From Promethearchaeati archaeon SRVP18_Atabeyarchaeia-1 (GTDB lineage Archaea; Asgardarchaeota; Atabeyarchaeia; Atabeyarchaeales; Atabeyarchaeaceae), in the NCBI GenBank assembly GCA_037308085.1, contig CP147779.1:1600001-1664000 (forward strand): DNA of 64,000 nucleotides. Reading direction: 5' to 3'. Numbering within the stretch: position 1 is the stretch's first letter; each line of letters starts with the position of its first letter. The notes under the pieces are model-generated. The model searched no databases. It was not told the origin of the DNA and was given only the letters and a program-made list of their open reading frames with translations. The position numbers were made by a program, and so were the translations under genes. Shown here piece after piece: positions 1 through 64,000 of this stretch.

Positions 1-178
1 TCAGACCGATTGGCGGCAGTCTCCGCTAATGGAAGTGGCTGCTGGTCTTGTTCAGATCACATTGGCAGGAATCGGGAAAGAATTGGAGAATCGTTGGACA
101 AGACTGTCAGTAGAGAAAGGTTAATGTTCTCTGGAAAGCATTTCAGAATCTTGCAACCATATTGTCGGAGGGGAGCAA

Positions 179-334
179 ATGGGTAAGCATTATGCAACAT
201 GCCCAAGCTGTGGGTTCAAGGTGCACATAAGCTATTATTCAAAATCGATGAGCGAAGGAATGATTCCATCTGGGAAATGCGAGAAATGTGGGAAAAGGAT
301 CTACACTACGGTTTTTTGGGAGGAAGAAGACTAG
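179..334 (+). CDS. Small CPxCG zinc-ribbon protein (51 aa, not in ORF track)
   Basis: MGKHYATCPSCG...GKCEKCGKRI...; two CxxC pairs; GGAGGGG SD upstream. Confidence 0.7.
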   Translation: MGKHYATCPSCGFKVHISYYSKSMSEGMIPSGKCEKCGKRIYTTVFWEEED

Positions 335-369
335 CAGGCTGAAGCAGGCAGAGAATTGGCCAACGCTTC

Positions 370-1743
370 TCATTCTTTCTTAACTTGGTAGCCTGCTTTT
401 CTCCATGCCATCATCCCACCTAGTACGTTTGTGACATTTTCGTATCCATTCATCTTCAGTACGCTACTAGCGACGCTAGTCTTGAAGCCAGAGTCACATA
501 CGATGCAGATCTGCCTGTTTTTCGGTATGTCATTTAGTCTCTCCTTTGTATAGCCAACGTATACGTGATGAGCTCCCTCGATGTAGCCATCTTCTTCCCA
601 GCTAGCATCATCTCTGACGTCAAGAAGGTAGAGAGACTTATCGTCAATCCTTGCCTTGAGATCGTGGGCTGTCCACTCTCTGGTCGTATCCACCTTCTCA
701 GCGCTCTTGTACCAGGTTGGGAAGCTCTTGGCAAGATAGCCAACGATGTTGTCATAACCAAGTCTGACAAGGTACCTGACAATCTCATCCAGGTTCTGAT
801 CGCTTTCCCTTATCAGGATAATTGGCTTATCGTAGCTCAAGACCCATCCAGCGAAAACGGGCAGACCGTCTTTCCATATGTTTATGCTGCCCGGAATGTG
901 TCCGCCTGCGTAGCTTGTGGGCATCCTTGTGTCAAGGATCTGTGCCCCGCGTTTCATTTGCTCCTTGAATTCCTTCACCGCGAGGGCTCTTGGATATGGC
1001 AGTCCTCGGAGAAGAGGCGCCCCGTCTTTGTTGTACTTCTCCATTCTTGTGAAGTAGGGAGGTCTATCCAGTTTTTCCCTCATCTTGTACTCGATGAAGT
1101 CTGTCTTAGCACTCTTCTTCAGAACACGGTTGTTCTTCTTCTCGAAGCCTATAGTCGTGAACTCAAGATTCGCGATATCCCGGCCGCAAACGGAGCCAGC
1201 ACCATGCGCTGGACAAACTATGACTTCGTCGCCCAGTTGGAGGATCTTGTCGAATAGACTGTCATACATGGCTCCAGAGAGCCTCCTTCTGTCTTTCTCC
1301 CCATAGAGATCTGTTCTGCCCACTTCTCCTGCAAAAAGTGTGTCACCCGTAAAAACCATGTGTGGATCTCCTGACACTTCCTTGTCCTTCAATGTGATGG
1401 AGATGCTTTCATCCGTATGTCCAGGTGTTTCATGGATCTCCAGCTCAAGAGTGCCGACATTGAACTTGTCTCCTTCCTGGACTTTCATGCCATACGAGAA
1501 ATCTCTCTTTGCCCCGTGATATATATCCGCCCCGACCCTGCTTGACAGCTCCACTGACCCTACTACAAAGTCCTCGTTCAGATGCGTTTCGAATATGCGT
1601 GTGATATTGACTTCTTGTTTCTTGGCTATTTGGAGGTAGATGCTGCAATCTCTGCGGGGATCTATTACAGTAGCTTCTAGACCAGATCCAATGAAATAGG
1701 AATTATGGGCAATTCCTTCAGATTTCACTTTCTCGAAGATCAC
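370..1743 (-). CDS. MBL-fold hydrolase (persulfide dioxygenase-like) fused to two rhodanese domains
   Basis: THLNEDF, TPGHT, FTGDTLF, CPAHGAG motifs; C-terminal rhodanese loop VCDSGFKT. Confidence 0.9.
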   Translation of the reverse strand: MIFEKVKSEGIAHNSYFIGSGLEATVIDPRRDCSIYLQIAKKQEVNITRIFETHLNEDFVVGSVELSSRVGADIYHGAKRDFSYGMKVQEGDKFNVGTLELEIHETPGHTDESISITLKDKEVSGDPHMVFTGDTLFAGEVGRTDLYGEKDRRRLSGAMYDSLFDKILQLGDEVIVCPAHGAGSVCGRDIANLEFTTIGFEKKNNRVLKKSAKTDFIEYKMREKLDRPPYFTRMEKYNKDGAPLLRGLPYPRALAVKEFKEQMKRGAQILDTRMPTSYAGGHIPGSINIWKDGLPVFAGWVLSYDKPIILIRESDQNLDEIVRYLVRLGYDNIVGYLAKSFPTWYKSAEKVDTTREWTAHDLKARIDDKSLYLLDVRDDASWEEDGYIEGAHHVYVGYTKERLNDIPKNRQICIVCDSGFKTSVASSVLKMNGYENVTNVLGGMMAWRKAGYQVKKE

Positions 1744-1771
1744 TTCAGAATCCTCTCCTCATCTTTCTCAC

Positions 1772-2689
1772 TCAGAATTGGCTTTTGCCGGTCAAAGTTG
1801 GGTTATCCCGGTAGGATGTCCATTCGGTGAAGGAACCCTCGAAGATCCTCACCTTGGGATACCCGAAGTACCATTTAAGCAGGAAGAATGGAACCGTTGC
1901 ATGGCGTCCAGTTCCACAAGATAGTATGACGCTCTTGTCTGGGCTTGCACCATGCCTTTCGAAAAGGGTTTTTAGCTCGCTGTCGGACCGCAGTAACCTG
2001 CTGTTCTTCTCATCTACCAGTTCAGTCCAGGGTAGGTTGACCGCGCCGGGAATGTGACCAAGCCTGATCCACGGACCTTCTCCTTCATAGTACTTGGAAG
2101 GGCGCGTGTCTAGATGCAGCACGCCTCCCTGATCCTTTATTCTCTTGAATTCTTCGTACTCAACAAAGAGATCATGGTTGACCTTACCCTTGAATCTGGA
2201 TTCCTTGATTCTGGGGAAGATCTTTGTGAGTTTCCTGCCTTCCTCTTTCCACTTGTCTATACCTCCATCGAGGACATAGATCTTGTCATGGCCAAAACGC
2301 GCCAGCGTGTAGGCAACCATGAACTGCTCCGCGCCGTCTCCTTGGACTTTGAAGGCTCCTGTTCCAGTATAGACGACAATAGGGAGATCGGCCTTGACCC
2401 CGATGTTCCTAAGGATGCTTTGGATACTTTCGAGTGATATATAGCGCGCGGGGAGTCCGCCAAGTGAAGCCCTGAGTATCCTCTCACTCAGGTACGACGC
2501 ACCGGGAATATGCTGCTGGACGTAGTCATACAAATCGGGTTGTGCATCCACGATCATTAATCCGTCGTCATCCAAGTGTTCATCTAGCCAACTAGTCGAA
2601 ACCAGCTTCACGCTAGCCTTGCCAGACGGGCACGGATAGATTCTCTCTGTAATGGCGTCCCACGCTCCCTCATTGATTGAAATCGCCAT
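1772..2689 (-). CDS. sseA: Tandem-rhodanese thiosulfate/3-mercaptopyruvate sulfurtransferase
   Basis: HIPGA twice, active-site loop CGTGRHA, FEGSFTEW. Confidence 0.9.
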   Translation of the reverse strand: MAISINEGAWDAITERIYPCPSGKASVKLVSTSWLDEHLDDDGLMIVDAQPDLYDYVQQHIPGASYLSERILRASLGGLPARYISLESIQSILRNIGVKADLPIVVYTGTGAFKVQGDGAEQFMVAYTLARFGHDKIYVLDGGIDKWKEEGRKLTKIFPRIKESRFKGKVNHDLFVEYEEFKRIKDQGGVLHLDTRPSKYYEGEGPWIRLGHIPGAVNLPWTELVDEKNSRLLRSDSELKTLFERHGASPDKSVILSCGTGRHATVPFFLLKWYFGYPKVRIFEGSFTEWTSYRDNPTLTGKSQF

Positions 2690-2819
2690 GGATATGGTAC
2701 AATAGTCTTTGTTTATGGCTTCCTTAACATGTCTACAAGCATTTTGATGTAGACTAAGTTATATATTCATTTTTGGAAGTAGGTTTGCTCAGCTAGTTAT
2801 GCATGGAGGTTAGAGTGCA

Positions 2820-3503
2820 TTGGCGAGTATTTTTCGAAATATGATGGAGTCGATGTCGGGCGAGACAAACAAATTCCTGCTGATCGGTGAACAAGCTCCC
2901 AGCTTTGAAGCGCAGACAACGTTGGGGAAAGTCAAGTTTCCGGACGACTACAGAGGCAAGTGGATTGTTCTATTCTCTCATCCCGCTGATTTCACACCAG
3001 TCTGTACAACCGAATTCGTAGCATTCCAGAAGAGGTTCGAGCAGTTCGAGGAACTAAATGCCCAATTGATTGGGCTAAGCATCGACCAGATTTTTGCCCA
3101 CATAAAGTGGGTTCAATGGATCAAGGAGAACCTTGAAACAGAAATCAAGTTCCCGGTAATCGCAGACGACAGAGGCAAGATCGCCGAAATGTTCGGAATG
3201 ATACATCCTGCAAAGGCAACCAACACGGTCAGGGCAGTATTCATCATAGACCCCCAAGGCATCGTTAGACTGATTATCTACTATCCACAAGAAGTCGGGC
3301 GCAACTTCGACGAGATACTCAGAGTCCTGAGGGCACTGCAGACAGTTGATGAAAACAAAGTCTCCACGCCCGCGAACTGGCCAAACAACGAACTGATTGG
3401 CGACGAAGTCATAATTCCCCCACCAAAGGATGTCGCGTCTGCCGAGAAGAGAAAGGATGAATACGAGTGCTACGATTGGTGGTTCTGTCACAAGAAGCTG
3501 TAG
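2820..3503 (+). CDS. Peroxiredoxin (Prx6/archaeal type)
   Basis: [27 protein letters not shown] tail. Confidence 0.95.
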
Positions 3504-3631
3504 GCCGGTTGCCTAGAATTCGCAGAAACAGACCGCTAAGCTCAAAGCCCTCGTTTCTCTACGGAGCATGTGGCGCGTGCGGCCCTCCCTCCTTTTATTT
3601 CTTTATTCTGTATAGTATCTGGGGTGGTTGA

Positions 3632-4312
3632 ATGCTTGGTTTCGATTCTCACTTTGCAGTGAAGATGCCGGGTCTAAGGGTCACTGCTCTGAAGGTAGCT
3701 GTTGAGAAGGTAGAAGACAGAAATGTAGGACTCGAGGAGCTGAAGATAGCTGTTGCCGAAGAAGTGAGATCCAAGTACTCACTGGAATCGGTCAAGGACG
3801 TCAAGGTATTCAGGTTCTATAGAGACTTCTTTTGGAGGTTGGGAATAGATCCCACCAAAGTAAGACCAGCATCAGAGGCTCTGATTAGAAGGATCCTTCA
3901 GGGTGGATCGATCCCAACGATAAACACTGCCGTCGACGCCATCAATATATCATCCATCCAGACTGAGATAGTGGTCGACGCTTTTGATGTGGCGAAGATT
4001 AGCGGCGAGGCGAAGATCAGGTTCGCATCTAGAGGCGATAGGTTTCTTGGAATTGGAATGGCGCGCGAACTGACAATGACTGGCGGAGAGATAGTGATTT
4101 CGGACGACCTTGGCCCAATTGCCATCTACCCTCATAGAGACTCAGTGAGAACTGGAGTGTCTCTGCAAACCAAGGCGATGCTTACAGTGATGTGCGGCGT
4201 GCCTGGAATAGGGGAGGAGATGCTAGCTGATGCAGCAAAGGTCGTCTCCAGGATGGTGACAAGGTTCTGCGAAGGTATGAACATTGGTCAGTCGATGTCC
4301 CTTCCAAAATAG
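3632..4312 (+). CDS. B3/4 domain protein (PheRS-beta editing-domain-like)
   Basis: YRDFFWRLGIDPTKVRPASEALIRR, INTAVDAINISS. Confidence 0.85.
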   Translation: MLGFDSHFAVKMPGLRVTALKVAVEKVEDRNVGLEELKIAVAEEVRSKYSLESVKDVKVFRFYRDFFWRLGIDPTKVRPASEALIRRILQGGSIPTINTAVDAINISSIQTEIVVDAFDVAKISGEAKIRFASRGDRFLGIGMARELTMTGGEIVISDDLGPIAIYPHRDSVRTGVSLQTKAMLTVMCGVPGIGEEMLADAAKVVSRMVTRFCEGMNIGQSMSLPK

Positions 4313-4376
4313 GTCAGTTTCCGCTAATTCAACCCCCATATGTCGATTCTTTAGTCAGCAGCTAGGAAAACGTTAC

Positions 4377-4608
4377 AAACGCGGGCCAGAAAGCCCACGC
4401 CCTTCAGGGGTGGGGTGAATGGCGGGTTCAAATACGGGAAGATGTACCCGTCCGAGCATAGGTACGGTGCGTGCCGAATCTACGCCTGTGGAGATCGAAG
4501 CCGCTACCCCGGCGTCCTTGGAATACCTTAACGGCATTCCACACGCCAAGGCAAGCTTGGTCCATGAACCAGGAAGCCAACACCCCCTTCAAGGGGTTGG
4601 CAGCTCAC
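4377..4608 (+). mobile_element. Non-autonomous IS200/IS605 miniature element (left end + tnpB 3' tail/omegaRNA + right end)
   Basis: TTAC target 4373-4376; left end AAAG + hairpin CCCACGCCCTTCAGGGGTGGG; tnpB-tail-like IGTVRAESTPVEIE; right end GAAG + hairpin CCAACACCCCCTTCAAGGGGTTGG + TCAC. Confidence 0.85.
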
Positions 4609-4644
4609 ATCCTGATACGGCGAGTTGACAAGCAAAACAAGGGA

Positions 4645-4848
4645 TTGCTTTTGAAGGTCCTGATTGTAGTTGCTCTGGTAGTCTTTGTTGCACTTGGGGT
4701 ATGGGGAATGACGCTTCCAGCAGATGCTTCGATCTTCACGCTGGTCTACGCGCTGTGCGGTTTGCCCTACCTCCTGCTTTTGGTCTACGTTCCCTACAGG
4801 TATAGAAAAGGAATTTATGCGCTAGGCGAGACAGGAAGGAAGAAGTAG
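4645..4848 (+). CDS. Small two-TM membrane protein (start uncertain)
   Basis: Two hydrophobic segments and a basic tail; the upstream part of track ORF 4471 is IS sequence. Confidence 0.55.
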   Translation: MLLKVLIVVALVVFVALGVWGMTLPADASIFTLVYALCGLPYLLLLVYVPYRYRKGIYALGETGRKK

Positions 4849-5036
4849 ATTCATGCTGTGGTAGCAGTGCCGACAGGATTCCGCTTTCCTCCTTTTTCTT
4901 ATATAGCCATCCCTAGTTGAACCACATCATGCTGCACATGAACCGCATTTTCTCGGAAAGGCAGGGCTTCCGAATCCAAACTTCCGTTATGGAAAGGCTT
5001 TTATTTGATCATCTGATTATCTAATGCGATACTGCT

Positions 5037-5161
5037 CTGGGCGGGAGCAGCTTGCGCCTTCTCCTGCTCAGATTAGTAGCGTCAAAGCTGAACATACACC
5101 AGTTAAATTACCTTGAAGAATACGTCTGCATACGTCTATCAGGAGACGGGTACGTCTCCTG
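5037..5161 (+). promoter_or_regulatory. Structured leader/operator upstream of ABC exporter
   Basis: Stem 5037-5047/5061-5071; perfect 9-bp stem CAGGAGACG-GGTA-CGTCTCCTG; TACGTCT at 5121, 5131, 5151. Confidence 0.45.
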
Positions 5162-5185
5162 CATGCAAGGCCGTGGTCGCCTAGT

Positions 5186-5896
5186 GTGGAGGAAGCAAGC
5201 ATGTCAGATAATTATCTAGTTGAGGCGCGAGGACTTAATAAGAAATACAGGATGGGAAAAACCGAGGTTAACGCACTCAGAGGCGTTGACATAAAGGTGT
5301 CTCCTGGCGAGTTCGTGGCAGTTATGGGCGTCTCTGGGAGCGGTAAATCAACCTTGCTGCACCTCTTGGGGGGGCTCGACCGCCCCAGCACGGGCTCCAT
5401 AAGGATCGATGGCGTGGACCTGTCAACTCTTAAGGACAGCCAGCTAGCGGATATTAGGTCAAGGAAAATCGGTTTCGTCTTCCAGTTCTTCAATCTGCTG
5501 ACAAGGTTGACTGCATTGAGAAATGTCCGGCTTCCGGCAGAAATCGCAGGCGCTTCAGCCAAACAGGCTGAGAAACAGGCGTTGGAGATGCTGAAACTTG
5601 TTGGACTTGGCGACAGGGCGAACCATCGCCCAACTGAGATGAGCGGTGGTGAGCAGCAACGCGTCGCCATAGCTCGCGCGCTCATAAACAAGCCAAAAAT
5701 CATCCTGGCAGACGAGCCAACGGGAAATCTTGATACGAAGACAGGTCTGGAAATACTGAAGTTACTAAAGCGAATAAACAAGGAAAACGGGCAAGCGCTA
5801 GTCGTCGTGTCGCACGATCTGCGCGTAGGCGAACTCGCGGACAGGACAATCCACTTGCAGGATGGGCGTATCGTAAGCGAAAAAGCAGCCACGTAG
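5186..5896 (+). CDS. ABC transporter ATP-binding protein (LolD/MacB type)
   Basis: GVSGSGKST, MSGGEQQRVAIARAL, ILADEPTGNLD. Confidence 0.95.
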   Translation: MEEASMSDNYLVEARGLNKKYRMGKTEVNALRGVDIKVSPGEFVAVMGVSGSGKSTLLHLLGGLDRPSTGSIRIDGVDLSTLKDSQLADIRSRKIGFVFQFFNLLTRLTALRNVRLPAEIAGASAKQAEKQALEMLKLVGLGDRANHRPTEMSGGEQQRVAIARALINKPKIILADEPTGNLDTKTGLEILKLLKRINKENGQALVVVSHDLRVGELADRTIHLQDGRIVSEKAAT

Positions 5897-5940
5897 AGTT
5901 GCACCGAACAAGTGCGAGAAGCATAGGAAAGTGTTGAGCT

Positions 5941-7203
5941 ATGAGAAAGAGAAGCATAGTATCAATGGGTTTTAGTGCGCTTTCACAAAGAAAAATGAGG
6001 ACCAGCCTCACCACACTCGGAATAGTCGTCGGGATCATGACCATAGTGGCGATATCATCCTTAAGTGGAGGTTTTCAAACACAAATTACGAACATGCTTA
6101 CGAGTGGATTTGAGGCCGACGTCGTCACCGTCAGCTCAGGTGGACTCTTCGGTGGAGGAGTCACGCTTCAGCGACAGGATGTCAACAACATAGGCAATTT
6201 CACAGACGTGACTGTAGCGACCGGGATGGCGCAGAAACTAGTGACGATCTTTCATGGTGGCAGAAATGTTAATACCACCCTGTGCGGGGTCGACTTTGCC
6301 GCCTTCCTCAAGGTCTATCCGGACAAGCTAACCTTCGCCAATGGCTCATTGCCAGATCCGGTACGCAACAACACACTGATCCTTGGCTACAGTGACGACC
6401 CAATTGCACAAGTGGGTCAAAACGTAACAGTTCAGTTTGTCATAGGTGGCTTCCTCAAGCCAAAGAACGCCACTTTCCAAGTAGAAGGAATATTCGTGAA
6501 GGTTGGTTTCGCCGGAACAACAATAATCGATCGTGGAGCATTCATACCCCTGGATACTCTGCAGAGCATCTTCAGAGAATTCAATGTAACCCAGAATATT
6601 GACACCATCCTCGTGAAAGTGGACAGCGCAAACAAAGCTGAGCAAGTAGGGGACAGGATCAAGACGTACTTCAGCGGACAAGCCAGCGTAATCGTTGCCA
6701 CGAGCTTCATCAAGTCACTGCAATCGATCCTCAGCATTGTCACAGTCTTTCTACTTGCCATTGGTTCCATAGCACTCATAGTTGCAGGAATAAGCATCAT
6801 GAACATAACGATGGTCTCAGTTATGGAGCGAACGCGAGAAATAGGCATTCTCAAAGCGCTTGGCGCAAGAAACAGGACGGTGCTCGCCCAGTTTCTCACC
6901 GAAGCAGCGTTGATAGGTTTAATGGGTGGCCTCATCGGGATCCCGTTGGGACTGGGAGTAGCCGTGGTGTTGGGAAGAGTTATGCCTGCGATGTTTTCTT
7001 CTGGGTCCTTCAGCGGATTCGGTGGAGGCGGTGGCGGAGGATTTGCGAGCTTTGGGCAGGATCTCCAACTAAACCCCGTCATTGATCCAGTTAGCATAAC
7101 AACGGCGGTCCTCTTCGCCCTGGCGATAACAGTGATCTTTGCCATCTACCCAGCTCGAAAAGCCTCGAAACTTGATCCCGTGACAGCTCTCAGATACGAG
7201 TAG
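5941..7203 (+). CDS. ABC transporter permease (MacB/FtsX family)
   Basis: RTSLTTLGIVVGI, SVMERTREIGILKALGA, PARKASKLDPVTALRYE. Confidence 0.95.
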   Translation: MRKRSIVSMGFSALSQRKMRTSLTTLGIVVGIMTIVAISSLSGGFQTQITNMLTSGFEADVVTVSSGGLFGGGVTLQRQDVNNIGNFTDVTVATGMAQKLVTIFHGGRNVNTTLCGVDFAAFLKVYPDKLTFANGSLPDPVRNNTLILGYSDDPIAQVGQNVTVQFVIGGFLKPKNATFQVEGIFVKVGFAGTTIIDRGAFIPLDTLQSIFREFNVTQNIDTILVKVDSANKAEQVGDRIKTYFSGQASVIVATSFIKSLQSILSIVTVFLLAIGSIALIVAGISIMNITMVSVMERTREIGILKALGARNRTVLAQFLTEAALIGLMGGLIGIPLGLGVAVVLGRVMPAMFSSGSFSGFGGGGGGGFASFGQDLQLNPVIDPVSITTAVLFALAITVIFAIYPARKASKLDPVTALRYE

Positions 7204-7239
7204 TGAGGACCCCCCCAACCTCTTTCTATTTTCTGGAGG

Positions 7240-7923
7240 TTAGCGCATGTACTCCTCACCCTTCAGCTGATGCGAGATGTAGGTGATCACGTCGCTCGGA
7301 GTGATGCTCACTTTCAGTTTTCTTCCTAGCTCAAACGCTCTAAGGAATCTTGGTGCGCAGAGTCTCCTGAACCTCTCTACCGTCAGCGGATTCTCTCTGA
7401 GTTTTTCCCTATCTTCCTCTGTTAGGTCACAGGTTTCCTGCAGTGCGTACCTTCGAGATATCTCAATGGACATTCCTTCTCTGTGATCCTTTGAGAGTCT
7501 GCTAGTGAATTCGCTCAGCTTCCCCATATTCGCAGCGTTTTCCCACTGATCTAGAAGTTCCGAGATTACTAGTCTCAAAGCTTCGAAGACGGGCGTCAGA
7601 CCTATCCCCTTCTCGATTAGGCTACACACCATTGGATTTAGCGTAAAAGAGGCATCCGCCTGGTAGCTGGATGGCGCCCGCCTTCTTTTCTCTACCTCGG
7701 ATCCTGGCTTTCCAAGTCTCGCCAAGATCTCCCTGAGAACCTCAAGGTACTCCTCTTCAGTTACCGCAACCATGATATTATGTAGAACCTGAATTGTCGC
7801 TGTCACATCAGTCTTAGATTCGTCTAGGAATTCGCTCATCTCATCAATACTGACGAAGCCGTCAACCAGCGCTGCATCATAGATCAAGTGAGATATTGTT
7901 AGGAAGAGGCCCTTACCCTTCAT
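7240..7923 (-). CDS. Hypothetical protein
   Basis: 227-aa ORF with GGAGGGG SD; no motif recognised. Confidence 0.7.
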   Translation of the reverse strand: MKGKGLFLTISHLIYDAALVDGFVSIDEMSEFLDESKTDVTATIQVLHNIMVAVTEEEYLEVLREILARLGKPGSEVEKRRRAPSSYQADASFTLNPMVCSLIEKGIGLTPVFEALRLVISELLDQWENAANMGKLSEFTSRLSKDHREGMSIEISRRYALQETCDLTEEDREKLRENPLTVERFRRLCAPRFLRAFELGRKLKVSITPSDVITYISHQLKGEEYMR

Positions 7924-8147
7924 CTCTCAAGGTTCCCCTCCGAAGTCTTGCAGCTGAAGAAGAGACAGGATAATGTTCCAAGCCGTCCATCCAAGTCTGA
8001 ATCGCCATGCAGTATGATCTTGTAAGTTGCTCAAGGTTATAAGCCTGACTAGACAGCGAAGCAGCCCGCTCAGAATTCTGTCGCTTAAGGTGACGGAGAG
8101 CAAAGGCAAGAAGGGAATAGCGCAGCGATGCACAGGAACTCTCGGAC

Positions 8148-8753
8148 TCACTTTGCCTTCTTCTTGCTGGATATGGGCTCGTACTTTCCACGAATTACCA
8201 TACCTGTAACCAGCATCAATATTCCGGTGCAAGCAAAAAGCGTAATGGCTGAGTAGTTAAAGCCGAGGCCAAGACCTGAGGGAGGAGGGAAGTAGATGTA
8301 GTTGAAGCCGATTCTGGCTGCCGCCATAAGAGCACCGAACACCAGTGAGAGCAAGACGAATCTGGCGACTGTTTCCTTGGGCTTATCCTTTTCCTCTATT
8401 TCAAAAGCTCTCATTAACCCTACCTTGACGAGCCCCACAAGGAAGACAAAGGACATCAGGAAGATTGTGCCGATATCGTAGACCAGGGGCTGCATTTCCG
8501 GGATGAAGTAACCCAGTATTAGTATCTGGCCAAGAGTATACAGGTATGCCAGAATGTTGCCGAAGGCAAGGTCGACTGGGTGAATGTAACCGACTTTCTC
8601 TCTCTTGAAAGTGTCTACAAAAGCGAAAGCTAGAACCAGTGCAAGTGGGGCAAGGCTTGCATAGAATAGACGGACGTCCTTCAGCAGGATTGACAGAGCG
8701 AGAAGTGTGCCGCCTACACCTTCTGCCAATTCCCCAAACATTATCAATCGCAT
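8148..8753 (-). CDS. Hypothetical membrane protein (~6 TM)
   Basis: Multiple hydrophobic helices, lysine-rich tail. Confidence 0.75.
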   Translation of the reverse strand: MRLIMFGELAEGVGGTLLALSILLKDVRLFYASLAPLALVLAFAFVDTFKREKVGYIHPVDLAFGNILAYLYTLGQILILGYFIPEMQPLVYDIGTIFLMSFVFLVGLVKVGLMRAFEIEEKDKPKETVARFVLLSLVFGALMAAARIGFNYIYFPPPSGLGLGFNYSAITLFACTGILMLVTGMVIRGKYEPISSKKKAK

Positions 8754-9000
8754 CTGCTGAGCACCCGCTTCTTCTCCTAGTCGGAATTGTATAGATAGTC
8801 CTTCTGATAACTTAAAAGATTTACGTCAACCATGCCGCTATCGTAGCAAAGTATTAAGGTGCATGCATCCCCTATTGGAGTCCTTAAGCAGCATTCGATA
8901 GCTATGTAATGGGGGAGCCTAGGCAAGGCATCATCTTCAGCTGCCCTCACCACGTACATGATTACTGTCATCACTGCATCACTAGATTGGTGAAGTTACC

Positions 9001-10821
9001 ATGTCGCTGTTTATCGGCTCAAACATAGAAGATCCCTCGAGCAAAGTGGAGTTGCCACTAAGCATATTCGAGCGTCATATGGGCATCTTTGGAAGTTCAG
9101 GCAGCGGAAAGACGGTTCTAGCCAAAGTCATAATCGAAGAGGCATCCAGGCTAGGCATACCTGTCATAGCCGTGGATCCACAGGGCGACATTTCAAGCCT
9201 CGCCAAACTCGAAGAGCCGAGGATTCTCGAGAAACACGGGTTGCCAATCGACATGGCTAGAGACTACAAGAACAAGGTTCGCGTAAACATTTTCACGCCA
9301 GGCAGCTCTAAGGGGAGAAAAATAGGACTAGACCCACTTAAGTTCCCTCAGAAAGATGCTGGGGTGGACAGCGAGGATATAGTCCACCTTCTCGACAACA
9401 GCGTTAGAACACTCGTCAAGGTGCTCGTACGGCTCGGGGGTTTGAAATCTACACACGAGGCAAACGCCTTTGCCTGTGTCTACAGCATAGTAAAAGCCTA
9501 TTGGGACAAGGGGGTTGAAGTCAAGGGGTTCAACCATCTAGCGGATCTTGTCACAGAAGACCCCATGAAACTGGTGCCAGACATCGACCGGTACATGGCT
9601 CTGCCGGAGCGTAGAAATCTGGCTAAGGCACTGCTCTCCCTAACCGTTGGCGCCCACCAGCTGATATTCACCGCAGACGAGAAACTTGACATCGACAAGC
9701 TCATCCAGAGGTTTGAAAATCGAACTCCGATCAACATCCTGTTTCTGAAGACCTTGCCCACCGAAGAGGAGAAAATGTTCTTTCTCACTATATTCATTAC
9801 CAGACTCTACGAATGGATGATTAGTCAAGGCTCAACAAGTAAACCTAGGCTTATCTTCTTCATTGACGAGATCGCCCCATTCATCCCCGCAGGTGTAGTT
9901 AAACCGGCCCCAAAGGATTCACTTCTACTTGTTCTACGGCAAGCAAGGAAATATGGCGTAATATGCATAGCTTGCAGTCAATCCCCAAAGGACGTTGACT
10001 ACAAGGCGTTTGAGCAGATGGGCACATATGCCATCGGCCGCCTGACGACGAAACAGTCAATGGACTCCATAGAGAGAATCGTGTCTGCGGGAATGGGAGA
10101 AGCAGAAACCAATAAGATATTCACGATTCTCCCCAGGCTCGATCGGGGAGAATTCCTCTTGATTTCCCCCGAGTACAAGCAGGGCGGAGCCATGCTCAGA
10201 ACAAGGTGGCTACTGACGAAGCATGAAACCTTGACTGAAGACGACATCAAGAAACTCAAGGAGAAGCTTGCGAGTACAGGACTGATAGGTATCGACAAAA
10301 ATGACGAGATTCTTGGCGGGGCCAAACCGGTTGAAGAAGGGACGCCCACGAAGGAGAAGGTCGCCGAAGCCAAGAACCTAGAGACGGAAGAAGGCAGGGC
10401 TTCCAAGAGGGAAGCGGTTCCAGAGCAGAAGAAACCTGAGACTTCCGAGGACGTCCTGAATGCCCTGATAGCCCGGCTTGAGAAAATTGCCAGGACTAAG
10501 TTTGGCTTAGACTTCATTAGAGAACTCGTAAGCAGTAAGAAGCTGGACTTCGAGCTAGCGTACCAGCAATACTACGGCGAAACTCTGCACGCAATGGAAA
10601 CCGGCTTGGGAGAGAAACAAGAGGAAGATGGAAAACAATACTTGGTATACGACTTCAAGGCGCTACTGGACAACGTGATCAAAGAAACAAACGCCCCACC
10701 GATCGAAATAGACCCGGAGGAGATCCAAGGTAGATTCGAGCGAATAGTCCTGACCTCAGAGAGAAGCAGCGTCATAGAGCGCGCAATACGCGGAAAACCA
10801 TTCTTGAGGTACAAGCATTAA
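9001..10821 (+). CDS. HerA/FtsK-family ATPase (DUF87-like) with C-terminal extension
   Basis: RHMGIFGSSGSGKT, VDPQGD, FIDEIA, RQARKYGV, SQSP. Confidence 0.9.
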   Translation: MSLFIGSNIEDPSSKVELPLSIFERHMGIFGSSGSGKTVLAKVIIEEASRLGIPVIAVDPQGDISSLAKLEEPRILEKHGLPIDMARDYKNKVRVNIFTPGSSKGRKIGLDPLKFPQKDAGVDSEDIVHLLDNSVRTLVKVLVRLGGLKSTHEANAFACVYSIVKAYWDKGVEVKGFNHLADLVTEDPMKLVPDIDRYMALPERRNLAKALLSLTVGAHQLIFTADEKLDIDKLIQRFENRTPINILFLKTLPTEEEKMFFLTIFITRLYEWMISQGSTSKPRLIFFIDEIAPFIPAGVVKPAPKDSLLLVLRQARKYGVICIACSQSPKDVDYKAFEQMGTYAIGRLTTKQSMDSIERIVSAGMGEAETNKIFTILPRLDRGEFLLISPEYKQGGAMLRTRWLLTKHETLTEDDIKKLKEKLASTGLIGIDKNDEILGGAKPVEEGTPTKEKVAEAKNLETEEGRASKREAVPEQKKPETSEDVLNALIARLEKIARTKFGLDFIRELVSSKKLDFELAYQQYYGETLHAMETGLGEKQEEDGKQYLVYDFKALLDNVIKETNAPPIEIDPEEIQGRFERIVLTSERSSVIERAIRGKPFLRYKH

Positions 10822-10918
10822 CAGGACCTGACTAGGCAGGGGGATTGACTGCTGACGGAGTCTCGATGTCGCTTAAACAAGTGATATATATGCCCTGCGC
10901 GAAGGTCTATCCAGATCG

Positions 10919-11569
10919 ATGTGGAGGGTTGCCAGTGAATTGACGATGACCTTGACTTTGTTCGAAGCCACAAGAGGCAAGGTATACTTGGCTTTGCTGG
11001 TAATTGCGGGGCTTTGCCTAATAATCGCCCCCATCTTCGCCTGGTTAACCTACGACTTGCACATTAGCCAAGGCGCAGTTCAATCAGGAGTCTCAGTCTA
11101 CGTGACGGGATTTGGCTCGATGTTTTCCGCCCCAGCGGTCAGCGGAGTCTCATTCTCTTTTCCAGCGCTACAGGGGTGGTGGTATGGGATATTAGCTCTC
11201 GTGATAGGTGTGGCCGCCCTCCTCGTGTCGCCCGTTGCGTTTCGTAGACCCGAAGTTGGCGGCCTCATAGGCTTCTTACTGAGCTTCGTGAACATGCCAC
11301 CTCTACTGTTCTTCTTGGGCCGCTCTCAGGAACTCAGCTCCATCGTGGTAGCGTTCATAACAGCACTTCAAACCGGCGGGTATACATTCCTGAGCGTAAC
11401 CTCCTACTATGCCTTAGGCTTCATAATTGGTATCATCGGGACTGCTCTGCTTCCACTCTCTAGCATCCTCATCCTATCAAACGCCACAAAACTGAGGATG
11501 TCTAAGGAAGATGCGGAGAAGAAGAAGCAAAGGAAAGAGGAGGAGCTGAACCCGCATGTCGATAAGTAG
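10919..11569 (+). CDS. Hypothetical membrane protein
   Basis: About four hydrophobic segments, charged tail. Confidence 0.7.
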   Translation: MWRVASELTMTLTLFEATRGKVYLALLVIAGLCLIIAPIFAWLTYDLHISQGAVQSGVSVYVTGFGSMFSAPAVSGVSFSFPALQGWWYGILALVIGVAALLVSPVAFRRPEVGGLIGFLLSFVNMPPLLFFLGRSQELSSIVVAFITALQTGGYTFLSVTSYYALGFIIGIIGTALLPLSSILILSNATKLRMSKEDAEKKKQRKEEELNPHVDK

Positions 11570-11788
11570 CCGAAGCTTGCAGGACGCGTGCAGAGATCTT
11601 AGCATCGAAGTCTCGGCAGGCAGAAGAGCACCAAAATGAGAGTTGCATTTCCAAAATTGACAATGCCCCAGGGTAGGATACTAACTTTGCAGGCAAAAGC
11701 ATCATACGGGAATATCCATCTACAGCAATTCCCCACAACAAAAAAGGAAAAAAAGGGTTTAGAAATCGGTTACCGTCTTGTCGTCCAC

Positions 11789-12115
11789 CTACATTCCAAT
11801 GTAGAGAAGCAGACCGCCGATAATTGCCAGGATGCTTCCGATGAAGTAGAAGTCAGCACCGATCACTAAGTTCAGTATTCCAAGTATCAAGACGATAATG
11901 CCCATCATCTTGCCCTTTCCAGCATATCCCAAATAGCCAAGAAGTATAACTAAGATTCCAAAGATGATCCCAAGAATACCGTAGATCATAACGCTGAAAA
12001 TGCCAAAGTAGATTCCAATTGCTGCGCCCATGACTATTAGGAGCAAGCCGGCGATCAACATGATGATACCGCCGATGAGACTCAGAAGCATTCCATAAGT
12101 TGGTTTCTTTGCCAT
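11789..12115 (-). CDS. Small Gly/Ile-rich membrane protein
   Basis: LSLIGGII...GSILAIIGGLL; about four TM. Confidence 0.75.
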   Translation of the reverse strand: MAKKPTYGMLLSLIGGIIMLIAGLLLIVMGAAIGIYFGIFSVMIYGILGIIFGILVILLGYLGYAGKGKMMGIIVLILGILNLVIGADFYFIGSILAIIGGLLLYIGM

Positions 12116-12468
12116 GTTTTCTCACTTTCCCATATTCGATTTCAAGGTCATGGCGAACGCTTCGCCCCGACCTTGACTCGGGGCACATATTAGTCGAGGC
12201 AGCTATATAAGTATGATTGCTGGTGAAAAGACACAGCTGCCCTGTGGTGGGACATGATCTGGAATTCACCATAATCTTGCTGTGGGATTTCTGTTTCGAG
12301 GCTTTCAATAAGCACGATCCGCAACGCTCAAGGACATTCGGTAAGGAAATCACAGCAAACGCAATGTGCCATAGGTGGGTTGAAGTCGAACTCTCCAATT
12401 GGCGCAACATAAAAGTGAGCTTTCTGCAATCTCACCGAGTTCGGAATCCAATTAGCGATGAGATTCCT

Positions 12469-12879
12469 CTACTTCTTCTCCTCGCCGAAAACGCTCCAGA
12501 AGAGCCCAAGCAGGACACCGAAAACTAGTACCTGGAAGACGAATTCGAGGGCAAAGTAGGCTACGCCCTCGGCATAGCTTAGGTACCCGTAACCGAGTGC
12601 CACGCTAAATACCAGCCAGAATACAAGCCCCATCACTATTCCTTTGGGTATTGAAGATTCCGTGGGCAGATTATCATAGAGATCAGCGTACCCCAAACCC
12701 CATAACATTCCACCGGTCACGCCGACGATGATAACGTTCGCCTGGTCGATTAACCCCAATGCCTCGCCCAGTTTCCCGAGCAGAGTTGTTCCGAAGGCAA
12801 TCAGAGTGAACCCGAAGACCACGGCATAGACTGTTCCTGCAAGAATGCCCGCCTTGATCCCAAGAACATAGTCGGCCAA
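12469..12879 (-). CDS. Hypothetical 4-TM membrane protein
   Basis: Hydrophobic helices; GGGAGG SD. Confidence 0.75.
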   Translation of the reverse strand: MADYVLGIKAGILAGTVYAVVFGFTLIAFGTTLLGKLGEALGLIDQANVIIVGVTGGMLWGLGYADLYDNLPTESSIPKGIVMGLVFWLVFSVALGYGYLSYAEGVAYFALEFVFQVLVFGVLLGLFWSVFGEEKK

Positions 12880-12978
12880 TGCTTATTTCCTCCCTACTTT
12901 TCGCGTTGCTCAGGGATTCCTGTCAGCTTCAGACCGGGATTATTGCCTGGCCCTGATGGGGATCCCGTCGGGACCGGG

Positions 12979-14115
12979 TTAAGTGAATAACTCTTGAGCT
13001 AGTTGTCCGTTCTTGATAATCAGTCTTCCATCGATTCTGAGCGCAGCCTTGCTCAGAGTCCCTGTAGCGCCGTATGATGACTTATTCTTTCCACCGATCG
13101 CCTCATTGTCGCCGATGCCTATTGTAATGGCTCCTTCAACGATGTTATTCATCATGAAGCCGTACGCTGCTTTCGGGTTTATTCCTATTCCGAGCGTCGC
13201 TATTCTGTCCTTGTCTCCTGAGGCTTTGTCAATTGCCTTCGTGAGGTACTCGATGTTCTTTTTTCCTTTCATTGATGCTAGTTTTCCATCTTTGAAGTCC
13301 CACTCCATGCCTTCGATGTTGACCCCAAACTGTTGGAGTTGGAGGTCAAAGACAGCCTTTCCGTTGGCGCTCGTTTCAACTATCGTCGTCCCAACATACC
13401 CAGCGGGTAGCTGTGCATCGAGATCGTTGTGGGCAATATCATCCTTGTCAATTATGCCATCGTCAATGCTGACTCGTCTCCCGCCTAACTCGAAGGTTAG
13501 ACTTGTTCCGCTTGCGTCGACGATTTCAGCCGTGCCTGCTTTGTCAAGGGCGCCAGCGATTTGACGGCCCACCTTGTACAGCTTCTTCAGATCCGCGGCC
13601 ATTGAGTCGTCCATTACCTTCTTCCATTTCCCATAGTTCAGACCGTAGTTCTTGGCTCTTTGAGGAGTGACCATTGCCAACCCCAAACCAAGATTTCTTA
13701 TTTTTCTCTCTTGTGCCCTTGGGAAATGTGCTTTTCTCTCCCCTTCAAACCACGCCGTGAACTTGGATGGAGGTATCTTCTTCAGCCGGTCGGGGTTTTC
13801 TGCTGCGAATAGGTTGACTCCTGCGGTTATTGTTTCGGTGAACGCTTGGCAGATTTTCGAAGGCTCCCTTAAGCTGTCCTCGGAGAGCTTTTCGAGTAGC
13901 CCGTAGTAGTACTCGTCAGTCCAAAGATTAAGGAGAACGTCAGCCCCTTCCTTAAAGCACTCAACAGCAACCGCATTCGCGACATCGATCGTGTGACTCC
14001 ATGTGGAAATATTCACCACGTCACTTGAACGAATATTCAGGGCATCCTTAACTACTATCTTAGCTAAATCCTCATACAATCTTTCCTCACCCTCGAACGC
14101 AAAGAAGCATTCCAA
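12979..14115 (-). CDS. Peptidase M29 (aminopeptidase II/T) family protein, metal ligands apparently degenerate
   Basis: GTSLTF, IDDG, LPAG, LGIGINP, IGIGDN..IGGKN, IDG..IIKNG fold motifs. Confidence 0.85.
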   Translation of the reverse strand: MECFFAFEGEERLYEDLAKIVVKDALNIRSSDVVNISTWSHTIDVANAVAVECFKEGADVLLNLWTDEYYYGLLEKLSEDSLREPSKICQAFTETITAGVNLFAAENPDRLKKIPPSKFTAWFEGERKAHFPRAQERKIRNLGLGLAMVTPQRAKNYGLNYGKWKKVMDDSMAADLKKLYKVGRQIAGALDKAGTAEIVDASGTSLTFELGGRRVSIDDGIIDKDDIAHNDLDAQLPAGYVGTTIVETSANGKAVFDLQLQQFGVNIEGMEWDFKDGKLASMKGKKNIEYLTKAIDKASGDKDRIATLGIGINPKAAYGFMMNNIVEGAITIGIGDNEAIGGKNKSSYGATGTLSKAALRIDGRLIIKNGQLAQELFT

Positions 14116-14331
14116 ATTACTTATAGGTTTTCCTTGACGCCAATCATGACTGCATGGATGATCAGGAAGTCATAGCAACCATACAACTTGCGGCAAAAGG
14201 GCTGGCTGAGTGTTCCTGCGGCATGTTTGATTATCATTCTACCTATTGGCGCCTAGATACCAAGAACCATGAACAAAAAAGGGGGAAATAGGTCTTCCTT
14301 GATACAGCCACTATTCCCCGACTTAAGAGTT

Positions 14332-14748
14332 CTACTTTCCAAGTGCCTGAAGGAGCCCAAAGACGACGAGCAGGATTCCGGCTATCATTTCTAGATAGAG
14401 CCCGATTCCAGCAATCAACGATACACTATCATACAGGAAGAAGTATAGGGCCCCACCCAGAACAAGTAGCCCACCGACTAGTACTAGCCATCCGAACATC
14501 TTTGTTTTACCTTTCATCGACATGGCAAGAAGCCCGAAGAGTAGTGCTACGATACCACCTACTGGGATTATGAACAGCGCGGGAAATCCTCCCAAAGTCG
14601 CATAATCGTAACCGCTAACGTTAAAGAACAAGACGGTTACGAATGGCAGGAAGAAGCCGAGTGCTGCGACGGCGCCCATGATTACGTTTAGGATGGGTAT
14701 CCAAGTCATGCCTGCTTTCTTCGACATTTTTCTTTTCACCCTCACCAT
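14332..14748 (-). CDS. Hypothetical membrane protein
   Basis: FFLPFV..VSGYD, four TM, GIGLYL. Confidence 0.75.
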   Translation of the reverse strand: MVRVKRKMSKKAGMTWIPILNVIMGAVAALGFFLPFVTVLFFNVSGYDYATLGGFPALFIIPVGGIVALLFGLLAMSMKGKTKMFGWLVLVGGLLVLGGALYFFLYDSVSLIAGIGLYLEMIAGILLVVFGLLQALGK

Positions 14749-14969
14749 ACTAATCTATCTGTATGTCCGCCATTTTCCATTATAGCCGGGGCGCCAGATA
14801 TATAGATTTCCGTTTCCAAGTCTTCTGGACACTTCAACGCCTAGACCCCAAAACCAACCCGCTTGCGCCATGATGTGACCGAAACGCGCTCCCAGCTAAC
14901 TATATATCCGATCGAATCAATAGTAAAGATCGTACTTAACTGCAAGTTGCACGGGGGGTTCAACGAGGG

Positions 14970-15575
14970 GTGCGAGCCGAAGGCAAGCATCAAGACAGTA
15001 AGCAAGCTGAGTTGATGGAACTCAGGGACGCAATAAGGAAACTGGTCGGGCTCACCAGAAAGATGCGCAATATGGCTATGAAAAGAAGATCTCCTGACCC
15101 CACCTTGGTAACGCGGGGTTCAGGCGAGGAAGATGTCGAGAGCAAGGTGCGACATTTCACCGAGGCGCTCCTAAACTACCTTAGGCTTAGGAGGGAACTC
15201 CGATCAAGTTTCGTGGCTTTTCAAAATAGTCTTGCGAATCTTGAGAGGGCCGAGACTGTTGAAGAGGTCTCGACGCTGATGGGGCTGACGGTTGCAGCCG
15301 CCCAGGAGGAATATCGCCGTATCCAGGACCAAATCATCGAGCAGTACGAAAAGACACTCTTCCCAGCTATGCCCGAAATAGAAAGTGTAATCAAGGCCGC
15401 CGGAGAAACTAAGAACTTCAGCAAGTGGATGCGCGACATAAGTGGGCAGGACGCCAATTCGGGTGAGGACGACTACACAAGAATGGTTGCTGCAATAAGG
15501 GATCGTAACGTCACAAAATTCAACGAGATCTACGAAAAAGTAAAGAAACGCATCGAGACGGAAGAACGGAGATAG
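14970..15575 (+). CDS. Hypothetical helical/coiled-coil protein
   Basis: 201-aa charged helical ORF. Confidence 0.65.
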   Translation: MRAEGKHQDSKQAELMELRDAIRKLVGLTRKMRNMAMKRRSPDPTLVTRGSGEEDVESKVRHFTEALLNYLRLRRELRSSFVAFQNSLANLERAETVEEVSTLMGLTVAAAQEEYRRIQDQIIEQYEKTLFPAMPEIESVIKAAGETKNFSKWMRDISGQDANSGEDDYTRMVAAIRDRNVTKFNEIYEKVKKRIETEERR

Positions 15576-15697
15576 AGCTCCAGCGTCTGCATTACGCAGG
15601 TAATGACAACCGAGCGCATCGCAGGATGACTCGGACCAATCAAGTGAAAACTTAAATATGAAGATGTCTCTGGCTTCTCCCATACTCCTTTTAGGAT

Positions 15698-17620
15698 GTG
15701 ATTTCGTTGAGTTTGCGACATCTTTTTGAGCCCATAAAGTTGGGCAACTTGGTCGTCAAAAACAGGATTGTCATGCCCACCATTACGACTGGATTCTCGA
15801 TAGGTCCCGTCAATGAACAGCTTACTAATTACTTCATTGAGAGGGCTAAGGGTGGGGCAGGGATGATCTTTGTCGGAATCTGCGGAATAGAGAAAGGTTT
15901 GAACTACACGATTGACGTCTCGTCAGATGAGACTGTTCCCGGATTGAAGGGATTAGCAAAAGCGATCAGGGCTGAAGGGGTGCGCGCGGGATTGCAGCTT
16001 TTCCATCCGGGGCGTTACGAGTTCACTTGGATCACTGGGAGGAAGCCTGTCTCAGCCTCGGACGTCGCTTCAACTTTGGCTGGAACTGAGAAGCCGCGGG
16101 CGCTGACGGTGCCTGAGATAGAGAAGATCGAGGACGAGTATGCGCAGGCAGCTCTGAGGACGAAGAATGCAGAGTTCGATGCCGCTGAGTTCATAGGTTC
16201 GGCTGGCTACCTGATTAGCCAATTCCTGTCACCTGTTACCAACAAGAGAACTGATGGTTATGGGGGAAGTATGGATAATCGCATGAGGTTTCCTCTCGAG
16301 ATAGTTGAGAGAACGAAGCAGCTTGTCGGGGAGTCCTATCCGATAGTGTTCAGGTTGAGCGGTGATGAACTGGTTCCAGGTGGAAATGGGCTTGAGCAGA
16401 CGAAGATCATCGCCCGTAGCCTTGAGGATGCTGGCGTGGTGGGTTTCAACATCACTGCTGGTTGGCATGAGTCGAGAGTACCAATGATAACGATGGATGT
16501 GCCACGGGGAGGCTACGTCTATCTGGCTGAGGGGGTCAAGAAGGTCCTCAGCAGCGCGAAGGTTATGGCGAGTAACAGAATCAATGATCCAGTGCTCGCC
16601 GATAGGATCATAGGTGAAGGGAAAGCTGACATGGTCTCGATGGGTAGACCACTCATAGCCGACCCTGAACTTCCGAGGAAGGCGATGCAGCGGAGGTTCG
16701 ACGACATAAGGATGTGCGTTGCATGTAACCAAGGCTGCTTTGATCACATATTTCAGGCTAGCCCGATAACTTGCATGGTAAACCCTATGGTGGGCAAAGA
16801 GGGCAAGATCAAGGTCACACCCGCAACAAAGGAGAAGAAGATCGTTGTCGTTGGCGGAGGACCAGCTGGGCTTGAGGCTGCAATGATTGCCGCCCAGAGG
16901 GGACACAATGTCTTTCTCTTTGAGCGGGATAGCAAGCTTGGCGGGCAGCTCAACCTGGCTGCGGTCGCGCCTCACAAGGATGAGCTTGGCAACATAGTAA
17001 GCTATCTCTCAACCCAAGTGAGGAAGCTCGGAGTAAAGACCATGCTTGGACGAGAGGTGACCATGGGCCTGCTGCAGTCGGAGAATCCAGACGCGATTGT
17101 TGTCGCAACGGGGGCGCTGCCCGTAAAACCGATCATCCCTACCGAGAGGGGCCAGACGGTGGTTCAGGCCTGGGATGTCCTCGCGGGGACTGAGCTGAAA
17201 GGGAGTAACGTGGTAATCGCTGGAGGCGGAGGAACTGGCTGCTACACTGCCCACTATCTTGCTGACAAGAAAGGGAAGAAAGTCACCGTGGTTGAGATGC
17301 TGGATAAAGTCGCCAATGACGTTGGAGTCTCATCAAGGTGGATACTCAGAAAGCAGCTGAACGACTGCGGCGTAAACGTCATCACAGGCGCCAAGCTCCA
17401 GAACATAACGAAGAATGCTGTCACTGTCATGAGAGGAGGCAAAGAGGAGTCAGTGAGTGCCGATGCAGTAGTACTAGCACTAGGAGCGACACCAAACAAC
17501 GCGCTATTCAAACTGGCCAAAGAGAAGTTCAGCGCGATCTACAGTGTGGGCGACTGCGTTAAGCCGAGGAAGGCTCTGGAAGCAATACATGAAGGATTCG
17601 ATGTCGGCCTCAATGTGTAG
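15698..17620 (+). CDS. Old-yellow-enzyme/2,4-dienoyl-CoA reductase-like flavoprotein with Fe-S cluster
   Basis: GYLISQFLSP.TNKRTD.YGGS, CVACNQGC...C, GGGPAG. Confidence 0.9.
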   Translation: MISLSLRHLFEPIKLGNLVVKNRIVMPTITTGFSIGPVNEQLTNYFIERAKGGAGMIFVGICGIEKGLNYTIDVSSDETVPGLKGLAKAIRAEGVRAGLQLFHPGRYEFTWITGRKPVSASDVASTLAGTEKPRALTVPEIEKIEDEYAQAALRTKNAEFDAAEFIGSAGYLISQFLSPVTNKRTDGYGGSMDNRMRFPLEIVERTKQLVGESYPIVFRLSGDELVPGGNGLEQTKIIARSLEDAGVVGFNITAGWHESRVPMITMDVPRGGYVYLAEGVKKVLSSAKVMASNRINDPVLADRIIGEGKADMVSMGRPLIADPELPRKAMQRRFDDIRMCVACNQGCFDHIFQASPITCMVNPMVGKEGKIKVTPATKEKKIVVVGGGPAGLEAAMIAAQRGHNVFLFERDSKLGGQLNLAAVAPHKDELGNIVSYLSTQVRKLGVKTMLGREVTMGLLQSENPDAIVVATGALPVKPIIPTERGQTVVQAWDVLAGTELKGSNVVIAGGGGTGCYTAHYLADKKGKKVTVVEMLDKVANDVGVSSRWILRKQLNDCGVNVITGAKLQNITKNAVTVMRGGKEESVSADAVVLALGATPNNALFKLAKEKFSAIYSVGDCVKPRKALEAIHEGFDVGLNV

Positions 17621-17644
17621 AGTTACTGCTATCCTGGCGGGCGA

Positions 17645-17950
17645 TTATCGAAAAGCCGTTCCCCTAATGTCGAACGATGTGTATTCTCCTCTGTACGGTA
17701 GCCACTCGACCTTCACGTTTGTGACGTAAGACCCAGATGGGCCTCTGTTGCACCATCCGATCATCTTCTCGACGCTCTCCTTCTCCCCTTCGATCATCGC
17801 TTCCACGCGCCCATCGGATAGGTTCCTGACCCAGCCGGTAACACCGAGCCTGCGAGCAGCGCTACAAGCGTTTGCCCTGTAGCCAACTCTTTGGACCTCC
17901 CCCTCGACGTAGACGTGTGCAGTGACCTTCAAGTCCGACGCGCCCTCCAA
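17645..17950 (-). CDS. acyP: Acylphosphatase
   Basis: GEVQRVGYR, GWVRNLSDGRVE, GPSGS.V. Confidence 0.95.
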   Translation of the reverse strand: MEGASDLKVTAHVYVEGEVQRVGYRANACSAARRLGVTGWVRNLSDGRVEAMIEGEKESVEKMIGWCNRGPSGSYVTNVKVEWLPYRGEYTSFDIRGTAFR

Positions 17951-18276
17951 CTTGGGTCACTTAGTGCTGCCGATCCGCTCCACTTTCCTGCTCTCTGATC
18001 TGTGCAGCTTCTGATAGTTCTTTCTATATAGTCTTTGTGGATTCGTCGTCCCCCTCTATTCATCACAGAGGTCAATCCTTACTGCTGGACCCCTAGTCCC
18101 TCAAGTCTCCCTTGAAGACTTCCAGAAAGTGAGGCACTCAGGAAGGCATTAGACTGGGATGAGCCGCATCTCGATACACTCATAATATATGGCACCGGAA
18201 TTCCATTAGTTGTTGGCTGATAGTGAATTGCTTGGGTCAAGGATTGAGAACCGGCGTATAGACTGAGAGCCTCAGG

Positions 18277-19986
18277 GTGAAGCAAGGAATGACGGGGGAA
18301 ACACGCTTCTCAGATCTGTGTGAGGTCATGGAGAAGCTTGAGTCTACAAAGAAGAGAGGCGCGATGGTCTCCGAGGCAGCGGAGCTCCTCAGGCGGCTTC
18401 TTCGAGAAGAGCTCATACCGGCCACGCTATTCCTCACGGGAAAAGCCTTTCCGTCATATGATGAGAGAACCTTGGACGTCAGCGGCGCAACACTCTGGCG
18501 GGTAGTGCTGAGAGCCGCTCCAGCCAAGCCAGAAGATCTGGGAAAGGCTTTCGAAGAGAGCGGTGACTTTGGGGACGCCGTGAAGAGTGTTCTGTCAAGA
18601 CATGCGGATGCTGGAAAGCAGGGTACGTTGCTCTTTCGCCCTCCGCTGTCCATTCTTGAAGTCAAGAGGCAGCTAGACGAACTTGCTGCGGTCTCAGGTG
18701 AAGGCTCCAGGAAAAGAAAAGAACGGGTTATTGAGGGGTTACTTGCAAGGGCTACACCCTTGGAAGCGAAATTCCTCGTCAGGATGATCCTCGGCGAGAT
18801 GAGAACGGGATTCCAAGAGGGGTTACTAGTCGAGTCGGTCTCCAAAGCATTCAACGTACCAAGTGAACTCGCAAGGAGAGCCGTAATGATTGCTGGAGAC
18901 ATAGGCATTGTTGCGGTAGCCGCCAAAGACGGCGGTGAAGCAGCATTGGATTCAATGCATGTAAAGCCATTCCGCGTCATAAAGCCGATGCTTGCTGCCG
19001 GCGCCTCGAGCGTTCAGGAAGCCCTTTCGGAGCACGGGGGGACATCAGCCTTTGAGTACAAGCTCGATGGAGCAAGAGTGCAAATACACATCTTAGAAGG
19101 CGCCGTAAGAATCTGGAGCAGAAGGCTCACTGAGGTAACTGAAAGCCTTCTTGACATAGTTCAGCTGATCAGGGCCAACCTGAAGGTGCATTCAGCGATC
19201 CTTGAGGGAGAAGTTGTCGCCATCGGTCGAGCAGGTAGGCCGCTACCGTTCCAGCATTTGATGAGACGTTTCCGTCGGAAACACGATGTCGACAATACAA
19301 TTCAGAGAATCCCGGCCGAACTCTATCTCTTCGATCTCCTCTTCATCGAAGGGGAAAGCCTGATCGACAAACCATACACCGAGAGAAGGAAACGGCTGTC
19401 AGAGCTGACGGAGAAGCTCCACCTTGTGAAAAGCCTTGTGACTAGTGATACAAATGTTGCTGAGAAACTTCTTAGTGAAGCGTTAGAGTTGGGGCACGAA
19501 GGACTAGTTGCGAAGAGTCTCAATGGAACCTATACACCTGGGACACGGGGCAAAAAATGGCTGAAAATAAAACAGGTCATGGAGCCTCTAGATCTCGTCA
19601 TAACTGAAGCTGAGTATGGTTATGGGAAAAGGCACCAATGGCTATCGGACTACACTCTCTCGACAAGGGATGAAGAGACTGGAAAGTTTATGCCAATAGG
19701 AAAGACATTCAAGGGCCTCACAGATGAGGAGATAAAAGAAATGACCGCGCGGCTGAAATCATTAATGTTGACTAAACGTGGCAGGAAAATCATTCTGAAA
19801 CCAGAGGTCGTCGTAGAGGTCGCATTCAACGAGATACAGGAAAGCCCGAAATACAAAAGCGGAATGGCGCTCCGATTCGCGAGAATAACGCGAATTAGAC
19901 TGGACAAGTCCCCTGAAGAGGCTGACACGATCAAGCGCGTAAGGGACCTCTATGAGGGTCAATTCTTACACAAGGCATCGCTCTAG
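18277..19986 (+). CDS. lig: ATP-dependent DNA ligase
   Basis: EYKLDGAR, ILEGE, EGLVAK, WLKIK, LRFAR..R.DK. Confidence 0.95.
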   Translation: MKQGMTGETRFSDLCEVMEKLESTKKRGAMVSEAAELLRRLLREELIPATLFLTGKAFPSYDERTLDVSGATLWRVVLRAAPAKPEDLGKAFEESGDFGDAVKSVLSRHADAGKQGTLLFRPPLSILEVKRQLDELAAVSGEGSRKRKERVIEGLLARATPLEAKFLVRMILGEMRTGFQEGLLVESVSKAFNVPSELARRAVMIAGDIGIVAVAAKDGGEAALDSMHVKPFRVIKPMLAAGASSVQEALSEHGGTSAFEYKLDGARVQIHILEGAVRIWSRRLTEVTESLLDIVQLIRANLKVHSAILEGEVVAIGRAGRPLPFQHLMRRFRRKHDVDNTIQRIPAELYLFDLLFIEGESLIDKPYTERRKRLSELTEKLHLVKSLVTSDTNVAEKLLSEALELGHEGLVAKSLNGTYTPGTRGKKWLKIKQVMEPLDLVITEAEYGYGKRHQWLSDYTLSTRDEETGKFMPIGKTFKGLTDEEIKEMTARLKSLMLTKRGRKIILKPEVVVEVAFNEIQESPKYKSGMALRFARITRIRLDKSPEEADTIKRVRDLYEGQFLHKASL

Positions 19987-20079
19987 CGATAGGAAAACGC
20001 AAGCTTAATGTGCAGGAGAAAACAGAGAAGCAACGGTGTAAGCAAGTAGCTTTCGATAAACTGGGCGTCTGGTGTATTC

Positions 20080-21753
20080 TTGATGAACAGGAACTTAGCA
20101 ATCATCCTAGTTGTTGGCGTGATCGTCTTTTCCGCAGGCTTAACTCCACTGATTCTTGTGAATGCTCAAAGCCCTAGTCAGACATTCTCGACAACTTCGT
20201 CTGATGGCACCCGAATAGTGTATGACGTAACTATGAGACCAGGTACGCCGATGAATGCGCCCGTTGCGGTACTGATCCACGGCTTCTCCGGAAACAGGAT
20301 AATGATGAGGATGATGGCCTTCGCTCTCGCTGACAAGGGCTTCATCTGTGCATCGATCGACCTTAGGGGTCATGGATCAAGTGAGGGTGTTATGGATGGA
20401 ACCGGCAGTTTCGTCGATGATGTGTACGCTGTAATCGGAGCTCTTCACGCAAGCGGGATAGGAAACACGTCAAGACTACTTCTGGTTGGGCACAGCATGG
20501 GCGGAGGGGTTGTGCTCACCCTCGGTACGCAGCTCACATCAGTCGCCGCCATCATCGGCGTTGCACCCGCATCATCACCAGCCTGGGTTAACACTACAAC
20601 TCCGAAGAATCTACTGCTAATAATCTCAACCGGCGATTCAGTGATCAACGCCACCACCGTGAAGCAGACATTCAACAAATCCGTAGGCTTGCCATCTTGG
20701 AACCCCAACACGATCTACCATGTAAATGGAACCGATAGAGAGCTCTTCGTCGTGGCTGGTCCAGACCACCTGGGCATACTCTATAATGCGGCGGTAATAA
20801 GCCAGATCGTATATTGGGCAACTACTTACGTGATGGGAGCAGGACAGCCTCTAGGGACAAGCCCAGACGTGATCTACTTGGCTGTGTACGTATCCATCGC
20901 TGGCGGCGTAATCATGATCATCTCGGCATTGGCCTTGGTGCATGAGAAACTATGGCAACAGAAGAAGAAACCAGAAACGAAAGGCAAGACAGATGTCAAG
21001 AACCTGCTCATATTGGGAGTCCTGGCAGTGCTCCTCGCAGGAGTCTTGGGTTCAGTCGTTGCTGTCGTGATGACATTTGTCTTGGTCTTGGTAACGCCTC
21101 TCTTTGTGACCAACTTCCTAATGGGGATTTTCCTTGGAAATTCGATAACGCTAGGAATTTTTGCAATGATGAAGTTGAGGCATAGTAGCAAGGAGTTCTC
21201 GTACCGTAGATTCCTCAGAGAATCAATCATTCGACCATCAGTCAAGGTGGACCTTGCGTCTGGAATTGTGGGAGCAATAGCTTTCATGGCGCTGCTTGCA
21301 GTGACTTTCGGCGGCAATACGACACTGACGTTTTCAACTGCATCAATTAGGCTGATCTCTCTACCTCTCTGCATACTGATCTTCGGCCTGGTCTTCATGT
21401 TCTACGAGTCGTTTTTCAAGGCTGTTGCAAGACCGTTGATGGCCGATGGAGCCAAGCGCATGGTTCTCTCAGTGATCTTTGAGCTCATAGTACTCCTAGT
21501 GGCCTTCGTGATTGAACTGGTGATCATAACAACGCTCTTGTCATTAGCTATGCCATCATTGGGCGTAGGCTCACTCATACTTGGGCTGGGGCTTCAGATG
21601 GTTCTACTCGTCCTTGTTCCTCTGTCGATAGGCGTACTATCAGCCGAGCTCTTCTACGGGAAGACAGGTGGATGGCTCACACAGATCATAATAGGTGCGC
21701 TCCTCTTTGCCACGCTGACCGTGGTATTCTCGCCTGTCCTGTACCTCTTCTGA
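20080..21753 (+). CDS. Alpha/beta hydrolase with signal/TM and polytopic membrane C-terminus
   Basis: HGFSG, DLRGHG, GHSMGG, PDHLGILY; about eight C-terminal TM. Confidence 0.9.
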   Translation: MMNRNLAIILVVGVIVFSAGLTPLILVNAQSPSQTFSTTSSDGTRIVYDVTMRPGTPMNAPVAVLIHGFSGNRIMMRMMAFALADKGFICASIDLRGHGSSEGVMDGTGSFVDDVYAVIGALHASGIGNTSRLLLVGHSMGGGVVLTLGTQLTSVAAIIGVAPASSPAWVNTTTPKNLLLIISTGDSVINATTVKQTFNKSVGLPSWNPNTIYHVNGTDRELFVVAGPDHLGILYNAAVISQIVYWATTYVMGAGQPLGTSPDVIYLAVYVSIAGGVIMIISALALVHEKLWQQKKKPETKGKTDVKNLLILGVLAVLLAGVLGSVVAVVMTFVLVLVTPLFVTNFLMGIFLGNSITLGIFAMMKLRHSSKEFSYRRFLRESIIRPSVKVDLASGIVGAIAFMALLAVTFGGNTTLTFSTASIRLISLPLCILIFGLVFMFYESFFKAVARPLMADGAKRMVLSVIFELIVLLVAFVIELVIITTLLSLAMPSLGVGSLILGLGLQMVLLVLVPLSIGVLSAELFYGKTGGWLTQIIIGALLFATLTVVFSPVLYLF

Positions 21754-21923
21754 GAAACCACAAAGTCAACGACGGAATCTTACCCACTCCCCATTTTTTG
21801 GGAATGCACTTAATGTCGATCTTAGCGTGGCAAGGCCATTCTCATCACGAGGCTTTCTTGCCCGAGTTTGTAAGGCGTGTGCGCCTTGAAAGCGCAGACT
21901 GTTCTTATCATACTTGCGCATCG

Positions 21924-22072
21924 TCAAATCTGGTCGATATCATCGATGAATTGCACGGCCAGCCTCAACATGTCTCAAAGGTAGCCAACTTTTCTGGCGT
22001 GTCTTCACGATTGTGCCAAACAACCTAGAACCCATCCTCTGCCAGACCGATAACTGAGGTCGTCTTAGGCCC
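21924..22072 (-). pseudogene. Displaced, decayed duplicate of the 3' end of the M28 peptidase gene (23272-24507)
   Basis: Translates as TSVIGLAEDGF*VVWHNREDTPEKL../DMLRLAVQFIDDIDQ versus intact TSVIGLARDGFPVVWHNREDTPKKL..DMLKLAVQFIEDVDQ; one stop and one deletion. Confidence 0.9.
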
Positions 22073-22121
22073 CTATTATTCTGTTCTTGAGAATGGGTGG
22101 TATTTAGGGTTCCGTGGGCAA

Positions 22122-23255
22122 ATGCCTAGCGAATATCGAGGCAGATCAGATTTGGTCCATGAGTTGAATATTGATAACTTGTCGTCTCAAGAGTGGAGTT
22201 ATCTTCACGGGTTGTTTCTGACAGATGGGTGCTCGAATATTTCGAGGATCAGAGGCTCGCCTATTGGTTATCGAGTGGTATTCTATTTCGGTGGAAAGAG
22301 CGATGATGAAAAGGCTTCAGCCCAAAAAGTTGCAGGACTATTGAAGCGTATTGGACTGAACCCAAGGATCAAGGCAGTTCCAGGAAAAAGGATGATAATA
22401 GTGCAAGTATTCTCGAAAACCCTCATGAGATTTCTGCCAGACAAGAACAAGCTGACGATAGATGCCAAGGAGAGACAGAGATTCTTTGAGGACAATGGAC
22501 TCTGTGATACCGGTGGCAAGAGAGGAATTGCGTTCTTGGCAGGTCTCTTGGATGGCGATGGATACTGTGCGGTGGATGTGGCGACTTGCCGCTTTGGGTT
22601 GTTGCAGCAATAGAAGTAGGGTTTTACTCAGGGCAAGTATCCGTTTCTCGTTGACTATATGAGGAGGCTCATTGGGTTCCTTTCTCAAGATAGTGTGAAT
22701 GTTAGGATGCGCAATGACGGCTGTTCTGAGGTACGTATTTGTAAGCCTGGGATTGTGGCATTACTCAATGCTGGGATCGCGAAATACTCTTGGAGAGTGG
22801 GCGTCTGGCTGAAGAGAATAGCCGCGGCTCGGAGCGAAAGAGCGAAGTACTATACTGTCGGGCAGGCTGCACGTGAATTGGGCGTCATGTGTAAGACTGT
22901 GCGAAAGTGGCTTAGAATGGGCAAAATGAGGTGGATCAGAAGAGAGGGAACCAGAGTAAGAAAGAGAACCAGAACGGTGATGGGTCGATCCTTATCATGG
23001 TACTATATTCCTATTGACGAGGTAGTCAAGCTTAAGGCTTCCTTGGAAGCCGAGAGGCAAAGTGTGCGAATGCTAAAGAATGAAGGGGTGGAGTTTTCGA
23101 GACTAGCTAAAATGTTGGGTGTCCCATATTCTACGCTGTATTGCTGGTATCAGGGCGGAGTGTTTCAAGCAATGCTGGTTAAGGAGAGGAATCTGCGAAT
23201 CTTGATAGTGCCGAAGAGAGAAGTCGAAAACATCAAGAGAAAAGCGGAGAAATGA
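22122..23255 (+). pseudogene. Double-motif LAGLIDADG endonuclease-like protein with two C-terminal MerR/excisionase-type HTH repeats, interrupted by in-frame TAG codons at 22611 and 22617
   Basis: YLHGLFLTDGC and FLAGLLDGDG; ORFs 22122 and 22659 are in the same frame and linked by TAG AAG TAG GFTQGKYPFLVDY; YTVGQAARELGV..TVRKW. Confidence 0.85.
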
Positions 23256-23271
23256 AAGGACCAAGTCTCTC

Positions 23272-24507
23272 CTACTCTCTTTTCCTTTCATCTGCCCCTC
23301 TTTGATCCACGTCTTCAATGAATTGCACTGCCAACTTCAACATGTCATACAAGTTCTCGCTGCTCAGCTTCTTGGGAGTATCTTCACGGTTGTGCCAGAC
23401 TACTGGAAATCCATCTCTCGCCAGTCCTATCACTGAGGTTGCTCTGATTCCCTTTTTTGAGTAGAATGCTGAGTCCGTTCCTCCCATTGAGAACGGACGT
23501 ATCTCAACAGGGTACTTGATACCACACTTGGAGGCTGAATGTTGAAGCATCTTGCAGAGTTCCATTGAGTGCTTCGTCGTATACATCTTCTCCTCGTTCA
23601 CAATCACGAACCTACCAACTCCAGCGGTGTCAAAGTTTATTACATAGGTGTTCCATTTTTCGAGTTCCCTTAGATGCCTGTCTACGAATCTTTTTGAGCC
23701 ACGCATACATTCTTCACACCCATGCGAGATCAATAGAACGCTCGTATTGCGTGGTCTGTTGCCTGAAAGATACTCGGCGACTCCGAGGGTGACCGCAACG
23801 CCTGAGAGGTTGTCATTTGCCCCCAATGTTTGTGTGCCAGACTTCAACCCGAGTCTCAATGCTACAGTCAATATCACACCTATAATGGGCACTAGAATGA
23901 GGAGATCAAAGAGTCTGAATCCCAGAAGGGTCCAGTTCATGTAGAACAGGTTGAAGTACTCGCCCGAGATCTTCGCGACATACACGGCGAAGATCAGACC
24001 GATAACTACTATTATGATGGTTATGAACCTGGATGACTTCGCCCTCCACTTTATTGGAATTGGGAATTCGACTGGGCTATCGTGGTGTGCCCCAATTATG
24101 ACAGTCGCCTTTGCCTTTCCCTTCGCTTTGATTTTCCCATAGATATTGGCGGAGGTTCTCTTCCTGAATAAGGGGTCGGCGAATTCTCGCAGGTGATTCA
24201 TCTCCAGGACGTAGCAGAGTAACCCCAGGACCGTGAGCAAAACTGAAACCCAGGTGAACCACAAGTAGAATCCTGCGGCCAAAAGCTGCAGTACAGGAAT
24301 GATATTGAGGATCCCTAGGAACCCTCCAGGCCTACACGTGAAAGGCTCAACTTTCACCTCGTCGCAGAACCTCTCATACTCCACCTTTATCACCTGGCCG
24401 GCTTTCGACTCGTTTTCGCTGGTGCCAGGTCTTGACCCTATGTCCTTGCAGACGCGCTCTATGAAGCCAAACATATAATCAACATAGGACTTCTTATCCA
24501 GCTTCAT
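23272..24507 (-). CDS. M28 family peptidase with internal TM insertions
   Basis: GAHHDS, GANDNLSG, GCEE, NFDT, GTD, WH. Confidence 0.9.
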   Translation of the reverse strand: MKLDKKSYVDYMFGFIERVCKDIGSRPGTSENESKAGQVIKVEYERFCDEVKVEPFTCRPGGFLGILNIIPVLQLLAAGFYLWFTWVSVLLTVLGLLCYVLEMNHLREFADPLFRKRTSANIYGKIKAKGKAKATVIIGAHHDSPVEFPIPIKWRAKSSRFITIIIVVIGLIFAVYVAKISGEYFNLFYMNWTLLGFRLFDLLILVPIIGVILTVALRLGLKSGTQTLGANDNLSGVAVTLGVAEYLSGNRPRNTSVLLISHGCEECMRGSKRFVDRHLRELEKWNTYVINFDTAGVGRFVIVNEEKMYTTKHSMELCKMLQHSASKCGIKYPVEIRPFSMGGTDSAFYSKKGIRATSVIGLARDGFPVVWHNREDTPKKLSSENLYDMLKLAVQFIEDVDQRGADERKRE

Positions 24508-24750
24508 CGTAATCCCTCACTACCCATGTTCGCGCTGACCAGCTACATAATTGTTTAGTTTCATGGTTCTGTTAACTCTTCGAGTGATGAGTCAACTGGG
24601 TGGGTAGCTCGCTTTGTCTACGATGGGAGGGGGTTGCGAAGAGAGAAGAAAGCGGGACGAGGTAACTCAAGTTCAGCAATAAGCATTTATTAGCCGCGTG
24701 GGCTGTTACGTGGTGAATATACTGTTGACGCGCGCCCGAGGGCGCCGTTT

Positions 24751-27321
24751 GTGCGAATCAAGGTGGTCATCGAAGAGATGGTGAAGGTATTGAAGGATGA
24801 GATCCCAGAAGTTGGGAGCGTTTCGTTTGAGAGTCAGGCATCGAAGCCGGTCCCGTATGAATGGGGGTTCGGGTCCACCCCGCGTACGGCCCGCCTCAGA
24901 GCCGCCCTCAAGTGGAAGGCGGCCGTCGTAAAGGACTTTGAAAACATATTCATGGGGCTGGCGAAGTGTGGGTTCAGAAACGGGGAAGACATCAAGGTTG
25001 ATATAGACCGCGCGAGGCTCATAACTGAGTCGTACAAGCAGACCGATGGGCAACCGTGGGTCAGCCGCGTCGCCAAGGCTTTCGTTCATCTCTGCGAAAA
25101 CATGCCTATCTACATCAAGGATGGCGAGCTGATTGTCGGTGATCCCAACAGCGCGCCGGACGAACTGCGGTGGCACCCAGAGATATGCTCGCACTTCATG
25201 TCCGGCGCCGTCACCGACGGAAGCTTCTCAAGTATGGTCACCGACGCTGAGAGGGAGGAGATTGTCTCCAGCATCTGCGCGTTCTGGGACGAAAGGAGCA
25301 TCGCCGCAAGGATAAGGGCGGTCCTGCCCCGAATCTCGTGCCAAGACATATTCGAGGGGCTCGCCACCCCCATAGAGGCGAAGCTGTGGGAGATGGGAAT
25401 AGTAAACCCGTCTTACGATTACTCTGCCCTCTTCAAGGAGGGGCTAAACGCGCGGATCGAGAAAGCCGAGCGCAGGTTAAGGGAGCTCGAGAGTGGCACC
25501 CTCGGGATTCCGCCTTCCCAGTATGTGGAGAAGAGAAACAACTGGGAGGCGATGATCATGTGTGGCAAGGCTCTAATTCGTTTTAGCCAGCGCTACGCCG
25601 AGCTCGCGAGGAAGCAGGCGCAGCTGGAGCGGGACGCCATGCGCCGGCAGGAGCTGGAGGAGATAGCCGACGTGCTGGAGCGCGTTCCGGCCAACCCCGC
25701 AAGGACATTTCGCGAAGCCCTCCAGTTTTACTGGATCGTAGAGGTCGCCGCCAAGTTCCTCGCCGTGTACGGACACGGCGGCGGTCACAGGTTTGACCAG
25801 ATATTCTTCCCCTATTATGAGGCGGACATGAAGAAGGGCAAGCTCGCCCGCAAGCAGGCTTTGGAGCTCATTGAATGTCTCTTCCTGAAGATACAGGAGG
25901 TCGGCATCGCCCTCGAGTACCCCGTGACATTCACCGGCAAAGCGGGCGGCGAAATATTCTACACGATAAACATTTGCGGAAGCAAGAATAACGGCGAAGA
26001 CGCATCCAACGATCTGAGCTGCTTGGTTCTGGAGGCGATGTGCAACCTCCGCATCAACCAGCCACCGATAGCGGTTCTCTACCACAAGAACATCTCACCA
26101 GCCATCGTGGAAAGGGCAATAGACCTTCTTCACCTTGGCACAGGGCATCCTTCTTGGTTTAACGAAGATCTCCTTCAGGAATTGATAATGCTACGTGGTT
26201 ACTCTCCGAAGGATGCGAAGCGTGTTACGGTGGGGGGCTGCGTCACGCCTCACATCACAGGGAAATACCTGATTACAACTGGGACACCGGGCATCGGAGG
26301 AATGATCCTTCCAAAAGTGCTCGAAGAAACCTTGTATGACGGCGGTTCTACGGGAAACGAGGGCAGACCTGACAAACCGAAGACGAAGGATCCTAGGATT
26401 ATGACGTCCGCCGACGAATTGCTGGAAGCGTTCCTCGAGCGCGCCCTCTTCTACTGCAAGGAGATGACCTTCGCGTGGAACCTCGCCCAAGAAGTGCTAA
26501 TGGCAACCAGTCCAGATCCCTGCAATTCCCTACTCCTCGATGAACCCCTAGACAGGGGAATTGACCTGAAGAAGTTGCACAAGGAATACGATACGTATCC
26601 TGCTGTTTTCGCCTTGGGATTGATGACTGTTGCGGACTCGCTTGCCGCTATCCAGAGGCTCGTTTTCGACGAAAAGAAGTACACGATGGACGAGCTCATA
26701 ATAGCGTTGAAGAATGATTGGAAGGGGTACGAGGCGATGCGTCAGGAGTTCCTCAACGCCCCGAAGTACGGCAACGACGACGACTACGCCGACTCGTGGG
26801 CTGTGAAGCTAGCCACACACTTTGAAAACACGATCAGCCAGTTGAAGGACGCGTGGGGGTACAAGCTACTGAGCGACGGCGGAACCGCCGCGGGCTACCA
26901 GACCGTTGGACTGACATGTGGCGCCACGCCGGACGGGCGACATGCGATGACACACCTGACGGACGGGAGCCGTTCCCCGATGGCGGGAGCAGACAAGAAG
27001 GGTCCAACGGCTGTGCTGAATTCAGCGGGTAAGATACCATTCACCCACATGGAGCTCTTCAACCAGCGCTTCATGCCCACCTTTCTAGAAGGCAAGAACA
27101 GAGAGCTCTTCGCGGCGTACCTGAGAGTGTGGTGCGAGAAGCGCACAATACCGCACATACAGTTCAACGTCGTGGACAGTGCCCTTTTGAGGGATGCGCA
27201 GAACCACCCTGAAATGTATACCGACTTGCAGGTTAGGGTTGCGGGGTACAGCGCGTTCTGGATCGACCTACCAAGAGGAACACAGGACAGCATAATCGCC
27301 AGAACAGCGCACAGCTTCTAG
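24751..27321 (+). CDS. Glycyl radical enzyme (PFL superfamily), substrate unknown
   Basis: VRVAGYSAFW glycyl loop, GGCVTP Cys loop, APKYGNDD, ATPDGR. Confidence 0.92.
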   Translation: MRIKVVIEEMVKVLKDEIPEVGSVSFESQASKPVPYEWGFGSTPRTARLRAALKWKAAVVKDFENIFMGLAKCGFRNGEDIKVDIDRARLITESYKQTDGQPWVSRVAKAFVHLCENMPIYIKDGELIVGDPNSAPDELRWHPEICSHFMSGAVTDGSFSSMVTDAEREEIVSSICAFWDERSIAARIRAVLPRISCQDIFEGLATPIEAKLWEMGIVNPSYDYSALFKEGLNARIEKAERRLRELESGTLGIPPSQYVEKRNNWEAMIMCGKALIRFSQRYAELARKQAQLERDAMRRQELEEIADVLERVPANPARTFREALQFYWIVEVAAKFLAVYGHGGGHRFDQIFFPYYEADMKKGKLARKQALELIECLFLKIQEVGIALEYPVTFTGKAGGEIFYTINICGSKNNGEDASNDLSCLVLEAMCNLRINQPPIAVLYHKNISPAIVERAIDLLHLGTGHPSWFNEDLLQELIMLRGYSPKDAKRVTVGGCVTPHITGKYLITTGTPGIGGMILPKVLEETLYDGGSTGNEGRPDKPKTKDPRIMTSADELLEAFLERALFYCKEMTFAWNLAQEVLMATSPDPCNSLLLDEPLDRGIDLKKLHKEYDTYPAVFALGLMTVADSLAAIQRLVFDEKKYTMDELIIALKNDWKGYEAMRQEFLNAPKYGNDDDYADSWAVKLATHFENTISQLKDAWGYKLLSDGGTAAGYQTVGLTCGATPDGRHAMTHLTDGSRSPMAGADKKGPTAVLNSAGKIPFTHMELFNQRFMPTFLEGKNRELFAAYLRVWCEKRTIPHIQFNVVDSALLRDAQNHPEMYTDLQVRVAGYSAFWIDLPRGTQDSIIARTAHSF

Positions 27322-27656
27322 CTGAGTCATCGACGCAGTTGCCAGTCGCTACTGGTGTGCCTTGGTATTGTCCAGGGTGCCCGCTTGCTGTGCAATTCAC
27401 ACGGAGGCTTAGTCATAATAAGACGGATCGAAACACTGTGCAAGGAAATGCTGCACCCCAAAATGTTTCTTGTGATCAGTACTCGTGTTGCATCCCGCGA
27501 TGGTTAACGCTCTTCCACGTCTCACGCCAAGTTGACAGAGCCCTGAAACATAAGGCTGAAATACTAGATTTGATCTACCACAAGAAGCTCACAATTTCTC
27601 AATTACTTGTTGGCGCTGCGGTTTAAGGGATATAGAGTATTGGAGGAGATTTCTCC

Positions 27657-28151
27657 TTGTCGCATGAAGAGGACGAAGTTGGGAAGCGGTCTGCACAGAT
27701 GGTAGGGCTGCTAAAATCAATGAGAGGAAAAGCAGGGCGGCTTTTTCCTGGGTCTCCATTCTCACAGTGGCTGAATGGTACGGTTGTGGATGCTAAGCGC
27801 GGGGAGATCGAACTGGAGTTTATCGTTCGCCCTGAAATGGCTAACCCGACAGGGCTTCTGCACGGCGGCATGCAGTGCGCTCTAATGGATGACACCATCG
27901 GAATAGCCGGCGCAACTTTGGGGTACGAAGGCTTTCTGATGAGTGTGGATTTTCACGTAGACTACTTGGGGACGGTCAAGGTTGGGGAGAAGGTCCGTGT
28001 CAAGGGGCAGATTGTGCGCGAAGGCAGGAAAATCGTTCACGCGATGGCGGAAATACACGACATGGTGGGAAAACTCGTTGCAGCCGGCAGCTCCAACCTT
28101 ACAAGAACGAGTTTCAGACCAGACTATGCAAGGCAATTAGAAAAAGAGTAG
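27657..28151 (+). CDS. PaaI family hotdog thioesterase
   Basis: NPTGLLHGGMQCALMDD. Confidence 0.9.
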   Translation: MSHEEDEVGKRSAQMVGLLKSMRGKAGRLFPGSPFSQWLNGTVVDAKRGEIELEFIVRPEMANPTGLLHGGMQCALMDDTIGIAGATLGYEGFLMSVDFHVDYLGTVKVGEKVRVKGQIVREGRKIVHAMAEIHDMVGKLVAAGSSNLTRTSFRPDYARQLEKE

Positions 28152-28289
28152 ACGCACAGTGGCTTGACGTATATTGTATGCAGGCTCGAGATTCGGGCAG
28201 TCCATTATTGTTTAGGCCAGGCGCCGATTCTACTTCTTCCTCTGAATCCCGTCTTAAGACGTATTCCTTCGCGGGCGATACAGACCATT

Positions 28290-28455
28290 CATCTACCAGC
28301 TCCGATCAAGTTACAGGAAGCAACCGAAATGCCGTTTCCCTTTGAGTCCTCGATGACGATTGCTTCTGCAAGAAACGTGTCATGGACGCCCCGCGAGAAT
28401 CCTTTCCTCTCGATATAGCCTCCAAGATGAAAACCGACAGGCGGGTTATATCGCC
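28290..28455 (-). pseudogene. Fragment resembling the N-terminus of neutral/alkaline ceramidase-like proteins
   Basis: DIT/PVGFHLGGYIERKGFSRGVHDTFLAEAIVIED with a frameshift and a stop. Confidence 0.4.
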
Positions 28456-28500
28456 GCCACTGTCACCAGCTCTGAGGCAACTTCTGCAGGTTGTTATGCC

Positions 28501-29328
28501 CTAAGTCTTGGAGGATCTTGCAAAAGCTAGTCTGAACTCTGACGCCACTTCCCGCGAGATGTCAAGATTGTTGTATCTCTTGTTTGCCCAGTCACGGAGT
28601 TGCTCGATTATTTCATGATGCGCTTCGTCAGGAACATTCCACGTGCCAGAATAGACTTTGTCGGCAAGGCCTTGAATTATCGAGTTGATGGTCACGTGTC
28701 CCACCCAGCTGTGGGTCTCGGGATCGGAGACAGTCCATCCGCTCCCCCTCAAGTACTTGATGGCTTCCTCTATGTCGGAGACCCCTAGTCTCCTGTAGTG
28801 GAACCCGTGCTTACCTCTTATCTCCTTATATTTCTCGTTAACCTCTGCTGAGACTCCTGTCCTGATGGACTCCCCAATAGCCATCGGCGCACCATCGCGT
28901 AGGACGCGCCCAGCCTCGCTCGCCACTAGATGCCAGTTTTGGATAAGATGCAACACTTGGAAGCAGAGCGCAGCATTGAAGCATTTGTCTCTGAAAGGCA
29001 GGTTCTGGGCGTCTGCCACAACGGGCTGCAGTCTGCAAAGCCATTCTCGCCTAAGCTTAGAGAGCATAAGCCGAAGCATCTCCTTGCTTACATCCACCCC
29101 GACTACCCTGAATCCTCGGACAGCCAGAGGAACGGAGAACCGCCCTGTGCCGGCGCCAATGTCAACGACCGACATGCCTTCCCCGCTACCTGCCTCAGAG
29201 AAGACCTCGCGAGATACCTCTATGCACACTTCATCTGACATTCTTCTAGTTGAGTCGTAAACCGGCGCTATACGCTCAAAAGACAGAGTGCCTTGATGCT
29301 GAATGCCGGAATTAGCCAACTCCGCCAT
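28501..29328 (-). CDS. Class I SAM-dependent methyltransferase
   Basis: VDIGAGTG, GVDVSKEML, ADAQNLPF. Confidence 0.9.
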   Translation of the reverse strand: MAELANSGIQHQGTLSFERIAPVYDSTRRMSDEVCIEVSREVFSEAGSGEGMSVVDIGAGTGRFSVPLAVRGFRVVGVDVSKEMLRLMLSKLRREWLCRLQPVVADAQNLPFRDKCFNAALCFQVLHLIQNWHLVASEAGRVLRDGAPMAIGESIRTGVSAEVNEKYKEIRGKHGFHYRRLGVSDIEEAIKYLRGSGWTVSDPETHSWVGHVTINSIIQGLADKVYSGTWNVPDEAHHEIIEQLRDWANKRYNNLDISREVASEFRLAFARSSKT

Positions 29329-29604
29329 CCTCTCCTTTTCCGATCCTACCCCTCTTTCATGTTCGCCGAGACTCCATTTCTCGACACCTTGAAATTGGCC
29401 GTACGTTCGATATATGCATTCCCCTCTCGCCGCAAATTGATTCTCGACGTGCGGTCAAGAAAGGAGTACTTCATAGTCGTGCACCGACTGCATCCGCAGG
29501 AGACTAAATAACGGGCAGACATCCGCATCTCGAATCCATGTGCCCGACGAGCCAACATGTGATGCCAGGGAGAACCTTAGAATTAGTACGCTTAGGGGTC
29601 CTTT

Positions 29605-30519
29605 TCATAGGGTGAGTTCCTCAACTTTCTTCATGGCCTTGTTTATCTCTTCTAGGGTCAAGTTGTTCTCAAGGATCTTGAGCCTCTTATCTTCGATGGT
29701 GAAGGCGCACTTCTTTACTTGGTTTACCTCTGCAGTCTGGAGAGCTTCTTCAGCACCCAGCCCTTCAGCTGATACAGTCTTCTCGATAGAAGGCGCCTCT
29801 TTGCTGATCTGGAAGACCTTCACCTGGCCCCGTTGACTAATCTCTACACTCACTTTTCCTCCAAGAGTCTCTACAAAAGCCAGAGTGTAGACAGCGGCCA
29901 CCTTGTCGTACTCCCGTTCCTTGTACCTCTCACGCATCGTCTCCCTTTCCGCAATTATTTCGGGTGCCCTTCCAAATTTCTCCTCAAGCGCTTTTGAAAC
30001 TTCCTGAAACTGAGGCGGGGCTCCCGTGAAACCTCCAAGTTCGCGCATGGCAGTTGGAACCTTTATGCTGGCTCTCGCAAGCGTATCCTCTTCTAGGAGT
30101 TCAATCTTCTTTCTGAAGAGCGCTTTCACTTCAGCGAAGGTGTCTTTAGCCTGCTTGTCTTTTGCGAGGTCGGCTTGGTTTATTTCCACTATCTGGAGTT
30201 TCTTGGTTCCCAGCTTGCCGATCGGATACGAGATGTTTGGAAGCTTATAGCCTTGCGATGAGACATCTGCCGCCTTTCTGCGTGCGATGGCCTTAGTGAT
30301 CCCGTCGACGCCTTCTCCAATCCAAATGTAGAGACGCTCGTTCTGCTCGTCGATTATCAGGGCAGCGCTGTCCTCATTCAGGCTGGCAGGAGACCACCTT
30401 ACCGGGACGACTTCCTTTTCGGGGTTGACTTTCAACATCAATAGATAGTAGTCTTCCTTGGGTCTGAGAGACAAACCTCTATCTCCGCCGCTCAAGCGAA
30501 TTTCCTCCCTCACAACCAT
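29605..30519 (-). CDS. Gelsolin-like domain protein with unknown C-terminal region
   Basis: ASLNEDSAALIIDEQNERLYIWIGEG...AIARRKAADV...IVEINQ fits the gelsolin repeat pattern. Confidence 0.7.
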   Translation of the reverse strand: MVVREEIRLSGGDRGLSLRPKEDYYLLMLKVNPEKEVVPVRWSPASLNEDSAALIIDEQNERLYIWIGEGVDGITKAIARRKAADVSSQGYKLPNISYPIGKLGTKKLQIVEINQADLAKDKQAKDTFAEVKALFRKKIELLEEDTLARASIKVPTAMRELGGFTGAPPQFQEVSKALEEKFGRAPEIIAERETMRERYKEREYDKVAAVYTLAFVETLGGKVSVEISQRGQVKVFQISKEAPSIEKTVSAEGLGAEEALQTAEVNQVKKCAFTIEDKRLKILENNLTLEEINKAMKKVEELTL

Positions 30520-30602
30520 GAATTCACAAGTATCTCGGAGTATCCGTAGGGTAGTACTACCCTATGTTACTCCCATTAATAATACCTTTCTCCACGAGAT
30601 CT

Positions 30603-31115
30603 TCAAATCATAATCTTCTCGTAACAATAGAACGGGAGTTCTCTCCTGGGGAAATGTAACTGACCAACTCGCCTGTACCCGCGCTTTTCGTAGAGCCCCA
30701 AAGCCCTCGGATTGCCGCTGTAAGCATCCAATCTTATGGAAGCATACCCCTTGTCGGTCGCCAGTTTCTCTGCTTGGTCAAGAAGTTTTCCCGCGATTCC
30801 TTTCCTGTGCCATTTCGGATTCACGGCCAGTCTATGAATCGCCATGATTCTTCCTTCTTGAATTGACCAGCCTATGCCCTTGTATTCCGGAGGCTGAACC
30901 TCATTTATAGTGACGATACCTAGAATCTCGTCCTTTTCTCTAATTTCATAAAGAGATCCGCTCTTTATATCGCTTTGAAATATCTCGCGTGTGGGATAGT
31001 ACTCGTTCCACTGATGGATTCCGTGGGATTCCATATCTCTTATGCAGCCGTCGATTAGACTCATGATTCTGCCAATGTCACTTTCCTCAGCTAGCACTAT
31101 CTTCACTGCAAACAA
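30603..31115 (-). CDS. GNAT family acetyltransferase
   Basis: HRLAVNPKWHRKGIA, NPRALGLYEKRGY. Confidence 0.9.
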   Translation of the reverse strand: MFAVKIVLAEESDIGRIMSLIDGCIRDMESHGIHQWNEYYPTREIFQSDIKSGSLYEIREKDEILGIVTINEVQPPEYKGIGWSIQEGRIMAIHRLAVNPKWHRKGIAGKLLDQAEKLATDKGYASIRLDAYSGNPRALGLYEKRGYRRVGQLHFPRRELPFYCYEKIMI

Positions 31116-31557
31116 ACCCCTGTAGACTGCGAGCTCTCAGGTGTGGATAATCCCAACTCCGCGTCCCAAGACAACGATTCATTCCCAAACATATTTAGAA
31201 AGTAGCTAACGTCCCGAGTGTTACTCGAGTCAGACTTCAAGCGATGTACCGAGACTATGTTGGCAGTACCCTCTCTTATAATGCATCTCATTCAGCTGTT
31301 ACAGGCATGATTTGTCCAGTCTCTCAACGCTGTGATATCCTCTGAGTTTGGTCGACTCAGGCGGCGCCTGTATGGAAATACTTTCAATAATCGGAGAGCT
31401 ATGATCACTGTTTATAACTGAACAATTGAGTCGTTGTTTCATCAAATACTATTTAATTTGAGCGATCCATGTTATGGGACAGTGGATTGCCGGATCAAGG
31501 TTGATAGGTTTCGCCTTGTCTGGAGAGGAATAAGTGAATTAGAAGAGGTCTTTCTGC

Positions 31558-32457
31558 ATGAGGATCTATTTCGTGTATACCGGTGAGTTTGGGGAGAGAG
31601 TCATCGGTAATTTGGTGAACGATAGATCCTTCTGCAAGGTTTGTGGTGCCTCATGCACTGAGTGCAGGTGGAAGCCAAATTGGAGCTTCGCCGACAGAGT
31701 AGTAGGCGTCTCAACTGTACCAGACACTCTTCCCGTCATTGTTGACGACCCTGAAACCTACATGCCCAAGAATCCGCCCAAGTGTGACGTACTTGTTTCC
31801 ATAGGAATTCATCCTGACGTTGCCTCAACGTTGCCTCTGCTTGCAAAGCAGGCTGAGGCAAAAGCTGTCATAGCGCCTGTCGAAGACCCAAAGTGGATGA
31901 GCCGCAACATGCAAACCGAACTTGAGAAGGGGCTGGCAGAAATGGGAATCGAGAGCGCATTCCCAAAGCCCTTCTGCTCCCTGGAACCTACGGGAGGACC
32001 TACAATAGACTCATTCATAAAGGAACTGAGAATAGGGAGACCGCTAATGCATGTCACCCTTCAGGGTGCAAGAATAGCGGATGCCGAGGTTCTAAGATCC
32101 GCGCCGTGTGGATGCACGTGGTACATAGCGGAGACTATAAAAAACCACTCACTGATTGGATTGGAAGAAAGGATCGCATTGTCACATCACTCCTACCCGT
32201 GCACGGCGAGCATGGAAAACGATCCTGTGCTCAAAGAGAAGATCCTTCACAAGGCCGGGTACATGGCTCGAGAAGCGGTGAAGCGTGCAATTGACGAGTT
32301 CGTCTTGGCGCATCCAGAAGTCGAGCAGGAAGTCATGCAGGCAGTAGCGCTAACGGGAAAGGAGACGCAAGTACCGCGAGAAGTGACGACTGCGTCAGAC
32401 GCTGAAAGGGAAATTAGGGAGGTTTTCGCGGAGAATGCCGCCGAGAATAATCCCTGA
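31558..32457 (+). CDS. DUF166 family protein
   Basis: PKPFCSL, RSAPCGCT, HHSYPCTASM, ILHKAG. Confidence 0.85.
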   Translation: MRIYFVYTGEFGERVIGNLVNDRSFCKVCGASCTECRWKPNWSFADRVVGVSTVPDTLPVIVDDPETYMPKNPPKCDVLVSIGIHPDVASTLPLLAKQAEAKAVIAPVEDPKWMSRNMQTELEKGLAEMGIESAFPKPFCSLEPTGGPTIDSFIKELRIGRPLMHVTLQGARIADAEVLRSAPCGCTWYIAETIKNHSLIGLEERIALSHHSYPCTASMENDPVLKEKILHKAGYMAREAVKRAIDEFVLAHPEVEQEVMQAVALTGKETQVPREVTTASDAEREIREVFAENAAENNP

Positions 32458-32683
32458 GAAATGTAGGGGCTGCAACGACTGTGTAATAGTGTGCCCTAAC
32501 AAGATCATCTGCGTAGCGAACGGTAAGGCGAAGATCACCGAGCCGGAAGCGTGCATCGAGTGCGCGAATTGCATCGATAACTGTGGATGCGGCGGGATAA
32601 CTGGGGCAAAGGAGCGGCACGAAGGCTACCTTAAGGTTGCTCAAATAGCCTCCAGACGAATGTCACTCGTCAAAAAGGAGTAG
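32435..32683 (+). CDS. 2x[4Fe-4S] ferredoxin-like protein
   Basis: CRGCNDCVIVCP and CIECANCIDNC. Confidence 0.9.
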   Translation: MPPRIIPEKCRGCNDCVIVCPNKIICVANGKAKITEPEACIECANCIDNCGCGGITGAKERHEGYLKVAQIASRRMSLVKKE

Positions 32684-32739
32684 TATCACTCGTTTCGCGT
32701 AGCGGCGGCTCTGAGTTTTTCTGTCTCGGAAACCATTGC

Positions 32740-33081
32740 CTAGAACTTGGCTCTCATCCCCAGCGCACAGAGACCGAGTTGAATTACGTCAAAAGCCATC
32801 GTAATGAAGGCAAACATCAATCCGATTATGATCCCAGCGATGCTAAAGACAATTCCTGCGATGCTGATGAGCAGTCCAAGCTTGAAGCTCCATTTTCTGA
32901 GCTTAATCAAGCCATAGATTACAGCTATCCATATCGGGAAAAACGGAATGATGGAAACTGCCAAGAGAAGGTTCTGTGGGATCATAGCTAGGGCTCCGAC
33001 CTCGATGAAGGCATGTATGATCATATTGGTGATGAATGAGGCAAATGCGCCCGAGACTATAGTTCCGACTTGGGGGCTCAT
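32740..33081 (-). CDS. Hypothetical membrane protein
   Basis: Four hydrophobic segments, YGLIKLRKWS. Confidence 0.65.
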   Translation of the reverse strand: MSPQVGTIVSGAFASFITNMIIHAFIEVGALAMIPQNLLLAVSIIPFFPIWIAVIYGLIKLRKWSFKLGLLISIAGIVFSIAGIIIGLMFAFITMAFDVIQLGLCALGMRAKF

Positions 33082-33306
33082 AGCTATCCTCGCCTTGTCA
33101 CTGATTCCGAAGGGAATTGTTTCTGCTTCATATCAGACTCAACGGTTATATAGTTTATCTTCTTCAGACCATCCTCGCAATTACTTCCGAAACCATGAAC
33201 GATCAAGAGAAAGGATTTATAGCAAATAACCACCACTAGAAAGCCTAACGGTAAAGACAATTATGTCCAAAGTAAGTTCAGGCGGAATACAAAAACCGTT
33301 CACCTG

Positions 33307-33738
33307 GTGGTCATCTTGGGTGAAGAAGCTACTCTTCTTGACTTTAGGAAGATTCAGGAGATACTGTACTCGCTTTCGCGTGATTGCCCCGGAATATCGG
33401 GGAGTGCGGTTCTAACCAAGGACGGTCTGCCCGTAGCCTCGGTTGTTCTTCCTGAGGGAGTAGATGAAGCTATGCTTGCTGCGATATCCGCATCGATCCT
33501 GACAACTGGGAGACTTGCAGCAAACGAGCTAAGACATCAGGGCGGAGTCCAACGTGTGATTGTTGAGACGAAGGATGGAACCATAGTCGTGGCGGGAATC
33601 CCTGAAGCTGAGGCTGTGCTAACGGTGACTGCGTCAAGGGATACGAAGCTGGGAATGGTTTTCCTAACCATGGATAAGGCATCCAGAAAGCTCAAGGAGG
33701 AATTGACGAGGTTCCTTTCTTCAACTAGCAGGATTTAG
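33307..33738 (+). CDS. Roadblock/LC7 domain protein
   Basis: GSAVLTKDGLPVAS, LAAISASI, VIVETKDG, KLGMVF. Confidence 0.9.
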   Translation: MVILGEEATLLDFRKIQEILYSLSRDCPGISGSAVLTKDGLPVASVVLPEGVDEAMLAAISASILTTGRLAANELRHQGGVQRVIVETKDGTIVVAGIPEAEAVLTVTASRDTKLGMVFLTMDKASRKLKEELTRFLSSTSRI

Positions 33739-34820
33739 TGTCTTGGGAGTAGCTCGAAGCTTCTTATTACTTCACTCTTCATGTCGTCCAGCCCGCCCAA
33801 TTTCACTTTGTTGAGTTCCTTTACCGCTTCAAGTGGGCTCAGCTTGAGCATGTTTGCTGCAAGCTTGTAGTGTTGCAGGGTGTTGAGCTTCTCAGCGACC
33901 CTCTTCTCCTTGGCGCCAATCAGCTCCTTGAACATCGTTTCGGCCTCAGCGCTCTCTCCAAGCAGTTTGTACAGCATGGTACTCATCATGAGATTGTATG
34001 AGAACCTCTTGTAGTCGCTGGGTGACGATCGCCCGACGAGTAGCAATGGATCGAGATTCATAAGGGCAACCCTGAAGCCGACCGCGGCGTCTAGCAGTAT
34101 CTTGGATGCCTCTGGCACCAAGTCATTCTTTAAGAGGGAGACCACTTGGGCTACGCGGTTCTCCGAAGAGCGCTGCAGTAGAATCGACTTGGTTTCCATT
34201 GCAATTTCTCCCATTCCTGTCTTCGGAAGAAGATCGCTCAACTGCTCCAGCGAGGCGACATAGGCTGAGCCTATTCTCCCAAACGCCTCTGAAGCCTTCG
34301 CGTAGTCTTCCTTGTCGAAACTCTTCCTAGCTTCCTTTTCCAGCTCGATTATGTTCTCCCCAGTGCCGAGGATAGACCCCTGGGTCATCATTCTCTCTGC
34401 GTCGCTCCAAAGCTTAAGCGCCGCAAAACAGTCAGCGGCACCAGCATAGCTTGCAGCGGCTGCCCCGTCAAACCGTTTGCGCCCCACCTTTGCGTAGGCT
34501 TCGCCAGCCTTCTGATAGCAGTCTATGGCGTCACCCCAAAGCTGTGACTTGCGAAGTGAGTTAGCAACGAAGAGGAAAATCTTGCCGGCTTCTGAGAAAG
34601 CCCCATTCATCTCCAAGGTCTCGGCAGCCTCGATCAGCGAGCATGCCCAGCTCGCCAATTCTCCGTATTCGGACAGTGCGCTGCCATAGGCGAGGAACGC
34701 ATCGGCTGCATCAGAATAGCTCCCACGCTCCATGTATTTCGCGGCTCTATCTCTGATGCGGTTGGCTTCATCCATCTTCTTTGCCCAGGTTCCGAACTGA
34801 TCATCGGTGTCTGCACACAT
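33735..34820 (-). CDS. TPR/alpha-SNAP-like helical repeat protein
   Basis: Repeated A..F..A/AG..F/AIDCYQKAGEAY helices. Confidence 0.7.
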   Translation of the reverse strand: MCADTDDQFGTWAKKMDEANRIRDRAAKYMERGSYSDAADAFLAYGSALSEYGELASWACSLIEAAETLEMNGAFSEAGKIFLFVANSLRKSQLWGDAIDCYQKAGEAYAKVGRKRFDGAAAASYAGAADCFAALKLWSDAERMMTQGSILGTGENIIELEKEARKSFDKEDYAKASEAFGRIGSAYVASLEQLSDLLPKTGMGEIAMETKSILLQRSSENRVAQVVSLLKNDLVPEASKILLDAAVGFRVALMNLDPLLLVGRSSPSDYKRFSYNLMMSTMLYKLLGESAEAETMFKELIGAKEKRVAEKLNTLQHYKLAANMLKLSPLEAVKELNKVKLGGLDDMKSEVIRSFELLPRH

Positions 34821-35148
34821 GGTTCCAAGATCCCCATTTCACATTTGTTGGAAGCCTTGTAGAAATGGCTTAGCTAGATTAGCAATTGCTACTTTATAAA
34901 CTCAAAGGAAGAAGGCAGTTGATCGGAATCGGCTGTCCTCCGATCTCATATCCTCCTAGTGGTGAAAGAGAAACCGCAACTTCCACTCTATGCGTAGGCA
35001 CTGGTTGCAGGTGCAGGGTATTCCTTTTGCGAATACTGAAAATTAACCAAGGTAATATATTATTCCAGGATATTATACAGGGTAATATTTATATACCTGT
35101 CCTCACACTAAAAGAAGAAAAACAGCGTCTAGCACGACGACAAAGGAG

Positions 35149-35310
35149 ATGACACAAGACATGCTACGATGCGAAACATGCGGACGGCAGCTCACGTACG
35201 ACAAGGCAAACAGAGACATTAACGATGGCGGAAAGCCATTCCACTTCTGCAGCAGAGAATGCGAGAGCACGTGGAAGGAAACCATCAGAAACGTTTCTGT
35301 AGCTCATTAG
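35149..35310 (+). CDS. Small TRASH/YHS-type metal-binding protein (53 aa, not in ORF track)
   Basis: CETCG...FHFCSREC; AAGGAG SD. Confidence 0.75.
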   Translation: MTQDMLRCETCGRQLTYDKANRDINDGGKPFHFCSRECESTWKETIRNVSVAH

Positions 35311-35408
35311 AACGCAGGGCGCCTCAGCATTGAGCGCTCTAAGCGCTCGACTTTCCTCTGCTTCTTTCACCGAGCTGATCCGCATAGAAAAAGTGGGGAG
35401 AGGTTCAA

Positions 35409-35580
35409 CTAAGCGGTTCCAGACTGCCTTTCAACCTCAAAAGCAATTCGAACCTCAGCTCTGAATGCGGTCACCTGACTATTATCAACCTTAACTTCTA
35501 GTTTCAGAACTTGGGCCACGACTCCAACTCACTGCTTCGCCTGGTTGCCCAGTACTCCCAGTATGCTTCAGCCAAGTCAG
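35409..35580 (-). pseudogene. Displaced, decayed duplicate of the dodecin gene (37305-37508) 3' part
   Basis: LEVKVDNSQVTAFRAEVRIAFEVER versus intact FDVKIEDNKVVAFRAEVQIAFEVER; stop at 35529-35531, frameshifted upstream. Confidence 0.85.
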
Positions 35581-35703
35581 GGAGTAGAGAAAAGTGGATT
35601 CTTGCCGCTCTCTTCTCCAGCGTCAGATGCAAATGGTTGTATTAATAGGAAATTCCTGCACTTGATTCTTGTCGGATGCGAGCTCAACAGCTGAGGAGGA
35701 AGA

Positions 35704-37077
35704 ATGCGGCTGAACCCTTTGATGAATGTGGATGCACTAACAGGTCAGGAACGTAGCTACCTGTCAGGTTTGTTCTTTGCGGATGGATGTTTGAGCAGGG
35801 ACAAGCGTCTCCAAGAACAGCCAATCAGGTGCGTCGCCTACTCCCTTCAGGGGAATGAAGAGGAACTGGCGCACAGGGTCATTGCGATCATGGAGCGCGC
35901 AATGCTAAAGCCCCACTTGTACAGGGCGAAGGATAAGGATTGCCTCTACGTTGTTGCGAGTTGTACTAATCTTGGTGAGTTCTTCCCGAGCAAAGAGACT
36001 ATTTTGGCTGATGGTGAAGCGAGGCGAAAGTTTTTCGAGGATGGCAACTTGGTGTTTGATCTTGGGAATCGTGTTGCATTCTGTGCAGGTCTTCCTGATG
36101 GGGACGGGACATGTGAGGCCACCTTTACGGAGGTTCGCAGCAAGAGGGCGACAAGCGTGGGTGGCGTCCATGCGCGGTGACTTTTCACTCAGACTAGCTA
36201 TCCTTTTCTGCTCGACTTCCTTCGAGAGACACTTGAGAGCATCGCAGCTCACTCTACGAGTGACATCTGCCGTGAGGGATCGCTCTGCGGTGTGATGATT
36301 AAGATTGACGGAAGGCAAGCACTGCTTGGGGCTGGAATCGCCAAGTGGTCGTGGAAGGTAGGGACTTGGATGAAATCTTTTTCTGCTATCAGCGACGCCA
36401 AATGCGAGGAGAGGGCTGCAAGAGAGAAGCTGGCCGAGAACGGAGGGCTCAAGCTTGTTGATGTAGCTAAGAAACTAGGCGTCCGCCCTTCGATTCTGCA
36501 CCGTATGTACTGGAGTGGCCGATTGCAAGCCGAACTTGTACGTGAGAGAGCTGGCATCGGTCGCCTTGTCATTCCGAGGAACGAGGCTGAAAGGCTAACG
36601 AGTTTGCTTTCTGAGAGGAGGAGGGATCTGAAAAACGTCAAGGATGACGGTGGAGCAAAGCTCACGGATGTTGCCAAGACCCTTGGAGTTCCACAGAGTA
36701 CGCTGCGCAACTTGCGATTCCGCGGTGAGATGGAAGCTGTTCTAGTTCGGGGCGCTGGTAAGGGTGGTCTTGGACGCCTTTTCATACCTGTGAATGAGGT
36801 TGAGAGACTCACGAAGATCGTAAGCGACAATAGCGAGAATGCGAGCAATGCAGAGCGAAATGGAATATTACTAAAGGAAGCGTCAAAGATCCTTGGTCTG
36901 GCGCCCAGCACGTTGCGCAATTGGCGTCGTCGCGGAAAGCTCAATGCCACTCTTGTGCGGACGGGAATGGGTGTAGACCGATTAGTGATCCAGACAAGCG
37001 AGGTCGAGAGGCTTGAGGAGGAACTATCGAAGAAAAGGCGCCGACAAGAACAAGCGAAGCAGGCGCCTATCTGGTAG
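35704..37077 (+). pseudogene. Double-motif LAGLIDADG endonuclease-like protein with three MerR/excisionase-type HTH repeats, interrupted by an in-frame TGA at 36178
   Basis: YLSGLFFADGC and FCAGLPDGDG; same frame continues TGA LFTQTSYPFLLDF into ORF 36292; paralog of 22122-23255 (ALL.AGIAK.SW.VG.W). Confidence 0.85.
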
Positions 37078-37304
37078 GTTTTCTGTAGACGGACTACCAG
37101 TGAGCGTGAAGGCCCGTTACCAAAGTAGCGTCATCCAACCACGAGTCCATGCGTGCCATCCAGAGATGATCTGAGCTCAGTCCCTTCAATTCTTCTGTTG
37201 CGGAGACTGAGATCATTAGAGTGAAGTGAGATCAAGTTATCGTTCATGTTCCCAAAAAAAGAGATTGGATGAGTTAGGAACTCACACACGCGCTGCATCT
37301 CACT

Positions 37305-37508
37305 TTACCTTTCCACTTCGAACGCTATTTGGACTTCCGCCCTGAAGGCAACTACCTTATTGTCCTCTATCTTCACGTCGAATGCTCTTACGCTAGCTCT
37401 CTTGATTCCTCTGACGGTCTTTGCGGTTTCCTCAACAGCGTTCCTTACTGCTTCAGCAAATGATTCCTCGGAAATGCCGACAACGTCTATTAGTTTCCAG
37501 ATTGGCAT
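37305..37508 (-). CDS. Dodecin family protein
   Basis: KLIDVVGISEESFAEAVRNAVEE..KTVRGI...IAFEVE. Confidence 0.92.
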   Translation of the reverse strand: MPIWKLIDVVGISEESFAEAVRNAVEETAKTVRGIKRASVRAFDVKIEDNKVVAFRAEVQIAFEVER

Positions 37509-37622
37509 CTTATTCTCCTCCTGCCTAAGTTAACGCTGCATCATCTAGTTAAGCATGATGGTTGAGCGCCTCTCGAAAAAGGAGACTTGATGCAAGGGTG
37601 AGGCGAAACCACATCCCTTGGT

Positions 37623-38522
37623 CTAGAGTCGCTTCCTGTAGTAATCGTACCAGCAAGACAAGGTTGCCTGCTTTGCTTCGGGTCTCTTGGGTGCATAGAA
37701 CTCAGGGTAGTCCTTGAATTTCAGTACTTCCTCTTTGGAGCCTCCACTGCTTACAATCCCTCTTATGATCTTTGTCGTCTTTTCGAAGAAGTCTATGTAC
37801 TTCTGCAGCTCGCTGTCACCGCAGACTGGTCCGTGACCTGGAACAATTAGGCTAGGCTTGAGCTTAGTCAACTGCTTCAATGCCTTCAGCCACTTCTCTG
37901 GGTCGGCGGTCGGGTCTGCTCCCCAAGGGAATCTCTGGGCGAATATCAGATCGCCAGAAAAGAGGATCTTCTCGGACGGTAGGTACACGTAACAGGAATC
38001 TGCAGTGTGTCCACCTGTTTGCCTGAGCTCTAGCAGGATTCCCTCGTCCTTGAATGCGTATTTGGACTCGAATGTCTTTGTTGGGAACGTTATCTCAATG
38101 CCCTTGAGCTTTTCAGCTGTTTCTGGTGAACCTTGTCCGAATCTCTTGATGGCTTCTGGGGTCCATTCCGTCCTTGCAGCCTCAAGCATCTTCTCTCTCA
38201 GCTCCTTGGTCGATACTATCGTGCAGTCCCTGTACACTTGGTTTCCGAAGACGTGGTCTGCGTGATAGTGCGTCAATACGAGAATAGCCACACGTTTTTC
38301 AGTTCTAGTTTCAATGTCTTTCCTAAAGGCCTGCGCTAAGGAAGGAAACATCGATGCGTCAACCGCAACCACAAAGCTTGGAAGAACAATTGCCCCGAAA
38401 TTGCCGTTCCCTTCTCCAGTTGTGTCAACGTAGACGTTGTCAGAAATCTTCTCGATTCTCACTTGCCCACCTCCCTCTAGCCAATACTCCTCCCTAGTTG
38501 AGCGAGGATGATACCCGCCCAA
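37623..38522 (-). CDS. MBL-fold metallo-hydrolase (cyclase-like)
   Basis: THYHADHVFGN, GHT, FSGD, VPGHG. Confidence 0.9.
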   Translation of the reverse strand: MGGYHPRSTREEYWLEGGGQVRIEKISDNVYVDTTGEGNGNFGAIVLPSFVVAVDASMFPSLAQAFRKDIETRTEKRVAILVLTHYHADHVFGNQVYRDCTIVSTKELREKMLEAARTEWTPEAIKRFGQGSPETAEKLKGIEITFPTKTFESKYAFKDEGILLELRQTGGHTADSCYVYLPSEKILFSGDLIFAQRFPWGADPTADPEKWLKALKQLTKLKPSLIVPGHGPVCGDSELQKYIDFFEKTTKIIRGIVSSGGSKEEVLKFKDYPEFYAPKRPEAKQATLSCWYDYYRKRL

Positions 38523-38538
38523 TGAGGAAGCAAGTTAG

Positions 38539-38787
38539 TTATTCTGTGCTTATTACGCTTACCGGGCATGCATCTCTCGCGTCTTCAACACATGAAACCA
38601 GATCTTCTCCAACTTCGCCTTTGCCCGGCTCACCTTTTCTGTGTTTCGGAACAACGCTGGAGAGTGTATCTTCGTCCAACTTGAAGACTTCTGGACATGT
38701 CTGCTCACAGCTTCCGCAGGAAATACAATTGGCGCGATCTATTGATATCTTCGTGCTGATCCCCTCGAAAGCTCTGTGTCGCCACAC
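38539..38787 (-). CDS. Single-cluster ferredoxin
   Basis: CISCGSCEQTCPEVF...ACPVSVI. Confidence 0.9.
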   Translation of the reverse strand: MWRHRAFEGISTKISIDRANCISCGSCEQTCPEVFKLDEDTLSSVVPKHRKGEPGKGEVGEDLVSCVEDARDACPVSVISTE

Positions 38788-39122
38788 GTATCTAATATTT
38801 CGACCCTAGGCTTGGTGGATGGTTGGATCATGTGTATGGGAGTCGGAGGAGTCTTGATTCATATAAAGAGGATGTGTAACGATAGAACGTTTTGATGCCA
38901 TCTATGCCCATATGAGTGTAACCCGGAGCCTGCACACCGGGATGAGCGAAGGACGAAGAGCATAATAACGCTATCGCTCTCAAAGATTTCCTTGGGCACG
39001 CCTAGTCGAAAGAATCATGGTACTGCCAGTTTCCGGCATTGAGATCCTCTCGCAAAGGTCTACGAAAACTATTTGAGCTTCCCTCAAGCATAAGGGGAAG
39101 CCATAATTGAAACGAACACGGA

Positions 39123-40424
39123 GTGAGGGTGACTCAATCGTCAAAAGAATTCAAAGTCTACGGCTACAGGTGGGCCGTTCTTCTTGTCTTTGGCCTGGTT
39201 TTCATGATGAGCCAGTTGACTTGGCTTGCGTTCTCCCTTATACCAAACGAGGTTGCCCCTGTTTTCGGCATCACAGATACATCGATGATCATTTTCCTCA
39301 CAGCGTCACAGCCACTAGTATTCATCATTCTATCGATTCCAGTTGGAATGTTGGCTGACCGCAAGGGGCTGAGGATAGTGGCAGGTGCTGGATCAGTGAT
39401 TGTGACGATCTTTGCCGCACTCAGAATATTCCTCATCGACGACTTCATGATGATCTTCCTTTGCCAGATAGGGCTATCAGTTGGAGCGGTCCTGATCCAA
39501 GATTGCATTACCTACCTCAGCGCACATTGGTTCCCGAGAGCCGAGAGGACTCTAGCTACAGGCGTAAGTACTGTATTCCAGCTACTGGGTATGCTAATAG
39601 GATCCATAATGAGCCTTCTTCTATGGGTAGTCCCATTCTGGGGGGGTAGCTATAGCGCAGCTGCTGCTCGGGGTAACGTTGTTTCCATACTTACCATTCA
39701 GGCGGTGCTTTCAGTGATCTTCATGGTACTTTTCTTCATCGTAGGCAAGGATCGACCTAAGCTTCCGCCAGAAATCGAAGAGGTTACAACAAAGAAACCC
39801 AGCGTAATGCGAATGCTAAGGGACCGAAGCCCATGGATCATTTCATACGGGTTCTTTGCTGGCTTTGCAGTCGTCATTGGTCTCACAGGAATCCTTGAAA
39901 ATCTGCTCATAAGCTTGGGAGTAGTGGAAGTACCCGGTATCTCAAACCCGGTCGTGATCACACAAACACTGATACTTGCTTCTGGAATCGTTGGTGCCTT
40001 TGTCATTTCAGCAATCTCGGACAAAGTTCAAAGAAGGAAACCATTCCTGCTTCTTGCATCGGTAATTGGTGCGATAACAACCCTGCTACTAGGAATAAGT
40101 CCATTCTCCATGCTCACGTACGTGATAGCGGTTCTGCTTGGGTTCTTCTTGATCAGCGTCATGCCAGTGGCGTTAACAACAACGGAAGAGTTAAAGTCAG
40201 TTGGTCCACAGCTGTCAGGGGCAAGCGCAGGTCTAATATTCGAATTCGCCAACCTAGGTGGATTCCTGGGACTCTTGATCTTGGAATATGTTCTAAAGGA
40301 TCCCACAGCCGTCCAGCCGTACTTCTATTCAATCCTGTTCCTATTCGCAGCACTGCTAATAGCCGGCGCACTGTTTCTACTGGTACCGGAGACGGGAAAA
40401 CGGGAAAAAGCAAAGAAGAAGTAG
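39123..40424 (+). CDS. MFS transporter
   Basis: YGYRW, GMLADRKGLR, WFPRAERTLATG; about 12 TM. Confidence 0.92.
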   Translation: MRVTQSSKEFKVYGYRWAVLLVFGLVFMMSQLTWLAFSLIPNEVAPVFGITDTSMIIFLTASQPLVFIILSIPVGMLADRKGLRIVAGAGSVIVTIFAALRIFLIDDFMMIFLCQIGLSVGAVLIQDCITYLSAHWFPRAERTLATGVSTVFQLLGMLIGSIMSLLLWVVPFWGGSYSAAAARGNVVSILTIQAVLSVIFMVLFFIVGKDRPKLPPEIEEVTTKKPSVMRMLRDRSPWIISYGFFAGFAVVIGLTGILENLLISLGVVEVPGISNPVVITQTLILASGIVGAFVISAISDKVQRRKPFLLLASVIGAITTLLLGISPFSMLTYVIAVLLGFFLISVMPVALTTTEELKSVGPQLSGASAGLIFEFANLGGFLGLLILEYVLKDPTAVQPYFYSILFLFAALLIAGALFLLVPETGKREKAKKK

Positions 40425-40613
40425 ATACTCAAATTCTCTCCCTCTTTTTCTTTTTATAGGAATGAAGTCGTATCTACATAGCGTTGCAGGTGATCAGCTA
40501 TGGTGTTGAGGATCGATTCCCAAGAATACTCCCAAAGAATAGAGAAACTGAGGTCTCTCACCGAAAGAGAAGGGTTGGTTTTCTGCATATCATTAGGTGT
40601 CATTCGAGACTTA

Positions 40614-40830
40614 GTGACGTAGCAGCTACTTTCCCACCTGCCTTGTCAGGTGCCGGCTTAACCCCATTGCCGGTAGCCCCCGGGTTTCCACCGGGCTCCC
40701 CGCCCTTTCGCACCCCTTCACTCATCCGAGGTGTGCCGTGGCAAGCGGGGTGACCTGTGAAGTCGGCTCGACCAGGCCCGCCCGGCTTCAACCTTCTACT
40801 GCCTTTCCTTCCAGGTGGCGCCCTGTAGGG
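40614..40830 (-). ncRNA. Putative TnpB omegaRNA scaffold
   Basis: GC-rich multi-hairpin tract overlapping the tnpB stop (CCCGGTGGAAACCCGGG, ACCTGACAAGGCAGGT, GCGAAAG), ending near TCAC; boundaries inferred. Confidence 0.55.
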
Positions 40831-42209
40831 GTCCCCCGGGCGAGCGCGGCCGTAGAGGATGCCCACACGTAACGCACGGGCACCCTGACCCTCGGCATCC
40901 TGCCTCTCCCTAGGGCAATGGATAATGGCTTCTCCAGCTTCTCACCGTACCCGTAGAACCTTCTCCCTATCACGTACGCGGCTGCCTCGTGGACCGATAG
41001 CCCAAGCCTCCACGAGTACTTCGCGGCGCCGAGCTTCGACGTGTACGCCGGGTTGACGGTAGAGACCGGGCACCCCTTCTTCCGGCACCTGCTCAGAAGG
41101 TTCTCCGTGAACTTCCTCCTCACAAAGGCGTACACGACCCTGTTCGCCCTCCTCCCGAAACTCTTGTGAGCTTTCAGGTCCAGGTCCTCTATCACGAATG
41201 AGTGGGTGTCCCACGCCTCGGCGAACTCCATGATCCTGCTCACGAGCGCCCCGACTAGCGAGTCTCTCTTCCCCTGGGAGGCGTATATCAGCCTGTCCTC
41301 CCTAAGGAACCTGTGGGCCACCAGGTTGCCATCCCTGGAGGTGATTGCGGTGGCGAATCCCCCGGGGTTCTGGTCCACTGAGCATACCCTCAGGATTGTT
41401 CCCTTTGGCTCCGGTGGCTGCTCAGCCTCGAAGCTCACATCTGCGAAACACCTTTCCCTACGCCTCGTGAAGCGAACCGGATATGCTCCGCCATCCTCGA
41501 GAGGCGCGAGGTACTCCATGAAGTTGCTGGGGACGCAGAGCTGGAACTCCTTGACGCTGTTCGCCACCCTGTACACTCTTCCGTCCTCGCCAGTCCTTGC
41601 CCTATCGATGCTCTCCGGGAAGCGCACCGCTACAGCTCTTCCCTCTTTCACGATTCTTATGTTGGCGTTGCCCTTCTGGTTCGCCTGGCCTATCGAGTAG
41701 ACCTGGTTGCTCCTCGCCTCCCTCCATTCACGGTTGCTTATCTTTTCCCTCACCAGTGCGGTGAAGTTACTTCTGCCGCCGAAGATCGCCTTCGGCACCG
41801 TTCCATCGTGGATATGTTTCTGGTAGAACTCTGCCCTCTTCTTGAGCTTCGCGAGAAGCTTGCCGAGCGCTGCCCTCCTGCCCGGCGACTTCGTCTTCTC
41901 TATTAGCTTCTCAACGCGCCATATTCTGTCCTGCACGCTGCCCAGATACAGTGGTAGCAGCTTCCTTTGGCTCTCGATGACTGCTTGGGCGTCTCTACCT
42001 GAGTGCTCGGCGTACCTCCAGTTCAAGCGGAGGGAGCTGTACTCGAGAAGCAGGTGCGTCACCTCGTTGACAGTGCGCCCCTCAAGTAGCCTGTTGTAGG
42101 CTATCCTCTTCGCGGAGCAGTACCTCGCCATGAGGTCGTCGAGCCCGCTTCTATCGGCGCTCGATAGCGCTGCGAGTTCAACTTCGAACGTGAACTGCAA
42201 CCTTCTCAT
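40788..42209 (-). CDS. tnpB: TnpB-family RNA-guided nuclease, zinc-finger-less variant, no adjacent tnpA
   Basis: RuvC-I SVDQNP, RuvC-II VIEDL, VNPAYTS, HEAAAYVIGRR in place of ZF-DxNAAxNI. Confidence 0.88.
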   Translation of the reverse strand: MRRLQFTFEVELAALSSADRSGLDDLMARYCSAKRIAYNRLLEGRTVNEVTHLLLEYSSLRLNWRYAEHSGRDAQAVIESQRKLLPLYLGSVQDRIWRVEKLIEKTKSPGRRAALGKLLAKLKKRAEFYQKHIHDGTVPKAIFGGRSNFTALVREKISNREWREARSNQVYSIGQANQKGNANIRIVKEGRAVAVRFPESIDRARTGEDGRVYRVANSVKEFQLCVPSNFMEYLAPLEDGGAYPVRFTRRRERCFADVSFEAEQPPEPKGTILRVCSVDQNPGGFATAITSRDGNLVAHRFLREDRLIYASQGKRDSLVGALVSRIMEFAEAWDTHSFVIEDLDLKAHKSFGRRANRVVYAFVRRKFTENLLSRCRKKGCPVSTVNPAYTSKLGAAKYSWRLGLSVHEAAAYVIGRRFYGYGEKLEKPLSIALGRGRMPRVRVPVRYVWASSTAALARGTPTGRHLEGKAVEG

Positions 42210-42309
42210 CCCTCAAGTCGCAAGTCGCTTGCCTGCTTCCTGCACTCGCATGATACGCCTATTCCTCATCCACACCTACTTACCAAGTCGCGCTATATTA
42301 AGCCCCAGA

Positions 42310-42483
42310 AAAGCCAATTGATGGGGTTGGCTATTCCTACTTGAAGTGCAGAGCATGCGGCTTCGAGGCGAACCGAGACTGCGTCGCAAGCCTCAACATT
42401 GCCTTCAGGGCGGCCCAAACGAAAGACACGCCAAGAGCCTGCAAGATGTGCCAGTTTCCCGAGGGGGAGCGTCTCCTTCAGGA
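42310..42483 (+). pseudogene. tnpB: tnpB C-terminal relic 1, truncated at an att-like site
   Basis: GYSYLKCRACGFEANRDCVASLNIAFRA...QFPEG; homologous to 44458-44640 and stops at the same nucleotide position. Confidence 0.85.
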
Positions 42484-42504
42484 TGTGCTAACAATTACTA
42501 AATT

Positions 42505-42649
42505 AGTAGACAAAGATTGATGAAGACAGAAGGGCATAATGGGAATCGAAGTTCTTCCGCCGGCTATTGATATGGATCGTTTGATCCGCCTATTGAAGAA
42601 GAAGAGTAAGACGAGATCATTGAAGGAAGCTCGAAAGATTGAGGCTTAA
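42505..42649 (+). pseudogene. DUF2283-like antitoxin fragment
   Basis: DED.../MGIEVL motif, frameshifted. Confidence 0.35.
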
Positions 42650-43043
42650 ATAAAGGAGCCTGAATTCTCATAAGATGGAAGATAAGGCGACCCCAGCCGG
42701 GACCGCAGGTGCGCATTCAAGCCTGAAGCCCAATAGGTTTCAACTAGGGTTGCCTGTGGCCGAGCGTGCTTCTTGAATGGTGCTGTGCCGACGGATTGCA
42801 CGATATACAGGAGACCAAGGAAAGCCGAAGGTTAGGTTGGGCGTTTGTCTGAGTGGTCTGCGACATCGATTGTGGGATCATTAACTCTCAGGTGATGAGT
42901 ACACTTCATGCTTGGGATCAGAATTATGCAACCTTCAATATGACTACGTGATTGCAGAGACAGTGTGTATTAATATAGGATTGTCAAGTCATACCATATT
43001 GATCAATGCAGTTGGAGCAACTCCTGGAGGCTGGAAACGGGAA

Positions 43044-43526
43044 ATGGTGTTCAGGATTTTTCTGAGTCACAGCACGCGCGATCAAGGAATAGTAGTGACC
43101 TTGGCAAATTTGATGACGAAGCTTGGGATAGAGGTGTTGGTGGCGGAGTGGTACTTGACTCCAGGGAGCAGTCTTGACGAGAAGGTTTTCCAACAGATTG
43201 ATGAGTCTGATTCAGTGGTTGTTCTATTGACGCAAAATGGAGTAAGATCGAACTGGGTCAATCAGGAACTTGGGTATGCGTTGAAGGCTGGGAAGCCAGT
43301 TATTCCCCTTGTGGAGAAGGGAATCGCTGAGAGGCAATTGGGATCGTTACAGGGAAAAGAGTACATAGAATATGATCCGGATCAGCCTCAACAGTCATTG
43401 ACTAAGGCATCGGCCTTCATGAACTCCCTGAAACTAGATAAGGAGAATAGGGAGAAAGGCTTGCTCGTCATTGGAGGCATTGTTCTCCTACTTTTATTGC
43501 TTTCAGGAACAGGAGGTGCCAGATAA
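43044..43526 (+). CDS. TIR domain protein with C-terminal TM helix
   Basis: IFLSHS, SNWVNQELGYA (catalytic Glu), hydrophobic tail. Confidence 0.9.
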   Translation: MVFRIFLSHSTRDQGIVVTLANLMTKLGIEVLVAEWYLTPGSSLDEKVFQQIDESDSVVVLLTQNGVRSNWVNQELGYALKAGKPVIPLVEKGIAERQLGSLQGKEYIEYDPDQPQQSLTKASAFMNSLKLDKENREKGLLVIGGIVLLLLLLSGTGGAR

Positions 43527-43567
43527 TTAGTGCAATCACATATGACGCCTCACAAGACAGAGAGATT

Positions 43568-43885
43568 TTGACCTTGCACCCAGATCACTTCTACAAGTCC
43601 AGGCCCAAGGTGGAGAAGGGATCTTTCAAAATCTGGTGGGATGATGAAGGACAGATCTGTGCCGTAGTCATTACTGACTTTGTGAAGGAGCTAGAGAAAT
43701 TCACGAACACTATGCATTCGATAAAGTTGGGGGGCATATGGAAAGGCATAGAAATTACTGAGAAGGATATCGCGGAGGCGCGCAGAGACCTGCTGAGAAA
43801 ACTCGAAGAGAAGTGGCGGGCGGATGAGGATACCGAGCAAACAGATGAGAACTCAAAGAGAGACCTTGAAGAGGCGCATAGCTGA
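43568..43885 (+). CDS. Putative antitoxin of the downstream PIN toxin (frame is open back to ~43523)
   Basis: IKLGGIWKGIEITEKDIAEARR; coupled by TGATG overlap to the PIN gene. Confidence 0.7.
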   Translation: MTLHPDHFYKSRPKVEKGSFKIWWDDEGQICAVVITDFVKELEKFTNTMHSIKLGGIWKGIEITEKDIAEARRDLLRKLEEKWRADEDTEQTDENSKRDLEEAHS

Positions 43886-44277
43886 TGCCGTTCGTTGCCG
43901 ACACTCATGCACTAGTCTGGTACATGACGGACAACCCGTCCCTGTCCCTAACAGCTAAAAAGATCTTTCAGAGAGCTGACGGTGGAGAAGAGAAGATTCA
44001 CATTCCCTGCATAGTCTTTTTCGAACTGCTTTACCTTGTAGAGAAGGGAAAGGTTGGAATTGCTTTTGGTGACTTTGTCTCGATGTTTACTTTTTCGAGT
44101 AACTACGTAGTTGAGCCAGTATGGGTGCCAGTCATCAAGAAAAGTTCTGAAATCCCGGACGGAATAGTCCCTGATCCTTGGGATAGACTCATTGCTGCCA
44201 CATCGATGCATCTGAATCTCCCTTTGATAACGCGAGACAGGACTCTTCGGAGAATCGGATTAAGAACAATCTGGTAG
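43885..44277 (+). CDS. vapC: PIN domain toxin (VapC family)
   Basis: VADTHALVWY, FELLYL, DPWDRLIAAT, LITRD. Confidence 0.92.
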   Translation: MPFVADTHALVWYMTDNPSLSLTAKKIFQRADGGEEKIHIPCIVFFELLYLVEKGKVGIAFGDFVSMFTFSSNYVVEPVWVPVIKKSSEIPDGIVPDPWDRLIAATSMHLNLPLITRDRTLRRIGLRTIW

Positions 44278-44457
44278 ATCAACTATCAGTTTCCAAAACC
44301 ATATGGTTTTATAGAGAGTTACTCAGTTTTTTTGCTGAGACCGCTTGACATGGTTTTGTCCTCTCTTAGTAGATGTACTTGTTTGGCTTCTCTCCTTTCT
44401 TGACGCATTCTCGGCTTGATGTGTTCCACCCGATCTCGCCGCTCTGTAGCTTCTTGA

Positions 44458-44640
44458 ACCTGTCCACGGCGAAGGCGAACTGGGTCGGCTACTCCTACTT
44501 CAAGTTCCCTGCATGTGGCTTTGAGGCAAACCGTGACCGCGTGGCGAGCCTCAACATCGCCCTCAGGGCGGTCCAAGCACAAGACACACCAAGCGCCGAC
44601 AGGATGGGCCAGTTTCCTGGGGGGAGCGCCTCCGTCAGTA
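44458..44640 (+). pseudogene. tnpB: tnpB C-terminal relic 2 (5' half of the interrupted target)
   Basis: TCPR/AKANWVGYSYFKFPACGFEANRDRVASLNIALRA...GQFPGGSASVS. Confidence 0.88.
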
Positions 44641-44680
44641 AGGTAAACAATAAAGTTACTTCGCAAGTAGTCGCATTAGA

Positions 44681-44741
44681 GGTACACTCATCTAGCAGTT
44701 ATCAGTTATAGCGTGATAGCGAACTGCTAGACAAGTGTACC
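44681..44741 (-). repeat. 61-bp imperfect palindrome, copy A
   Basis: GGTACACT/AGTGTACC and TCTAGCAGTT/AACTGCTAGA stems. Confidence 0.9.
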
Positions 44742-44946
44742 CAATATGTCAATAAACCCGCCTTACCTTAAAAAACAATAAGGAATCGATCTCCTCACTT
44801 GCTCGATCTCTTGTGGGCTTTTATCTTCTGTCAATCTCTAAGACTAGCCGTCTCGACAAACCACGTAAGAGGTCTTGCTAGGACTCCTGACTTAAACGGG
44901 CGTGCGCGTCCGACCTCACACATTCTCCGCAGCGCATTAGGGAGCG

Positions 44947-46098
44947 CTATTTTTCAAATCTAGCGAGCAGTTCCTTTAATCCTACATTATAGCCTTGTCT
45001 GAAATCGGCGTACTCCTTGTCTGCAATGAGTGGGGGTATCTTGCATTTTTGAAGCAAAACAGGTAATACGACCACAGATTTCATCTGCAGTTCTTTCATC
45101 AATGCCGCATTAAGCTCTTTCCTAACCCAATTGGATCTGACGGATGCTTTTGAAAGAACAGTAATAAAGTAATCATTCTTTTCGATTCCTTCGTTTATCT
45201 TATCAAGTAGTGAGTCTCCTACTCTTATTTCCCATTTGTCAATCCAGATCTTTATGTTAGCGCGCTCTAAGTCTTCTACTAAACGATCAACGAATATTGA
45301 GTCCCGATGGGAATAGCATATGAACACGTGATCTGACCGCTTTAAATCATTCTTACTAGGCATACTCTTTGCCCCCAACAACCTGTCTGCTTCAGCGTTC
45401 CTCTCTCGCTCGGCACGCCGATCATCGAGAATGGCTTCTCTAAATCCTCTTGCTTTTTCTTCCAAGTCCTCTAGACCAACTACCCTAACTCTTTCATTTT
45501 TGCGAAAATAGGACATAAGGACGTCAAGGTATGGCTCTCCGTCGTCAAACACGATTTCGTCGGTCATTAGATGTGCTTTAACTTTGGACTCTCTCAATAG
45601 TATTTTCCAATGATTTCGCTTGAACATTCTAAATAGCTTCTCTACTTCATTTCTCCTATTTTGCTTTCTCTCCGACTCCTTTTTCATACGATAATTCCTG
45701 ACGTACGGTAAAATGAGATACACGAATATCGCTGGTAACACCCACCAAACTATCGCAATCGGTCCTAAGATGAAGAAAACAGAGATAGCTGACGATGATG
45801 GCAAAATGTAGCTAGGCAAGAAATATGGTAGATACAATATGAAAAGTGAGCCAACTGTTAAGACACCACCAACAATACCCCAATACAGCAGTAACTCATT
45901 ATCCCAGTCGTGGATGAGAGTAGGCACAAATAATATTGGCAAAAACACCCACCAAACTATTGTAATCGTTCCTAGAATGAAGAAAGCATCGATAGAGAAA
46001 AATGACGGTACAAACCATATGAAACATGAGACAAAAATCAAGCCAATGCCGATAGTAAGCCAATACTTGAGAAAATCACCCCAATCATACCAGCTCAA
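44947..46098 (-). CDS. Multi-TM protein with C-terminal TIR domain
   Basis: Duplicated TM unit (FFILG.I.IVWWV), VFICYSHRD, SNWVRKELNAA. Confidence 0.9.
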   Translation of the reverse strand: MSWYDWGDFLKYWLTIGIGLIFVSCFIWFVPSFFSIDAFFILGTITIVWWVFLPILFVPTLIHDWDNELLLYWGIVGGVLTVGSLFILYLPYFLPSYILPSSSAISVFFILGPIAIVWWVLPAIFVYLILPYVRNYRMKKESERKQNRRNEVEKLFRMFKRNHWKILLRESKVKAHLMTDEIVFDDGEPYLDVLMSYFRKNERVRVVGLEDLEEKARGFREAILDDRRAERERNAEADRLLGAKSMPSKNDLKRSDHVFICYSHRDSIFVDRLVEDLERANIKIWIDKWEIRVGDSLLDKINEGIEKNDYFITVLSKASVRSNWVRKELNAALMKELQMKSVVVLPVLLQKCKIPPLIADKEYADFRQGYNVGLKELLARFEK

Positions 46099-46323
46099 AC
46101 TATCAGCTCCTATTGCGTCTCAAAATGATCACGCAGCGCGCGCTAGTAGTGATCGTCCAGTGTGCTAAAATTGCTAAAGATCATGAATCAATCAAAGAAG
46201 TTAAAGAGTTAAAGCCAAACTTCTTTGACTATCTCTCATGAGTTCCCCCAAACTCTTCTTTGGCGAGCGCCCTTTATCTTTTCCGATGTCAGAACGAATC
46301 AGTGTCTCTTAGAGAAAGTACTA

Positions 46324-46917
46324 TCATCGTCTCCAGTAGATATCCCACTTTTTCCTCTGACTGGAATAATTATTTCGCATGCGCCCATTGTTGTGTCTCC
46401 TTACGTTAGCCCAAACGAAAGTAAGATAGTTTTTCATCCATTCTTCTCTTGCAACTCTTCTTTCGATGAAGTCTCCCGACAACTCATCGTCATACAATAC
46501 GAACATATATGCGTGGCGTAAATCTGTCTTGAGCGTTCTTAATTTCTCAAGGTCTTTATTGATGCTAGGAATTTGTAAGCCGTCTAATTGGCACTTCAAT
46601 TCGATGGCGTCTACAAGTTGTGTACCTTTATAAATCGTGATATCTGGCTTTACAAATGTATCTTCCTTGGTCGGTCCATGGCTCAATTCAATGAGCGGTT
46701 GTGACCTTAGAAACCATCGTTCGCTTCTTTCATTTTCGAAATACTTTCTTAGCCAATAATAAGCTGCAGCTTGCATATCAAACTCTGAATAAACGAAATT
46801 TGAATACCAATCCTCAACAAGCTTCTCAGGGAGATCATTCAATATCCATGAATCAGCCTTCGATTCTCCTGGTGATTCTCTTACCTTCCTCAACTCATTA
46901 GCACTCATTTCATTCAC
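46324..46917 (-). CDS. PD-(D/E)XK nuclease-like protein
   Basis: SEFDMQ, KPDITI, AIELK, DLEKL. Confidence 0.75.
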   Translation of the reverse strand: MNEMSANELRKVRESPGESKADSWILNDLPEKLVEDWYSNFVYSEFDMQAAAYYWLRKYFENERSERWFLRSQPLIELSHGPTKEDTFVKPDITIYKGTQLVDAIELKCQLDGLQIPSINKDLEKLRTLKTDLRHAYMFVLYDDELSGDFIERRVAREEWMKNYLTFVWANVRRHNNGRMRNNYSSQRKKWDIYWRR

Positions 46918-46961
46918 CTACTTCTCCTCACAGGCTTTCCGTGCCTCCCGCACCCAATACG

Positions 46962-47131
46962 ATAACCACGCTCTACCTTAAAAATAGTAAAGGAATTGAT
47001 CCCCTTACTTCCCGCTCGACCTCTATCAAGTGCTATGGCTTCTGATACCTATATCTGAAAAGGGGTGTCTCAACTTTGTGACCGAAATGTAGACGGCTCA
47101 TCTTTTCGATAGCATCCTTCATGTCTTCGTC
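46962..47131. repeat. 170-bp direct repeat, copy 1 (promoter-like spacer + 3' end of the 47033 gene)
   Basis: Near-identical to 50586-50755; diverged partial copy at ~44765-44810. Confidence 0.92.
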
Positions 47132-47884
47132 AATATCGGTGGAGAAGAATGCCTTATGATCGTAGCCCCAATGTGTTTTGGTTTCTGGTATGAGCACTTC
47201 TTGACTCCACAGATATTTTACGCTCGGATAATGAACCACGTTCAGCAGGAAAGCTCCTGCCAACGCATTGAGAGCATTGTCTACGTTTGCTTTCTCAATG
47301 GAAGAAGACCATTCGTGCTTTAGATCATTGTACGCCATCCACCAATCAGGAACAATATGCGCTCCGTACTTACTCCGATCGAACTTCTCGAATGGTCTGA
47401 GTGGTATCTCTCCATACCAACTTGACTTCGCCACCAACTCTGCTCCACTATTAGATGATAGTTCATAGATCGATTCAAAGGCATCTCTCGCAACGAAAAT
47501 ACTGTAATCCTTCTCTACCTTCTTACCGTTCTTGTCGGTCTCCCACCATGCCTTTTCAATGGCATCTCTGCTTTTGTCGAATTTCATGAAGTCAGGAAAG
47601 TCTCTCATCTGCTTAAAGACATCATCCATGTATCCGCATACCCTCAAAATCAAGTCGAGTAGCTTAGGTGAGAAACCACATCTGTTTCTATCTGCATAGG
47701 GGACATACTCAAAGAACCTGATCAGATCAGTCTCGTAGTATCCATATAATGTCCAACAGAGACCTTTCTCAAAGGCAGTTCCACTTTGGTTTCTCGGCAG
47801 GATCATTCCCCTCTCCGCTTGTCGATCACAACTATCATGACTCTGCCCATACGAAGAAGACGAGAGCGTACTTGAATCCATCAT
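47033..47884 (-). CDS. Hypothetical protein, possibly HEPN-like
   Basis: FSPKLLDLILRVC, WWMAYNDLKH, ANVDNALNAL. Confidence 0.7.
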   Translation of the reverse strand: MMDSSTLSSSSYGQSHDSCDRQAERGMILPRNQSGTAFEKGLCWTLYGYYETDLIRFFEYVPYADRNRCGFSPKLLDLILRVCGYMDDVFKQMRDFPDFMKFDKSRDAIEKAWWETDKNGKKVEKDYSIFVARDAFESIYELSSNSGAELVAKSSWYGEIPLRPFEKFDRSKYGAHIVPDWWMAYNDLKHEWSSSIEKANVDNALNALAGAFLLNVVHYPSVKYLWSQEVLIPETKTHWGYDHKAFFSTDIDEDMKDAIEKMSRLHFGHKVETPLFRYRYQKP

Positions 47885-48348
47885 TTCTTTTGGGTGTATA
47901 CTATCTTTTGTATTGTGTTACAACTCTCCTCAAGATTCTTCTCGTCATCGCGGATAATATCTTCATAAAACTGAATGTCTCTTCTTACTTTCTTAAGTGT
48001 ATTCTCGTCATTTTGTCTGTGTAAGCAATATTCCTTACCCCTGTTCTTACAGCCACCAGATGTATACGCGTACCGAGTACACTCCCCCTTTTTTGAGCAA
48101 TCAGCTAGCAACGATACGAAAAATCTCTCAGAATCCTTCCGCTCGTCCCTGAGAATCCTGTTCTTGATCAGCCTATCGTGTATGCCATTTATCCTTTCGA
48201 GCATGATATTCAAGTTCTTTCTGGTAGCTCTATCCTTAATCACAGTAAGAAGTGTATTCAAAAGCTTAACTGTATCACCCGCTATTTCAGACATTTCCCT
48301 CTGCCTCCCTCGCTCCCTATTCCTCAAGGAATCGGCACGTAATCCCAA
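47881..48348 (-). CDS. Hypothetical protein with Cys cluster and coiled coil
   Basis: CSKKGEC...GC...YC; overlaps both neighbours. Confidence 0.6.
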   Translation of the reverse strand: MGLRADSLRNRERGRQREMSEIAGDTVKLLNTLLTVIKDRATRKNLNIMLERINGIHDRLIKNRILRDERKDSERFFVSLLADCSKKGECTRYAYTSGGCKNRGKEYCLHRQNDENTLKKVRRDIQFYEDIIRDDEKNLEESCNTIQKIVYTQKK

Positions 48349-50462
48349 TAACCGATCTGATCCAGACGCTTAGATACCTCGTCTTTCATCCCTTTCCTAC
48401 ACTTTGCGGTATCTACCTTCGATTGTCTGATTAACTCAACGACTTCGCCTATAGTATGACCGTCATAGACAAGGCAGTCCTTACATAAATTGAACAGGTA
48501 CTCAACGCCCTTGGTGAGACTTTCGCCACCGAACCTGAAAACCTTGTTAGTGCCAAAGAAGCCGATCTTCTCCTTGGCGTAGTTGGCGAATAAGGCGTGG
48601 AGAGCCGAATAGGCTAAGATCTCCAGCGTTTCCCGTCTTGAAGTGTCTGGGAGATGAACATAGGCATTGTCGAAATAAATAGGGTGCAGTATATCAGTCA
48701 TAGATGTCCAAAACGCACGAGCGCCAACAGACACGCTCCAGAGCCCATAAAACAATTCATCTGGCACGTTTGGGATTCCCACTACCTTCTTTACATTTTC
48801 GGGTACGACTTCAGAGCCTCCTTTTGCTACATCCAAATGAAATACCTTCGGTGCTGGCGCGTTAAATGTGTCGCAATGCTGAACAGCAATCTCTCCTCTT
48901 ATCACTTCCCTGTTGTCGTATGCCCATCCGTCCTTCAATAGAGGCATCTTCTTGAAGACGGTTTTTTTCGTACCGCCACTCTTGTCTACGAATTCAAAAC
49001 TCAGATCAAGATGTTTGGAATTTGTGTTCGGCGCGTACTCCCAGATTGTAAAAGCAATAGGTTTGATCTTGCTAATGTCGTGGAAGTAGTTGCCCGCAAA
49101 AATGTAACCCTTTAGGAACCTGAAGTCCTTCAGCAACGCGGTCAAGAGTTTCATATAGCGTTCTCTGCCACAGAACAAACCGAATGGTGAGAAGAAAGCC
49201 AAACAACAGGTCTCATGAGCCTTGGCGATCTCGATGAGCCTTCCGACGATGGGCAAGAACAGGTCGCCTTTCCCGTACTTCTCCAATACGCGAGGATACT
49301 CCTGCCCAACCACTGTCGATGACTGCTTTCTTGATAACTTCCCGTTCATTTCCCCCTTCTTTGACACCAACACGTTAGTTGACGTTGTCCCAAATGGTGG
49401 ATTTGTGTAGAGCAGTAACTTCTTGTCAGCAGGTACATCCCAAGCCTTAATCAGAACATCGGTTAAAGTATTGACCACATCAAGTGTGGTGAACTTCCAC
49501 TCATACCCGCTAAATATCTTCTTGCAGTTTTCTATGTGGCTACTGCTAATATCATTCATGGCTCCCTTGATTTGTGGAACGATGTTCTTTATCAATGATC
49601 CTCCGCCAACACATGGTTCAACAACATAATCTGGTTTAGTCAATCCCAGTATTTCATCAGCTACCTTGTCGCCGATCTCCTCCTCAGTCCAGAAAACCCC
49701 ATATTCACGCCTCTTCTTTCGAGATAGAAGACGATCCAACTCGTGGAGAATTTCTGCAAGGTCTTCGTGCTTAACACGCAGAGACTCAAACCAAGAAGCG
49801 TCAATCGGCTTTATCGCTAGGTGCTTGGGTTTGTGAGTCCCTCCGTACTCTGTCGGTAGTTCGCTTAGCTTTCTCTCGTCACTGCGTTCGTTAGTGAATC
49901 TCTCTGGCTTGTCCATGTTCACAAGCCAACCGTCTTTGTTAACTTTGATAATGTCATCCTCGCCTACTCCGTCAAGCCAGTTGACCAAATGATCAAGTTC
50001 TATTCTATACTTGTCAGTCATCAACTTGATTGAGTTTATGTTGTCCTTATTTATGAAGAGAAATTTTGATGTCGGCAATTCCAGTTCTATGATCTTGTCA
50101 GGCTCGCCTAAGATCTTCTCGGCTTGCTCGTTTAGTCCTGGTTTGTCCGCTTCGTTTGATTCGAATGCCAGCCTTGGATCAAAACTCATGACAAAAGTCG
50201 ATATTCTCTCAAAAGAAGGTCGTGAATACAACTTGACAACTCTATTATCTGCGACGCCAAGATATTTCGCGTCCTTGATTCCTTCCTTCGCTATTGCGTG
50301 AAGTAACTGGGCGGGCGCAAAATGGTCAGGCTTGACCTCTATATAGACTCTGTTCTTCTCATCTGCGATATCGCAAAAGCTGTCTATGAACTTGAACTTG
50401 AAGCCGAGTGTAGTTTTGTTCAAGTAGTCTTTTATCTTCAAGGACAACGCTTTTTCACTCAT
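48324..50462 (-). CDS. Fused endonuclease/N6-adenine methyltransferase (type IIG-like)
   Basis: N-terminal CDIAD..VYIEVK; VVEPCVGGG (motif I), YTNPPF (motif IV). Confidence 0.8.
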   Translation of the reverse strand: MSEKALSLKIKDYLNKTTLGFKFKFIDSFCDIADEKNRVYIEVKPDHFAPAQLLHAIAKEGIKDAKYLGVADNRVVKLYSRPSFERISTFVMSFDPRLAFESNEADKPGLNEQAEKILGEPDKIIELELPTSKFLFINKDNINSIKLMTDKYRIELDHLVNWLDGVGEDDIIKVNKDGWLVNMDKPERFTNERSDERKLSELPTEYGGTHKPKHLAIKPIDASWFESLRVKHEDLAEILHELDRLLSRKKRREYGVFWTEEEIGDKVADEILGLTKPDYVVEPCVGGGSLIKNIVPQIKGAMNDISSSHIENCKKIFSGYEWKFTTLDVVNTLTDVLIKAWDVPADKKLLLYTNPPFGTTSTNVLVSKKGEMNGKLSRKQSSTVVGQEYPRVLEKYGKGDLFLPIVGRLIEIAKAHETCCLAFFSPFGLFCGRERYMKLLTALLKDFRFLKGYIFAGNYFHDISKIKPIAFTIWEYAPNTNSKHLDLSFEFVDKSGGTKKTVFKKMPLLKDGWAYDNREVIRGEIAVQHCDTFNAPAPKVFHLDVAKGGSEVVPENVKKVVGIPNVPDELFYGLWSVSVGARAFWTSMTDILHPIYFDNAYVHLPDTSRRETLEILAYSALHALFANYAKEKIGFFGTNKVFRFGGESLTKGVEYLFNLCKDCLVYDGHTIGEVVELIRQSKVDTAKCRKGMKDEVSKRLDQIGYWDYVPIP

Positions 50463-50515
50463 AGTCTTCTCCCCTCCCCACAACCTTGAAGGAATTTACA
50501 GGCACACACAACAAA

Positions 50516-50576
50516 GGTACACCCATCTAGCAGGTATCAGTTAAAGCGTGATAGCGACCTACTAGACAATTATACC
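50516..50576 (-). repeat. 61-bp imperfect palindrome, copy B
   Basis: Collinear with 44681-44741, with a compensatory stem change. Confidence 0.9.
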
Positions 50577-50585
50577 CATATGACC

Positions 50586-50755
50586 ATAACCACACTCTAC
50601 CTTAAAAATAGTAAAGGAATTGATCCCCTTACTTCCCGCTCGACCTCTATCAAGTGCTATGGCTTCTGATACCTATATCTGAAAAGGGGTGTCTCAACTT
50701 TGTGACGGAAACGTAGACGACTCATCTATTCGACGGCATCCTTCATGTCTTCATC
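50586..50755. repeat. 170-bp direct repeat, copy 2 (contains orphan 3' tail of the 47033 gene, 50657-50755)
   Basis: Near-identical to 46962-47131. Confidence 0.92.
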
Positions 50756-51059
50756 TTCCATATGTCGCTATCACGCTCCTGCTAGAAAAACCGTCTTTCC
50801 CTGAGAAAAAGGAGACCGCTGAAGGTTCCAAGGCTTCAAGATACTTCCTGCAATGTACTCAGGTTTGCTGAATGCAACTTATCTGTGCTGGGAGTGGTAA
50901 TTTTTGCTGTTGCTTGTTTTATTGCTTCGACTGCCAGCGGAGGCAAATATGAACGCGTTGGTGAACGAAGGGCCAGACGTTGGATGAAAGAGTGTTCTTG
51001 AATTTCAACGTTAAAGGCACATTTCTAGGTTCTTGAGGGTGATCGGTGATGCCTCTTTT

Positions 51060-52154
51060 TCAAAGAGAGGATCTGAGCAACTTTGAGATCTTTTCGATCT
51101 TGTCTTGTGTGCCGGTCGATGGAATCTTCTCCCATCCGCCTTTTGTTTCGAAGGTGCTTTCGCCGGGCTTCTTCCTCCACACTTCGAGAAGATCTTTTAT
51201 GCTGTCGGGATTATAGTTCCCGTATCTCTTGGATAGTTCAGGTATGACTTTTGGCAAGACTCTCAAGAAGGATCGAAGCGCGATCGCGGTCTTGATGCTG
51301 TAGTCATGATTGTTCCACGCGTGTGGAAAAACCTCTTCGGCTATGACTTTGAAGTACTGAACCAGAAAATTGCCCAAGTATGGCTTTATCGAAGACCAGC
51401 TGCTTGGAGCCTTAGCCATTTCAGCAACAAGCTGTTTGAACTCTGCACCTAGGGCCGATAGGCTTACCCATCCCTTTTCTTCACCGGTTATCTTGACTTT
51501 CTGATATAATGGCGAGTTCGACTCGAGTGCAAGAGGCTTCAGGTAATCATGTGCTGGTATGATCCACTTTAGTTCTTGCACCAAGTTCTCATAGTCTTTC
51601 ATTCTGGGTGCCAATTCGAAATATAGCGAGGTTGGTATCCTAGTTTGCTTCGAATTTATCATCACAAATAGTGCGGCCATATCTTCGTCTCTCAGGCTAT
51701 CCATAATGATTGTGGGAACAGTTATGTCAAATCTCGACTTATTCTTTTTCAGAAGGTTTTGTAGTGCAACGAATCTGTGCTGGCCGTCAAGGACCTCGAA
51801 CAGGTATTTCTTATTCGGCAGCGTTAATTCATTCTTGTCGAACTCTAGCTCTTGATGAGTGACCAATATCAGCGTGCCCGGAAAAGCGGGGATAGGTGCG
51901 CCCTTCGAACATTCCTGGAAGTATCTCATCAGTTCTTTTATTTTCTTTGCCTTTATGGGTCTCTGAAATGCTTTTGAACTTTTCATTATACGCGACCAGT
52001 CTATTACGCCCTCTTTTCTCTTCTTGACTTCGAATCCCAAAGATTCGTAGGAGATCATCTGTAATTTCACTAGGTTGTCCAACCGGGATGCTTTAATCGG
52101 CGAGAAGTAAAGGTATTTCCCAAATTGTTCTATTTTAAAAGCTGGTTCTTTCAT
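51060..52154 (-). CDS. DGQHR domain protein (DndB/ParB-like superfamily)
   Basis: FQR, VLDGQHR, LFVMINSKQ. Confidence 0.9.
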   Translation of the reverse strand: MKEPAFKIEQFGKYLYFSPIKASRLDNLVKLQMISYESLGFEVKKRKEGVIDWSRIMKSSKAFQRPIKAKKIKELMRYFQECSKGAPIPAFPGTLILVTHQELEFDKNELTLPNKKYLFEVLDGQHRFVALQNLLKKNKSRFDITVPTIIMDSLRDEDMAALFVMINSKQTRIPTSLYFELAPRMKDYENLVQELKWIIPAHDYLKPLALESNSPLYQKVKITGEEKGWVSLSALGAEFKQLVAEMAKAPSSWSSIKPYLGNFLVQYFKVIAEEVFPHAWNNHDYSIKTAIALRSFLRVLPKVIPELSKRYGNYNPDSIKDLLEVWRKKPGESTFETKGGWEKIPSTGTQDKIEKISKLLRSSL

Positions 52155-52695
52155 CTATTCTTATCACCCAGCCCGGGGGAATCTGAATGGTACCGCCAAT
52201 AAGATCATTACAGGTTTTACACGCGGTGGCAAGATTCTGCGGATCAGACTTGCCGTGAAGTGCTCGTGGAACTATGTGGTGGATTTGTAGATCATTCTCA
52301 CTTCCACAGTATCTGCATCTATGGTTGTCTCTCTGAAGAATTGAATTCTTTGTGATGATGTCAAAGTCCTCAGAGCCGGCAAAAATTATCTTCCAGATTA
52401 GATGCAGAATCTCGATTTCGTAGTCATCTAATATGAGGTAGTCGATGCCAGTTCTACGCTTCAATTCCTCTCGAAAACTCTTCAGGCTTTCGTCTTTCGG
52501 TCCCAGTCTTGTCAAGAACAGCAACCTTTGTTTCTCTTTCTCACCTCTTAGCCAAAGTCTGATGCTTCTTACTTTCTGAAGCCTGATATATCTCAGCACT
52601 TCAAGAAGTTCTGGTATACTGTCCTCAGGGTTACCCCATCTCTTGAGCAGGTCTGCGATCTCCTCCTCTTTCGAGGTGCTTCCCTCCATGTCCAT
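52135..52695 (-). CDS. HNH endonuclease
   Basis: RDNHRCRYCG..LQIHHIVP..G....NLATACKTCN. Confidence 0.9.
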   Translation of the reverse strand: MDMEGSTSKEEEIADLLKRWGNPEDSIPELLEVLRYIRLQKVRSIRLWLRGEKEKQRLLFLTRLGPKDESLKSFREELKRRTGIDYLILDDYEIEILHLIWKIIFAGSEDFDIITKNSILQRDNHRCRYCGSENDLQIHHIVPRALHGKSDPQNLATACKTCNDLIGGTIQIPPGWVIRIDERTSF

Positions 52696-53112
52696 CGCGC
52701 TTGACTCAATAAGTCGTGTTAGGCAAAGAAGGTATAAAAGTGTTAAGATGTCGAGGTGTCAACTGGAGATGTGGAGGTGAAAGACAGCATTGATGCGATT
52801 CGCAACCTAGATTCGAGGATGGCAAACTTCCAAATCAAGTATAAGCCATTATCATTCACAGAAGGGCAAGAACTAGTTTCAAAAGCCTTGAACGTTTTGT
52901 CGTCGAATAAGGAACCTGATAACAGCTAGAATACATCAAACCTATTGGCGCTTTGGCTAATAGTTTAGTCGCATTCCTAACAGTCGTCACACTTGCCAGG
53001 TTCATGCTTGAGACGCTTAACCTCGCTTCTCTCATTATCACCAAGTATGCATGCCCACACAGAAGTGTTCTCCCCCCCAGAAACACCGATTGAACTTGAA
53101 TCCGGCGCTGTT

Positions 53113-54303
53113 TTAGGTTGTGATCTTGCCTCTCGTCCCAAGTATAAGCTTAGTGATTTCCGCGGTATCGATTCCTCTATTAAGGAATTTTCCTAGCAAG
53201 TCAAATAGGTCAATCGTTGTCATCAGGCAGAAGTTGTTCCCATCCGCTATCCGAATGGCGTCTTTCGTGAAAGGATCTCCACGCTTCTCTGGTTCCACCT
53301 CACGAAAGTGGTTAAGCACAAATACGCCTTTAGCTTCCTTGCCGCTCTTTATTCCCTTCATGTAGTGATCAAGCAGCTGCCTCAAGTCATCATTATTGGC
53401 GGTTCCCTTTAACCCCTTGACTTCGACTATCCCGAGCGTCCCATCGAGATCCAGCTCGATGTCATGCTGCCCTTCCCGCTCCTTCCACTTCCCTTTGATA
53501 CCTGTTTTCCTAAGAAGAAGATACACGGAATATGAGAGCTGGTCTCCATAGGAGTAAACCACTTGTCTCAGTGATTTAAATTCACCTAACTGCTTCTCCA
53601 TTTCAGTGACTTTTTTGCGAAGATCTTTTTCGCCTGGAAGCAAGTATTGACCGACCCATTTAGGCTCCTCAACCAGATCTCTCTGAGGCATGTAATTTGA
53701 CTTGATCATATTCAATACCACGCGCAGAAACTTCGGCAGATCCGCTTTCGAGTTTTCCAGATTGGGCAAGAAGAAAACCCTAGCGCCAGAGTTAAGCTTT
53801 ATCTCATAGGATACGGCGAGTCCGGGATTGTTCTTGGCTATGACAAGGCGCTCAGGATAATTATTCTTTAGGTGCCATAACCAGTTGAACTTGAAGTTTC
53901 TGAGGGCAGCTGAGAGCGGATGTTTGCGATTAAGTTTGATCACTTCGCCTTCCTTTTCCTCGACTTCTGGCAAGCGAGCAGGAAAAACGTCTTCAGGAAT
54001 AGTTCCGATTGGGAACACAACCAAAGCCCCAGGCATCGAGAGAAATCTTTGAAACTCACTCTTGGTCTTTTCCAACGCAGATTTGATCTTATACTCTGAA
54101 TATTTATTAATGTCCTTGTGAAGTAATTCGAACGTGCGACTGAGGCCTTTCTCGCAAAGGAAGATTATGTCATAATCGTACAGCGTTGGTGCGTCAAGAA
54201 GATCAGGATTGTAATATAACTCTTCGTCCTTGGCTAGCTTCAGCTCTCCGATGCTGAATTCCTCAATGCGAGGTACTCCAATGAAAAGGATTCTGTAGTT
54301 CAC
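53113..54303 (-). CDS. Protein with C-terminal restriction-endonuclease-like PD-(D/E)XK domain
   Basis: HDIEL..IVEVKG..DLRQL, KGVFVLNHFR. Confidence 0.78.
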   Translation of the reverse strand: MNYRILFIGVPRIEEFSIGELKLAKDEELYYNPDLLDAPTLYDYDIIFLCEKGLSRTFELLHKDINKYSEYKIKSALEKTKSEFQRFLSMPGALVVFPIGTIPEDVFPARLPEVEEKEGEVIKLNRKHPLSAALRNFKFNWLWHLKNNYPERLVIAKNNPGLAVSYEIKLNSGARVFFLPNLENSKADLPKFLRVVLNMIKSNYMPQRDLVEEPKWVGQYLLPGEKDLRKKVTEMEKQLGEFKSLRQVVYSYGDQLSYSVYLLLRKTGIKGKWKEREGQHDIELDLDGTLGIVEVKGLKGTANNDDLRQLLDHYMKGIKSGKEAKGVFVLNHFREVEPEKRGDPFTKDAIRIADGNNFCLMTTIDLFDLLGKFLNRGIDTAEITKLILGTRGKITT

Positions 54304-55501
54304 CTGCCAGCCTCCAAATCTCTGTTAGGGTAACTATGAGACTAGTTACCGCACCTTGCCAATCGAGTTTCGAACACGCATATGATCCTCTAGACCAGTA
54401 CCGTCCCGCCCCACAAGAGATTCCTCTCACTCAGCAATATACGAGTCCAATATATATAGTTGGGTAGAGCGCCAAGAAAACTGAAGACACGTCAGAACAA
54501 CGAGTAAGACTTACCTCCTCCATCAACCTTCTTGATTTCGCGTCTGAGTCGCTTTACCTATTTTGAGGGTCTTATCAGCTTAGATGCCTTTGGCGGTTAT
54601 CTCTGAAAGGTTGAAAGGTTTGATCATCCATATTCGATCCTGCCTATCTGCTCACATGCGTCTCCATCTCAGCATCCATCTAATTTCTATTTGAATTCAA
54701 CAATCCAGTCTACCCGTTTCCGACCAGAGAACCAAATTCACTTATAAAAGCGCTAATATAAGCTACATAGCTATAGGCATCCGTTTAGGTAGGCATTTCT
54801 GACCCCAACAGCCTACCCTTCTCACGTCAAAAACCCTTCCTAATTAGCCAAAACAATTCAAATCAATTCGACTATTATTCCTCACTCTGACCCGAATAAT
54901 CCTGATTTATCTTCATTCGATGCAGGATAATAACCTAATTCATGTTCTTCTCTTGATTTCAAGACAATATCCTCTGCCTCTGGTCTCTCCAAATTCAATT
55001 TGCCACGGGCAAATGGACAGCTTCATCTGTGGATAGACTCTCCCCTTCATGCTTCGCTCTCCACTTCGAGACCAGACATCTTGATGCCCAACAATATTCA
55101 CTCATGTGAATTCGCCTAGAATGATCGCGTTGCTGCAGTGGCACAGAAAGCGCTGGATAGAATCGCTTAAAGAAGCTGGGAATCGAGGAACTCCGCTGAA
55201 GTTTAAGATCTCCTGAAACAGAATGAGAGGGGCTGTAGCTAAGCCTTCGACCATCTTCCTCTTCTTTCGTTTCTGTTCAGCTCAACTGCCTTTCTCAAGT
55301 CCTCCACGAAGTCGCTCCACTCAAATCCCATGCAGGTCCCTGTTTCTCTGGTGCGCTCCCTATACAATGTTATAATTGGTGATGATGCATAATTGGGGAG
55401 ATTTATGGATGTCGCAATGCCTCCACAAGGGATATATCACACGCCCGACGACTAGAGAAGCGAATATTCCAGCTGAGAAATGAGGGGGAACGGCCGACAG
55501 C

Positions 55502-55597
55502 ATGAGTGCAGGAAATGATGATTTCGAGAAGGGCCGATGCTGGGCACAATACACATTCATGGAAGACGAGCTGCTCGACTTCATGTGTGAACCATAG
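55502..55597 (+). pseudogene. 5' fragment homologous to the 47033-47884 gene
   Basis: FEKGRCWAQYTFMEDELLDFM versus FEKGLCWTLYGYYETDLIRFF. Confidence 0.6.
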
Positions 55598-55617
55598 CTC
55601 GTGGAGGGGTTCCATAA

Positions 55618-56871
55618 TTGCCGAGTACTGAGACAGGTGTGCACGAGGCCGCGAATAGGAGCAAAATAACCAGAATCAAGACAGAAGATGAAGAGAAGGA
55701 GGGGAACGCACTCGAACACGCCCCGAAGGGTCGTCGGGCTCGGCGAGAAAAGAAGCCAAGCGAAGACGAAAACAGAGAGGCATTAAGAAGGCAGACCACT
55801 CAACTGGGCGAAACTGATTCAGATGCAAGACTAGATGAGTTTCTGCTGAAGAATAAGGAAAAGGCCGATTTGACGTTTGCACCCTATGCGATCGGTCTTC
55901 TGATACTCGCACTACTGGTAGCTGATTTGCCTTTTCCACTACCGTACTTGGCTGTTATCGGATACGTTCCGATATTCTATGTGTTGAGGAGAATTGTTCT
56001 ATCGCAGATCGTTAAGACGAGATTGGAGAAGTATTATAATCTAGTAGCTGATGTTTTGTATACGCAATCCGGCGGAAAGCAGATCTTCTGGACCCAGGTA
56101 GTTCTCAAGCTATCAACTCCCGAAGAGATTCTGCCAGATAGCAAACTGTTAGAACTTCTGAAGTCGTCTAGCACACGTGCCTCAAGATCTGAAGCAGGAC
56201 AATTCGCAGAGATTTACGAACGAATTAGAGATGGTAGAGTGCGATCTCTCTTTGCGGAGACGCCTGACCACAAATATCACGTGCTTTTCGTCGAGTACGC
56301 TAATGGCAATGACCATCCCTCTCCGATCAGTGCCAAGACAAGATTTGGAAGGACTTCTGTCAACGCTTTTCGCAAGAACTTGTGGTATGTAGGGAACTAT
56401 CGTCTTTATGATATCCCTGAGTCGAATAGCATCGGAGACCAAGTGCTCGTTTTCTCGGGTCGGAAAGATGCTTCTCCCTTAAGACTAGTGATGCCAAACC
56501 TAGTTGAGACTTTGTTCATGATCGCTAATCTCAACCGGATTAGGCAGGAGAAAAGTCTCGCGCTCTTGAAAGCCAAGAACGAGTCGCTTCGCGCCGCGGT
56601 TGAGGCGCTGGAAGAGCATCAGAAGGCGATAGATGCTATATTGAGTAGTTCGAGAAAGGTTTCACGAGTACTGGACGAGAGGCTCCTCACGAAGATAGAC
56701 ACTTCACCGACACGAGCAGAACTTGAAGTTAAGCCAGTTGGTAGATTCGATATGCTTGTGAGCCTAGTCAAACGTTCATCTAAGTGGTTCTTTCTCACTA
56801 TTGCGGGATTGATCATCGTAATAGTATTCGGACCATATTTGTCTTCGCTTATTTCTCATTGGTTAACATGA
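55618..56871 (+). CDS. Hypothetical membrane protein with coiled coil
   Basis: Two N-proximal TM, coiled coil, C-terminal TM. Confidence 0.7.
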   Translation: MPSTETGVHEAANRSKITRIKTEDEEKEGNALEHAPKGRRARREKKPSEDENREALRRQTTQLGETDSDARLDEFLLKNKEKADLTFAPYAIGLLILALLVADLPFPLPYLAVIGYVPIFYVLRRIVLSQIVKTRLEKYYNLVADVLYTQSGGKQIFWTQVVLKLSTPEEILPDSKLLELLKSSSTRASRSEAGQFAEIYERIRDGRVRSLFAETPDHKYHVLFVEYANGNDHPSPISAKTRFGRTSVNAFRKNLWYVGNYRLYDIPESNSIGDQVLVFSGRKDASPLRLVMPNLVETLFMIANLNRIRQEKSLALLKAKNESLRAAVEALEEHQKAIDAILSSSRKVSRVLDERLLTKIDTSPTRAELEVKPVGRFDMLVSLVKRSSKWFFLTIAGLIIVIVFGPYLSSLISHWLT

Positions 56872-57045
56872 CTCACACACAAGTTTCCCCATCTTTGGAT
56901 TCTCCTCGACGGTCTCGAAAGGTTTCCCGGATATCCTAGCGCCGTACCGTGCTGTGGCGAAGTCCTAGGTTTGAAAATAGACGAGAATACCTAGGAAAGG
57001 AGGAGGCTTCAAATAGCCAGAGTCCTGAGGAGCGAGAAAGTATGC

Positions 57046-57408
57046 ATGGAGGGATATCAGATGTCTATCTTTGAGGATATGACTAACGCTGAAAGGGAAG
57101 TTGCAGGGTTCCTCTCAGATCTTCGCATCTGGTGGACGTTCCAACAACCAGTCTGCGTGGAAGACGAGAAAAGCAGGCCAAGGATTTGGAGCCCAGACTT
57201 CTACCTATCTGAGCTCGGGCTGTACATTGAAGTTTGCGGTTCTGAGCGCTTTGACTACTCCTACCGCGAGAAAATCTATAAGGCAAACAGGATACCTGTG
57301 ATCTTTGTACACCTTTACAAGGAAGGGGCAAAGTGGTCCTACTTTCTGATCCAGCGGATCAAGGAAATCCATGCCATGCGGTCAGGGATCATCGATAAAT
57401 TGGTCTGA
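57046..57408 (+). CDS. Small PD-(D/E)XK nuclease-like protein
   Basis: AEREVA, SPDFYL..LGLYIEVCG. Confidence 0.75.
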   Translation: MEGYQMSIFEDMTNAEREVAGFLSDLRIWWTFQQPVCVEDEKSRPRIWSPDFYLSELGLYIEVCGSERFDYSYREKIYKANRIPVIFVHLYKEGAKWSYFLIQRIKEIHAMRSGIIDKLV

Positions 57409-57561
57409 GCGTGCGCTGAGAAAGAGGGTGGTTGGTTCTTTTGCTGTTGACATTTTCGCGCAGCTAAATAACGTTTACTTCATGTCCTCGCGAACAGTTA
57501 GAAGCCTCTAGCGATTCAGCTCCGTCACCATTTCCCCTCTGGAAAATAGTGACACTGTGCA

Positions 57562-58086
57562 CTAGCGCGCGTGCCAGTTGGTCAACTCTCTCAACTTCCG
57601 TCGATAAGTCTTCTGGTGACCATGAGATGGGAATGGCAGAGCTTCCTCGTTTCGAATCCTTTTGTCGAGACCGGCTTCTTCAATTGCGTCTCTCACAGGG
57701 GCAAATATGTTAGATTTCACGATAAGAATACTTTCAGGATCTAGCTCCCGTGTGTCAGCGACAAGTCTAGGTATTCCCTCGATGATAGCGCGTCTTCTCT
57801 CCATCGGCTTAAGCTTGTTGACGGGCTTATAGCTTACATCGACGACGAAAAAACCTCGCGACTGAAACTCTTTCAGGCAAGGCCTCTTGTCGAGACCCGT
57901 TGGCATTTTCTTATTTTCGGGGAAAATTCCAAGGGCTTTCATAGTCTCTCTGAAAAGGCTGTCCGCTCCTGCTGTCTGATCGGAATAGAAATATCCTCCA
58001 CAGTAGGGAGGAGACTCGGCGATGAGTAGAATCTTCACCCGTCCGTGCGGCTTATACTTGTCCCTTGCGAGAATGTACTCACGCAT
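57562..58086 (-). CDS. Uracil-DNA-glycosylase-like superfamily protein
   Basis: YKP..VKILLIAESPP, LPFPSHGHQ; likely start at ATG 58086. Confidence 0.75.
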   Translation of the reverse strand: MREYILARDKYKPHGRVKILLIAESPPYCGGYFYSDQTAGADSLFRETMKALGIFPENKKMPTGLDKRPCLKEFQSRGFFVVDVSYKPVNKLKPMERRRAIIEGIPRLVADTRELDPESILIVKSNIFAPVRDAIEEAGLDKRIRNEEALPFPSHGHQKTYRRKLRELTNWHAR

Positions 58087-58187
58087 AACGTTTATGGTAT
58101 TCGTTCTAACTGAAATAATTGACGCTCTATGCTTTGGTTCTGCAGAAATCGGGTGCGCGCGAACCGGTTGGAAGGGAAGAACTCGAG

Positions 58188-59114
58188 TTACCGAAAGATT
58201 CCATTTTCTCTTAGCTTCTTGTTCATGCACCACTCTCTGAAGACATCGATTTCCCAAGGCAGTGGCAATGGATGCCCTGAGAAAGTACGGTATTCCCTGA
58301 TCCCATTAATATATTCGATTCTGGCCTCTATCCTATTTGCCGGAATCGCGCAATTAGAAAGCAGACTCTGGTCCACTCTGTGGTCCCTTGCTTCCAACTT
58401 GGAATCAGCACCAGCCCAGTTGTCGAACCAAGTTCGTTCAACCCTAACAGCATAGACAACTGGGTAGTGTGTCTTGACCATCTTACTATACTTTCCGTGT
58501 ATCGGCGGCAATCCGTTTAATAGCCCTTCGAGATACTTGTCATCGTTGGCTCTCTTCAGCCATTCCTGAAGTTGTCTGTAATTGAGAACTGCCGGATCTG
58601 AAGAGTACCTTTTCTGAAGTTCCTCCTCATGCTTAAGGTAGTAGGCGATCTTAGGTGGTATAGATGAGAGCTTGCGCAGCAGTTCTTGCTTGTATGCCAA
58701 GCAAGTGTTCTCATTGAGTACAAGATCCTTGAAATCCTCTACTGCAGTTATGATGCTGTCTATCGTTTCTCCTCCACGGTTCCTTGCATAGTTCCTAGCT
58801 CTCCAGAAGCTTTGATCAAAGCTTGCATATTTCCGCCCCGGGTATTGGTCTATCACGCCCAACGTGTAAGGGCGCAACACTGAGTATCCCGAACTCTCTG
58901 TGTAGCCGATGGACTCATATGCGTTGCATACTGTCTTGACATCGTTCATATCATAAGGTGTATCGTTCGCAACCCATCCCCGTTTCTCTATCTTCTCGAC
59001 GAAGACGCTACTTGTCCCGTGATAGACTATCTTGGGATCGTCGTACATCTCTTTCTCTAGAGGATAGACGATACAATTGGGGTCATCGATCCGCAATACC
59101 ATAATCTTCTTCAA
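58188..59114 (-). CDS. Hypothetical protein, possible ADP-ribosyltransferase fold
   Basis: VYHGTS..IEKRG, ARNYA, VVYAV, IPANRI. Confidence 0.55.
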   Translation of the reverse strand: MKKIMVLRIDDPNCIVYPLEKEMYDDPKIVYHGTSSVFVEKIEKRGWVANDTPYDMNDVKTVCNAYESIGYTESSGYSVLRPYTLGVIDQYPGRKYASFDQSFWRARNYARNRGGETIDSIITAVEDFKDLVLNENTCLAYKQELLRKLSSIPPKIAYYLKHEEELQKRYSSDPAVLNYRQLQEWLKRANDDKYLEGLLNGLPPIHGKYSKMVKTHYPVVYAVRVERTWFDNWAGADSKLEARDHRVDQSLLSNCAIPANRIEARIEYINGIREYRTFSGHPLPLPWEIDVFREWCMNKKLRENGIFR

Positions 59115-59261
59115 GGTCGTATCAGTCCTGCTTCTGCCGATTCACATAAAGTGGGATAGCCGAAAGCCCAGCTCTTGCAGGGGCATGAGCAACTTCTCTT
59201 GCTCCAGCTTTCGGTCTCTTGGTAGAGAAGCACGAATCCTTCCTGGTTCTCCTGAGCTCAG

Positions 59262-60128
59262 TCATGTCTGCTTTGCCTTCTCATCATCATTATCAGAAAT
59301 CGATGAAGAGAAGTCATTGATGGCTTTGTCGATCACGCTGCAGACTTCGTCGAAGGTCTCAACGATCCCCATGCTTTCATTGTATTCACCCGGCTTAACC
59401 TCCAAATCAGGATACCTCGTGTAGGATTCATGGGGAAAGGTAATCACAGACAGCAAAAGGAGCAGTACACCACCTAGCATGTCCTTGATAAGTCGATACG
59501 ACCAGTCGGTCTCCTTTCTTTGAAGAGACTTCTCTCTGAAGATGCGAAGTGTCTTTGACTGCTCTTCATCACCAGGATATCTTACTTCTGACAGTAATGT
59601 CGTGAGCTGCGGAAGCACCTTACCCATCACCTCAGGCACTTCACTTGACAGCTGCGTACAAACATCCAGCAACCTCTTAATCTCCTTTCCAGGCAACCTA
59701 GCAAATTGGCTCGACCTGCTCGTAACCAAATCTTCGAGTACGAGAGGCCCTCGAGTACCCGAAAACACTAGCTCGGTCACATCGGCGAGTTTTCTCCCGA
59801 TCTCCTTGTCTAATATCTTTGAAAAAGCGAGCGGAGAAAGATGACCAACATCCCGAAGTTCGCTCTTGTCGATGAACAAGGATTCAAGTGCCCAAGCTTT
59901 CGCAGCTTTTTCAACACTCTGCTGAACGTGGTACACTGCCAGATTGTAGATACTATTAGCGCGGAGCAATTTCGCAGATTCGAGGTCTTGTCGAGCAAGA
60001 TCTAGTAAGCTCCGAATCAACCCAAGCTCATCTGAAGATCTGACTCTTATAAAATCGTAGAGATCCTTGATTACAGGGGAACTCAATACCTTAGCGATCA
60101 TAGCAAACAACTTATCTTGAGATATCAT
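59262..60128 (-). CDS. HEPN domain protein
   Basis: ARQDLESAKLL..AVYHVQQSVEKAAKA, GH, TRYPD. Confidence 0.85.
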   Translation of the reverse strand: MISQDKLFAMIAKVLSSPVIKDLYDFIRVRSSDELGLIRSLLDLARQDLESAKLLRANSIYNLAVYHVQQSVEKAAKAWALESLFIDKSELRDVGHLSPLAFSKILDKEIGRKLADVTELVFSGTRGPLVLEDLVTSRSSQFARLPGKEIKRLLDVCTQLSSEVPEVMGKVLPQLTTLLSEVRYPGDEEQSKTLRIFREKSLQRKETDWSYRLIKDMLGGVLLLLLSVITFPHESYTRYPDLEVKPGEYNESMGIVETFDEVCSVIDKAINDFSSSISDNDDEKAKQT

Positions 60129-60149
60129 TGAGACGAGTCCCCCTCAATA

Positions 60150-61412
60150 TTACCTTGGATAATCCCAGGAAGTCATCCGCTTATTCATCTCATCCAGCTC
60201 AAGCCGAGTCGCAATTCTGTCAGTGGCATTAGCCCGCAAATACACGCCTCTGTCTTTAACAACATAGGGCCTATCTTCGCCCTTCTCCACACGCATGACG
60301 ATTATCTCTTTCCCATCGATCCGAGTTCTCTTTAAGTCGTAGCGAACAGCCGGTTCACAGTGACTCCTGAGAATCTTCGATATTGAATCTTCGTAATCTC
60401 TATTCCGCAAACCTACAACCACAGCATTATCATCTACACCCAGCAGAATCACACCGCCTTTGGTATTGGCAAAAGCGGTCACACTCTCAACGAACTCCTC
60501 AGACTGACCAATGTCAGCCTTGAATTCAACCCCCTCCGCCTCACCACTCTTTATCCATTCTCTTATCTCATACTGCGGGGTTTCGACGACGAATCCCTTC
60601 GGCGAGGGACCCCAATTCGAGTAGTATCGCCTAACGTCAAGAACCTCATTATCCTTGCCCGAAAGAAGTGCAAGATGCATGATGTCGGGTTTGAAGCCGA
60701 TTGAAGCACTCCCCGCGCCATCAGCGAGATCAATGTCAACCGACTTCATCTCGTCTCCCGACGCGCAATAGATCTTACCGACCATGTCTGCTGGATCCAC
60801 TTCCCTAGCCTCAACCGTCAACTTCACAGCATCTGAGGAGATAACAACTTCACGTATTCGCGCGCCATACCTCGGGAGGCAGAAGACCATGCCATTGTGA
60901 TTAGTATAGCGTCCTAAATCGATGCCAGTGTGTACCTTGATAGCTGTCACAAGATCAGGGAAGAATGGCAGATTCTTCGAAAGCAAGATATTAATCCGCG
61001 GGGACGGAAGGCTAGGGCTCCTGTATTGATATCTGTCGAAATACCAGCCGACATTAAGGTAGTCGTTGCCGCTATCGAACGATTCTCCGTTGGTTAGGCT
61101 TTCACCAACAACACTCAAGTCCCACTTGCCAAGTCTGATCAACTTCTCGCCCTTCTGGGGAAGTTCATTGAGTAACCCGCGTAGCTCCTTACAAGAAATG
61201 AGCATCTCAAACAACAGGAAATCGTCGTACAAAATGTCGGGGCGATGTTCATGGTTGTTGGACCTATGAAGTGGAAGGAACCTTGTGAGAGCATTCACCC
61301 AAGTCTCCCCCATCCTGCATGCAACACCCTTCACCAGAACCTGTCCATACGTATTCTCCCGCTTAATGATCTTCAAAATCATATCTTCCAATACTTTCTC
61401 ATGCGCAGACAT
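60150..61412 (-). CDS. Protein with C-terminal Schlafen/AlbA_2 domain
   Basis: GEAEGVEFK, AFANTKGGVILLGVDD, YLR. Confidence 0.88.
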   Translation of the reverse strand: MSAHEKVLEDMILKIIKRENTYGQVLVKGVACRMGETWVNALTRFLPLHRSNNHEHRPDILYDDFLLFEMLISCKELRGLLNELPQKGEKLIRLGKWDLSVVGESLTNGESFDSGNDYLNVGWYFDRYQYRSPSLPSPRINILLSKNLPFFPDLVTAIKVHTGIDLGRYTNHNGMVFCLPRYGARIREVVISSDAVKLTVEAREVDPADMVGKIYCASGDEMKSVDIDLADGAGSASIGFKPDIMHLALLSGKDNEVLDVRRYYSNWGPSPKGFVVETPQYEIREWIKSGEAEGVEFKADIGQSEEFVESVTAFANTKGGVILLGVDDNAVVVGLRNRDYEDSISKILRSHCEPAVRYDLKRTRIDGKEIIVMRVEKGEDRPYVVKDRGVYLRANATDRIATRLELDEMNKRMTSWDYPR

Positions 61413-61528
61413 CTTGGTTCACCCCGTATCATGCCCCTCAGATGCGTCGCACCAAACCACTAACAAAAGCTATTCCAAGTGATATTAAAGATTCTGCGCG
61501 CGAAGATTGAAGCATCGGTTAGAAAGAC

Positions 61529-61630
61529 GAAAAGGAAGGGGGTTGGCTTTTAGCTACTAACATCCTAGAGGCTAAGTATCATTAGGAACACAAAAATGTC
61601 AACAACTAGAAAACCATCCCCCCTCTTTTC
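61529..61630. repeat. Imperfect ~25-bp inverted repeat
   Basis: GAAAAGGAAGGGGGTTGGCTTTTAG ... CTAGAAAACCATCCCCCCTCTTTTC. Confidence 0.55.
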
Positions 61631-61977
61631 TTGGTCTCAAATCCCCTAGCGCGCATAAGGTGTGAATTGTTCATTTTTATTACTGGAACGCCTTTATGGT
61701 GTGGGTAAGTTCTGGATGGTGCATTTTGTGGGTTTTTATGGTTGTGCATGCCTATTTGTGTTGAAGATGCTATGACATGACCCGCAAATACGCAATGTCT
61801 CTGTTCTAGGGAAGGTATGGACGGTGATTCTGAAAAATGCTTCTTGTCATACCTTTAGGATCATAGTCGCCACATACACAGCTACTACAAGCCTTTGCGC
61901 CCTTAGACTATCCTTCAAATGAGTCCACACAGGTTTTGATATACCGTTACCCTTGCTCTGCTAAATTTCCTTTCATT

Positions 61978-63321
61978 CTATTTCTCCACCTGATTCTCTT
62001 CGCTATCTTTGTCTTCCTTACGTGTCAGACCGATCACTGTCTTCAATGCCTTCTCCAACTCTTCGATCCTCTTCTCCATATTCTGAATAGCCCTGGCCTG
62101 AGTGTCGTTTCTGACTCTGAGTTCCAATACTTCATCCTTATCTTCAGACTTAACTACATCTCCGAGTCTCTTATTCGCAGATTCCAAAGCAACTGTCCTA
62201 CCAACCAGGTCGGAGACTGTATCTAGTAGTCTCTGATTCTCTTCCCTGATCTCCGCAACATTATTGTTAAGACCATTGCCATTGCCACTGCTAATCGAAA
62301 GATAAGGCTCATACTTTAGATATTGTTGTTTGACCTCTTCCGACTGATTCTCCCTGTACGCTTTTCCAAGGCTGCCAATAGCATGACCTAGCCAGAATTC
62401 TATGATCGAGTCATTGCATCCATTCTCGGCCAATATCTTCGAAAAACTTGATCTGAGTGCATGCGGGGTGACATCACTGATAGGCTCATCGCCTTTGATC
62501 AATCCTGATCTCTTCGCAACATCCCTAACCATTACTTCTACCGCGCTCCGGCTCAGCGGCTCAAAGGCCTGACCCCTGCGACCGTACTCCTTGAAGAATA
62601 AAGGATCGCTTCTTCCCAATTCAATGCCTTGAGCATTCTTCAGGTCTTCAAGGTATGTTTTCAGCGCTGATATTGCATCGAAACCCAGATACGTGTTAAA
62701 GCGCGTGTGGGTCTTCTTGCGAAATAGATCAAGTCTCAAAGGATGCTCACTCTCTTCCAGGCCTCTGGCGACATCTCCATAGCTCAATCCCGTAAGAGTA
62801 GAAACATCGATCCCACTCTGATACATCACTAAGATCATGACCCTGTCCCGGATCGACAGGCAGTGTTCAAGCATTTTCTTAACATCTCTAGGGATGAGTT
62901 TTCTTCTCCTGAATTTTATCTCACTCTCTCCAAGGTTCATTCTCACTCTCACGTCAAACGTGGCGTAGAAGCTGCGGATCGCCATCACTGCCGACCTAGA
63001 AGACTCTTCGGTATGATTCTTCTTCATGTGATTAAGAAAACCTATCAGGGATATTGACACTACATCTCTTCGCTCTCTAACATCCTTCCCCTGATCCTCA
63101 ATCGCTTCGTCTATGACCTGCTTGGGAGTCTTCCTGATGTATTCGAGGTATTGCCTTAGTCTAAGCAGATAGTTACGGCGCGTACGCTCTTTCGATTGCT
63201 TCATTATCCACCTGTTAACATAAGCGTCCTTCAGTAATAGCTCATTTACCCCCGTTTCAACCGTCAATACTGCCTGCCCACACTCCTGGGAGTCGCTCAT
63301 TTCCCTAGGGATATATGGCAC
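61978..63321 (-). CDS. Tyrosine recombinase/integrase with C-terminal coiled coil
   Basis: RDRVMILVMYQSGID, RKKT, HALR, LGH, AY. Confidence 0.92.
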   Translation of the reverse strand: MPYIPREMSDSQECGQAVLTVETGVNELLLKDAYVNRWIMKQSKERTRRNYLLRLRQYLEYIRKTPKQVIDEAIEDQGKDVRERRDVVSISLIGFLNHMKKNHTEESSRSAVMAIRSFYATFDVRVRMNLGESEIKFRRRKLIPRDVKKMLEHCLSIRDRVMILVMYQSGIDVSTLTGLSYGDVARGLEESEHPLRLDLFRKKTHTRFNTYLGFDAISALKTYLEDLKNAQGIELGRSDPLFFKEYGRRGQAFEPLSRSAVEVMVRDVAKRSGLIKGDEPISDVTPHALRSSFSKILAENGCNDSIIEFWLGHAIGSLGKAYRENQSEEVKQQYLKYEPYLSISSGNGNGLNNNVAEIREENQRLLDTVSDLVGRTVALESANKRLGDVVKSEDKDEVLELRVRNDTQARAIQNMEKRIEELEKALKTVIGLTRKEDKDSEENQVEK

Positions 63322-63351
63322 CTACTTGATATAAGTATTTCTCTGTATATA

Positions 63352-63447
63352 CGTCAGTAGGCGCGTTTGGCAAGGTGAAGGGTTTGAAAGGTCGCGCCAG
63401 ACAACCCCGAGTTGCAAGCCCACAAGCTTAAGCGGTGGGTAACTGAC
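63352..63447 (+). mobile_element. 3' half of the interrupted tnpB tail/omegaRNA and IS200/IS605 right end
   Basis: VSRRVWQGEGFERSRQTTPSCKPTSLSGG*; CAAG + hairpin CCCAC..GTGGG + TGAC end. Confidence 0.85.
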
Positions 63448-63524
63448 CATAGCACGATACTTAGTCCCGGTTGTATCTTGCAGCCTCCCTACCATGAAGA
63501 TCAAGACAAATCTAGCAACCCTGA

Positions 63525-63998
63525 TTACTTTGCGCGTAGGAGTCTGATCGTGGTACTGCGTCGTTTTTCTGGGTCTTTCTCGAAGAGTTCCTCATCTTGA
63601 CAGTAGCTTCTATTCATCTGAGAAGCTATGTAGGCCTTCTCGATCTCTGCCCCCAAGTAGTAAGAGTGCTGGAGGGTGGAGATCAATCCGGTTTTGGTTA
63701 GTGTGTCTCGTATGGGTAGTGGCTCTCGTCCTCTCACGATAATGTCAGGGGATTTCGAGCCTGCTTCGAAGTGGGTAACAACGATCTCGCCGTCGGCTCG
63801 ATCCACGGCTATCTTGAAGAAGCCTTTGGGATCCAAAGATGGCTCCGGACCTTGCTCCGCCCCAAGGATCTTGAGTTGCTTTTCGGCTTTCTCAGTGGCC
63901 GCGTCGTAAGGAACTTCTCGGCTTCTCTTCTCCTTCAAGATCAACAAGTCAATGCCGAAGTCCTTTGGTGGCGTCCTCCTTATCCTGCCTAGGTACAT
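63525..63998 (-). CDS. Dihydropteroate-synthase-like protein, C-terminal part (DUF4346-like); 5' end lies outside the window
   Basis: DLLILKEKR, DPKGFFKI, HSYYLGAEIEKA, SYCQDEELF. Confidence 0.8.
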   Translation of the reverse strand: MYLGRIRRTPPKDFGIDLLILKEKRSREVPYDAATEKAEKQLKILGAEQGPEPSLDPKGFFKIAVDRADGEIVVTHFEAGSKSPDIIVRGREPLPIRDTLTKTGLISTLQHSYYLGAEIEKAYIASQMNRSYCQDEELFEKDPEKRRSTTIRLLRAK

Positions 63999-64000
63999 CA

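Follow-up and report, generated by a model that had tools for sequence, protein, structure and literature searches.

Anatomy of the two loci

Within the window, a 64,000-nucleotide stretch of Atabeyarchaeia DNA, two loci share one layout: a displaced copy of a host gene's tail, a gene with LAGLIDADG and HTH_17 domains, and the intact host gene, which encodes an M28 peptidase at one locus and a dodecin at the other. A sequence-only reading had described this common arrangement, and gene calls, Pfam matches and tblastx alignments agree with it.

21924..22075, minus strand: displaced and decayed duplicate of the final ~50 codons of the M28 peptidase gene (tblastx 59.3 bits)
21924-21988, minus strand: distal part of the M28 fragment, specific to the lineage
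about 21989-22075, minus strand: proximal part of the M28 fragment, which moves with element E1 (the tract resembling metagenome contig L041 starts at ~21989)
22076..22121, plus strand: 46-nt spacer 5′ of the E1 endonuclease start, in the window 93% identical to L041; presumed E1 promoter region
22122..23255, plus strand: E1, free-standing endonuclease gene with two LAGLIDADG motifs and two HTH_17 domains; pseudogene
23272..23451, minus strand: functional M28 3′ tail, duplicated and linked to E1 (96-98% identity to metagenome contig L067)
23272..24507, minus strand: host gene for the M28 peptidase, intact and convergent with E1 (Pfam Peptidase_M28, E 8.5e-23)
~35427..35549, minus strand: displaced, decayed dodecin tail copy of native type (tblastx 44.1 bits)
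35704..37077, plus strand: E2, LAGLIDADG paralog with three HTH_17-like repeats, recognised by domain matches; pseudogene (ortholog P0014)
37305..37397, minus strand: functional dodecin tail linked to E2, a distinct sequence type in common with metagenome contig L042
37305..37508, minus strand: intact dodecin host gene, convergent with E2 (Pfam Dodecin, E 2.8e-19)

The best tblastx scores between opposite flanks have E values of 5e-17 at M28 and 4e-8 at dodecin, and both duplications outscore 60/60 mismatched flank pairs (median 22 bits, maximum 30.9). The M28 fragment, which aligns at about 21930-22075 and is disrupted by one stop and a 7-nt deletion, is identical to the intact tail at 23/31 and 12/15 residues; the dodecin fragment is identical at 18/30. 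The dodecin duplicate had been placed at 35409-35580. It is present, but this extent is somewhat too long, the alignment covering about 35427-35516.

Differences between tail copies are distributed 10/7/29 over the codon positions at M28 and 8/6/23 at dodecin, and a hand count on the alignment confirmed that 10 of the 13 shared dodecin residues use different codons. The synonymous bias that had been proposed is visible, but alone it does not reject the 2:1:1 expectation for duplication with decay of one copy (combined p ~0.05). It is the comparative data, rather than codon bias, that decide the matter.

A predicted LAGLIDADG nuclease and its decay

E1 and E2 are paralogs (~32% identity), each with LAGLIDADG_3 and HTH_17 matches in Pfam (LAGLIDADG_3 at E 3e-8 for E1 and at 2e-5; HTH_17 at E 4e-7 for E1). 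Two LAGLIDADG motifs, ...LFLTDG and ...GLLDGDG, each end in an acidic residue, and the corresponding catalytic Asp residues, D35 and D146, are invariant in a family alignment of 42 sequences. An AlphaFold2 model of E1 (pLDDT 89, pTM 0.79) adopts the pseudo-dimeric alpha-beta-beta-alpha-beta-beta-alpha fold. Its top Foldseek match is I-DmoI (TM 0.73 over ~200 residues), followed by E-DreI, I-AniI and PI-PfuI, with E of about 1e-7 to 1e-8 for the top hits. The family protein is thus predicted to be an I-DmoI-like single-chain LAGLIDADG nuclease followed by one to three HTH_17 DNA-binding repeats. Pfam matches comprised only LAGLIDADG_3 and HTH families, with no Hint domain or zinc finger among them, and the LAGLIDADG_WhiA model scored below threshold (E 0.035).

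Both genes are separate, intergenic open reading frames whose strand is opposite to that of the host gene; since they reside in neither an intron nor an intein, we regard them as free-standing members of the LAGLIDADG group. At E3, a further family locus, Rfam and tRNA searches gave no match. The I-DmoI-like model and the invariant Asp pair bear out the earlier suggestion of an intron-free, intein-free homing-type gene, and we infer that its product cleaved the element-free allele site-specifically.

E1 and E2 are themselves dead pseudogenes. Each is a single reading frame interrupted by nonsense codons, TAG at 22611-22613 and 22617-22619 in E1 and TGA at 36178-36180 in E2, and all three replace Trp codons of a conserved WxW motif, which paralogs and P0007 retain. 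This E1 ortholog (92% amino acid identity) keeps Trp at both E1 stop positions, and the E2 ortholog P0014 (73%) is intact at the same dodecin locus on contig L042. With dN/dS of 0.19 for E2 against L042 and 0.17 for E3 against L017, sequence comparison points to long-term purifying selection on intact family members. Nonsense mutations occur in further copies too, in keeping with the invade-fix-decay cycle expected of homing endonuclease genes.

Family distribution, empty alleles and exchanged gene ends

The family, so far seen only in Atabeyarchaeia (Asgard archaea), has six copies in the window genome (G000) and at least 14 loci in LC30. Among 20 testable loci in three Atabeyarchaeia genomes, a flank duplication was detected at 10; E3 makes an eleventh by orthology with L017, and metagenome contigs L042 and L068 likewise carry duplicates. 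About ten unrelated genes have this layout, as the sequence-only reading anticipated from two. Its generalisation to displaced tails throughout the family holds for about half of the loci, the other half having no detectable duplicate, and replacement affects the heads of genes as often as their tails. Direct duplicates, of varying length (45 to about 180 nt), are positioned at gene ends. E5 is a plain 1.7-kb intergenic insertion without a duplicate, L029 has inverted tail copies and no intact gene, and L068 has the opposite polarity. Elsewhere in the window genome, at 1242049-1242927, lies a second cassette, which has four HTH repeats, differs in its C-terminal domain and appears to use the same gene-end-replacing strategy.

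Alleles without the element, in conserved synteny, occur at M28 in G001, G002, L055, L056/57 and L058, and at dodecin in G001 and G002. Each empty locus holds a single uninterrupted host gene rather than the tandem paralogs that a pre-existing duplication would have left.

The best evidence of mobility comes from two short metagenome contigs, L041 and L067 (2950 and 1457 nt), which derive from one JGI sample and overlap over 127/127 nt. From ~21989 to ~23650, a stretch that starts within the fragment, spans E1 and reaches the M28 3′ part, they are 93-98% identical to the window in nucleotide sequence; identity to L041 is 93-95% in the tract starting at ~21989. Past ~23650, within M28, identity to L067 drops to 91% and then to about 81%, placing the 3′ ~400-650 nt of M28 within the conversion tract. 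The genes flanking the E1 tract are only 73-81% identical to the metagenome lineage (73% for an abhydrolase gene), and dS between E1 and its metagenome ortholog is 0.087, whereas the flank has diverged by about 27% at the nucleotide level. So similar an element between such diverged neighbours indicates a homing-type conversion tract.

The body of the L067 M28 gene is closest to P0162 and P0164 (83-84%, versus 81% to G000), whereas in its 3′ part identity is 96-97% to G000 but only 72-78% to P0162/P0164. On L041, the displaced fragment is native in its distal part, which resembles P0164. A native-type distal fragment beside a G000-like M28 3′ part implies a crossover inside the displaced fragment. 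An assembly chimera is an unlikely source of this mosaic, because identity falls stepwise and the native-type fragment is decayed.

The proposal that the displaced tail is the native one stands for dodecin, but not for the proximal part of the M28 fragment, which is a second homology arm travelling with the element. Taken alone, the native status of the M28 fragment in G000 is ambiguous from its identities to G001/G002 (67%, versus 74-75% for the functional tail, which is no outlier). At this locus the element appears to have been carried for a long time by G000 or a near relative, rather than freshly received.

Comparison of the two filled lineages at dodecin, G000 and L042, gives 86% identity between their functional tails but 61-71% between these and native tails; their displaced fragments match native tails at 70-73%. 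The G000 fragment is 70-71% identical to the tails of the empty G001 and G002 loci and 59% to its own functional tail; by this measure it is a native-type tail, as had been proposed. Dodecin heads group otherwise than tails (head versus tail difference for G000-G001, Fisher p 0.014). Together with the L067 and G000 comparison at M28, the dodecin identity matrix reveals that the 5′ and 3′ portions of each host gene have discordant histories. The M28 tract and the dodecin tails both indicate that element and functional tail travel together between diverged lineages, as the sequence-only reading implied.

Direct repeats with one intact and one truncated copy are also the topology left by Campbell-type integration, in which a small circle carrying the endonuclease gene and a host-gene end enters by a single homologous crossover, with the nuclease stimulating the event or being irrelevant to it. 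Circles do occur in Atabeyarchaeia, where 10 of 18 reported integrated elements coexist with circular forms (PMC11529989); the Genome Research paper, however, makes no mention of any LAGLIDADG element. The unit described here, 1.4-1.9 kb long, has no integrase, replication or partition gene. Moreover, identity on the gene-body side steps down (98%, 91%, 81%) and the fragment contains a second exchange point, a combination that fits two-sided break repair better than one crossover, so that we consider Campbell-type integration improbable.

It is very unlikely that the arrangement is a coincidence, in which ordinary gene-end duplication and decay happened near a domesticated WhiA-like regulator. 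LAGLIDADG plus HTH is indeed also the architecture of bacterial WhiA, and several copies are intact and under purifying selection. Yet the catalytic Asp pair is invariant, the match to the LAGLIDADG_WhiA model is poor, the distribution is patchy with empty orthologous loci, pseudogenes are present, and the gene is far less diverged than its flanks; duplications bracket the gene at about half of the loci, versus 0/60 controls. Least probable of all is an IS-like transposon whose target-site duplication later decayed in one copy: the direct repeats on both sides of the endonuclease gene, HTH domains similar to those of transposases and excisionases, and JGI labels of 'transposase-like' or 'excisionase family' for some members would suit it, but it is contradicted by the M28 tract, by repeats that are of varying length, 45 to about 180 nt, and placed at gene ends, by a search for terminal inverted repeats at the element that found none, by G000 dodecin copies that are 59% alike versus 66-71% to orthologs in other genera while the congeneric G001 is empty, by functional tails that cluster by element presence and not host lineage, and by a catalytic domain with a LAGLIDADG nuclease rather than a transposase fold.

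Proposed mechanism and relation to known systems

Given their anatomy, fold and conserved catalytic residues, together with the empty alleles, conversion tracts and discordant 5′/3′ host-gene histories, E1 and E2 are dead copies of what is probably a free-standing, gene-end-replacing homing endonuclease family. For their spread we apply, by analogy, the model demonstrated experimentally for yeast WHO elements (PMC7282813). The mobile unit comprises a host-gene-end fragment, the endonuclease gene and a complete working version of that gene end. The enzyme would cut the element-free allele, probably within the terminal segment of the target gene, and the filled allele would serve as template for break repair, the gene-body side of the break pairing with the donor's functional terminus and the outer side with the donor's fragment. 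The recipient would acquire the endonuclease gene together with a donor terminus, presumably uncuttable, so that the host gene remains intact without splicing; its own terminus would be left stranded as a new fragment and then decay. After fixation the endonuclease gene would decay in turn, giving the state in the window. Fixed differences between native and element-linked tails suggest that the carried terminus may resist the element's own nuclease; the 'recoded, cleavage-resistant' tail and 'non-essential' targets of the sequence-only reading are inferences. If this reading is true, gene termini of these archaea are mosaics of horizontally exchanged segments. We found no published report of such gene-end-replacing homing genes in archaea.

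The domain order, LAGLIDADG then HTH, is that of WhiA, a bacterial, conserved single-copy regulator that has lost its catalytic residues. The Atabeyarchaeia genes, in contrast, keep these residues and are multi-copy, patchy, horizontally transferred and often pseudogenised; the invariant catalytic Asp, the copy number and the subthreshold LAGLIDADG_WhiA score rule out WhiA identity. With I-DmoI-type archaeal enzymes (PDB 2vs8, 1b24, 1dq3) they share the single-chain, two-motif build, in which each motif ends in an acidic residue. Those enzymes, however, reside in rRNA introns or inteins and require splicing, whereas the genes described here are free-standing and have a C-terminal HTH array.

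The Seg and Mob proteins of T4-like phages, such as mobE, undergo 'intronless homing' (PMC2790892). They too are intron-free and intein-free and spread by double-strand break and co-conversion of flanking markers, and their donor allele is protected through sequence polymorphism, to which we liken the element-linked tails. Unlike the Atabeyarchaeia family, they are GIY-YIG or HNH enzymes that lie between genes without a duplicated gene end.

Fungal mitochondria, the precedent that had been named, hold good as one: in the mORFs of Allomyces macrogynus atp6 and Glomus atp6, atp9, cox2 and nad3 (Beaudet et al. 2013, PMC3630166), a LAGLIDADG (or GIY-YIG) open reading frame at the 3′ end of a gene brings a foreign C-terminus, and the native C-terminus is pushed downstream and remains closer to the version of relatives. 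mORFs are organellar; the open reading frame usually points the same way as the host gene and is often in phase with it, and replacement is known for C-termini only. The Atabeyarchaeia elements are chromosomal and archaeal, are never fused in frame and carry extra HTH repeats.

The precedent nevertheless extends beyond mitochondria, to the WHO ('weird HO') elements at FBA1 of Torulaspora and Lachancea yeasts (Coughlan et al. 2020, PMC7282813; Osborne et al. 2026, bioRxiv 10.64898/2026.08.13.744650). There, as here, a free-standing LAGLIDADG-type endonuclease gene has an added DNA-binding domain, integration swaps the end of the host gene and leaves the old end as a fragment that forms a second homology arm, host-gene 5′ and 3′ phylogenies are discordant, and pseudogenes accumulate. 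WHO elements, however, are intein-derived (Hint plus LAGLIDADG) with a C-terminal zinc finger, belong to the eukaryotic nucleus and have essentially one target, FBA1, with cleavage shown experimentally, whereas the Atabeyarchaeia family is archaeal and I-DmoI-like with HTH_17 repeats, has about ten unrelated targets, replaces heads as well as tails, and is mostly convergent with or upstream of the host gene. Because Pfam returns only LAGLIDADG_3/HTH and the best structures are of I-DmoI type, the family is an analogue of WHO and not a member, and we claim no homology beyond the LAGLIDADG fold. 'Third category' homing elements have until now been known from yeast WHO elements and fungal mitochondria. 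We lean towards the view that Atabeyarchaeia harbour an expanding, splicing-free family of this category, in which a modular enzyme, an I-DmoI-like nuclease joined to an HTH_17 array, has come to target at least ten unrelated chromosomal genes, replacing the 5′ or 3′ end with a resistant copy, and whose strategy the second cassette apparently shares.

Endonuclease genes and displaced host tails in the window

The window's two genes encoding LAGLIDADG_3 followed by HTH_17 repeats, E1 and E2, each face the end of an intact host gene and have a broken copy of that gene's tail on the far side.

Host genes, endonuclease genes and displaced tails in the window
~21930-22075, 5′ of E1: displaced M28 tail copy, broken by a stop and a 7-nt deletion
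22122-23255, + strand: E1, LAGLIDADG_3 then HTH_17 repeats, a single frame with nonsense codons
22611-22613 and 22617-22619, + strand: nonsense codons in E1, both TAG
23272-24507, - strand: intact M28 peptidase gene, its end facing the 3′ end of E1
~35427-35516, 5′ of E2: displaced dodecin tail copy, broken
35704-37077, + strand: E2, LAGLIDADG_3 then HTH_17 repeats, a single frame with a nonsense codon
36178-36180, + strand: nonsense codon in E2, TGA
37305-37508, - strand: intact dodecin gene, its end facing the 3′ end of E2

This arrangement, first described in a sequence-only reading, was confirmed by the anatomy of both loci and by tblastx of left against right flanks, in which E1 scored 59.3 bits (E 5e-17) and E2 44.1 bits (E 4e-8); the 60 mismatched flank pairs from family loci that served as controls had a median score of 22 bits and reached at most 30.9. 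The same reading took the mostly synonymous divergence of the duplicates as an argument against duplication and neutral decay. Differences between copies do fall mostly on third codon positions (10/7/29 by position for M28 and 8/6/23 for dodecin), but measured against a 2:1:1 expectation the bias is not significant alone (p ~0.17 and ~0.3, respectively; combined ~0.05), suggesting no clear excess over duplication and decay of one copy. We therefore sought comparative evidence and did not build the case on codon bias.

All three stops stand where a conserved WxW motif has Trp. Because this motif is unbroken in paralogs and orthologs, E1 and E2 are read as pseudogenes, and recoding of TAG or TGA was ruled out by the Trp found at those positions in orthologs. 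The inactivating mutations (22611-22619; 36178-36180) are all G-to-A changes in TGG, giving TAG, TAG and TGA, and originated independently in the two paralogs; the shared sites could reflect chance, mutational bias, or selection for nuclease knock-out at a permissive place. Separately, positions 45001-55000 of the window have a GC content of 0.41-0.46 (0.48-0.55 elsewhere) with strongly negative GC skew, and may represent a foreign island.

The window's genome (2.81 Mb, single contig) has six copies of the family, of which four are intact, and related loci are carried by the Atabeyarchaeia/‘Promethearchaeati’ MAGs Ca. Atabeyarchaeum deiterrae-2 and isolate LC30. Profile searches found the family in 3/3 genomes of the window's archaeal family and in 0/397 other genomes of the phylum at E<=1e-20, and recovered ~94 family clusters at E<=1e-30 from 1.84 billion representatives. 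The best solved-structure matches of an AlphaFold2 model of read-through E1 (pLDDT 89) were I-DmoI (TM 0.73), E-DreI, I-AniI and PI-PfuI, and the acidic residues at the close of each LAGLIDADG motif, D35 and D146, are invariant across 42 sequences.

Relatives supply the empty alleles. M28 is single and uninterrupted in G001 (same genus as the window's genome), in G002 (same family) and in three metagenomic lineages (L055, L056/57 and L058). A conserved neighbor, where there is one, is always the same abhydrolase gene, convergent with M28; at L055 (protein P0162) other genes lie downstream of M28, with no family member. The dodecin loci of G001 and G002 are also empty, with downstream synteny kept. 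The sequence-only reading was vulnerable to tandem paralogs already present at empty loci; each empty M28 and dodecin locus holds a single host gene and no tandem paralog.

Movement of gene ends with the endonuclease gene

Two contigs from one JGI sample, L041 and L067, overlap by 127/127 nt, and L041 carries an intact E1 ortholog (P0007; 92% amino acid identity, endonuclease-gene dS of 0.087). Compared with the window, these contigs are 73% identical in the abhydrolase flank, and identity climbs to 93-97% at ~21989, inside the displaced tail, and is held through the endonuclease gene. The functional M28 tail, i.e. the end of the intact gene, and its adjoining ~200-400 nt are 96-98% identical, after which identity drops to 91-93% further into M28 and then to ~81% in the 5′ half. 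The body of the L067 M28 is nearest to P0162/P0164 (83-84%), whereas its 3′ part is 96-97% identical to the window's genome but just 72-78% to P0162/P0164. The distal part of the L041 displaced fragment is a decayed P0164-type tail, native to that lineage. Together, this pattern bears the signature of a gene-conversion tract into a diverged lineage. On this reading the endonuclease gene arrived together with the functional tail and some M28 sequence upstream of it on one side and the proximal part of the fragment on the other, with one of the exchange points inside the displaced fragment. Comparison of the two M28 tails of the window's genome with G001 and G002 did not distinguish the native one, and only the L041/L067 comparison resolved the question.

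An intact E2 ortholog (P0014; 73% amino acid identity, dN/dS 0.19) occupies the same dodecin locus, in the same layout, on the 89-kb contig L042. The functional dodecin tails of the window's genome and L042 are 86% identical, bases past the stop codon included, but just 61-71% identical to the native tails of G001 and G002. Each displaced fragment, by contrast, resembles the native tails (70-73% identity) more than the functional tail of its own genome (58-60%), in line with the earlier proposal, set as a test, that the displaced tail is the one nearest to orthologs at empty loci. The heads group otherwise (83% between the window's genome and G001, 85% between L042 and G001, and 76% between the window's genome and L042). 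On these identities and the differing head grouping, the functional dodecin tail is a distinct allele moving with the endonuclease gene, and the stranded piece is the original tail.

The data fit the homing model that was proposed and tested for the yeast WHO elements (PMC7282813). We infer that the nuclease would cut the terminal segment of an empty allele, with the filled allele as repair template for the break. The gene-body end of the break would pair with the donor's functional terminus and the outer end with the donor's fragment, leaving the recipient's own terminus stranded, and the carried gene end would presumably resist its own nuclease. In this model the displaced fragment thus does work for the element, as the homology arm for the outer end of the break; the exchange point in L041 supports this. 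Campbell-type integration of a circle would yield the same topology, but it fits less well, having no supporting gene and matching the stepwise fall of identity more poorly. Insertion of a transposon with target-site duplication is contradicted at several points: terminal inverted repeats were looked for at the element ends and none were found, the repeats are long, variable and coincident with gene ends, and the two copies differ more than orthologs of different genera do, yet the same-genus relative is empty. The view of these genes as domesticated regulators is contradicted by their invariant catalytic residues, patchy distribution, pseudogenes and recent transfer.

Duplicated ends across the family

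Displaced tails had been expected family-wide. Flank matches exceeded every control at 10/20 testable loci in three genomes, with E3, a further copy in the window's genome, an eleventh by orthology with L017, while about half of the family loci have no duplicate and some duplicate heads. With corrections such as these, and with both window copies read as pseudogenes, the homing-element interpretation is supported. Besides M28 and dodecin, duplicated tails belong to a class I/II aminotransferase (L024) and a 136-aa ORF (L048), and duplicated heads to ferredoxin (E3/L017), a GPN-type GTPase (L019), an FAD-linked oxidase (L027), DUF3786 (L018) and an alpha/beta-hydrolase (L031). Orthologs of all duplicated hosts were found at element-free loci in the window's genome. 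Over segments too short to settle the matter, comparison with these orthologs was split: the fragment is the closer copy at L027, L019 and L031 and the intact copy at L024 and L018. At another copy, E5, the difference from the empty loci of G001 and G002 is simply a 1.7-kb insertion.

All direct duplications in the three genomes place the fragment 5′ and the intact host 3′ of the endonuclease gene. As a strict rule this polarity is broken by metagenome contig L068 (48-2305; JGI Ga0314860_0000337), where an intact dual-specificity-phosphatase-like gene, the endonuclease gene and a displaced tail are all co-directional (69.8 bits), an order opposite to that of these direct duplications and the classic one of WHO elements and fungal mitochondrial mobile endonuclease ORFs (mORFs). 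On L069 and L070 the flanking sequence is not long enough for such a judgement.

Several loci had features of their own. The E3 repeat (L013:4832-4876, 6791-6835) matched no tRNA or Rfam family and is the head of a ferredoxin gene. At E3 and L017 (the window's genome and LC30), the intact-looking ferredoxin gene downstream starts with ATC, not ATG, and the displaced head upstream retains an ATG and a GGTGAT Shine-Dalgarno-like motif. At L029:2563-4646 (LC30 contig JAHPYV010000037), a broken family member has on both sides the 3′-terminal 98 codons of an enoyl-CoA hydratase-like gene, the two copies being inverted (63% amino acid identity, 143 bits) and neither joined to a gene body; these inverted tails are outside what the homing model explains. 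At L024:2422-3789 (LC30 contig JAHPYV010000105), a 455-aa DUF4062 + TPR gene separates the endonuclease gene from the displaced aminotransferase tail and could be element cargo or a later insertion.

Two further ORFs lie outside the window in the same genome. The first (G000:C1:1242049-1242927, + strand) encodes 292 aa, in which four tandem HTH repeats are joined by a short C-terminal domain carrying a PD..EV-like motif; its Pfam matches are HTH only. A TldD/PmbA-like gene flanks it, intact on one side (1243392-1244822) and as a displaced 23-residue copy of the tail on the other (1241781-1241849; flank match 38 bits, E 3e-6), so that layout and polarity are like those of the LAGLIDADG cassettes while the putative nuclease differs. 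The second, a more distant 307-aa LAGLIDADG ORF (446659-447582), lies between the two copies of an exact 15-nt direct repeat (G000:C1:446226-447843) that resembles a tRNA 5′ end; ARAGORN found no tRNA in this segment.

Comparison with known homing systems

The catalogue of mobile elements from complete Atabeyarchaeia genomes rested on coverage variation and lacks these small cassettes, and the paper makes no mention of LAGLIDADG genes (PMC11529989). No description of gene-end-replacing homing in archaea was found in the literature searched. The loci described here would add archaeal chromosomes, specifically those of an Asgard lineage, to the yeast nuclei and fungal mitochondria in which splicing-free, gene-end-replacing homing was known. 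They also offer a natural series in which one nuclease scaffold (I-DmoI-like with HTH repeats) has been retargeted to many sites, usable for studying the evolution of LAGLIDADG specificity and the help given by extra DNA-binding modules. Moreover, ordinary metabolic genes in these genomes can have ends that were recently acquired horizontally, a possible source of error in single-gene phylogenies and in strain analyses of MAGs.

The closest known counterparts are the yeast WHO elements and those mORFs of fungal mitochondria that bring foreign C-termini (PMC3630166). Unlike WHO, which has a Hint domain and a zinc finger, the Atabeyarchaeia family combines an I-DmoI-like nuclease with HTH_17 repeats, and is an analogue of WHO, not a homologue.

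Follow-up and report, generated by a model that had tools for sequence, protein, structure and literature searches.

The two LAGLIDADG-HTH genes found 13.6 kb apart in the analysed stretch of DNA (64,000 nucleotides, hereafter the window) are probably recently inactivated homing endonuclease genes in the ordinary decay of the homing cycle, and not genes with a programmed stop. Read in this way the finding is an ordinary one, of selfish nuclease genes caught early in decay. The genome that carries both stop-bearing copies is that of Ca. Atabeyarchaeum deiterrae-1, a wetland Asgard archaeon. Copy 1 and copy 2 are members of a lineage-restricted, free-standing, I-DmoI-like LAGLIDADG family with C-terminal HTH repeats.

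The interrupted genes and their family

The frame of copy 1 comprises 377 sense codons and is open apart from two in-frame TAGs (QQ*K*GFTQGKYPFL), and that of copy 2 comprises 457 sense codons with one in-frame TGA (HAR*LFTQTSYPFL). The original prediction had read these three stops, in these contexts and in otherwise open frames, and the sequence bears it out on each point (Table 1). It had also placed a stop of each copy at the same homologous codon. Congruently, the two copies are homologous (33% protein identity, E 2e-46), and the second TAG of copy 1 and the TGA of copy 2 occupy one column of the family alignment.

Table 1. Features of the window, with positions counted from its first nucleotide
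Feature	Position	Strand	Evidence or remark
Duplicated, decayed M28 peptidase 3' end (final ~50 codons), across copy 1 from the gene itself	21930..22072	-	
Copy 1, LAGLIDADG-HTH homing endonuclease pseudogene	22122..23255	+	LAGLIDADG_3 32.2 bits, HTH_17/MerR-type HTH
TAG at Trp164, the leading W of WxW (nuclease domain 2, strand beta-2)	22611..22613	+	
TAG at near-invariant Trp166	22617..22619	+	Ortholog L088 has G at 22618
M28 peptidase gene, host/target, tail-to-tail with copy 1	23272..24507	-	ORF list
Copy 2, LAGLIDADG-HTH homing endonuclease pseudogene	35704..37077	+	LAGLIDADG_3 22.8 bits, HTH_17 54.5 bits
CCT (Pro131) in the second LAGLIDADG helix, AGLPDGDG	36094..36096	+	Invariant L/I/V position
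TGA at near-invariant Trp, residue 159 of copy 2	36178..36180	+	Ortholog codon TGG

We counted six members of the family in Ca. Atabeyarchaeum deiterrae-1, approximately 20 in the sister MAG and five in Atabeya-2, and no copy in the 58 other Asgard genomes searched. Beyond the Atabeyarchaeia genomes (60 relatives searched), the family was represented by metagenome contigs of related origin and by a single database protein that bears the name Njordarchaeota. Besides copies 1 and 2, four intact paralogs are present in the genome. The C-terminal modules are of the MerR/excisionase type, with two to four HTHs per protein, and every family member has the acids of the two LAGLIDADG motifs (D35 and D144/D146). 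In copy 1 these motifs read GLFLTDG and AGLLDGDG; copy 2 retains the acids and has a Pro in motif 2. Both copies score above the 22.5-bit cut-off of the curated model PF14528 (LAGLIDADG_3), and the family profile matches I-DmoI and the I-DmoI/I-CreI chimera. An AlphaFold2 model of copy 1 read through its stops (pLDDT 83.8, pTM 0.72) contains the doubled alpha-beta-beta-alpha-beta-beta-alpha fold (TM 0.71-0.74 to I-DmoI), and its best Foldseek matches were I-MsoI, E-DreI, I-AniI and I-DmoI (TMt up to 0.74). Motifs, fold and curated-model score point to a family of predicted monomeric, two-motif LAGLIDADG homing endonucleases. Two published accounts of the mobile elements and genomes of Atabeyarchaeia make no mention of LAGLIDADG genes, and this free-standing LAGLIDADG-HTH element family, which appears to be spreading actively, was previously undescribed.

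Derived stops, different lesions and signs of mobility

Next, we examined the codons at which the frames are interrupted. The column shared by both copies holds a Trp in all four intact paralogs. Three Atabeyarchaeia genomes together provide 26 members, 23 of them with this Trp, and almost all of the ~45 further metagenome members have it too, giving ~65 of ~70 overall; among the ~70 (three genomes and many metagenomes), no other member has a stop there. This column is invariant in alignment A2, and four residues after it comes an invariant Gln, the counterpart of I-CreI Q47 in the alignment. The first TAG of copy 1 falls on a second, less conserved Trp, also carried by paralogs L002 (QWKW) and L003, at a site covered by a strand of the copy 1 model (E160-170). 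All three stops of the window lie on Trp columns, and in the closest orthologs each of these codons is TGG. The ortholog P0001 of copy 1 (92% amino acid identity) is uninterrupted there with W-K-W, ortholog L088 has TGG at the first TAG site (G at 22612), and the syntenic ortholog of copy 2 (P0008/L089, 73% protein identity) is intact. In concordance with the original prediction that the stops are one base away from TGG, each differs from it by a G-to-A change, and the sequence comparison marks the stops as derived, with TGG as the ancestral codon.

Contigs from other samples and studies (X2 records 10 and 16; X3 record 18) carry the same stops with 0 differences across them, so an assembly error, a concern of the original prediction, does not account for them. 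Moreover, three independent Logan assemblies are identical, with the TGA of copy 2 present, and the curation of the genome combined Illumina, Nanopore and PacBio data (PMC11291895). With independent assemblies agreeing across all three stops and a multi-platform curation, it is scarcely conceivable that the reference is in error here through sequencing or assembly.

The Pro that the original prediction had noticed in the second LAGLIDADG helix of copy 2 occupies a position at which every other family member has L, I or V, and the ortholog reads AGLLDGDG; from the sequence, it would be a second damaging change in this copy. The copy 1 element is broken differently in three lineages: by the two TAGs here, by a 1-nt deletion in the last HTH of L088 (at the position of window 23123, also in X8) and by a 16-nt deletion at about 22725-22740 in L098. 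Lesions scattered among homologs had been named beforehand as evidence against a programmed stop, and such differing lesions are what the lineages of copy 1 display.

The copy 1 element also carries signs of mobility. A tblastn search with the C-terminus of the M28 peptidase retrieved the duplicate of the peptidase end on the far side of copy 1 (74-80% identity, one in-frame stop), the footprint of an insertion at the host gene's 3' end. Identity to L088 is 94.6% over the block 21989-23287 but only 73% in the upstream hydrolase gene, and in X8 record 25 a block of ~93% identity reaches 24281, into the peptidase gene. The multiple copies, the sporadic distribution, the gap in identity between block and flank and the host-gene-end remnant are all signs of a mobile, selfish element. 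Such elements may remodel host genes at their 3' ends and carry adjacent genes with them.

Taken in this sense, the family would persist in Atabeyarchaeia through insertions at host-gene 3' ends, and G-to-A transitions would have made the stops, TGG to TAG twice in copy 1 and TGG to TGA once in copy 2. The stops fall in strand beta-2 of the second nuclease domain, and the truncated products would lack the catalytic Gln, the greater part of domain 2 and every HTH module. The present state of both copies would be the degeneration phase of the homing cycle.

Finally, we compared substitution rates with those of the orthologs. The dN/dS values (0.39 for copy 1 and 0.19 for copy 2) show no clear rise downstream of the stops, and neither copy exceeds its ortholog in divergence from the family consensus. 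The C-terminal parts gave 0.44 (copy 1) and 0.23 (copy 2) in pairwise comparisons that include the pre-stop period, and these values say little on the present because most of what they integrate is that long period. The original prediction had looked to dN/dS downstream of the stops for relaxed selection; the computed values differ little between N- and C-terminal parts and do not demonstrate it. A flat dN/dS after the stops would be expected if these are young, and neutrality is not thereby proven. We infer that both copies have lost their function and are neutral.

Position of the stops and competing explanations

A third broken LAGLIDADG gene of the genome, beside the 16S rRNA gene, has its sole stop (TAG) on a conserved Trp, so all four in-frame stops in the three broken genes fall on conserved Trp codons, every one of them by a G-to-A change on the coding (+) strand. 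Under decay, such a concentration on Trp is largely what the codon itself would lead to: no other codon supplies as many of the single transitions that create a stop, and TGG makes up 42-50% of these paths in the genes concerned. The chance that all four stops fall on TGG, calculated post hoc from codon counts, is nevertheless ~0.05 (transitions only) to 0.004 (kappa 4), and the shared column and the adjacent Trp codons add a further, equally post hoc factor of ~1/56. Under these simple post hoc nulls the joint probability of the coincidences is roughly 1e-3 to 1e-4, and the Trp share of single-step nonsense differences among decayed paralogs genome-wide is only 13-20%. A simple null predicts less agreement in position than is observed, and four of four stops on conserved Trp codons in three genes is a clean oddity. 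The exact match of the column in both copies is most likely due to chance.

These figures, together with the two hits 6 nt apart in copy 1, are what would favour a non-random position of stops that are still unprogrammed, brought about by selection for nuclease knockout or by a local G-to-A process that hit TGG codons, e.g., deamination of template-strand cytosines while breaks made by the endonuclease are repaired. We consider this unlikely. Apart from TGG itself, nothing in the surrounding sequence is common to the four sites, a CDA-fold deaminase was not detected in the genome, and the differences between copy 1 and its ortholog (13 A/G against 10 G/A) reveal no G-to-A excess. Neither does RGCWGCY, the only 5mC-type motif reported for the genome, fit the sites (PMC11529989). 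Moreover, the pattern was spotted post hoc in a very large scan and is not repeated in the sister genomes, whose single clear internal stop (in L019) occupies a column that varies in the family. A split of the genes into useful pieces, in which a restart after the stop yields a stand-alone multi-HTH DNA-binding protein, such as a regulator or an excisionase-like factor, and discards the nuclease, is more doubtful still. Open frames of 198 codons (from ATG 22659, copy 1) and 261 codons (from GTG 36292, copy 2) do follow the stops, gene callers list the piece from copy 2 among the proteins (P0009), Pfam gives good scores to the C-terminal HTH modules, and the C-terminal dN/dS values are below 1. 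However, those values are largely pre-stop, the restart keeps half of nuclease domain 2, and the frameshift of the L088 ortholog lies exactly in the last HTH.

The frames that are otherwise perfectly open in both copies count against decay, and they bring in the remaining explanation, a brake, leaky or reversible, that nonsense alleles of Trp codons would place on the selfish LAGLIDADG nucleases. In such a brake a small fraction of UAG and UGA codons would be returned to Trp, through an RNA-editing activity yet to be discovered (A-to-I, giving UGG) or through unusual decoding by the heavily intron-split tRNA-Trp, near-cognate to UGA, and a trickle of active nuclease would result. The placing of all four stops on conserved Trp codons, in frames that are still open, would thereby be accounted for. 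Each stop is one transition from TGG, and a G would restore the wild-type residue. UGA is read by tRNA-Trp at a low level in many systems, and fungal A-to-I editing sites have a U at -1, as do all three TAG sites (third gene included). UAG, on the other hand, is not normally read by Trp-tRNA, the UGA site has a G at -1, and with two UAGs 6 nt apart the readthrough to full-length copy 1 would be negligible. A-to-I mRNA editing is not known in archaea. A Pfam profile search of the closed genome gave no match to PF14437 or PF00383, which matched in 12 of 14 control genomes, and none to PF02137 (ADAR-type), a result that is uninformative since the controls likewise lacked a match. The 81-nt contexts of the stops showed no hairpin and no significant folding (z of -0.5, +0.55 and +1.16), and no Rfam family reached its gathering score in the whole window. 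Among the only 40 tRNAs published for the genome are a single tRNA-Trp(CCA) and a single tRNA-Sec(UCA), with the CUA anticodon missing, a short list because most tRNA genes are intron-split, and ARAGORN found only 22 on the same genome; the genome authors report no pyrrolysine (PMC11291895). With the stops absent from the orthologs and from ~70 relatives, a Pro in the catalytic helix of copy 2 and frameshifts in the sister lineages of copy 1, we regard a brake as very improbable. Of the two options offered by the original prediction, homing-cycle inactivation was strengthened (TGG in the orthologs, different lesions, the Pro) and the programmed brake gained no support (an unconserved stop, no TadA-like or CDA-fold domain, no structure). 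Metatranscriptomes of these soils exist (PMC11291895), and a G in RNA at the sites, which the evidence makes unlikely, would be the first reported archaeal case of mRNA stop-codon editing or Trp recoding, in the closest relatives of eukaryotes.

Comparison with known systems

In the sexual development of filamentous fungi, A-to-I editing turns UAG stops in mRNA back into UGG, and the genes described here resemble those targets in an in-frame UAG at a Trp position within an open frame. The differences are the missing hairpin, the unconserved stops, the one UGA with G at -1 and the failure to find an ADAT/TadA. Decay by the homing cycle offers a closer likeness. In the model of Goddard and Burt, a selfish nuclease gene fixed at its site reportedly accumulates premature stops and frameshifts, and the different lesions in different lineages of copy 1 are of this kind. 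Premature stops have been described in fungal and algal intron HEGs (PMC2585584, PMC4995192), whereas the genes here are archaeal, chromosomal and free-standing, with all of the genome's stops on Trp codons.

Monomeric archaeal enzymes of the I-DmoI type share with the family the two acidic helices, the doubled fold and the LAGLIDADG_3 score. They are intron- or intein-encoded, whereas the family is free-standing with extra HTH modules, multi-copy and found mostly in Atabeyarchaeia, and its cleavage activity is predicted from sequence and model. WhiA, a domesticated LAGLIDADG plus HTH regulator of Gram-positive bacteria, has the same order of a LAGLIDADG scaffold followed by a C-terminal HTH; it has lost the catalytic acids and is single-copy and conserved, in contrast to a family that keeps both acids and is multi-copy, sporadic and mobile. 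In its mode of movement copy 1 is comparable to the intronless homing of the phage T4 seg and mob genes with co-conversion of the flanks, as a gene set against host genes, with the drop from 94.6% to 73% identity and the duplicate of the host gene end, but the phage enzymes are GIY-YIG or HNH nucleases and that of the archaeon is a LAGLIDADG protein.

The two interrupted endonuclease genes

The window holds two LAGLIDADG-HTH homing endonuclease genes, copy 1 and copy 2, both of which have internal stops exactly where they had been described and are otherwise open (see the table). The encoded proteins are homologs that share 33% identity (E 2e-46); both exceed the Pfam LAGLIDADG_3 cut-off, and each carries several MerR/excisionase-type HTH modules. 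Alignment with the paralogs bore out the proposal that a single homologous codon is interrupted in both genes: the second TAG of copy 1 and the TGA of copy 2 share one column, where each of the four intact paralogs has W. Of 26 members from three genomes, 23 have W in this column and one has V; the two window copies alone have a stop. In ~45 further members it is W in nearly all and stop in none. The first TAG of copy 1 lies two residues before this column, at a position that is W in two paralogs (QWKW). A small intron that would take out the stops was ruled out, as the alignment contains no insertion relative to the paralogs.

Coordinates of the features discussed (window positions unless marked as genome; asterisk, stop)
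Feature	Coordinates	Internal stops	Details
Copy 1	22122-23255	TAG 22611, TAG 22617	+ strand; ATG 22122, TAA 23253-23255; …GLLQQ*K*GFTQGKYPFL…
Copy 2	35704-37077	TGA 36178	ATG 35704; …GGVHAR*LFTQTSYPFL…
Copy-1 block	21989-23287		94.6% identity to L088
Copy 1 plus M28 peptidase gene	21989-24281		93-95% identity to other-population contigs
Next upstream gene	20080-21753		73% identity
Length-variable segment	26793-27154		within 856-codon ORF 24751-27321
Loose contig ends	26757-26793; 27177-27179		many
Variant contig	27848-28044		nine clustered substitutions; 79-base skip (27964-28044)
LAGLIDADG gene adjoining the 16S rRNA gene	genome, G000:C1:451360-452022 (L090:861-1523)	TAG 451675	outside the window; SVS*GTPPFV
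Dead mobile-element genes	genome, e.g. around 343,000, 557,000, 848,000, 1,970,000

Assembly error was excluded, because independent contigs from other samples and from another study are identical across the three stops. The closest relative of copy 1, the metagenome ortholog P0001/L088 (92% amino acid identity), has the sequence QQWKWGFTQ and carries a G at both 22612 and 22618. Copy 2 has its counterpart within the same gene neighbourhood, the syntenic ortholog P0008/L089 (73%), which is intact and reads SRWLFTQ with TGG. Sequencing run X8 contains diverged orthologous contigs, including a closer copy-2 ortholog at ~85% nucleotide identity. Congruently with the claim that every stop is one base from TGG, the orthologs have TGG at all three codons; the stops are thus derived, and all three are G-to-A transitions specific to this genome's lineage.

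Decay of the genes or a programmed stop

Two explanations had been put forward: decay in the homing cycle, or a programmed brake whose stops are released by readthrough or RNA editing. Several findings speak for decay. The copy-1 element carries a distinct lesion in each of its three lineages, namely two TAGs in this genome, a 1-nt deletion in L088 that frameshifts the last HTH (the same indel occurs in run X8) and, in the third lineage (L098), a 16-nt deletion within nuclease domain 2. Lesions that differ in this way were the outcome that, on the original proposal, would speak against a programmed stop. The Pro noted in the AGLPDGDG motif of copy 2 is present and constitutes a second damaging change, since this LAGLIDADG-helix position is L, I or V in all other members (AGLLDGDG in the ortholog P0008/L089). 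Moreover, with two UAGs only 6 nt from each other, readthrough would be close to nil.

Nor did we see any sign of recoding or editing machinery. An Rfam search of the window gave no hit, and folding gave no significant RNA structure around the three stops. The closed genome has no TadA-like or CDA-fold domain, a search to which control genomes did respond; with PF02137 (ADAR domain) no control genome responded either, so that absence is uninformative. The published tRNA list, which is incomplete, contains no suppressor anticodon, and ARAGORN returned only 22 tRNAs from the genome, several of them doubtful owing to intron-rich genes, a count that leaves room for a suppressor. A programmed brake, or release of the stops by editing, is on these points not supported. 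The reading that we prefer, with good confidence, is that two family members have decayed in the homing cycle through TGG-to-stop transitions.

The ratio dN/dS against the ortholog is 0.39 for copy 1 (dS 0.086) and 0.19 for copy 2 (dS 0.86), about equal on either side of the stops, and the orthologs are at least as far from the family consensus as the window copies are. The stops are therefore young, and these measures are compatible both with relaxed selection and with its absence. A protein search for shorter forms, which does not amount to a survey of truncated alleles, yielded nothing beyond the copy-2 fragment of the window itself and a single ortholog truncated by its contig.

The genetic code of Ca. 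Atabeyarchaeum deiterrae-1 is standard, and its closed genome of 2.81 Mb contains the window at bases 1,600,001-1,664,000. The identification follows from agreement between this genome and the tRNA coordinates published for 'SRVP_Atabeyarchaeota_1_curated.FINAL'. This Asgard genome from wetland soil was curated by hand, and its authors reported Sec machinery and absence of pyrrolysine (PMC11291895). Sec decoding of the TGA was ruled out, given that the residue at this site is Trp, hydrophobic and buried, rather than Cys, and that the Rfam search of the window gave no SECIS-like hit.

A third broken gene and the tryptophan codons

Only copy 1, copy 2 and a gene of a different LAGLIDADG family, adjoining the 16S rRNA gene, have short open frames among the LAGLIDADG_3 hits of the genome. 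The sole internal stop of this third gene is aligned with W in four of four alignable homologs (QGSWETP, QINWTIP, QLHWDVP and QENWSTP), and therefore all four stops in the three broken LAGLIDADG genes fall on conserved Trp codons. Among codons, TGG offers the most single-transition routes to nonsense, with 42-50% of the transition paths to stop in these genes, or 22-29% of paths at a transition:transversion weight of 4. From codon counts we estimated the probability of all four stops falling at TGG as ~0.05 to 0.004, and the same-column and adjacent-W coincidences add a further factor of ~1/56. In decayed paralogs genome-wide, W makes up only 13-20% of single-step nonsense differences, a rough estimate that takes in shadow ORFs and repeat copies that are not independent. 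A genome-wide list of in-frame stops between long open segments consisted mostly of adjacent genes and was uninformative.

We found no sequence context common to the four sites and no G-to-A excess across copy 1 relative to its ortholog, nor does the pattern recur in sister genomes. Because it was noticed within a large scan, we treat the Trp placement as an unexplained coincidence and not as evidence of a mechanism. Nowhere else in the genome does the TAGAAGTAG patch have a longer match that could be its donor. A methylation hotspot was rejected on the one motif considered: the 5mC-type RGCWGCY, reported for this genome in PMC11529989, misses the mutated sites.

In the family member L019 (G001:C169, Asgard MAG LC30), nuclease domain 1 is interrupted by a TGA at a column that varies among paralogs (R, W, Q or L), and the codon that it replaced may have been either CGA or TGG. 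Dead mobile-element genes are a sizeable load in the genome; these repeated ORFs, probably IS/transposase-like, include many decayed, stop-riddled copies, mostly with CGA>TGA, CAG>TAG and TAC>TAG changes.

An undescribed endonuclease family and its mobility

The LAGLIDADG-HTH family is an undescribed one of Asgard archaea. It has six paralogs in this genome, four of them intact, one of which lies at genome 1231940-1233001, and among 60 relatives searched it occurs in only two other Atabeyarchaeia genomes (~20 copies in LC30, five in Atabeya-2); further members were recovered on metagenome contigs. By sequence comparison, its members behave as mobile elements. The block around copy 1 has 94.6% identity to the metagenome contig L088, compared with 73% for the upstream hydrolase gene, and in a run from another study the high-identity block stretches over the adjoining M28 peptidase gene; the whole resembles a tract that was recently co-converted or transferred around the endonuclease gene. 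On the far side of copy 1, the last ~50 codons of the peptidase recur as a decayed duplicate. The dS of copy 2 against its ortholog is markedly below that of the syntenic flanking genes, which are saturated (pS 0.66-0.83; L089 versus window 30000-40500), and the copy-2 element may have undergone exchange once the two species had separated.

Two other segments of the window also vary. In several runs, contigs lack 126 to 360 bases within the 856-codon ORF, which points to a segment of variable length, or a repeated one, in this large gene. A high-depth variant contig in runs X2 and X3, absent from the source run, may stem from another allele or from a related element.

The family profile matches I-DmoI and the I-DmoI/I-CreI chimera, and copy 1 modelled in AlphaFold2 with Trp in place of its stops (pLDDT 83.8) superposes on I-DmoI with a TM of 0.71-0.74. 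In this model both Trp positions of copy 1 sit in strand beta-2 of nuclease domain 2 (E160-170), four and six residues ahead of an invariant Gln that the profile aligns with Q47 of I-CreI, a catalytic residue. Both catalytic acids are invariant across the family alignment. These acids and the likeness to I-DmoI suggest that the intact members are active monomeric LAGLIDADG endonucleases bearing extra HTH modules.

Follow-up and report, generated by a model that had tools for sequence, protein, structure and literature searches.

A palindrome in the tnpB tail of an IS200/IS605-family element as the probable docking site of an 18.7-kb Atabeyarchaeia island and its tyrosine integrase

Integrases usually insert their elements into conserved host genes present in one copy, most often tRNA genes, and in SSV-type archaeal systems attP lies within the integrase gene, which is split upon integration. 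For phiRv1, several copies of the repeated element REP13E12 are usable as alternative landing sites. The phiRv1 attB lies in REP13E12 of Mycobacterium tuberculosis (PMC9317374). In the organism studied here, Valentin-Alvarado et al. (2024) described 14 integrated elements, two of which were “defense islands,” and Atabeyarchaeia tyrosine integrases related to those of Bathyarchaeia (PMC11529989). We analyzed a 64,000-nucleotide stretch (the window) of the genome of “Ca. Atabeyarchaeum deiterrae” group 1 and read the island in it, at a probability of roughly 85%, as a site-specific integrative element that has its own tyrosine recombinase and is inserted in a palindrome in the tail of an IS200/IS605-family tnpB gene.

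The 8-mer CGTCAGTA occurs twice in the window, as the cores of attL and attR (Table 1). About 43 copies per strand are expected by chance genome-wide and 38 and 29 were found, so that the 8-mer alone is nonsignificant and the weight rests on the joined flanks. When the 18,711 bp separating the window's two copies of the 8-mer were taken out, a contiguous tnpB 3' end was rebuilt. The joined flanks (window up to 44640 plus 63360 onward) aligned unbroken with four other copies in the genome over 185 to 260 nt at 89 to 92% identity (best E value, 1e-103), the C-terminal frame of a TnpB of ~410 aa was restored, and so was the palindrome GCGCCT-CCGTCAGT-AGGCGC, of which the genome holds three exact and five near copies (reversed control, 0). 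The first-pass annotation had proposed this repeat, frame, and inverted repeat, all of which we recovered at the two core positions in agreement with intact copies, and had staked the claim on intact tnpB relatives carrying both halves contiguously, as the genome copies aligned across the joint do. Of its outer limits, the right one (63447) stood, whereas homology of the left half begins at 44472 rather than at 44458. The reconstruction of the empty site is precise and the core is common to both junctions, as in a site-specific integrative element. Identity between attL and attR extends over 8 to 12 bp across elements, and the final base can differ; the variant cores CGTCAGGA and CGTCAGTT restrict the exchange to CGTCAG, the central 6 bases of the 8-bp spacer between the inverted arms, which is also the geometry of Cre/loxP.

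The tnpB copy in the window is a relic that keeps approximately the last 57 codons before the junction, and the right end of the insertion sequence (IS), ending in ...TAACTGAC, was set by the point at which copies diverge and by loose ends of contigs. The left-end module of the island also bounds two other elements, at genome positions 831988 and 1709111. Searches of the open reading frames (ORFs) of the 18.7-kb island with Pfam and PADLOC detected no recombinase or transposase other than the integrase. Outside the island, a TIR gene and a PIN gene come after the older unit at 42324..42685.

Table 1. Coordinates of the island, its cargo, and its flanks in the window
Feature	Position	Strand	Details
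Older second tnpB left half, decayed core	42324-42481	+	
Different left-end family joined to older tnpB left half	42482-42685	+	
tnpB relic left half, attL	44472..44640	+	89% identical to positions 301-469 of intact-tnpB reference 3' segment
attL content			Left arm GCGCCT 44626-44631; core CGTCAGTA 44633-44640
Integrated island (probable)	44641..63351	.	18,711 bp; GC 45.2% versus 49.6% for the genome
Left-end module	44641..44820	+	AGTAGTC motif 44666-44672, 25 nt from core
TIR-domain protein, cargo, defense-like	44947..46098	-	Pfam TIR_2 1.7e-31; PADLOC TIR models
719-aa protein, weakly methyltransferase-like	48324..50483	-	PADLOC MTase_II 1.3e-5; no Pfam match
DndB/DpdB-like protein	51060-52154	-	Pfam DndB 6.7e-7; PADLOC DpdB 2.7e-13
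HNH endonuclease	52135-52695	-	Pfam HNH 9.3e-13
ORF-poor 560-bp segment	54560..55118	.	92.5% identical to sister-island segment
HEPN protein	59262-60128	-	
Schlafen/AlbA_2 protein	60150-61412	-	
Tyrosine integrase	61978..63321	-	Pfam PF00589 2.1e-17; reads inward from right end
Island right end	63321..63351	+	CCTACT motif 63321-63326, 25 nt from core, then AT-rich stretch
attR	63352..63447	+	98% identical to reference positions 462-557
attR content			Core CGTCAGTA 63352-63359; right arm AGGCGC 63359-63364; remainder of tnpB tail; IS right end

The target gene carries the domain expected of TnpB, as an intact copy matched a Cas12f1-like TNB domain (1.9e-19), with a weak OrfB_IS605 match below the cut-off. 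The core lies 88 nt from the IS right end, within a tail of ~135 nt (from GGGCCAG to the right end) in which the nucleotides are near-invariant while the preceding coding stretch varies. In the consensus fold of this tail, 95% of cells are paired, against 29 to 48% when the fold is slid, and compensatory changes are present in one helix. The position, the near-invariant nucleotides, and the modest covariation suggest that the tnpB tail encodes the omegaRNA scaffold. The proposed overlap of the insertion site with the omegaRNA is in keeping with these three lines of evidence, but Rfam returned no relevant family in two intact copies, the whole window, or the 560-bp shared segment, and the target hairpin itself showed no covariation in the consensus-fold analysis of the tail.

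Counted from the GTG, the integrase has 447 aa, and its PF00589 match scored 63.9 bits (cut-off, 27.1) over residues 146 to 327. A start ~30 bp from the core, as first annotated, agrees with this GTG (63321, 31 nt away) but not with the first ATG (63300, 52 nt away), which is the more likely start. The ORF is intact with the core 31 to 52 nt outside it, an arrangement distinct from that of SSV-type integrases. The AlphaFold model (mean pLDDT, 80) has a two-domain fold, core-binding plus catalytic, and its top Foldseek matches are XerA, archaeal Xer, IntI, lambda Int, and Cre (E values down to 5e-11). Invariant residues among 29 relatives are H287-x-x-R290, H313, Y322, and K203. At the alignment position of the canonical Arg I, catalytic in XerA and XerD, this family has an invariant Asp172, so that integrase activity should not be assumed from the motif alone. 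The invariant R201 might stand in for Arg I. A paralogue with 91% identity, the one homologue this close, is located in a sister island and, as had been anticipated for close homologues, abuts a tnpB right half; the core and the orientation are also the same. At 31 to 43% identity, however, no tnpB tail was found beside integrase homologues at 14 genome and 3 metagenome loci, one of these homologues lying ~110 bp from an upstream tRNA-Val gene and another having a tRNA-Thr gene ~450 bp upstream. The suggestion that the integrase family targets the tnpB site therefore holds within a narrow clade and does not extend to these distant homologues, and the specificity is known for that one clade in one genome only.

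At least a dozen related mobile pieces, in addition to the 18.7-kb island, are inserted at the same tnpB-tail palindrome. We counted 6 intact sites in the genome, along with 8 junctions on the left, 8 on the right, and 1 tandem junction between a right end and a left end; all 17 junctions break in one 6-bp core, and more than half of the target copies are occupied. Several of the junctions have no partner, and later rearrangements must be assumed for these. The sister island (26.4 kb; genome positions 1529226 to 1555631) is inserted at this core too, in a different tnpB copy and with the orientation of the window island. It shares with the window island the integrase and right end (90% over 1,378 nt) as well as the 560-bp segment, while the other cargo is unrelated, leaving the integrase as the sole gene common to both large islands. 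Three complete elements of 0.6 to 2.3 kb that lack an integrase occupy the site as well, and the single-gene elements of this kind encode glyoxalase-like, membrane, DUF4760, and PIN proteins. In a genome of another genus, three right junctions break at this core, and one of them adjoins the same cassette cargo, 91% identical to that seen here; neither a close integrase nor recognizable left junctions were found in that genome, and matches to the short core pattern in two related genomes were at control level beyond the known copies. In contigs of two independent metagenome studies, additional end variants depart from the window sequence precisely at 44640 and 63352. The 17 junctions here and the 3 in the second genus support the view, taken from the window alone at the outset, that a multicopy IS offers many landing pads. 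Two other readings of these loci were rejected: the tnpB flanks of integrase-less elements are not all 5' truncations, since in at least two of them the flanks belong to mini-copies with an internal deletion and a retained 5' end, and internal repeats of 120 to 240 bp are not cassette boundaries, as they lack the core.

Most element ends carry a GCCTACT/CCTACT-type motif in inverted orientation 23 to 26 nt from the core, and the right arm of attB is the same CCTACT-type motif abutting the core. Some elements have matched motif extensions on both sides, such as CCTACTA-TTAAG in the 0.6-kb cassette, whereas the left and right ends of the sister island belong to different families and lack matched extensions. 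These ends bear on whether the same integrase might read the same target as a folded single-stranded hairpin rather than as a duplex palindrome, which would make the site an integron-like, IS-borne cassette platform. Integron integrases recognize attC as a folded single strand, CTX phage uses XerCD likewise, and IS200/IS605 elements themselves move as single strands; the integrase-less single-gene elements in the site, the direct right-end/core/left-end junction by which elements are stacked, and the matched extensions would all fit. We nevertheless consider this reading improbable, because any tyrosine recombinase normally uses duplex sites of this build, with inverted arms around a 6- to 8-bp spacer, the mixed ends of the sister island are not matched, a fixed integrase-plus-attI platform is lacking, and XerA gives the best fold match, with the integron integrase one among many similar matches.

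That pieces of one IS flank the island, with a true IS right end present, could alternatively mean that the tnpB halves are the mobile parts and that the island, integrase included, is passenger cargo of a composite IS605-type transposon; a review has reported TnpB within elements carrying other recombinases (PMC13565253). The arrangement of the copies makes this very unlikely. The left tnpB piece is truncated at its 5' side, with no homology to the tnpB 5' region found upstream; the same element ends are found in different tnpB copies with different flanks; and intact, uninterrupted tnpB copies exist. Moreover, the core is duplicated, and IS200/IS605 transposition is not known to cause such duplication. 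Least credible of all is that the 8-bp direct repeat bordering the island is a target-site duplication left by a transposase with strong target preference, since Pfam and PADLOC detected no transposase in the sister island or in the window island, the repeat measures 8 bp in some elements and up to 12 bp in others with a variable last base, and among genes the two large islands have the integrase alone in common.

To look for the excised form, we compared the island with assembled contigs from four runs of two studies. No circle junction was found in these contigs; one contig skips from 44640 to 63361 but covers one side by just 29 nt (90% likeness) and is indistinguishable from an intact paralogue. 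The exact 22-nt attP pattern had no match in metagenome_contigs or viral_contigs, and when the right half of the target was searched as a 29-nt pattern, metagenome_contigs yielded one contig, which has an intact tnpB. The circular junction suggested for a search in the first-pass annotation thus did not turn up in assembled metagenome or viral contigs.

From the observed junctions, their recurrence, the common integrase, and the common end motifs, we propose the following for the site-specific integrative element. Insertion would take place at GCGCCT-C/CGTCAG/T-AGGCGC (slashes, presumed cleavage positions), within the last ~100 nt of tnpB, which may also encode the omegaRNA scaffold. The integrase would bind the two inverted arms, whose motif GCCTACT/AGTAGGC recurs inside both element ends, cut at two points 6 bp from each other in the 8-bp spacer, and exchange strands with the attP of the element, duplicating the core at attL and attR; the asymmetry of the core would set the orientation of the element. 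As the IS is present in many copies, elements with an integrase of this clade, together with integrase-less ones presumably mobilized in trans, could occupy many of these copies, and elements would stack in tandem and trade halves at the common core. Each insertion would part the upstream RNA scaffold from the right end and the adjacent guide, so that the copy concerned would be left without a complete guide RNA. A more far-reaching version, in which the tnpB-tail palindrome is a dispersed, integron-like docking platform borne by the IS, on which the clade with Asp for Arg I inserts, stacks, exchanges, and excises autonomous defense islands and integrase-less single-gene cassettes, perhaps acting on a folded strand, while the guide RNA is lost from IS copies that are occupied and the IS machinery could carry the cargo further, seems to us doubtful.

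The docking site here is a palindrome in another selfish element, in the stretch where the TnpB guide-RNA scaffold is expected, and a selfish repeat would thereby provide other mobile DNA with multiple places to dock. Integrative elements would gain many harmless, self-spreading landing sites, and IS copies would be disarmed as they are used if the split of the guide RNA is real. Through the common 6-bp core, islands and mini-cassettes would be able to stack and trade halves, a process that may contribute to the diversification of Asgard defense islands. For archaeal genetic tools, the 20-bp attB and its cognate integrase may provide a compact system of natural origin, and the integrase offers a test case for a tyrosine recombinase family without the canonical first arginine.

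Among described systems, the published Atabeyarchaeia elements come from the same organism: the 10,867-bp Yucahu-i signature is present in this genome, but tnpB is unmentioned in the paper and its preprint, and the motif given there is another, AT-rich 11-mer (PMC11529989). As with phiRv1, attB lies within a repeated chromosomal element (PMC9317374), although phiRv1 uses a serine recombinase and REP13E12 is not an RNA-guided-nuclease transposon. With integrons, including archaeal ones and integrase-free cassette arrays, the system shares a tyrosine recombinase, small promoter-poor single-gene units without a recombinase, tandem stacking at a short common core, and imperfect inverted motifs at unit ends; it is set apart by dispersed IS copies as docking sites in place of a fixed integrase-attI platform, and by large autonomous islands that carry their own integrase, and in what we observed it showed neither an attC-type structure nor IntI-specific insertion. 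In layout the system resembles tRNA-gene islands and proviruses (bacterial lambda/P4 type and archaeal pNOB8 type), which likewise carry a terminal integrase gene, a short identical core in both attL and attR, a dyad-symmetric target in a structured-RNA gene (here a putative omegaRNA), and defense-type cargo, with an integrase gene that stays intact after integration in the pNOB8 type. Unlike in those islands, the target here is the tail of a selfish multicopy IS gene rather than an essential gene present once, insertion leaves the interrupted RNA or gene unrestored, more than half of the target copies are taken, and integrase-less mini-elements share the same site.

Excising the 18,711 bp of the island and joining its flanks yielded an unbroken alignment to other tnpB copies in the same genome over 185 to 260 nt at 89 to 92% identity (E down to 1e-103), and two of these copies are complete tnpB genes encoding about 410 aa with a Cas12f1-like TNB domain. 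The 8-mer CGTCAGTA repeated at both junctions and the joined tnpB tail, both described in the first-pass annotation, are confirmed: the joined sequence matches the intact tnpB C-terminal frame nearly residue for residue, the expected intact IS copies joining both halves are present in the genome, and the IS right end lies where it had been placed, as all copies diverge and metagenome contigs branch there. The proposed inverted repeat was also recovered, as the 20-nt palindrome GCGCCT-CCGTCAGT-AGGCGC, with three exact genomic copies and five with one or two mismatches, against none for the reversed control. On its own, CGTCAGTA is uninformative because chance copies are so numerous (about 43 per strand expected in 2.81 Mb; 38 and 29 found), and the evidence lies in the joined flanks.

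Mapping of the tnpB 3' segment onto the whole genome revealed six uninterrupted sites, eight left junctions (tnpB left half, core, foreign DNA), eight right junctions (foreign DNA, core, tnpB right half), and five complete elements bounded by junction pairs. In the small elements, the cargo is one or two accessory genes, encoding DUF4760, membrane, or glyoxalase-like proteins, and a fourth such element encodes a PIN protein. At one tnpB tail, the right end of one family is joined through the core CGTCAGGA directly to the left end of another, followed by a 1.95-kb PIN-carrying element closed by a normal right junction; this locus is a tandem array, and its direct right-end/left-end junction shows that stacking of elements does happen. 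Given its older tnpB left half, its different left end, and its TIR and PIN genes, the region upstream of the island represents two elements piled up in a pair of tnpB relics. The earlier interpretation that the integrase targets a multicopy tnpB tail is supported and extended, as the same site was hit many times in this genome, and we put the probability that the integrase mediates site-specific insertion at the tnpB palindrome at roughly 85%.

Coordinates of the insertions, their tnpB hosts, and associated features
Feature	Coordinates	Strand	Remarks
Older second tnpB left half	window 42324-42481		decayed core; joined to a different left-end family
TIR protein	window 42912-43526		downstream of older left half
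PIN protein	window 43885-44277		downstream of older left half
Pile-up region	window 42324-44471		
Core copies (CGTCAGTA)	window 44633-44640, 63352-63359		
Island (complete element)	window 44641-63351		18.7 kb, with integrase
Noncoding module, island copies	window 44680-44800, 46951-47131, 50515-50755		
ORF-poor segment	window 54560-55118		
Tyrosine recombinase	window 61978-63321	minus	last gene of island; sequence match and predicted fold
IS right end	window 63447		
Sister island (complete element)	genome 1529226-1555631		26.4 kb, with integrase
Three further complete elements			2.3, 0.9, and 0.6 kb, without integrase
tnpB relics hosting insertions	genome 831719-831987, 2213708-2214018		
Noncoding module, other copies	genome 831988-832168, 1709111-1709292		
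tnpB internal deletion (L003)	genome ~2605585	minus	
Tandem array (L059)	genome 2768300-2771500	minus	right-end/left-end joint at ~2770460
Glyoxalase-like cassette (L031)	second-genus genome 2631090-2632687		

Several of the relics hosting insertions are internal-deletion mini-copies that keep the IS 5' and 3' ends. In another copy, an internal deletion fuses the N-terminal "GAYQRL" coding region straight to the palindrome; both breakpoints have the short sequence CAGCGCCTCC in common, a possible sign of deletion by microhomology or at a pseudo-site.

The genome contains a single close paralogue of the integrase (91% identity), located in the sister island at an equal distance from the same core and in the same orientation. 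The DNA common to the two large islands is limited to the integrase and its adjoining end (1378 nt, 90%) plus a 560-bp segment poor in ORFs, and their remaining cargo differs; the integrase is thus their common denominator. No transposase was detected among the ORFs of the window island, whose cargo is defence-like (TIR, DndB/DpdB-like with HNH, HEPN, Schlafen/AlbA, and a weak methyltransferase match). At residue 172, where XerA/XerD have the catalytic Arg I, all 29 aligned relatives of the integrase have Asp (G-I-D-V-S-T-L versus G-L-R-V-S-E-L); the family keeps HxxR, His, Tyr, and the hairpin Lys, with an extra invariant Arg (R201) before the Lys. Its C-terminal extension of about 100 residues, with predicted long helices, is possibly a coiled coil. 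The 560-bp segment is 92.5% identical between the islands, shows raised contig depth in metagenome runs, and has no Rfam match. The island has three copies of a 120- to 240-bp noncoding module containing a strong inverted repeat (GGTACAC..CTAGCAG..CTGCTAG..GTGTACC), all of them directly 3' of a minus-strand gene; the att core is absent from the internal copies.

Identity between the left and right junctions spans 8 to 12 bp depending on the element, and two element families have variant last core bases (CGTCAGGA and CGTCAGTT), from which we infer that the exchanged segment is CGTCAG, the central 6 of an 8-bp spacer between arms. At most recognisable ends, a CCTACT-type motif lies 23 to 26 nt from the core, inverted between the two ends when each is read inward, and the same motif, on the bottom strand of the right arm of the uninterrupted site, directly abuts the core. 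A 6-bp exchange within an 8-bp spacer is established for Cre/loxP and typical of tyrosine recombinases, and the tnpB site would appear to share this geometry. Families of ends occur in modular combinations, with the 26.4-kb island pairing the window island's right end with another family's left end, as expected if elements recombine at a common core.

Within tnpB, the core falls in the last 30 codons, and the IS right end follows 88 nt downstream. Over the roughly 135 nt between GGGCCAG and the right end, hardly any nucleotide differs among copies from three genomes, whereas the coding sequence immediately preceding this interval is free to vary. In the RNAalifold structure, an outer helix encloses the hairpin formed by the palindrome and two more stem-loops follow, with 95% of cells paired versus 29 to 48% when partners were slid; only a single 3-bp helix shows compensatory changes, and the hairpin at the target is invariant. 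No Rfam family matches the tnpB tail. Guide RNAs of TnpB systems overlap the 3' end of the tnpB gene and extend to the right end, and by analogy the palindrome likely lies within the guide RNA, in which case insertion would separate scaffold from guide. The tnpB copy in the window is only a relic; for the host of the 0.9-kb cassette, the match reaches the beginning of the 700-nt reference segment.

The genome belongs to "Ca. Atabeyarchaeum deiterrae" group 1, and the published AATTAACTTAT pair (PMC11529989) was found exactly 10,867 bp apart. In the complete genome of a second genus in the same family, one site is intact and the same core borders three right junctions, with end families at two of the three that also occur in the window's genome; neither a close integrase nor recognisable left junctions were found there. 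At one of its loci, a glyoxalase-like cassette gene 91% identical across genera adjoins the same right junction, but neither the left end of the cassette nor the left half of tnpB is present. The integrase family is large, with members in Bathyarchaeia and Methanomethylicales metagenome genomes. The expectation that close integrase homologues abut tnpB held for the 91% paralogue but not for homologues at 31 to 43% identity: across the 17 loci examined, no integrase end was flanked by a tnpB tail, and one locus adjoins tRNA genes, so tnpB-site specificity is a property of a narrow clade. One metagenome contig skips the island but is indistinguishable from an intact paralogue, and further end variants branch at exactly 44640 and 63352 in contigs of two independent studies. 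The predicted attP was absent from metagenome and viral contig collections, and no circle junction occurred in assembled contigs of public metagenome runs.

Our literature search found no integrase reported to target tnpB or its RNA; the study of this organism's integrated elements (PMC11529989) does not mention tnpB and may already list the window island as a defence island. The integrase-less cassettes and tandem stacking recall integrons, yet the system falls outside the integron definition, and we consider it unlikely that the palindrome acts as an integron-like platform. As a site-specific tyrosine-integrase element of the non-splitting kind, the island functionally resembles pNOB8-like integrative elements, differing from them in its target, the tail of a multicopy IS gene in place of a tRNA gene or other host gene, and in being accompanied by integrase-less cassettes and tandem stacking. 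The nearest verified precedent for a repeat serving as attB is phiRv1, which uses the repeat REP13E12 (PMC9317374), although with a serine recombinase rather than a tyrosine integrase.

Follow-up and report, generated by a model that had tools for sequence, protein, structure and literature searches.

The window analysed here is a stretch of 64,000 nt from Promethearchaeati archaeon SRVP18_Atabeyarchaeia-1 (assembly GCA_037308085.1, contig CP147779.1, positions 1,600,001–1,664,000 of the forward strand). At about 44641–63351 it holds an integrase-carrying defence island of this Asgard archaeon, with about 19 kb of cargo. The island is inserted in the 3′ omegaRNA-coding hairpin of a tnpB relic, whose remaining tail resumes at 63352 (Table 1). 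Translation of the relic (...CGFEANRDRVASLNIALRA..GQFPGGSASVS) matches tnpB copies of about 400 aa elsewhere in the genome, and the unoccupied copies carry the intact site GCGCCT-CCGTCAGT-AGGCGC. The real attachment site of the integrase is this double-stranded 6-8-6 inverted repeat in the tnpB tail. An exact 11-mer search for att direct repeats found nothing because the core is only 8 nt long. The motif ...ACAAT..N..AGTAG in the left arm of the island is common to the left ends of other elements at the same insertion site. Comparison of contigs with the island gave as its only joints two paralogous copies of the repeat described below (L002 and L004) and no excision or circle-junction contig, a result uninformative on whether excision occurs. 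In the empty-site comparison with relatives, the flanking DNA was only about 80% identical and synteny was lost; the few tnpB sites of two relatives are unoccupied. A landing pad inside the tnpB omegaRNA hairpin, used by many elements, is the more striking biology around this repeat. Integrated elements of Atabeyarchaeia have been described in a paper whose main text makes no mention of TnpB, hairpins or promoters (PMC11529989).

The cassette and its copies

The repeat is an intergenic unit of about 160 bases, here called the cassette, that comprises a small stem-loop (SL2), a T-run/TATA-like box and a 61-base hairpin. Read on the minus strand, it extends from about the stop codon of an upstream ORF through an SL2 of 7–10 bp, a T5–6 run overlapping a TTAA-type TATA-like box and a spacer of about 25 nt to the 61-nt hairpin. 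One cassette sits at the left tip of the island and two further copies lie inside it. The original prediction had described two hairpins, three boxes and an inverted partial hairpin copy, and all are present at those positions. The arms of hairpin A are 20 nt each, 90% complementary and 21 nt apart; hairpin B is 89% identical to hairpin A over 64 nt. On the plus strand the box reads CCTTAAAAA(A) at 44766–44775, 46976–46984 and 50600–50608. On the minus strand TTTTTAAGG ends 24–25 nt before the hairpin start, in agreement with the predicted spacing of about 25 nt. The third box copy was said to diverge where a hairpin would begin; indeed, similarity in copy C is lost 4 nt into the hairpin position. 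Copies B and C share a direct repeat of 173 nt (95% identical), and the inverted partial copy lies at the duplication breakpoint as proposed, with 50761–50777 matching 50545–50561 (17 nt, 94%) 5 nt past the direct repeat.

Table 1. Features of the island and its cassettes in the window.
Feature	Position	Strand	Remarks
tnpB (IS200/IS605 OrfB-type) 3′ relic	44458–44640	+	end is the left half of the attachment site, GCGCCT-CCGTCAGT...
attL core CGTCAGTA	44633–44640		repeated at attR, 63352–63359
Island left arm with small palindrome TTACTTCGCAAGTAG	44641–44680		between attL core and hairpin A
Hairpin A	44681–44741	−	20-bp stem with tandem G-U on the minus strand, inner 4-bp stem, invariant loop segment CGCTATCACGCT
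T-run/TATA-like box A	44766–44775	−	minus strand TTTTTTAAGG
SL2 small stem-loop, copy A	44777–44800	−	directly upstream of T-run; stronger in B and C
Direct repeat copy 1 (cassette copy C, without hairpin)	46959–47131	−	last 99 nt of 283-aa ORF, stop 47033–47035
Parts of copy C	SL2 47009–46986; T-run/TATA-like box 46985–46976	−	followed by 197-aa ORF, ATG at about 46908
Hairpin B	50516–50576	−	54 nt upstream of ATG (50462) of 719-aa methyltransferase-like ORF
Direct repeat copy 2 (cassette copy B)	50583–50755	−	32-codon remnant of 283-aa ORF 3′ end
Parts of copy B	SL2 50633–50610; T-run/TATA-like box 50609–50600	−	within direct repeat copy 2
Inverted, doubly deleted partial copy	50761–50786	+	pre-hairpin stretch, hairpin loop and one arm; at direct-repeat end
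Tyrosine integrase (XerA-like)	61978–63321	−	start 30–50 nt from attR core
attR core and rest of tnpB 3′ tail	63352–63447	+	96–98% identical to tails of intact copies

Two more full cassettes, L002 and L004, lie elsewhere in the genome at the same kind of left junction; the original prediction had not mentioned them, which left a gap in that first reading. The genome thus holds four hairpin copies and one hairpin-less copy, all in a single orientation, with matches among them at E = 1e-26 to 1e-30. A, L002 and L004 each lie on the inner side of an attL-type junction within a tnpB tail, 40 nt away from it (for A this junction is the left end of the island). Three independent junctions place the original site of the cassette at the element's left tip, immediately within attL. 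As all copies are paralogues in one genome, their conserved spacing is inherited and is not independent evidence. Every hairpin copy ends in GGTACAC...GTGTACC, and the 12-nt loop segment CGCTATCACGCT is invariant even in decayed and partial copies. The copies are mosaic: the hairpin of B is nearest that of A (54/61) and the remainder of its cassette is nearest L002 (54/58), which indicates recombination between cassettes. The copies inside the island arose by homologous recombination.

Of these internal copies, B stands at the head of a methyltransferase-like module of three genes and the hairpin-less C at the head of the 197-aa gene. The ORFs behind both have purine-rich, RBS-like sequences, and the intergenic gaps measure about 580 nt and about 115 nt; no gene follows the hairpin of A, L002 or L004 in the integrated state. 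The cassette had been thought to punctuate the cargo. It does head these two genes in the island, but what it accompanies is the 3′ flank of a single ORF, not each cargo gene.

Fold, strand and distribution

As minus-strand RNA, hairpin A folds with z = −7.4 and none of 200 shuffles folded as well, so the fold is not due to chance. Folding energies of the minus versus the plus strand in the four copies were −33.9/−29.8, −25.0/−14.4, −19.8/−16.8 and −18.4/−14.9 kcal/mol, better on the minus strand in every case; the L004 hairpin is decayed (z = −1.1). Across the four copies 87.5% of cells are paired on the minus strand versus 78.1% on the plus strand, and G-U cells number 11 versus 2, an asymmetry that amounts to about six independent columns versus two and on its own is not significant. 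The earlier statement that wobbles form on the minus strand only therefore holds for A versus B but not for the whole set. The compensatory change noted between A and B is real, with U-A in A and G-C in B, L002 and L004. Compensatory pairs among these four paralogues of one genome number only two, and the observed values were reached by 26 of 500 shuffles. B and L002 fold weakly with DNA parameters (−5.9 to −8.4 kcal/mol, z −1.1 to −2.6), and the better strand differs between copies. The modelled folds support a structure that, if selected at all, is selected on the minus strand and as RNA. The minus-strand part of the original prediction would thus stand on this condition, while its single-stranded DNA gives way to RNA, the DNA folds being weak.

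These folds bear on the suggestion that the hairpin is an attC-like folded single-stranded DNA site through which the integrase captures cargo modules. Its length of 61 nt and imperfect palindrome do resemble attC, and the three-gene module is bracketed by copies B and C, yet we regard such a role as extremely improbable. The integrase is XerA-like and not IntI: it scores 16.3 bits with the integron integrase profile TIGR02249 (cut-off 265), and its best profile match is archaeal XerA at 92.8 bits, itself below the cut-off of 220. Its attachment site in the tnpB tail is unrelated to the hairpin. R′/R″ boxes and the GTTRRRY / RYYYAAC motif are absent from the cassette, and the single-stranded DNA folds of the diverged copies are weak and inconsistent in strand. 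Direct repeats, such as those bracketing the module, are what homologous recombination leaves behind, and the hairpin is wholly absent from copy C. The proposed attC-like capture of cargo is not borne out.

A covariance-model search for homologues had been proposed. BLAST and the covariance model (R1) found no cassette in the two relatives or in 150 other sampled Asgard genomes, and an exact-pattern scan for the hairpin core had 0 matches in a genome-contig collection and 0 in a metagenome-contig collection. Rfam 15 gave no match in the window at gathering score; at relaxed thresholds the only match with E < 5 was a human lncRNA model, which is spurious. As it stands, the cassette is a species-restricted repeat, and the structural evidence is suggestive but thin.

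Confinement to one genome would suit a functionless relic, that is, what was once the left end of a single ancestral element, spread by integration and by recombination, its palindrome kept symmetrical by intrastrand template switching between the arms at the DNA level and not by selection on RNA. So would the paucity of compensatory events, the visible decay of L004, the state of L002 and L004 as dead remnants, and the inverted partial copy at the breakpoint, which shows the hairpin to be prone to rearrangement. We nonetheless consider both the relic and its template-switching component unlikely: the same strand is favoured as RNA in four of four copies, the loop segment has stayed invariant through decay and deletion, and two intact genes lie directly behind copies B and C.

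Promoter-like and terminator-like features of the box

Archaeal BRE/TATA promoters have an A/T-rich TATA box about 24–27 nt upstream of the start site and, directly upstream of it, a purine-rich BRE that sets the direction. Regions upstream of tRNA genes, which contain TTAA-core boxes (e.g. AAAAAC-TTAAGA) in this genome, served as the TATA reference; a genome-wide search anchored on start codons was uninformative. The cassette box is preceded by CTTTACTAT on the minus strand and by GCTCTACC on the plus strand, neither of which resembles the AAAAAC that precedes tRNA genes; the TTAA core of the box fits the plus strand just as well. An oligo-T tract of T5–T6 is present in four of the five copies. 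In copy C the T-run lies 48–52 nt after the stop codon of the 283-aa ORF and is preceded by a 10-bp stem (SL2); T5 tracts are enriched 3–4-fold across the genome at 20–50 nt after stop codons, and the tract of copy C falls within this peak. Judged by its sequence, the 'promoter' box may equally be a terminator-like stem plus T-run. Such a terminator makes it more likely that an RNA containing the hairpin starts after the T-run than that it reads through.

The same features could make the cassette a terminal insulator, in which SL2, the T-run and the large hairpin form the 3′ end of the last minus-strand gene and block transcription leaving the island or crossing attP. The hairpin would then lie within a 3′ UTR and, like REP elements, guard against 3′ exonucleases. 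The constant partner of the cassette is the stop-codon region of the upstream ORF, while its downstream partners vary (the 719-aa gene, the 197-aa gene, an att arm); the stem and T-run were flagged as terminator-like in a scan, the T5 tracts peak after stop codons, and a minus-strand RNA structure suits a 3′ UTR as well as a leader. We judge this proposal unlikely. A T-run that terminates would leave the hairpin, 25 nt further on, untranscribed, and the hairpin is missing after the sole intact upstream gene, that of 283 aa at copy C. Downstream of hairpin A there is no T-run, and downstream of hairpin B there is just a weak U-rich stretch; nor is archaeal termination known to require hairpins.

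The box might instead drive a small RNA gene with a transcript of about 70–110 nt, the hairpin and a short tail, acting in trans or as an antisense RNA. The hairpin begins at the expected start-site distance from the box, its loop sequence is invariant, and T-rich stretches lie downstream of it, UUUGUUGUGUGUG at B and, 30 nt beyond hairpin A, UUUAUUGUUU. However, no copy has a T5 tract after the hairpin, a search for complementary targets gave only the inverted scar at 50761–50786, Rfam has no match, and copy B leads straight into an ORF. A small RNA is accordingly a reading we hold to be improbable.

The integrase gene and the excised circle

Copy A adjoins attL and points out of the island, as originally described. 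In an excised circle it would, by geometry, face the integrase start 78 nt beyond the hairpin, and no T5 tract lies between the two in this arrangement. From this layout one can picture an excision-coupled switch in which the outward transcript is wasted while the island is integrated and the promoter and leader, reading across attP, raise integrase expression only in the circle, with the cassette also serving as a patch of homology for exchange of defence modules; we give this combination little credence. A circle-specific integrase switch is weakened by two observations. The integrase has its own TATA-like box at 63346–63351 in the right arm, with another at about 63330–63337, and the cassette is missing from a second, sister island, whose integrase is 91% identical and whose left end differs beyond about 30 nt. 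The integrase thus does not need the cassette.

The sister island speaks equally against the palindrome being an accessory part of attP, a double-stranded left-arm site bound by the integrase or by a directionality factor. The exact 40-nt distance of three copies from an att core would suit such a site, but copy B is distant from every att site, and the stems vary with compensation where a protein-binding site would be expected to keep its sequence. We find this role very improbable.

A candidate transcription boundary

An ordinary transcription boundary equipped with a leader hairpin is the most likely identity of the cassette, rather than an integron-like recombination site. More specifically, we tentatively favour, at somewhat below even probability, a terminator/promoter boundary with a 5′ leader hairpin that is shuffled between elements by homologous recombination, and with it the view that a small family of integrase-mobilised islands carries this unit between genes as a transcription-boundary cassette. 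In this scheme, the T-run would terminate transcripts of the upstream gene, and the same A/T box would initiate a new transcript 1–5 nt before the hairpin. The downstream RNA would then have the hairpin at its very 5′ terminus, and a stem in that place would presumably stabilise the RNA or regulate it. Promoter activity, the transcription start site and any effect of the cassette on the integrase in an excised circle are things we infer only. Should the cassette indeed work as a terminator/promoter with a leader hairpin, it would be among the first regulatory elements defined for an Asgard mobile element and would offer a handle on how Asgard defence islands express and exchange cargo.

Comparison with known systems

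The presence of a tnpB 3′ end directly before the cassette in three loci, two of them with an IS left end, had pointed to a decayed tnpB element or MITE, of which the cassette would be the right end or omegaRNA. Intact IS200/IS605 copies, however, continue with AGGCGCGTTTGG...GGGTAACTGAC, a different 85-nt tail, and this true IS tail was found at 63352–63447, after the island. The cassette therefore belongs to the inserted element and not to the IS, and this candidate was rejected.

Like integron attC sites, the cassette hairpin is an imperfect palindrome of similar length between cargo genes of a tyrosine-recombinase mobile element, with one strand favoured. It differs in having no IntI-type integrase, no R″/L″–L′/R′ boxes and no extrahelical-base pattern, and its favoured fold is RNA, not single-stranded DNA. 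Moreover, one attC site stands at the 3′ end of every cassette of an integron array, whereas the 19 kb of cargo here hold two internal copies, one of them hairpin-less, and these two are the ends of a 173-bp direct repeat.

Read-through or junction promoters active in the circular intermediate alone include Porf7 of Tn916, which reads across the joint, and Pjunc of IS911, IS30 and IS2. Similarly, the outward TATA-like box of copy A would face the recombinase gene after circularisation with no T5 tract between them. Pjunc is split across the junction, unlike the cassette box; here the integrase has a TATA-like box of its own, and the sister island lacks the cassette.

5′-terminal stem-loops that stabilise mRNA include the E. 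coli ompA leader and the B. subtilis aprE and ermC leaders; to our knowledge none has been characterised in Asgard archaea. The cassette shares with these a strong stem within a few nucleotides of the 5′ end, in its case a predicted one, and reuse before unrelated genes. REP/BIME intergenic palindromes and the conserved boundary ('linker') sequences of mosaic phages are further known types of repeat. The cassette differs from them in having only five copies, in one element family and one genome; like them, it is a repeated intergenic palindrome in the transcribed orientation and a substrate for homologous module exchange, and its copies are mosaic.

Cassette copies within the island cargo

The original prediction described two hairpins, A and B, accompanied by promoter-like boxes, and these elements lie where it had placed them (Table). 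All three boxes were located at the same spacing; on the minus strand each stops about 24-25 nt ahead of the hairpin position. The third box copy, in cassette copy C, had been said to diverge where its hairpin would begin, and similarity is indeed lost 4 nt into the expected start. The inverted, deleted hairpin copy was likewise recovered at the duplication breakpoint.

Table. Hairpins, boxes and repeats of the window, and full cassette copies elsewhere in the genome
Feature	Position	Strand	Description
Hairpin A	44681-44741	minus	20-nt arms, 90% complementarity, 21 nt between arms
Hairpin B	50516-50576	minus	89% identity to hairpin A
T-run/TATA-like boxes (3)	44766-44775, 46976-46984, 50600-50608		plus-strand sequence CCTTAAAAA(A)
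Direct repeat	46959-47131 and 50583-50755		173 nt, 95% identical
Inverted partial hairpin copy	50761-50786		starts 5 nt past the end of the 173-nt direct repeat
L002, full cassette	~1,709,130 of genome		same tnpB 3' piece and IS left end ahead of it
L004, full cassette	~832,007 of genome		same tnpB 3' piece and IS left end ahead of it

Copies B and C form the ends of the 173-bp direct repeat flanking a module of 719-, 155- and 283-aa ORFs, a signature of homologous recombination; at the repeat boundary, a rearrangement left its scar in the form of the inverted, doubly deleted copy. The cassettes are mosaic: hairpin B is nearest A (54/61), while the remainder of the B cassette is nearest L002 (54/58). 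Copy B stands upstream of the 719-aa methyltransferase-like ORF, with 54 nt from hairpin end to ATG, an RBS-like run (GGGGAGGGGAG) and the upstream gene ~580 nt away; copy C stands upstream of a 197-aa ORF. Elsewhere in the island, metagenome contig depth across 54624-55287 reaches 2-3 times the level of adjacent sequence, and three runs show many variant positions there, which suggests a multi-copy or strain-variable segment; no long ORF was found there.

The island interrupts a tnpB tail

Hairpin A lies 40 nt downstream of a plus-strand C-terminal relic of tnpB (IS200/IS605 OrfB-type), and the 2.81-Mb single-contig genome holds two additional full cassettes. In intact tnpB copies, ...GCGCCTCCGTCAGT is followed by AGGCGCGTTTGG...GGGTAACTGAC, a tail found again at 63352-63447 (96-98% identical), right behind the integrase gene. 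The island therefore spans ~44641-63351. We rejected a reading in which the cassette would be the right end of the IS, since the true tail of intact copies differs from it and resumes at that distal position. The insertion site is a 6-8-6 inverted repeat, GCGCCT-CCGTCAGT-AGGCGC, in the omegaRNA-coding tnpB tail, and CGTCAGTA occurs at the left and right island junctions. Inserts of about 0.6 kb to 26 kb occupy or break this stem-loop (44623-44645 and 63352-63447) at the identical position in eight or more other genomic locations; among them is a 26-kb sister island encoding a 91% identical integrase. At their left ends the inserts have only ~30 nt in common, an ...ACAAT...AGTAG palindrome motif, and the hairpin cassette follows this left arm in A, L002 and L004 only.

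Several further observations concern this site. Metagenome contigs carry yet other inserts there (loose ends at 44640 and 63352). The L002 locus (L043, genome 1708900-1711700) is a miniature element in which, at about 153-210 of L043, ~44 nt of IS left end are joined straight to the final 12 nt preceding the att core, at a GGGG microhomology; a second attL-like junction (1710321) and an attR-like junction (1711383) suggest nested or tandem insertions. A 473-aa minus-strand ORF at 40788-42209 has a TnpB-like RuvC motif (VNPAYTSK) but lacks zinc-finger cysteines and any match in Pfam; beside it lies a second tnpB 3' relic (42341-42520), likewise broken at the att position. The island also occurs, essentially identical in sequence (44000-63900 compared), in wetland metagenomes from another study (runs X2 and X4), and therefore did not arise through misassembly of the source sample.

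The search of related genomes proposed in the original prediction came back empty: covariance model R1 matched only the known copies in this genome, none in two relatives and none in 150 genomes sampled from the phylum. Exact-pattern scans of genome and metagenome collections and Rfam gave no match. The relatives' tnpB sites are few and all unoccupied. The main text of a paper on wetland Atabeyarchaeia (PMC11529989) makes no mention of TnpB, hairpins or promoters.

The hairpin folds best as minus-strand RNA

Hairpin A folds with a z-score of -7.4, equalled by 0 of 200 shuffles; minus-strand scores for B, L002 and L004 are -4.2, -3.7 and -1.1. As RNA, each of the four copies folds better on the minus than on the plus strand (kcal/mol, minus vs plus: A, -33.9 vs -29.8; B, -25.0 vs -14.4; L002, -19.8 vs -16.8; L004, -18.4 vs -14.9). 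With the structure fixed, the minus strand has 87.5% paired cells and 11 G-U cells, the plus strand 78.1% and 2. Covariation is real but thin, comprising double, compensatory changes at two hairpin pairs, a level attained by 26 of 500 shuffles. Folded with parameters for DNA, the diverged copies give weak structures and the preferred strand varies from copy to copy, so the modelled folds favour RNA over ssDNA. The single-stranded minus-strand structure suggested in the original prediction, if under selection, would be RNA and not ssDNA. An attC-like recombination site, the role suggested for ssDNA, is highly improbable, as every defining feature that could be tested fails. We consider a small RNA gene improbable. 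All four copies and the partial inverted one carry the loop segment CGCTATCACGCT unchanged. The L004 hairpin is decayed, and L002 and L004 are dead remnants without an integrase. That the cassette is a functionless relic is unlikely.

The cassette and the integrase in a hypothetical excised circle

In an excised circle the minus strand would read box (44775-44766), hairpin (44741-44681), 40-nt arm, 8-nt core, 30 nt of right arm and integrase, for which GTG at 63321 and ATG at 63300 are candidate starts. No T5 tract occurs on this path across the joined ends, and the geometry is right for reading across attP into the integrase. Against the circle-specific integrase switch once proposed count the TATA-like boxes of the island's own right arm and the sister island, which has no cassette. 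An accessory site of attP, compatible with a place 40 nt from the core, is quite improbable beside that cassette-free sister. No circle junction was obtained among metagenome contigs matching 44000-63900, a result silent on whether excision happens. The sister-island integrase (L046 759-2140; genome about 1554258-1555640) is interrupted by an in-frame stop following the ATG apparently used by the window island and would need a TTG start 18 codons further in; the islands retain conserved right-arm DNA as far as that TTG.

A proposed terminator-like boundary ahead of the hairpin

Our preferred, still tentative, reading is a terminator/promoter boundary cassette: the T-run/TATA-like box would form the boundary and the hairpin the 5' leader of the RNA downstream, with the cassette ancestral to the left tip of the element family and spread within the island by recombination. 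On the minus strand, family-wide cassette similarity starts at approximately the 283-aa ORF's stop codon (copy C). Next comes a stem-loop, SL2, of 10 bp (B and C) or 7-9 bp (remaining copies), then a T5-T6 run passing into AAGG, a ~25-nt spacer and the 61-nt hairpin. A terminal insulator or 3'-UTR hairpin would fit this start at a stop codon; we regard it as rather unlikely.

A consensus scan flagged SL2 plus T-run as terminator-like. Genome-wide, T5 tracts are 3-4-fold over background at 20-50 nt downstream of stop codons, a peak that can be used as a signature of terminators in this Asgard genome; the T-run tract of copy C lies 48-52 nt past its stop codon. Regions upstream of tRNA genes, many of which ARAGORN missed or miscalled, probably because of introns, carry an A-rich BRE and a TATA box with a TTAA core, as in AAAAAC-TTAAGA or AAAAAC-TTAAAAGA, 30-55 nt ahead of the mature 5' end. 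Compared with these, the cassette box has the TTAA core and a BRE on neither strand. Together with SL2, the T-run and the T5 enrichment, this makes the box credible as a terminator and possible as a promoter.
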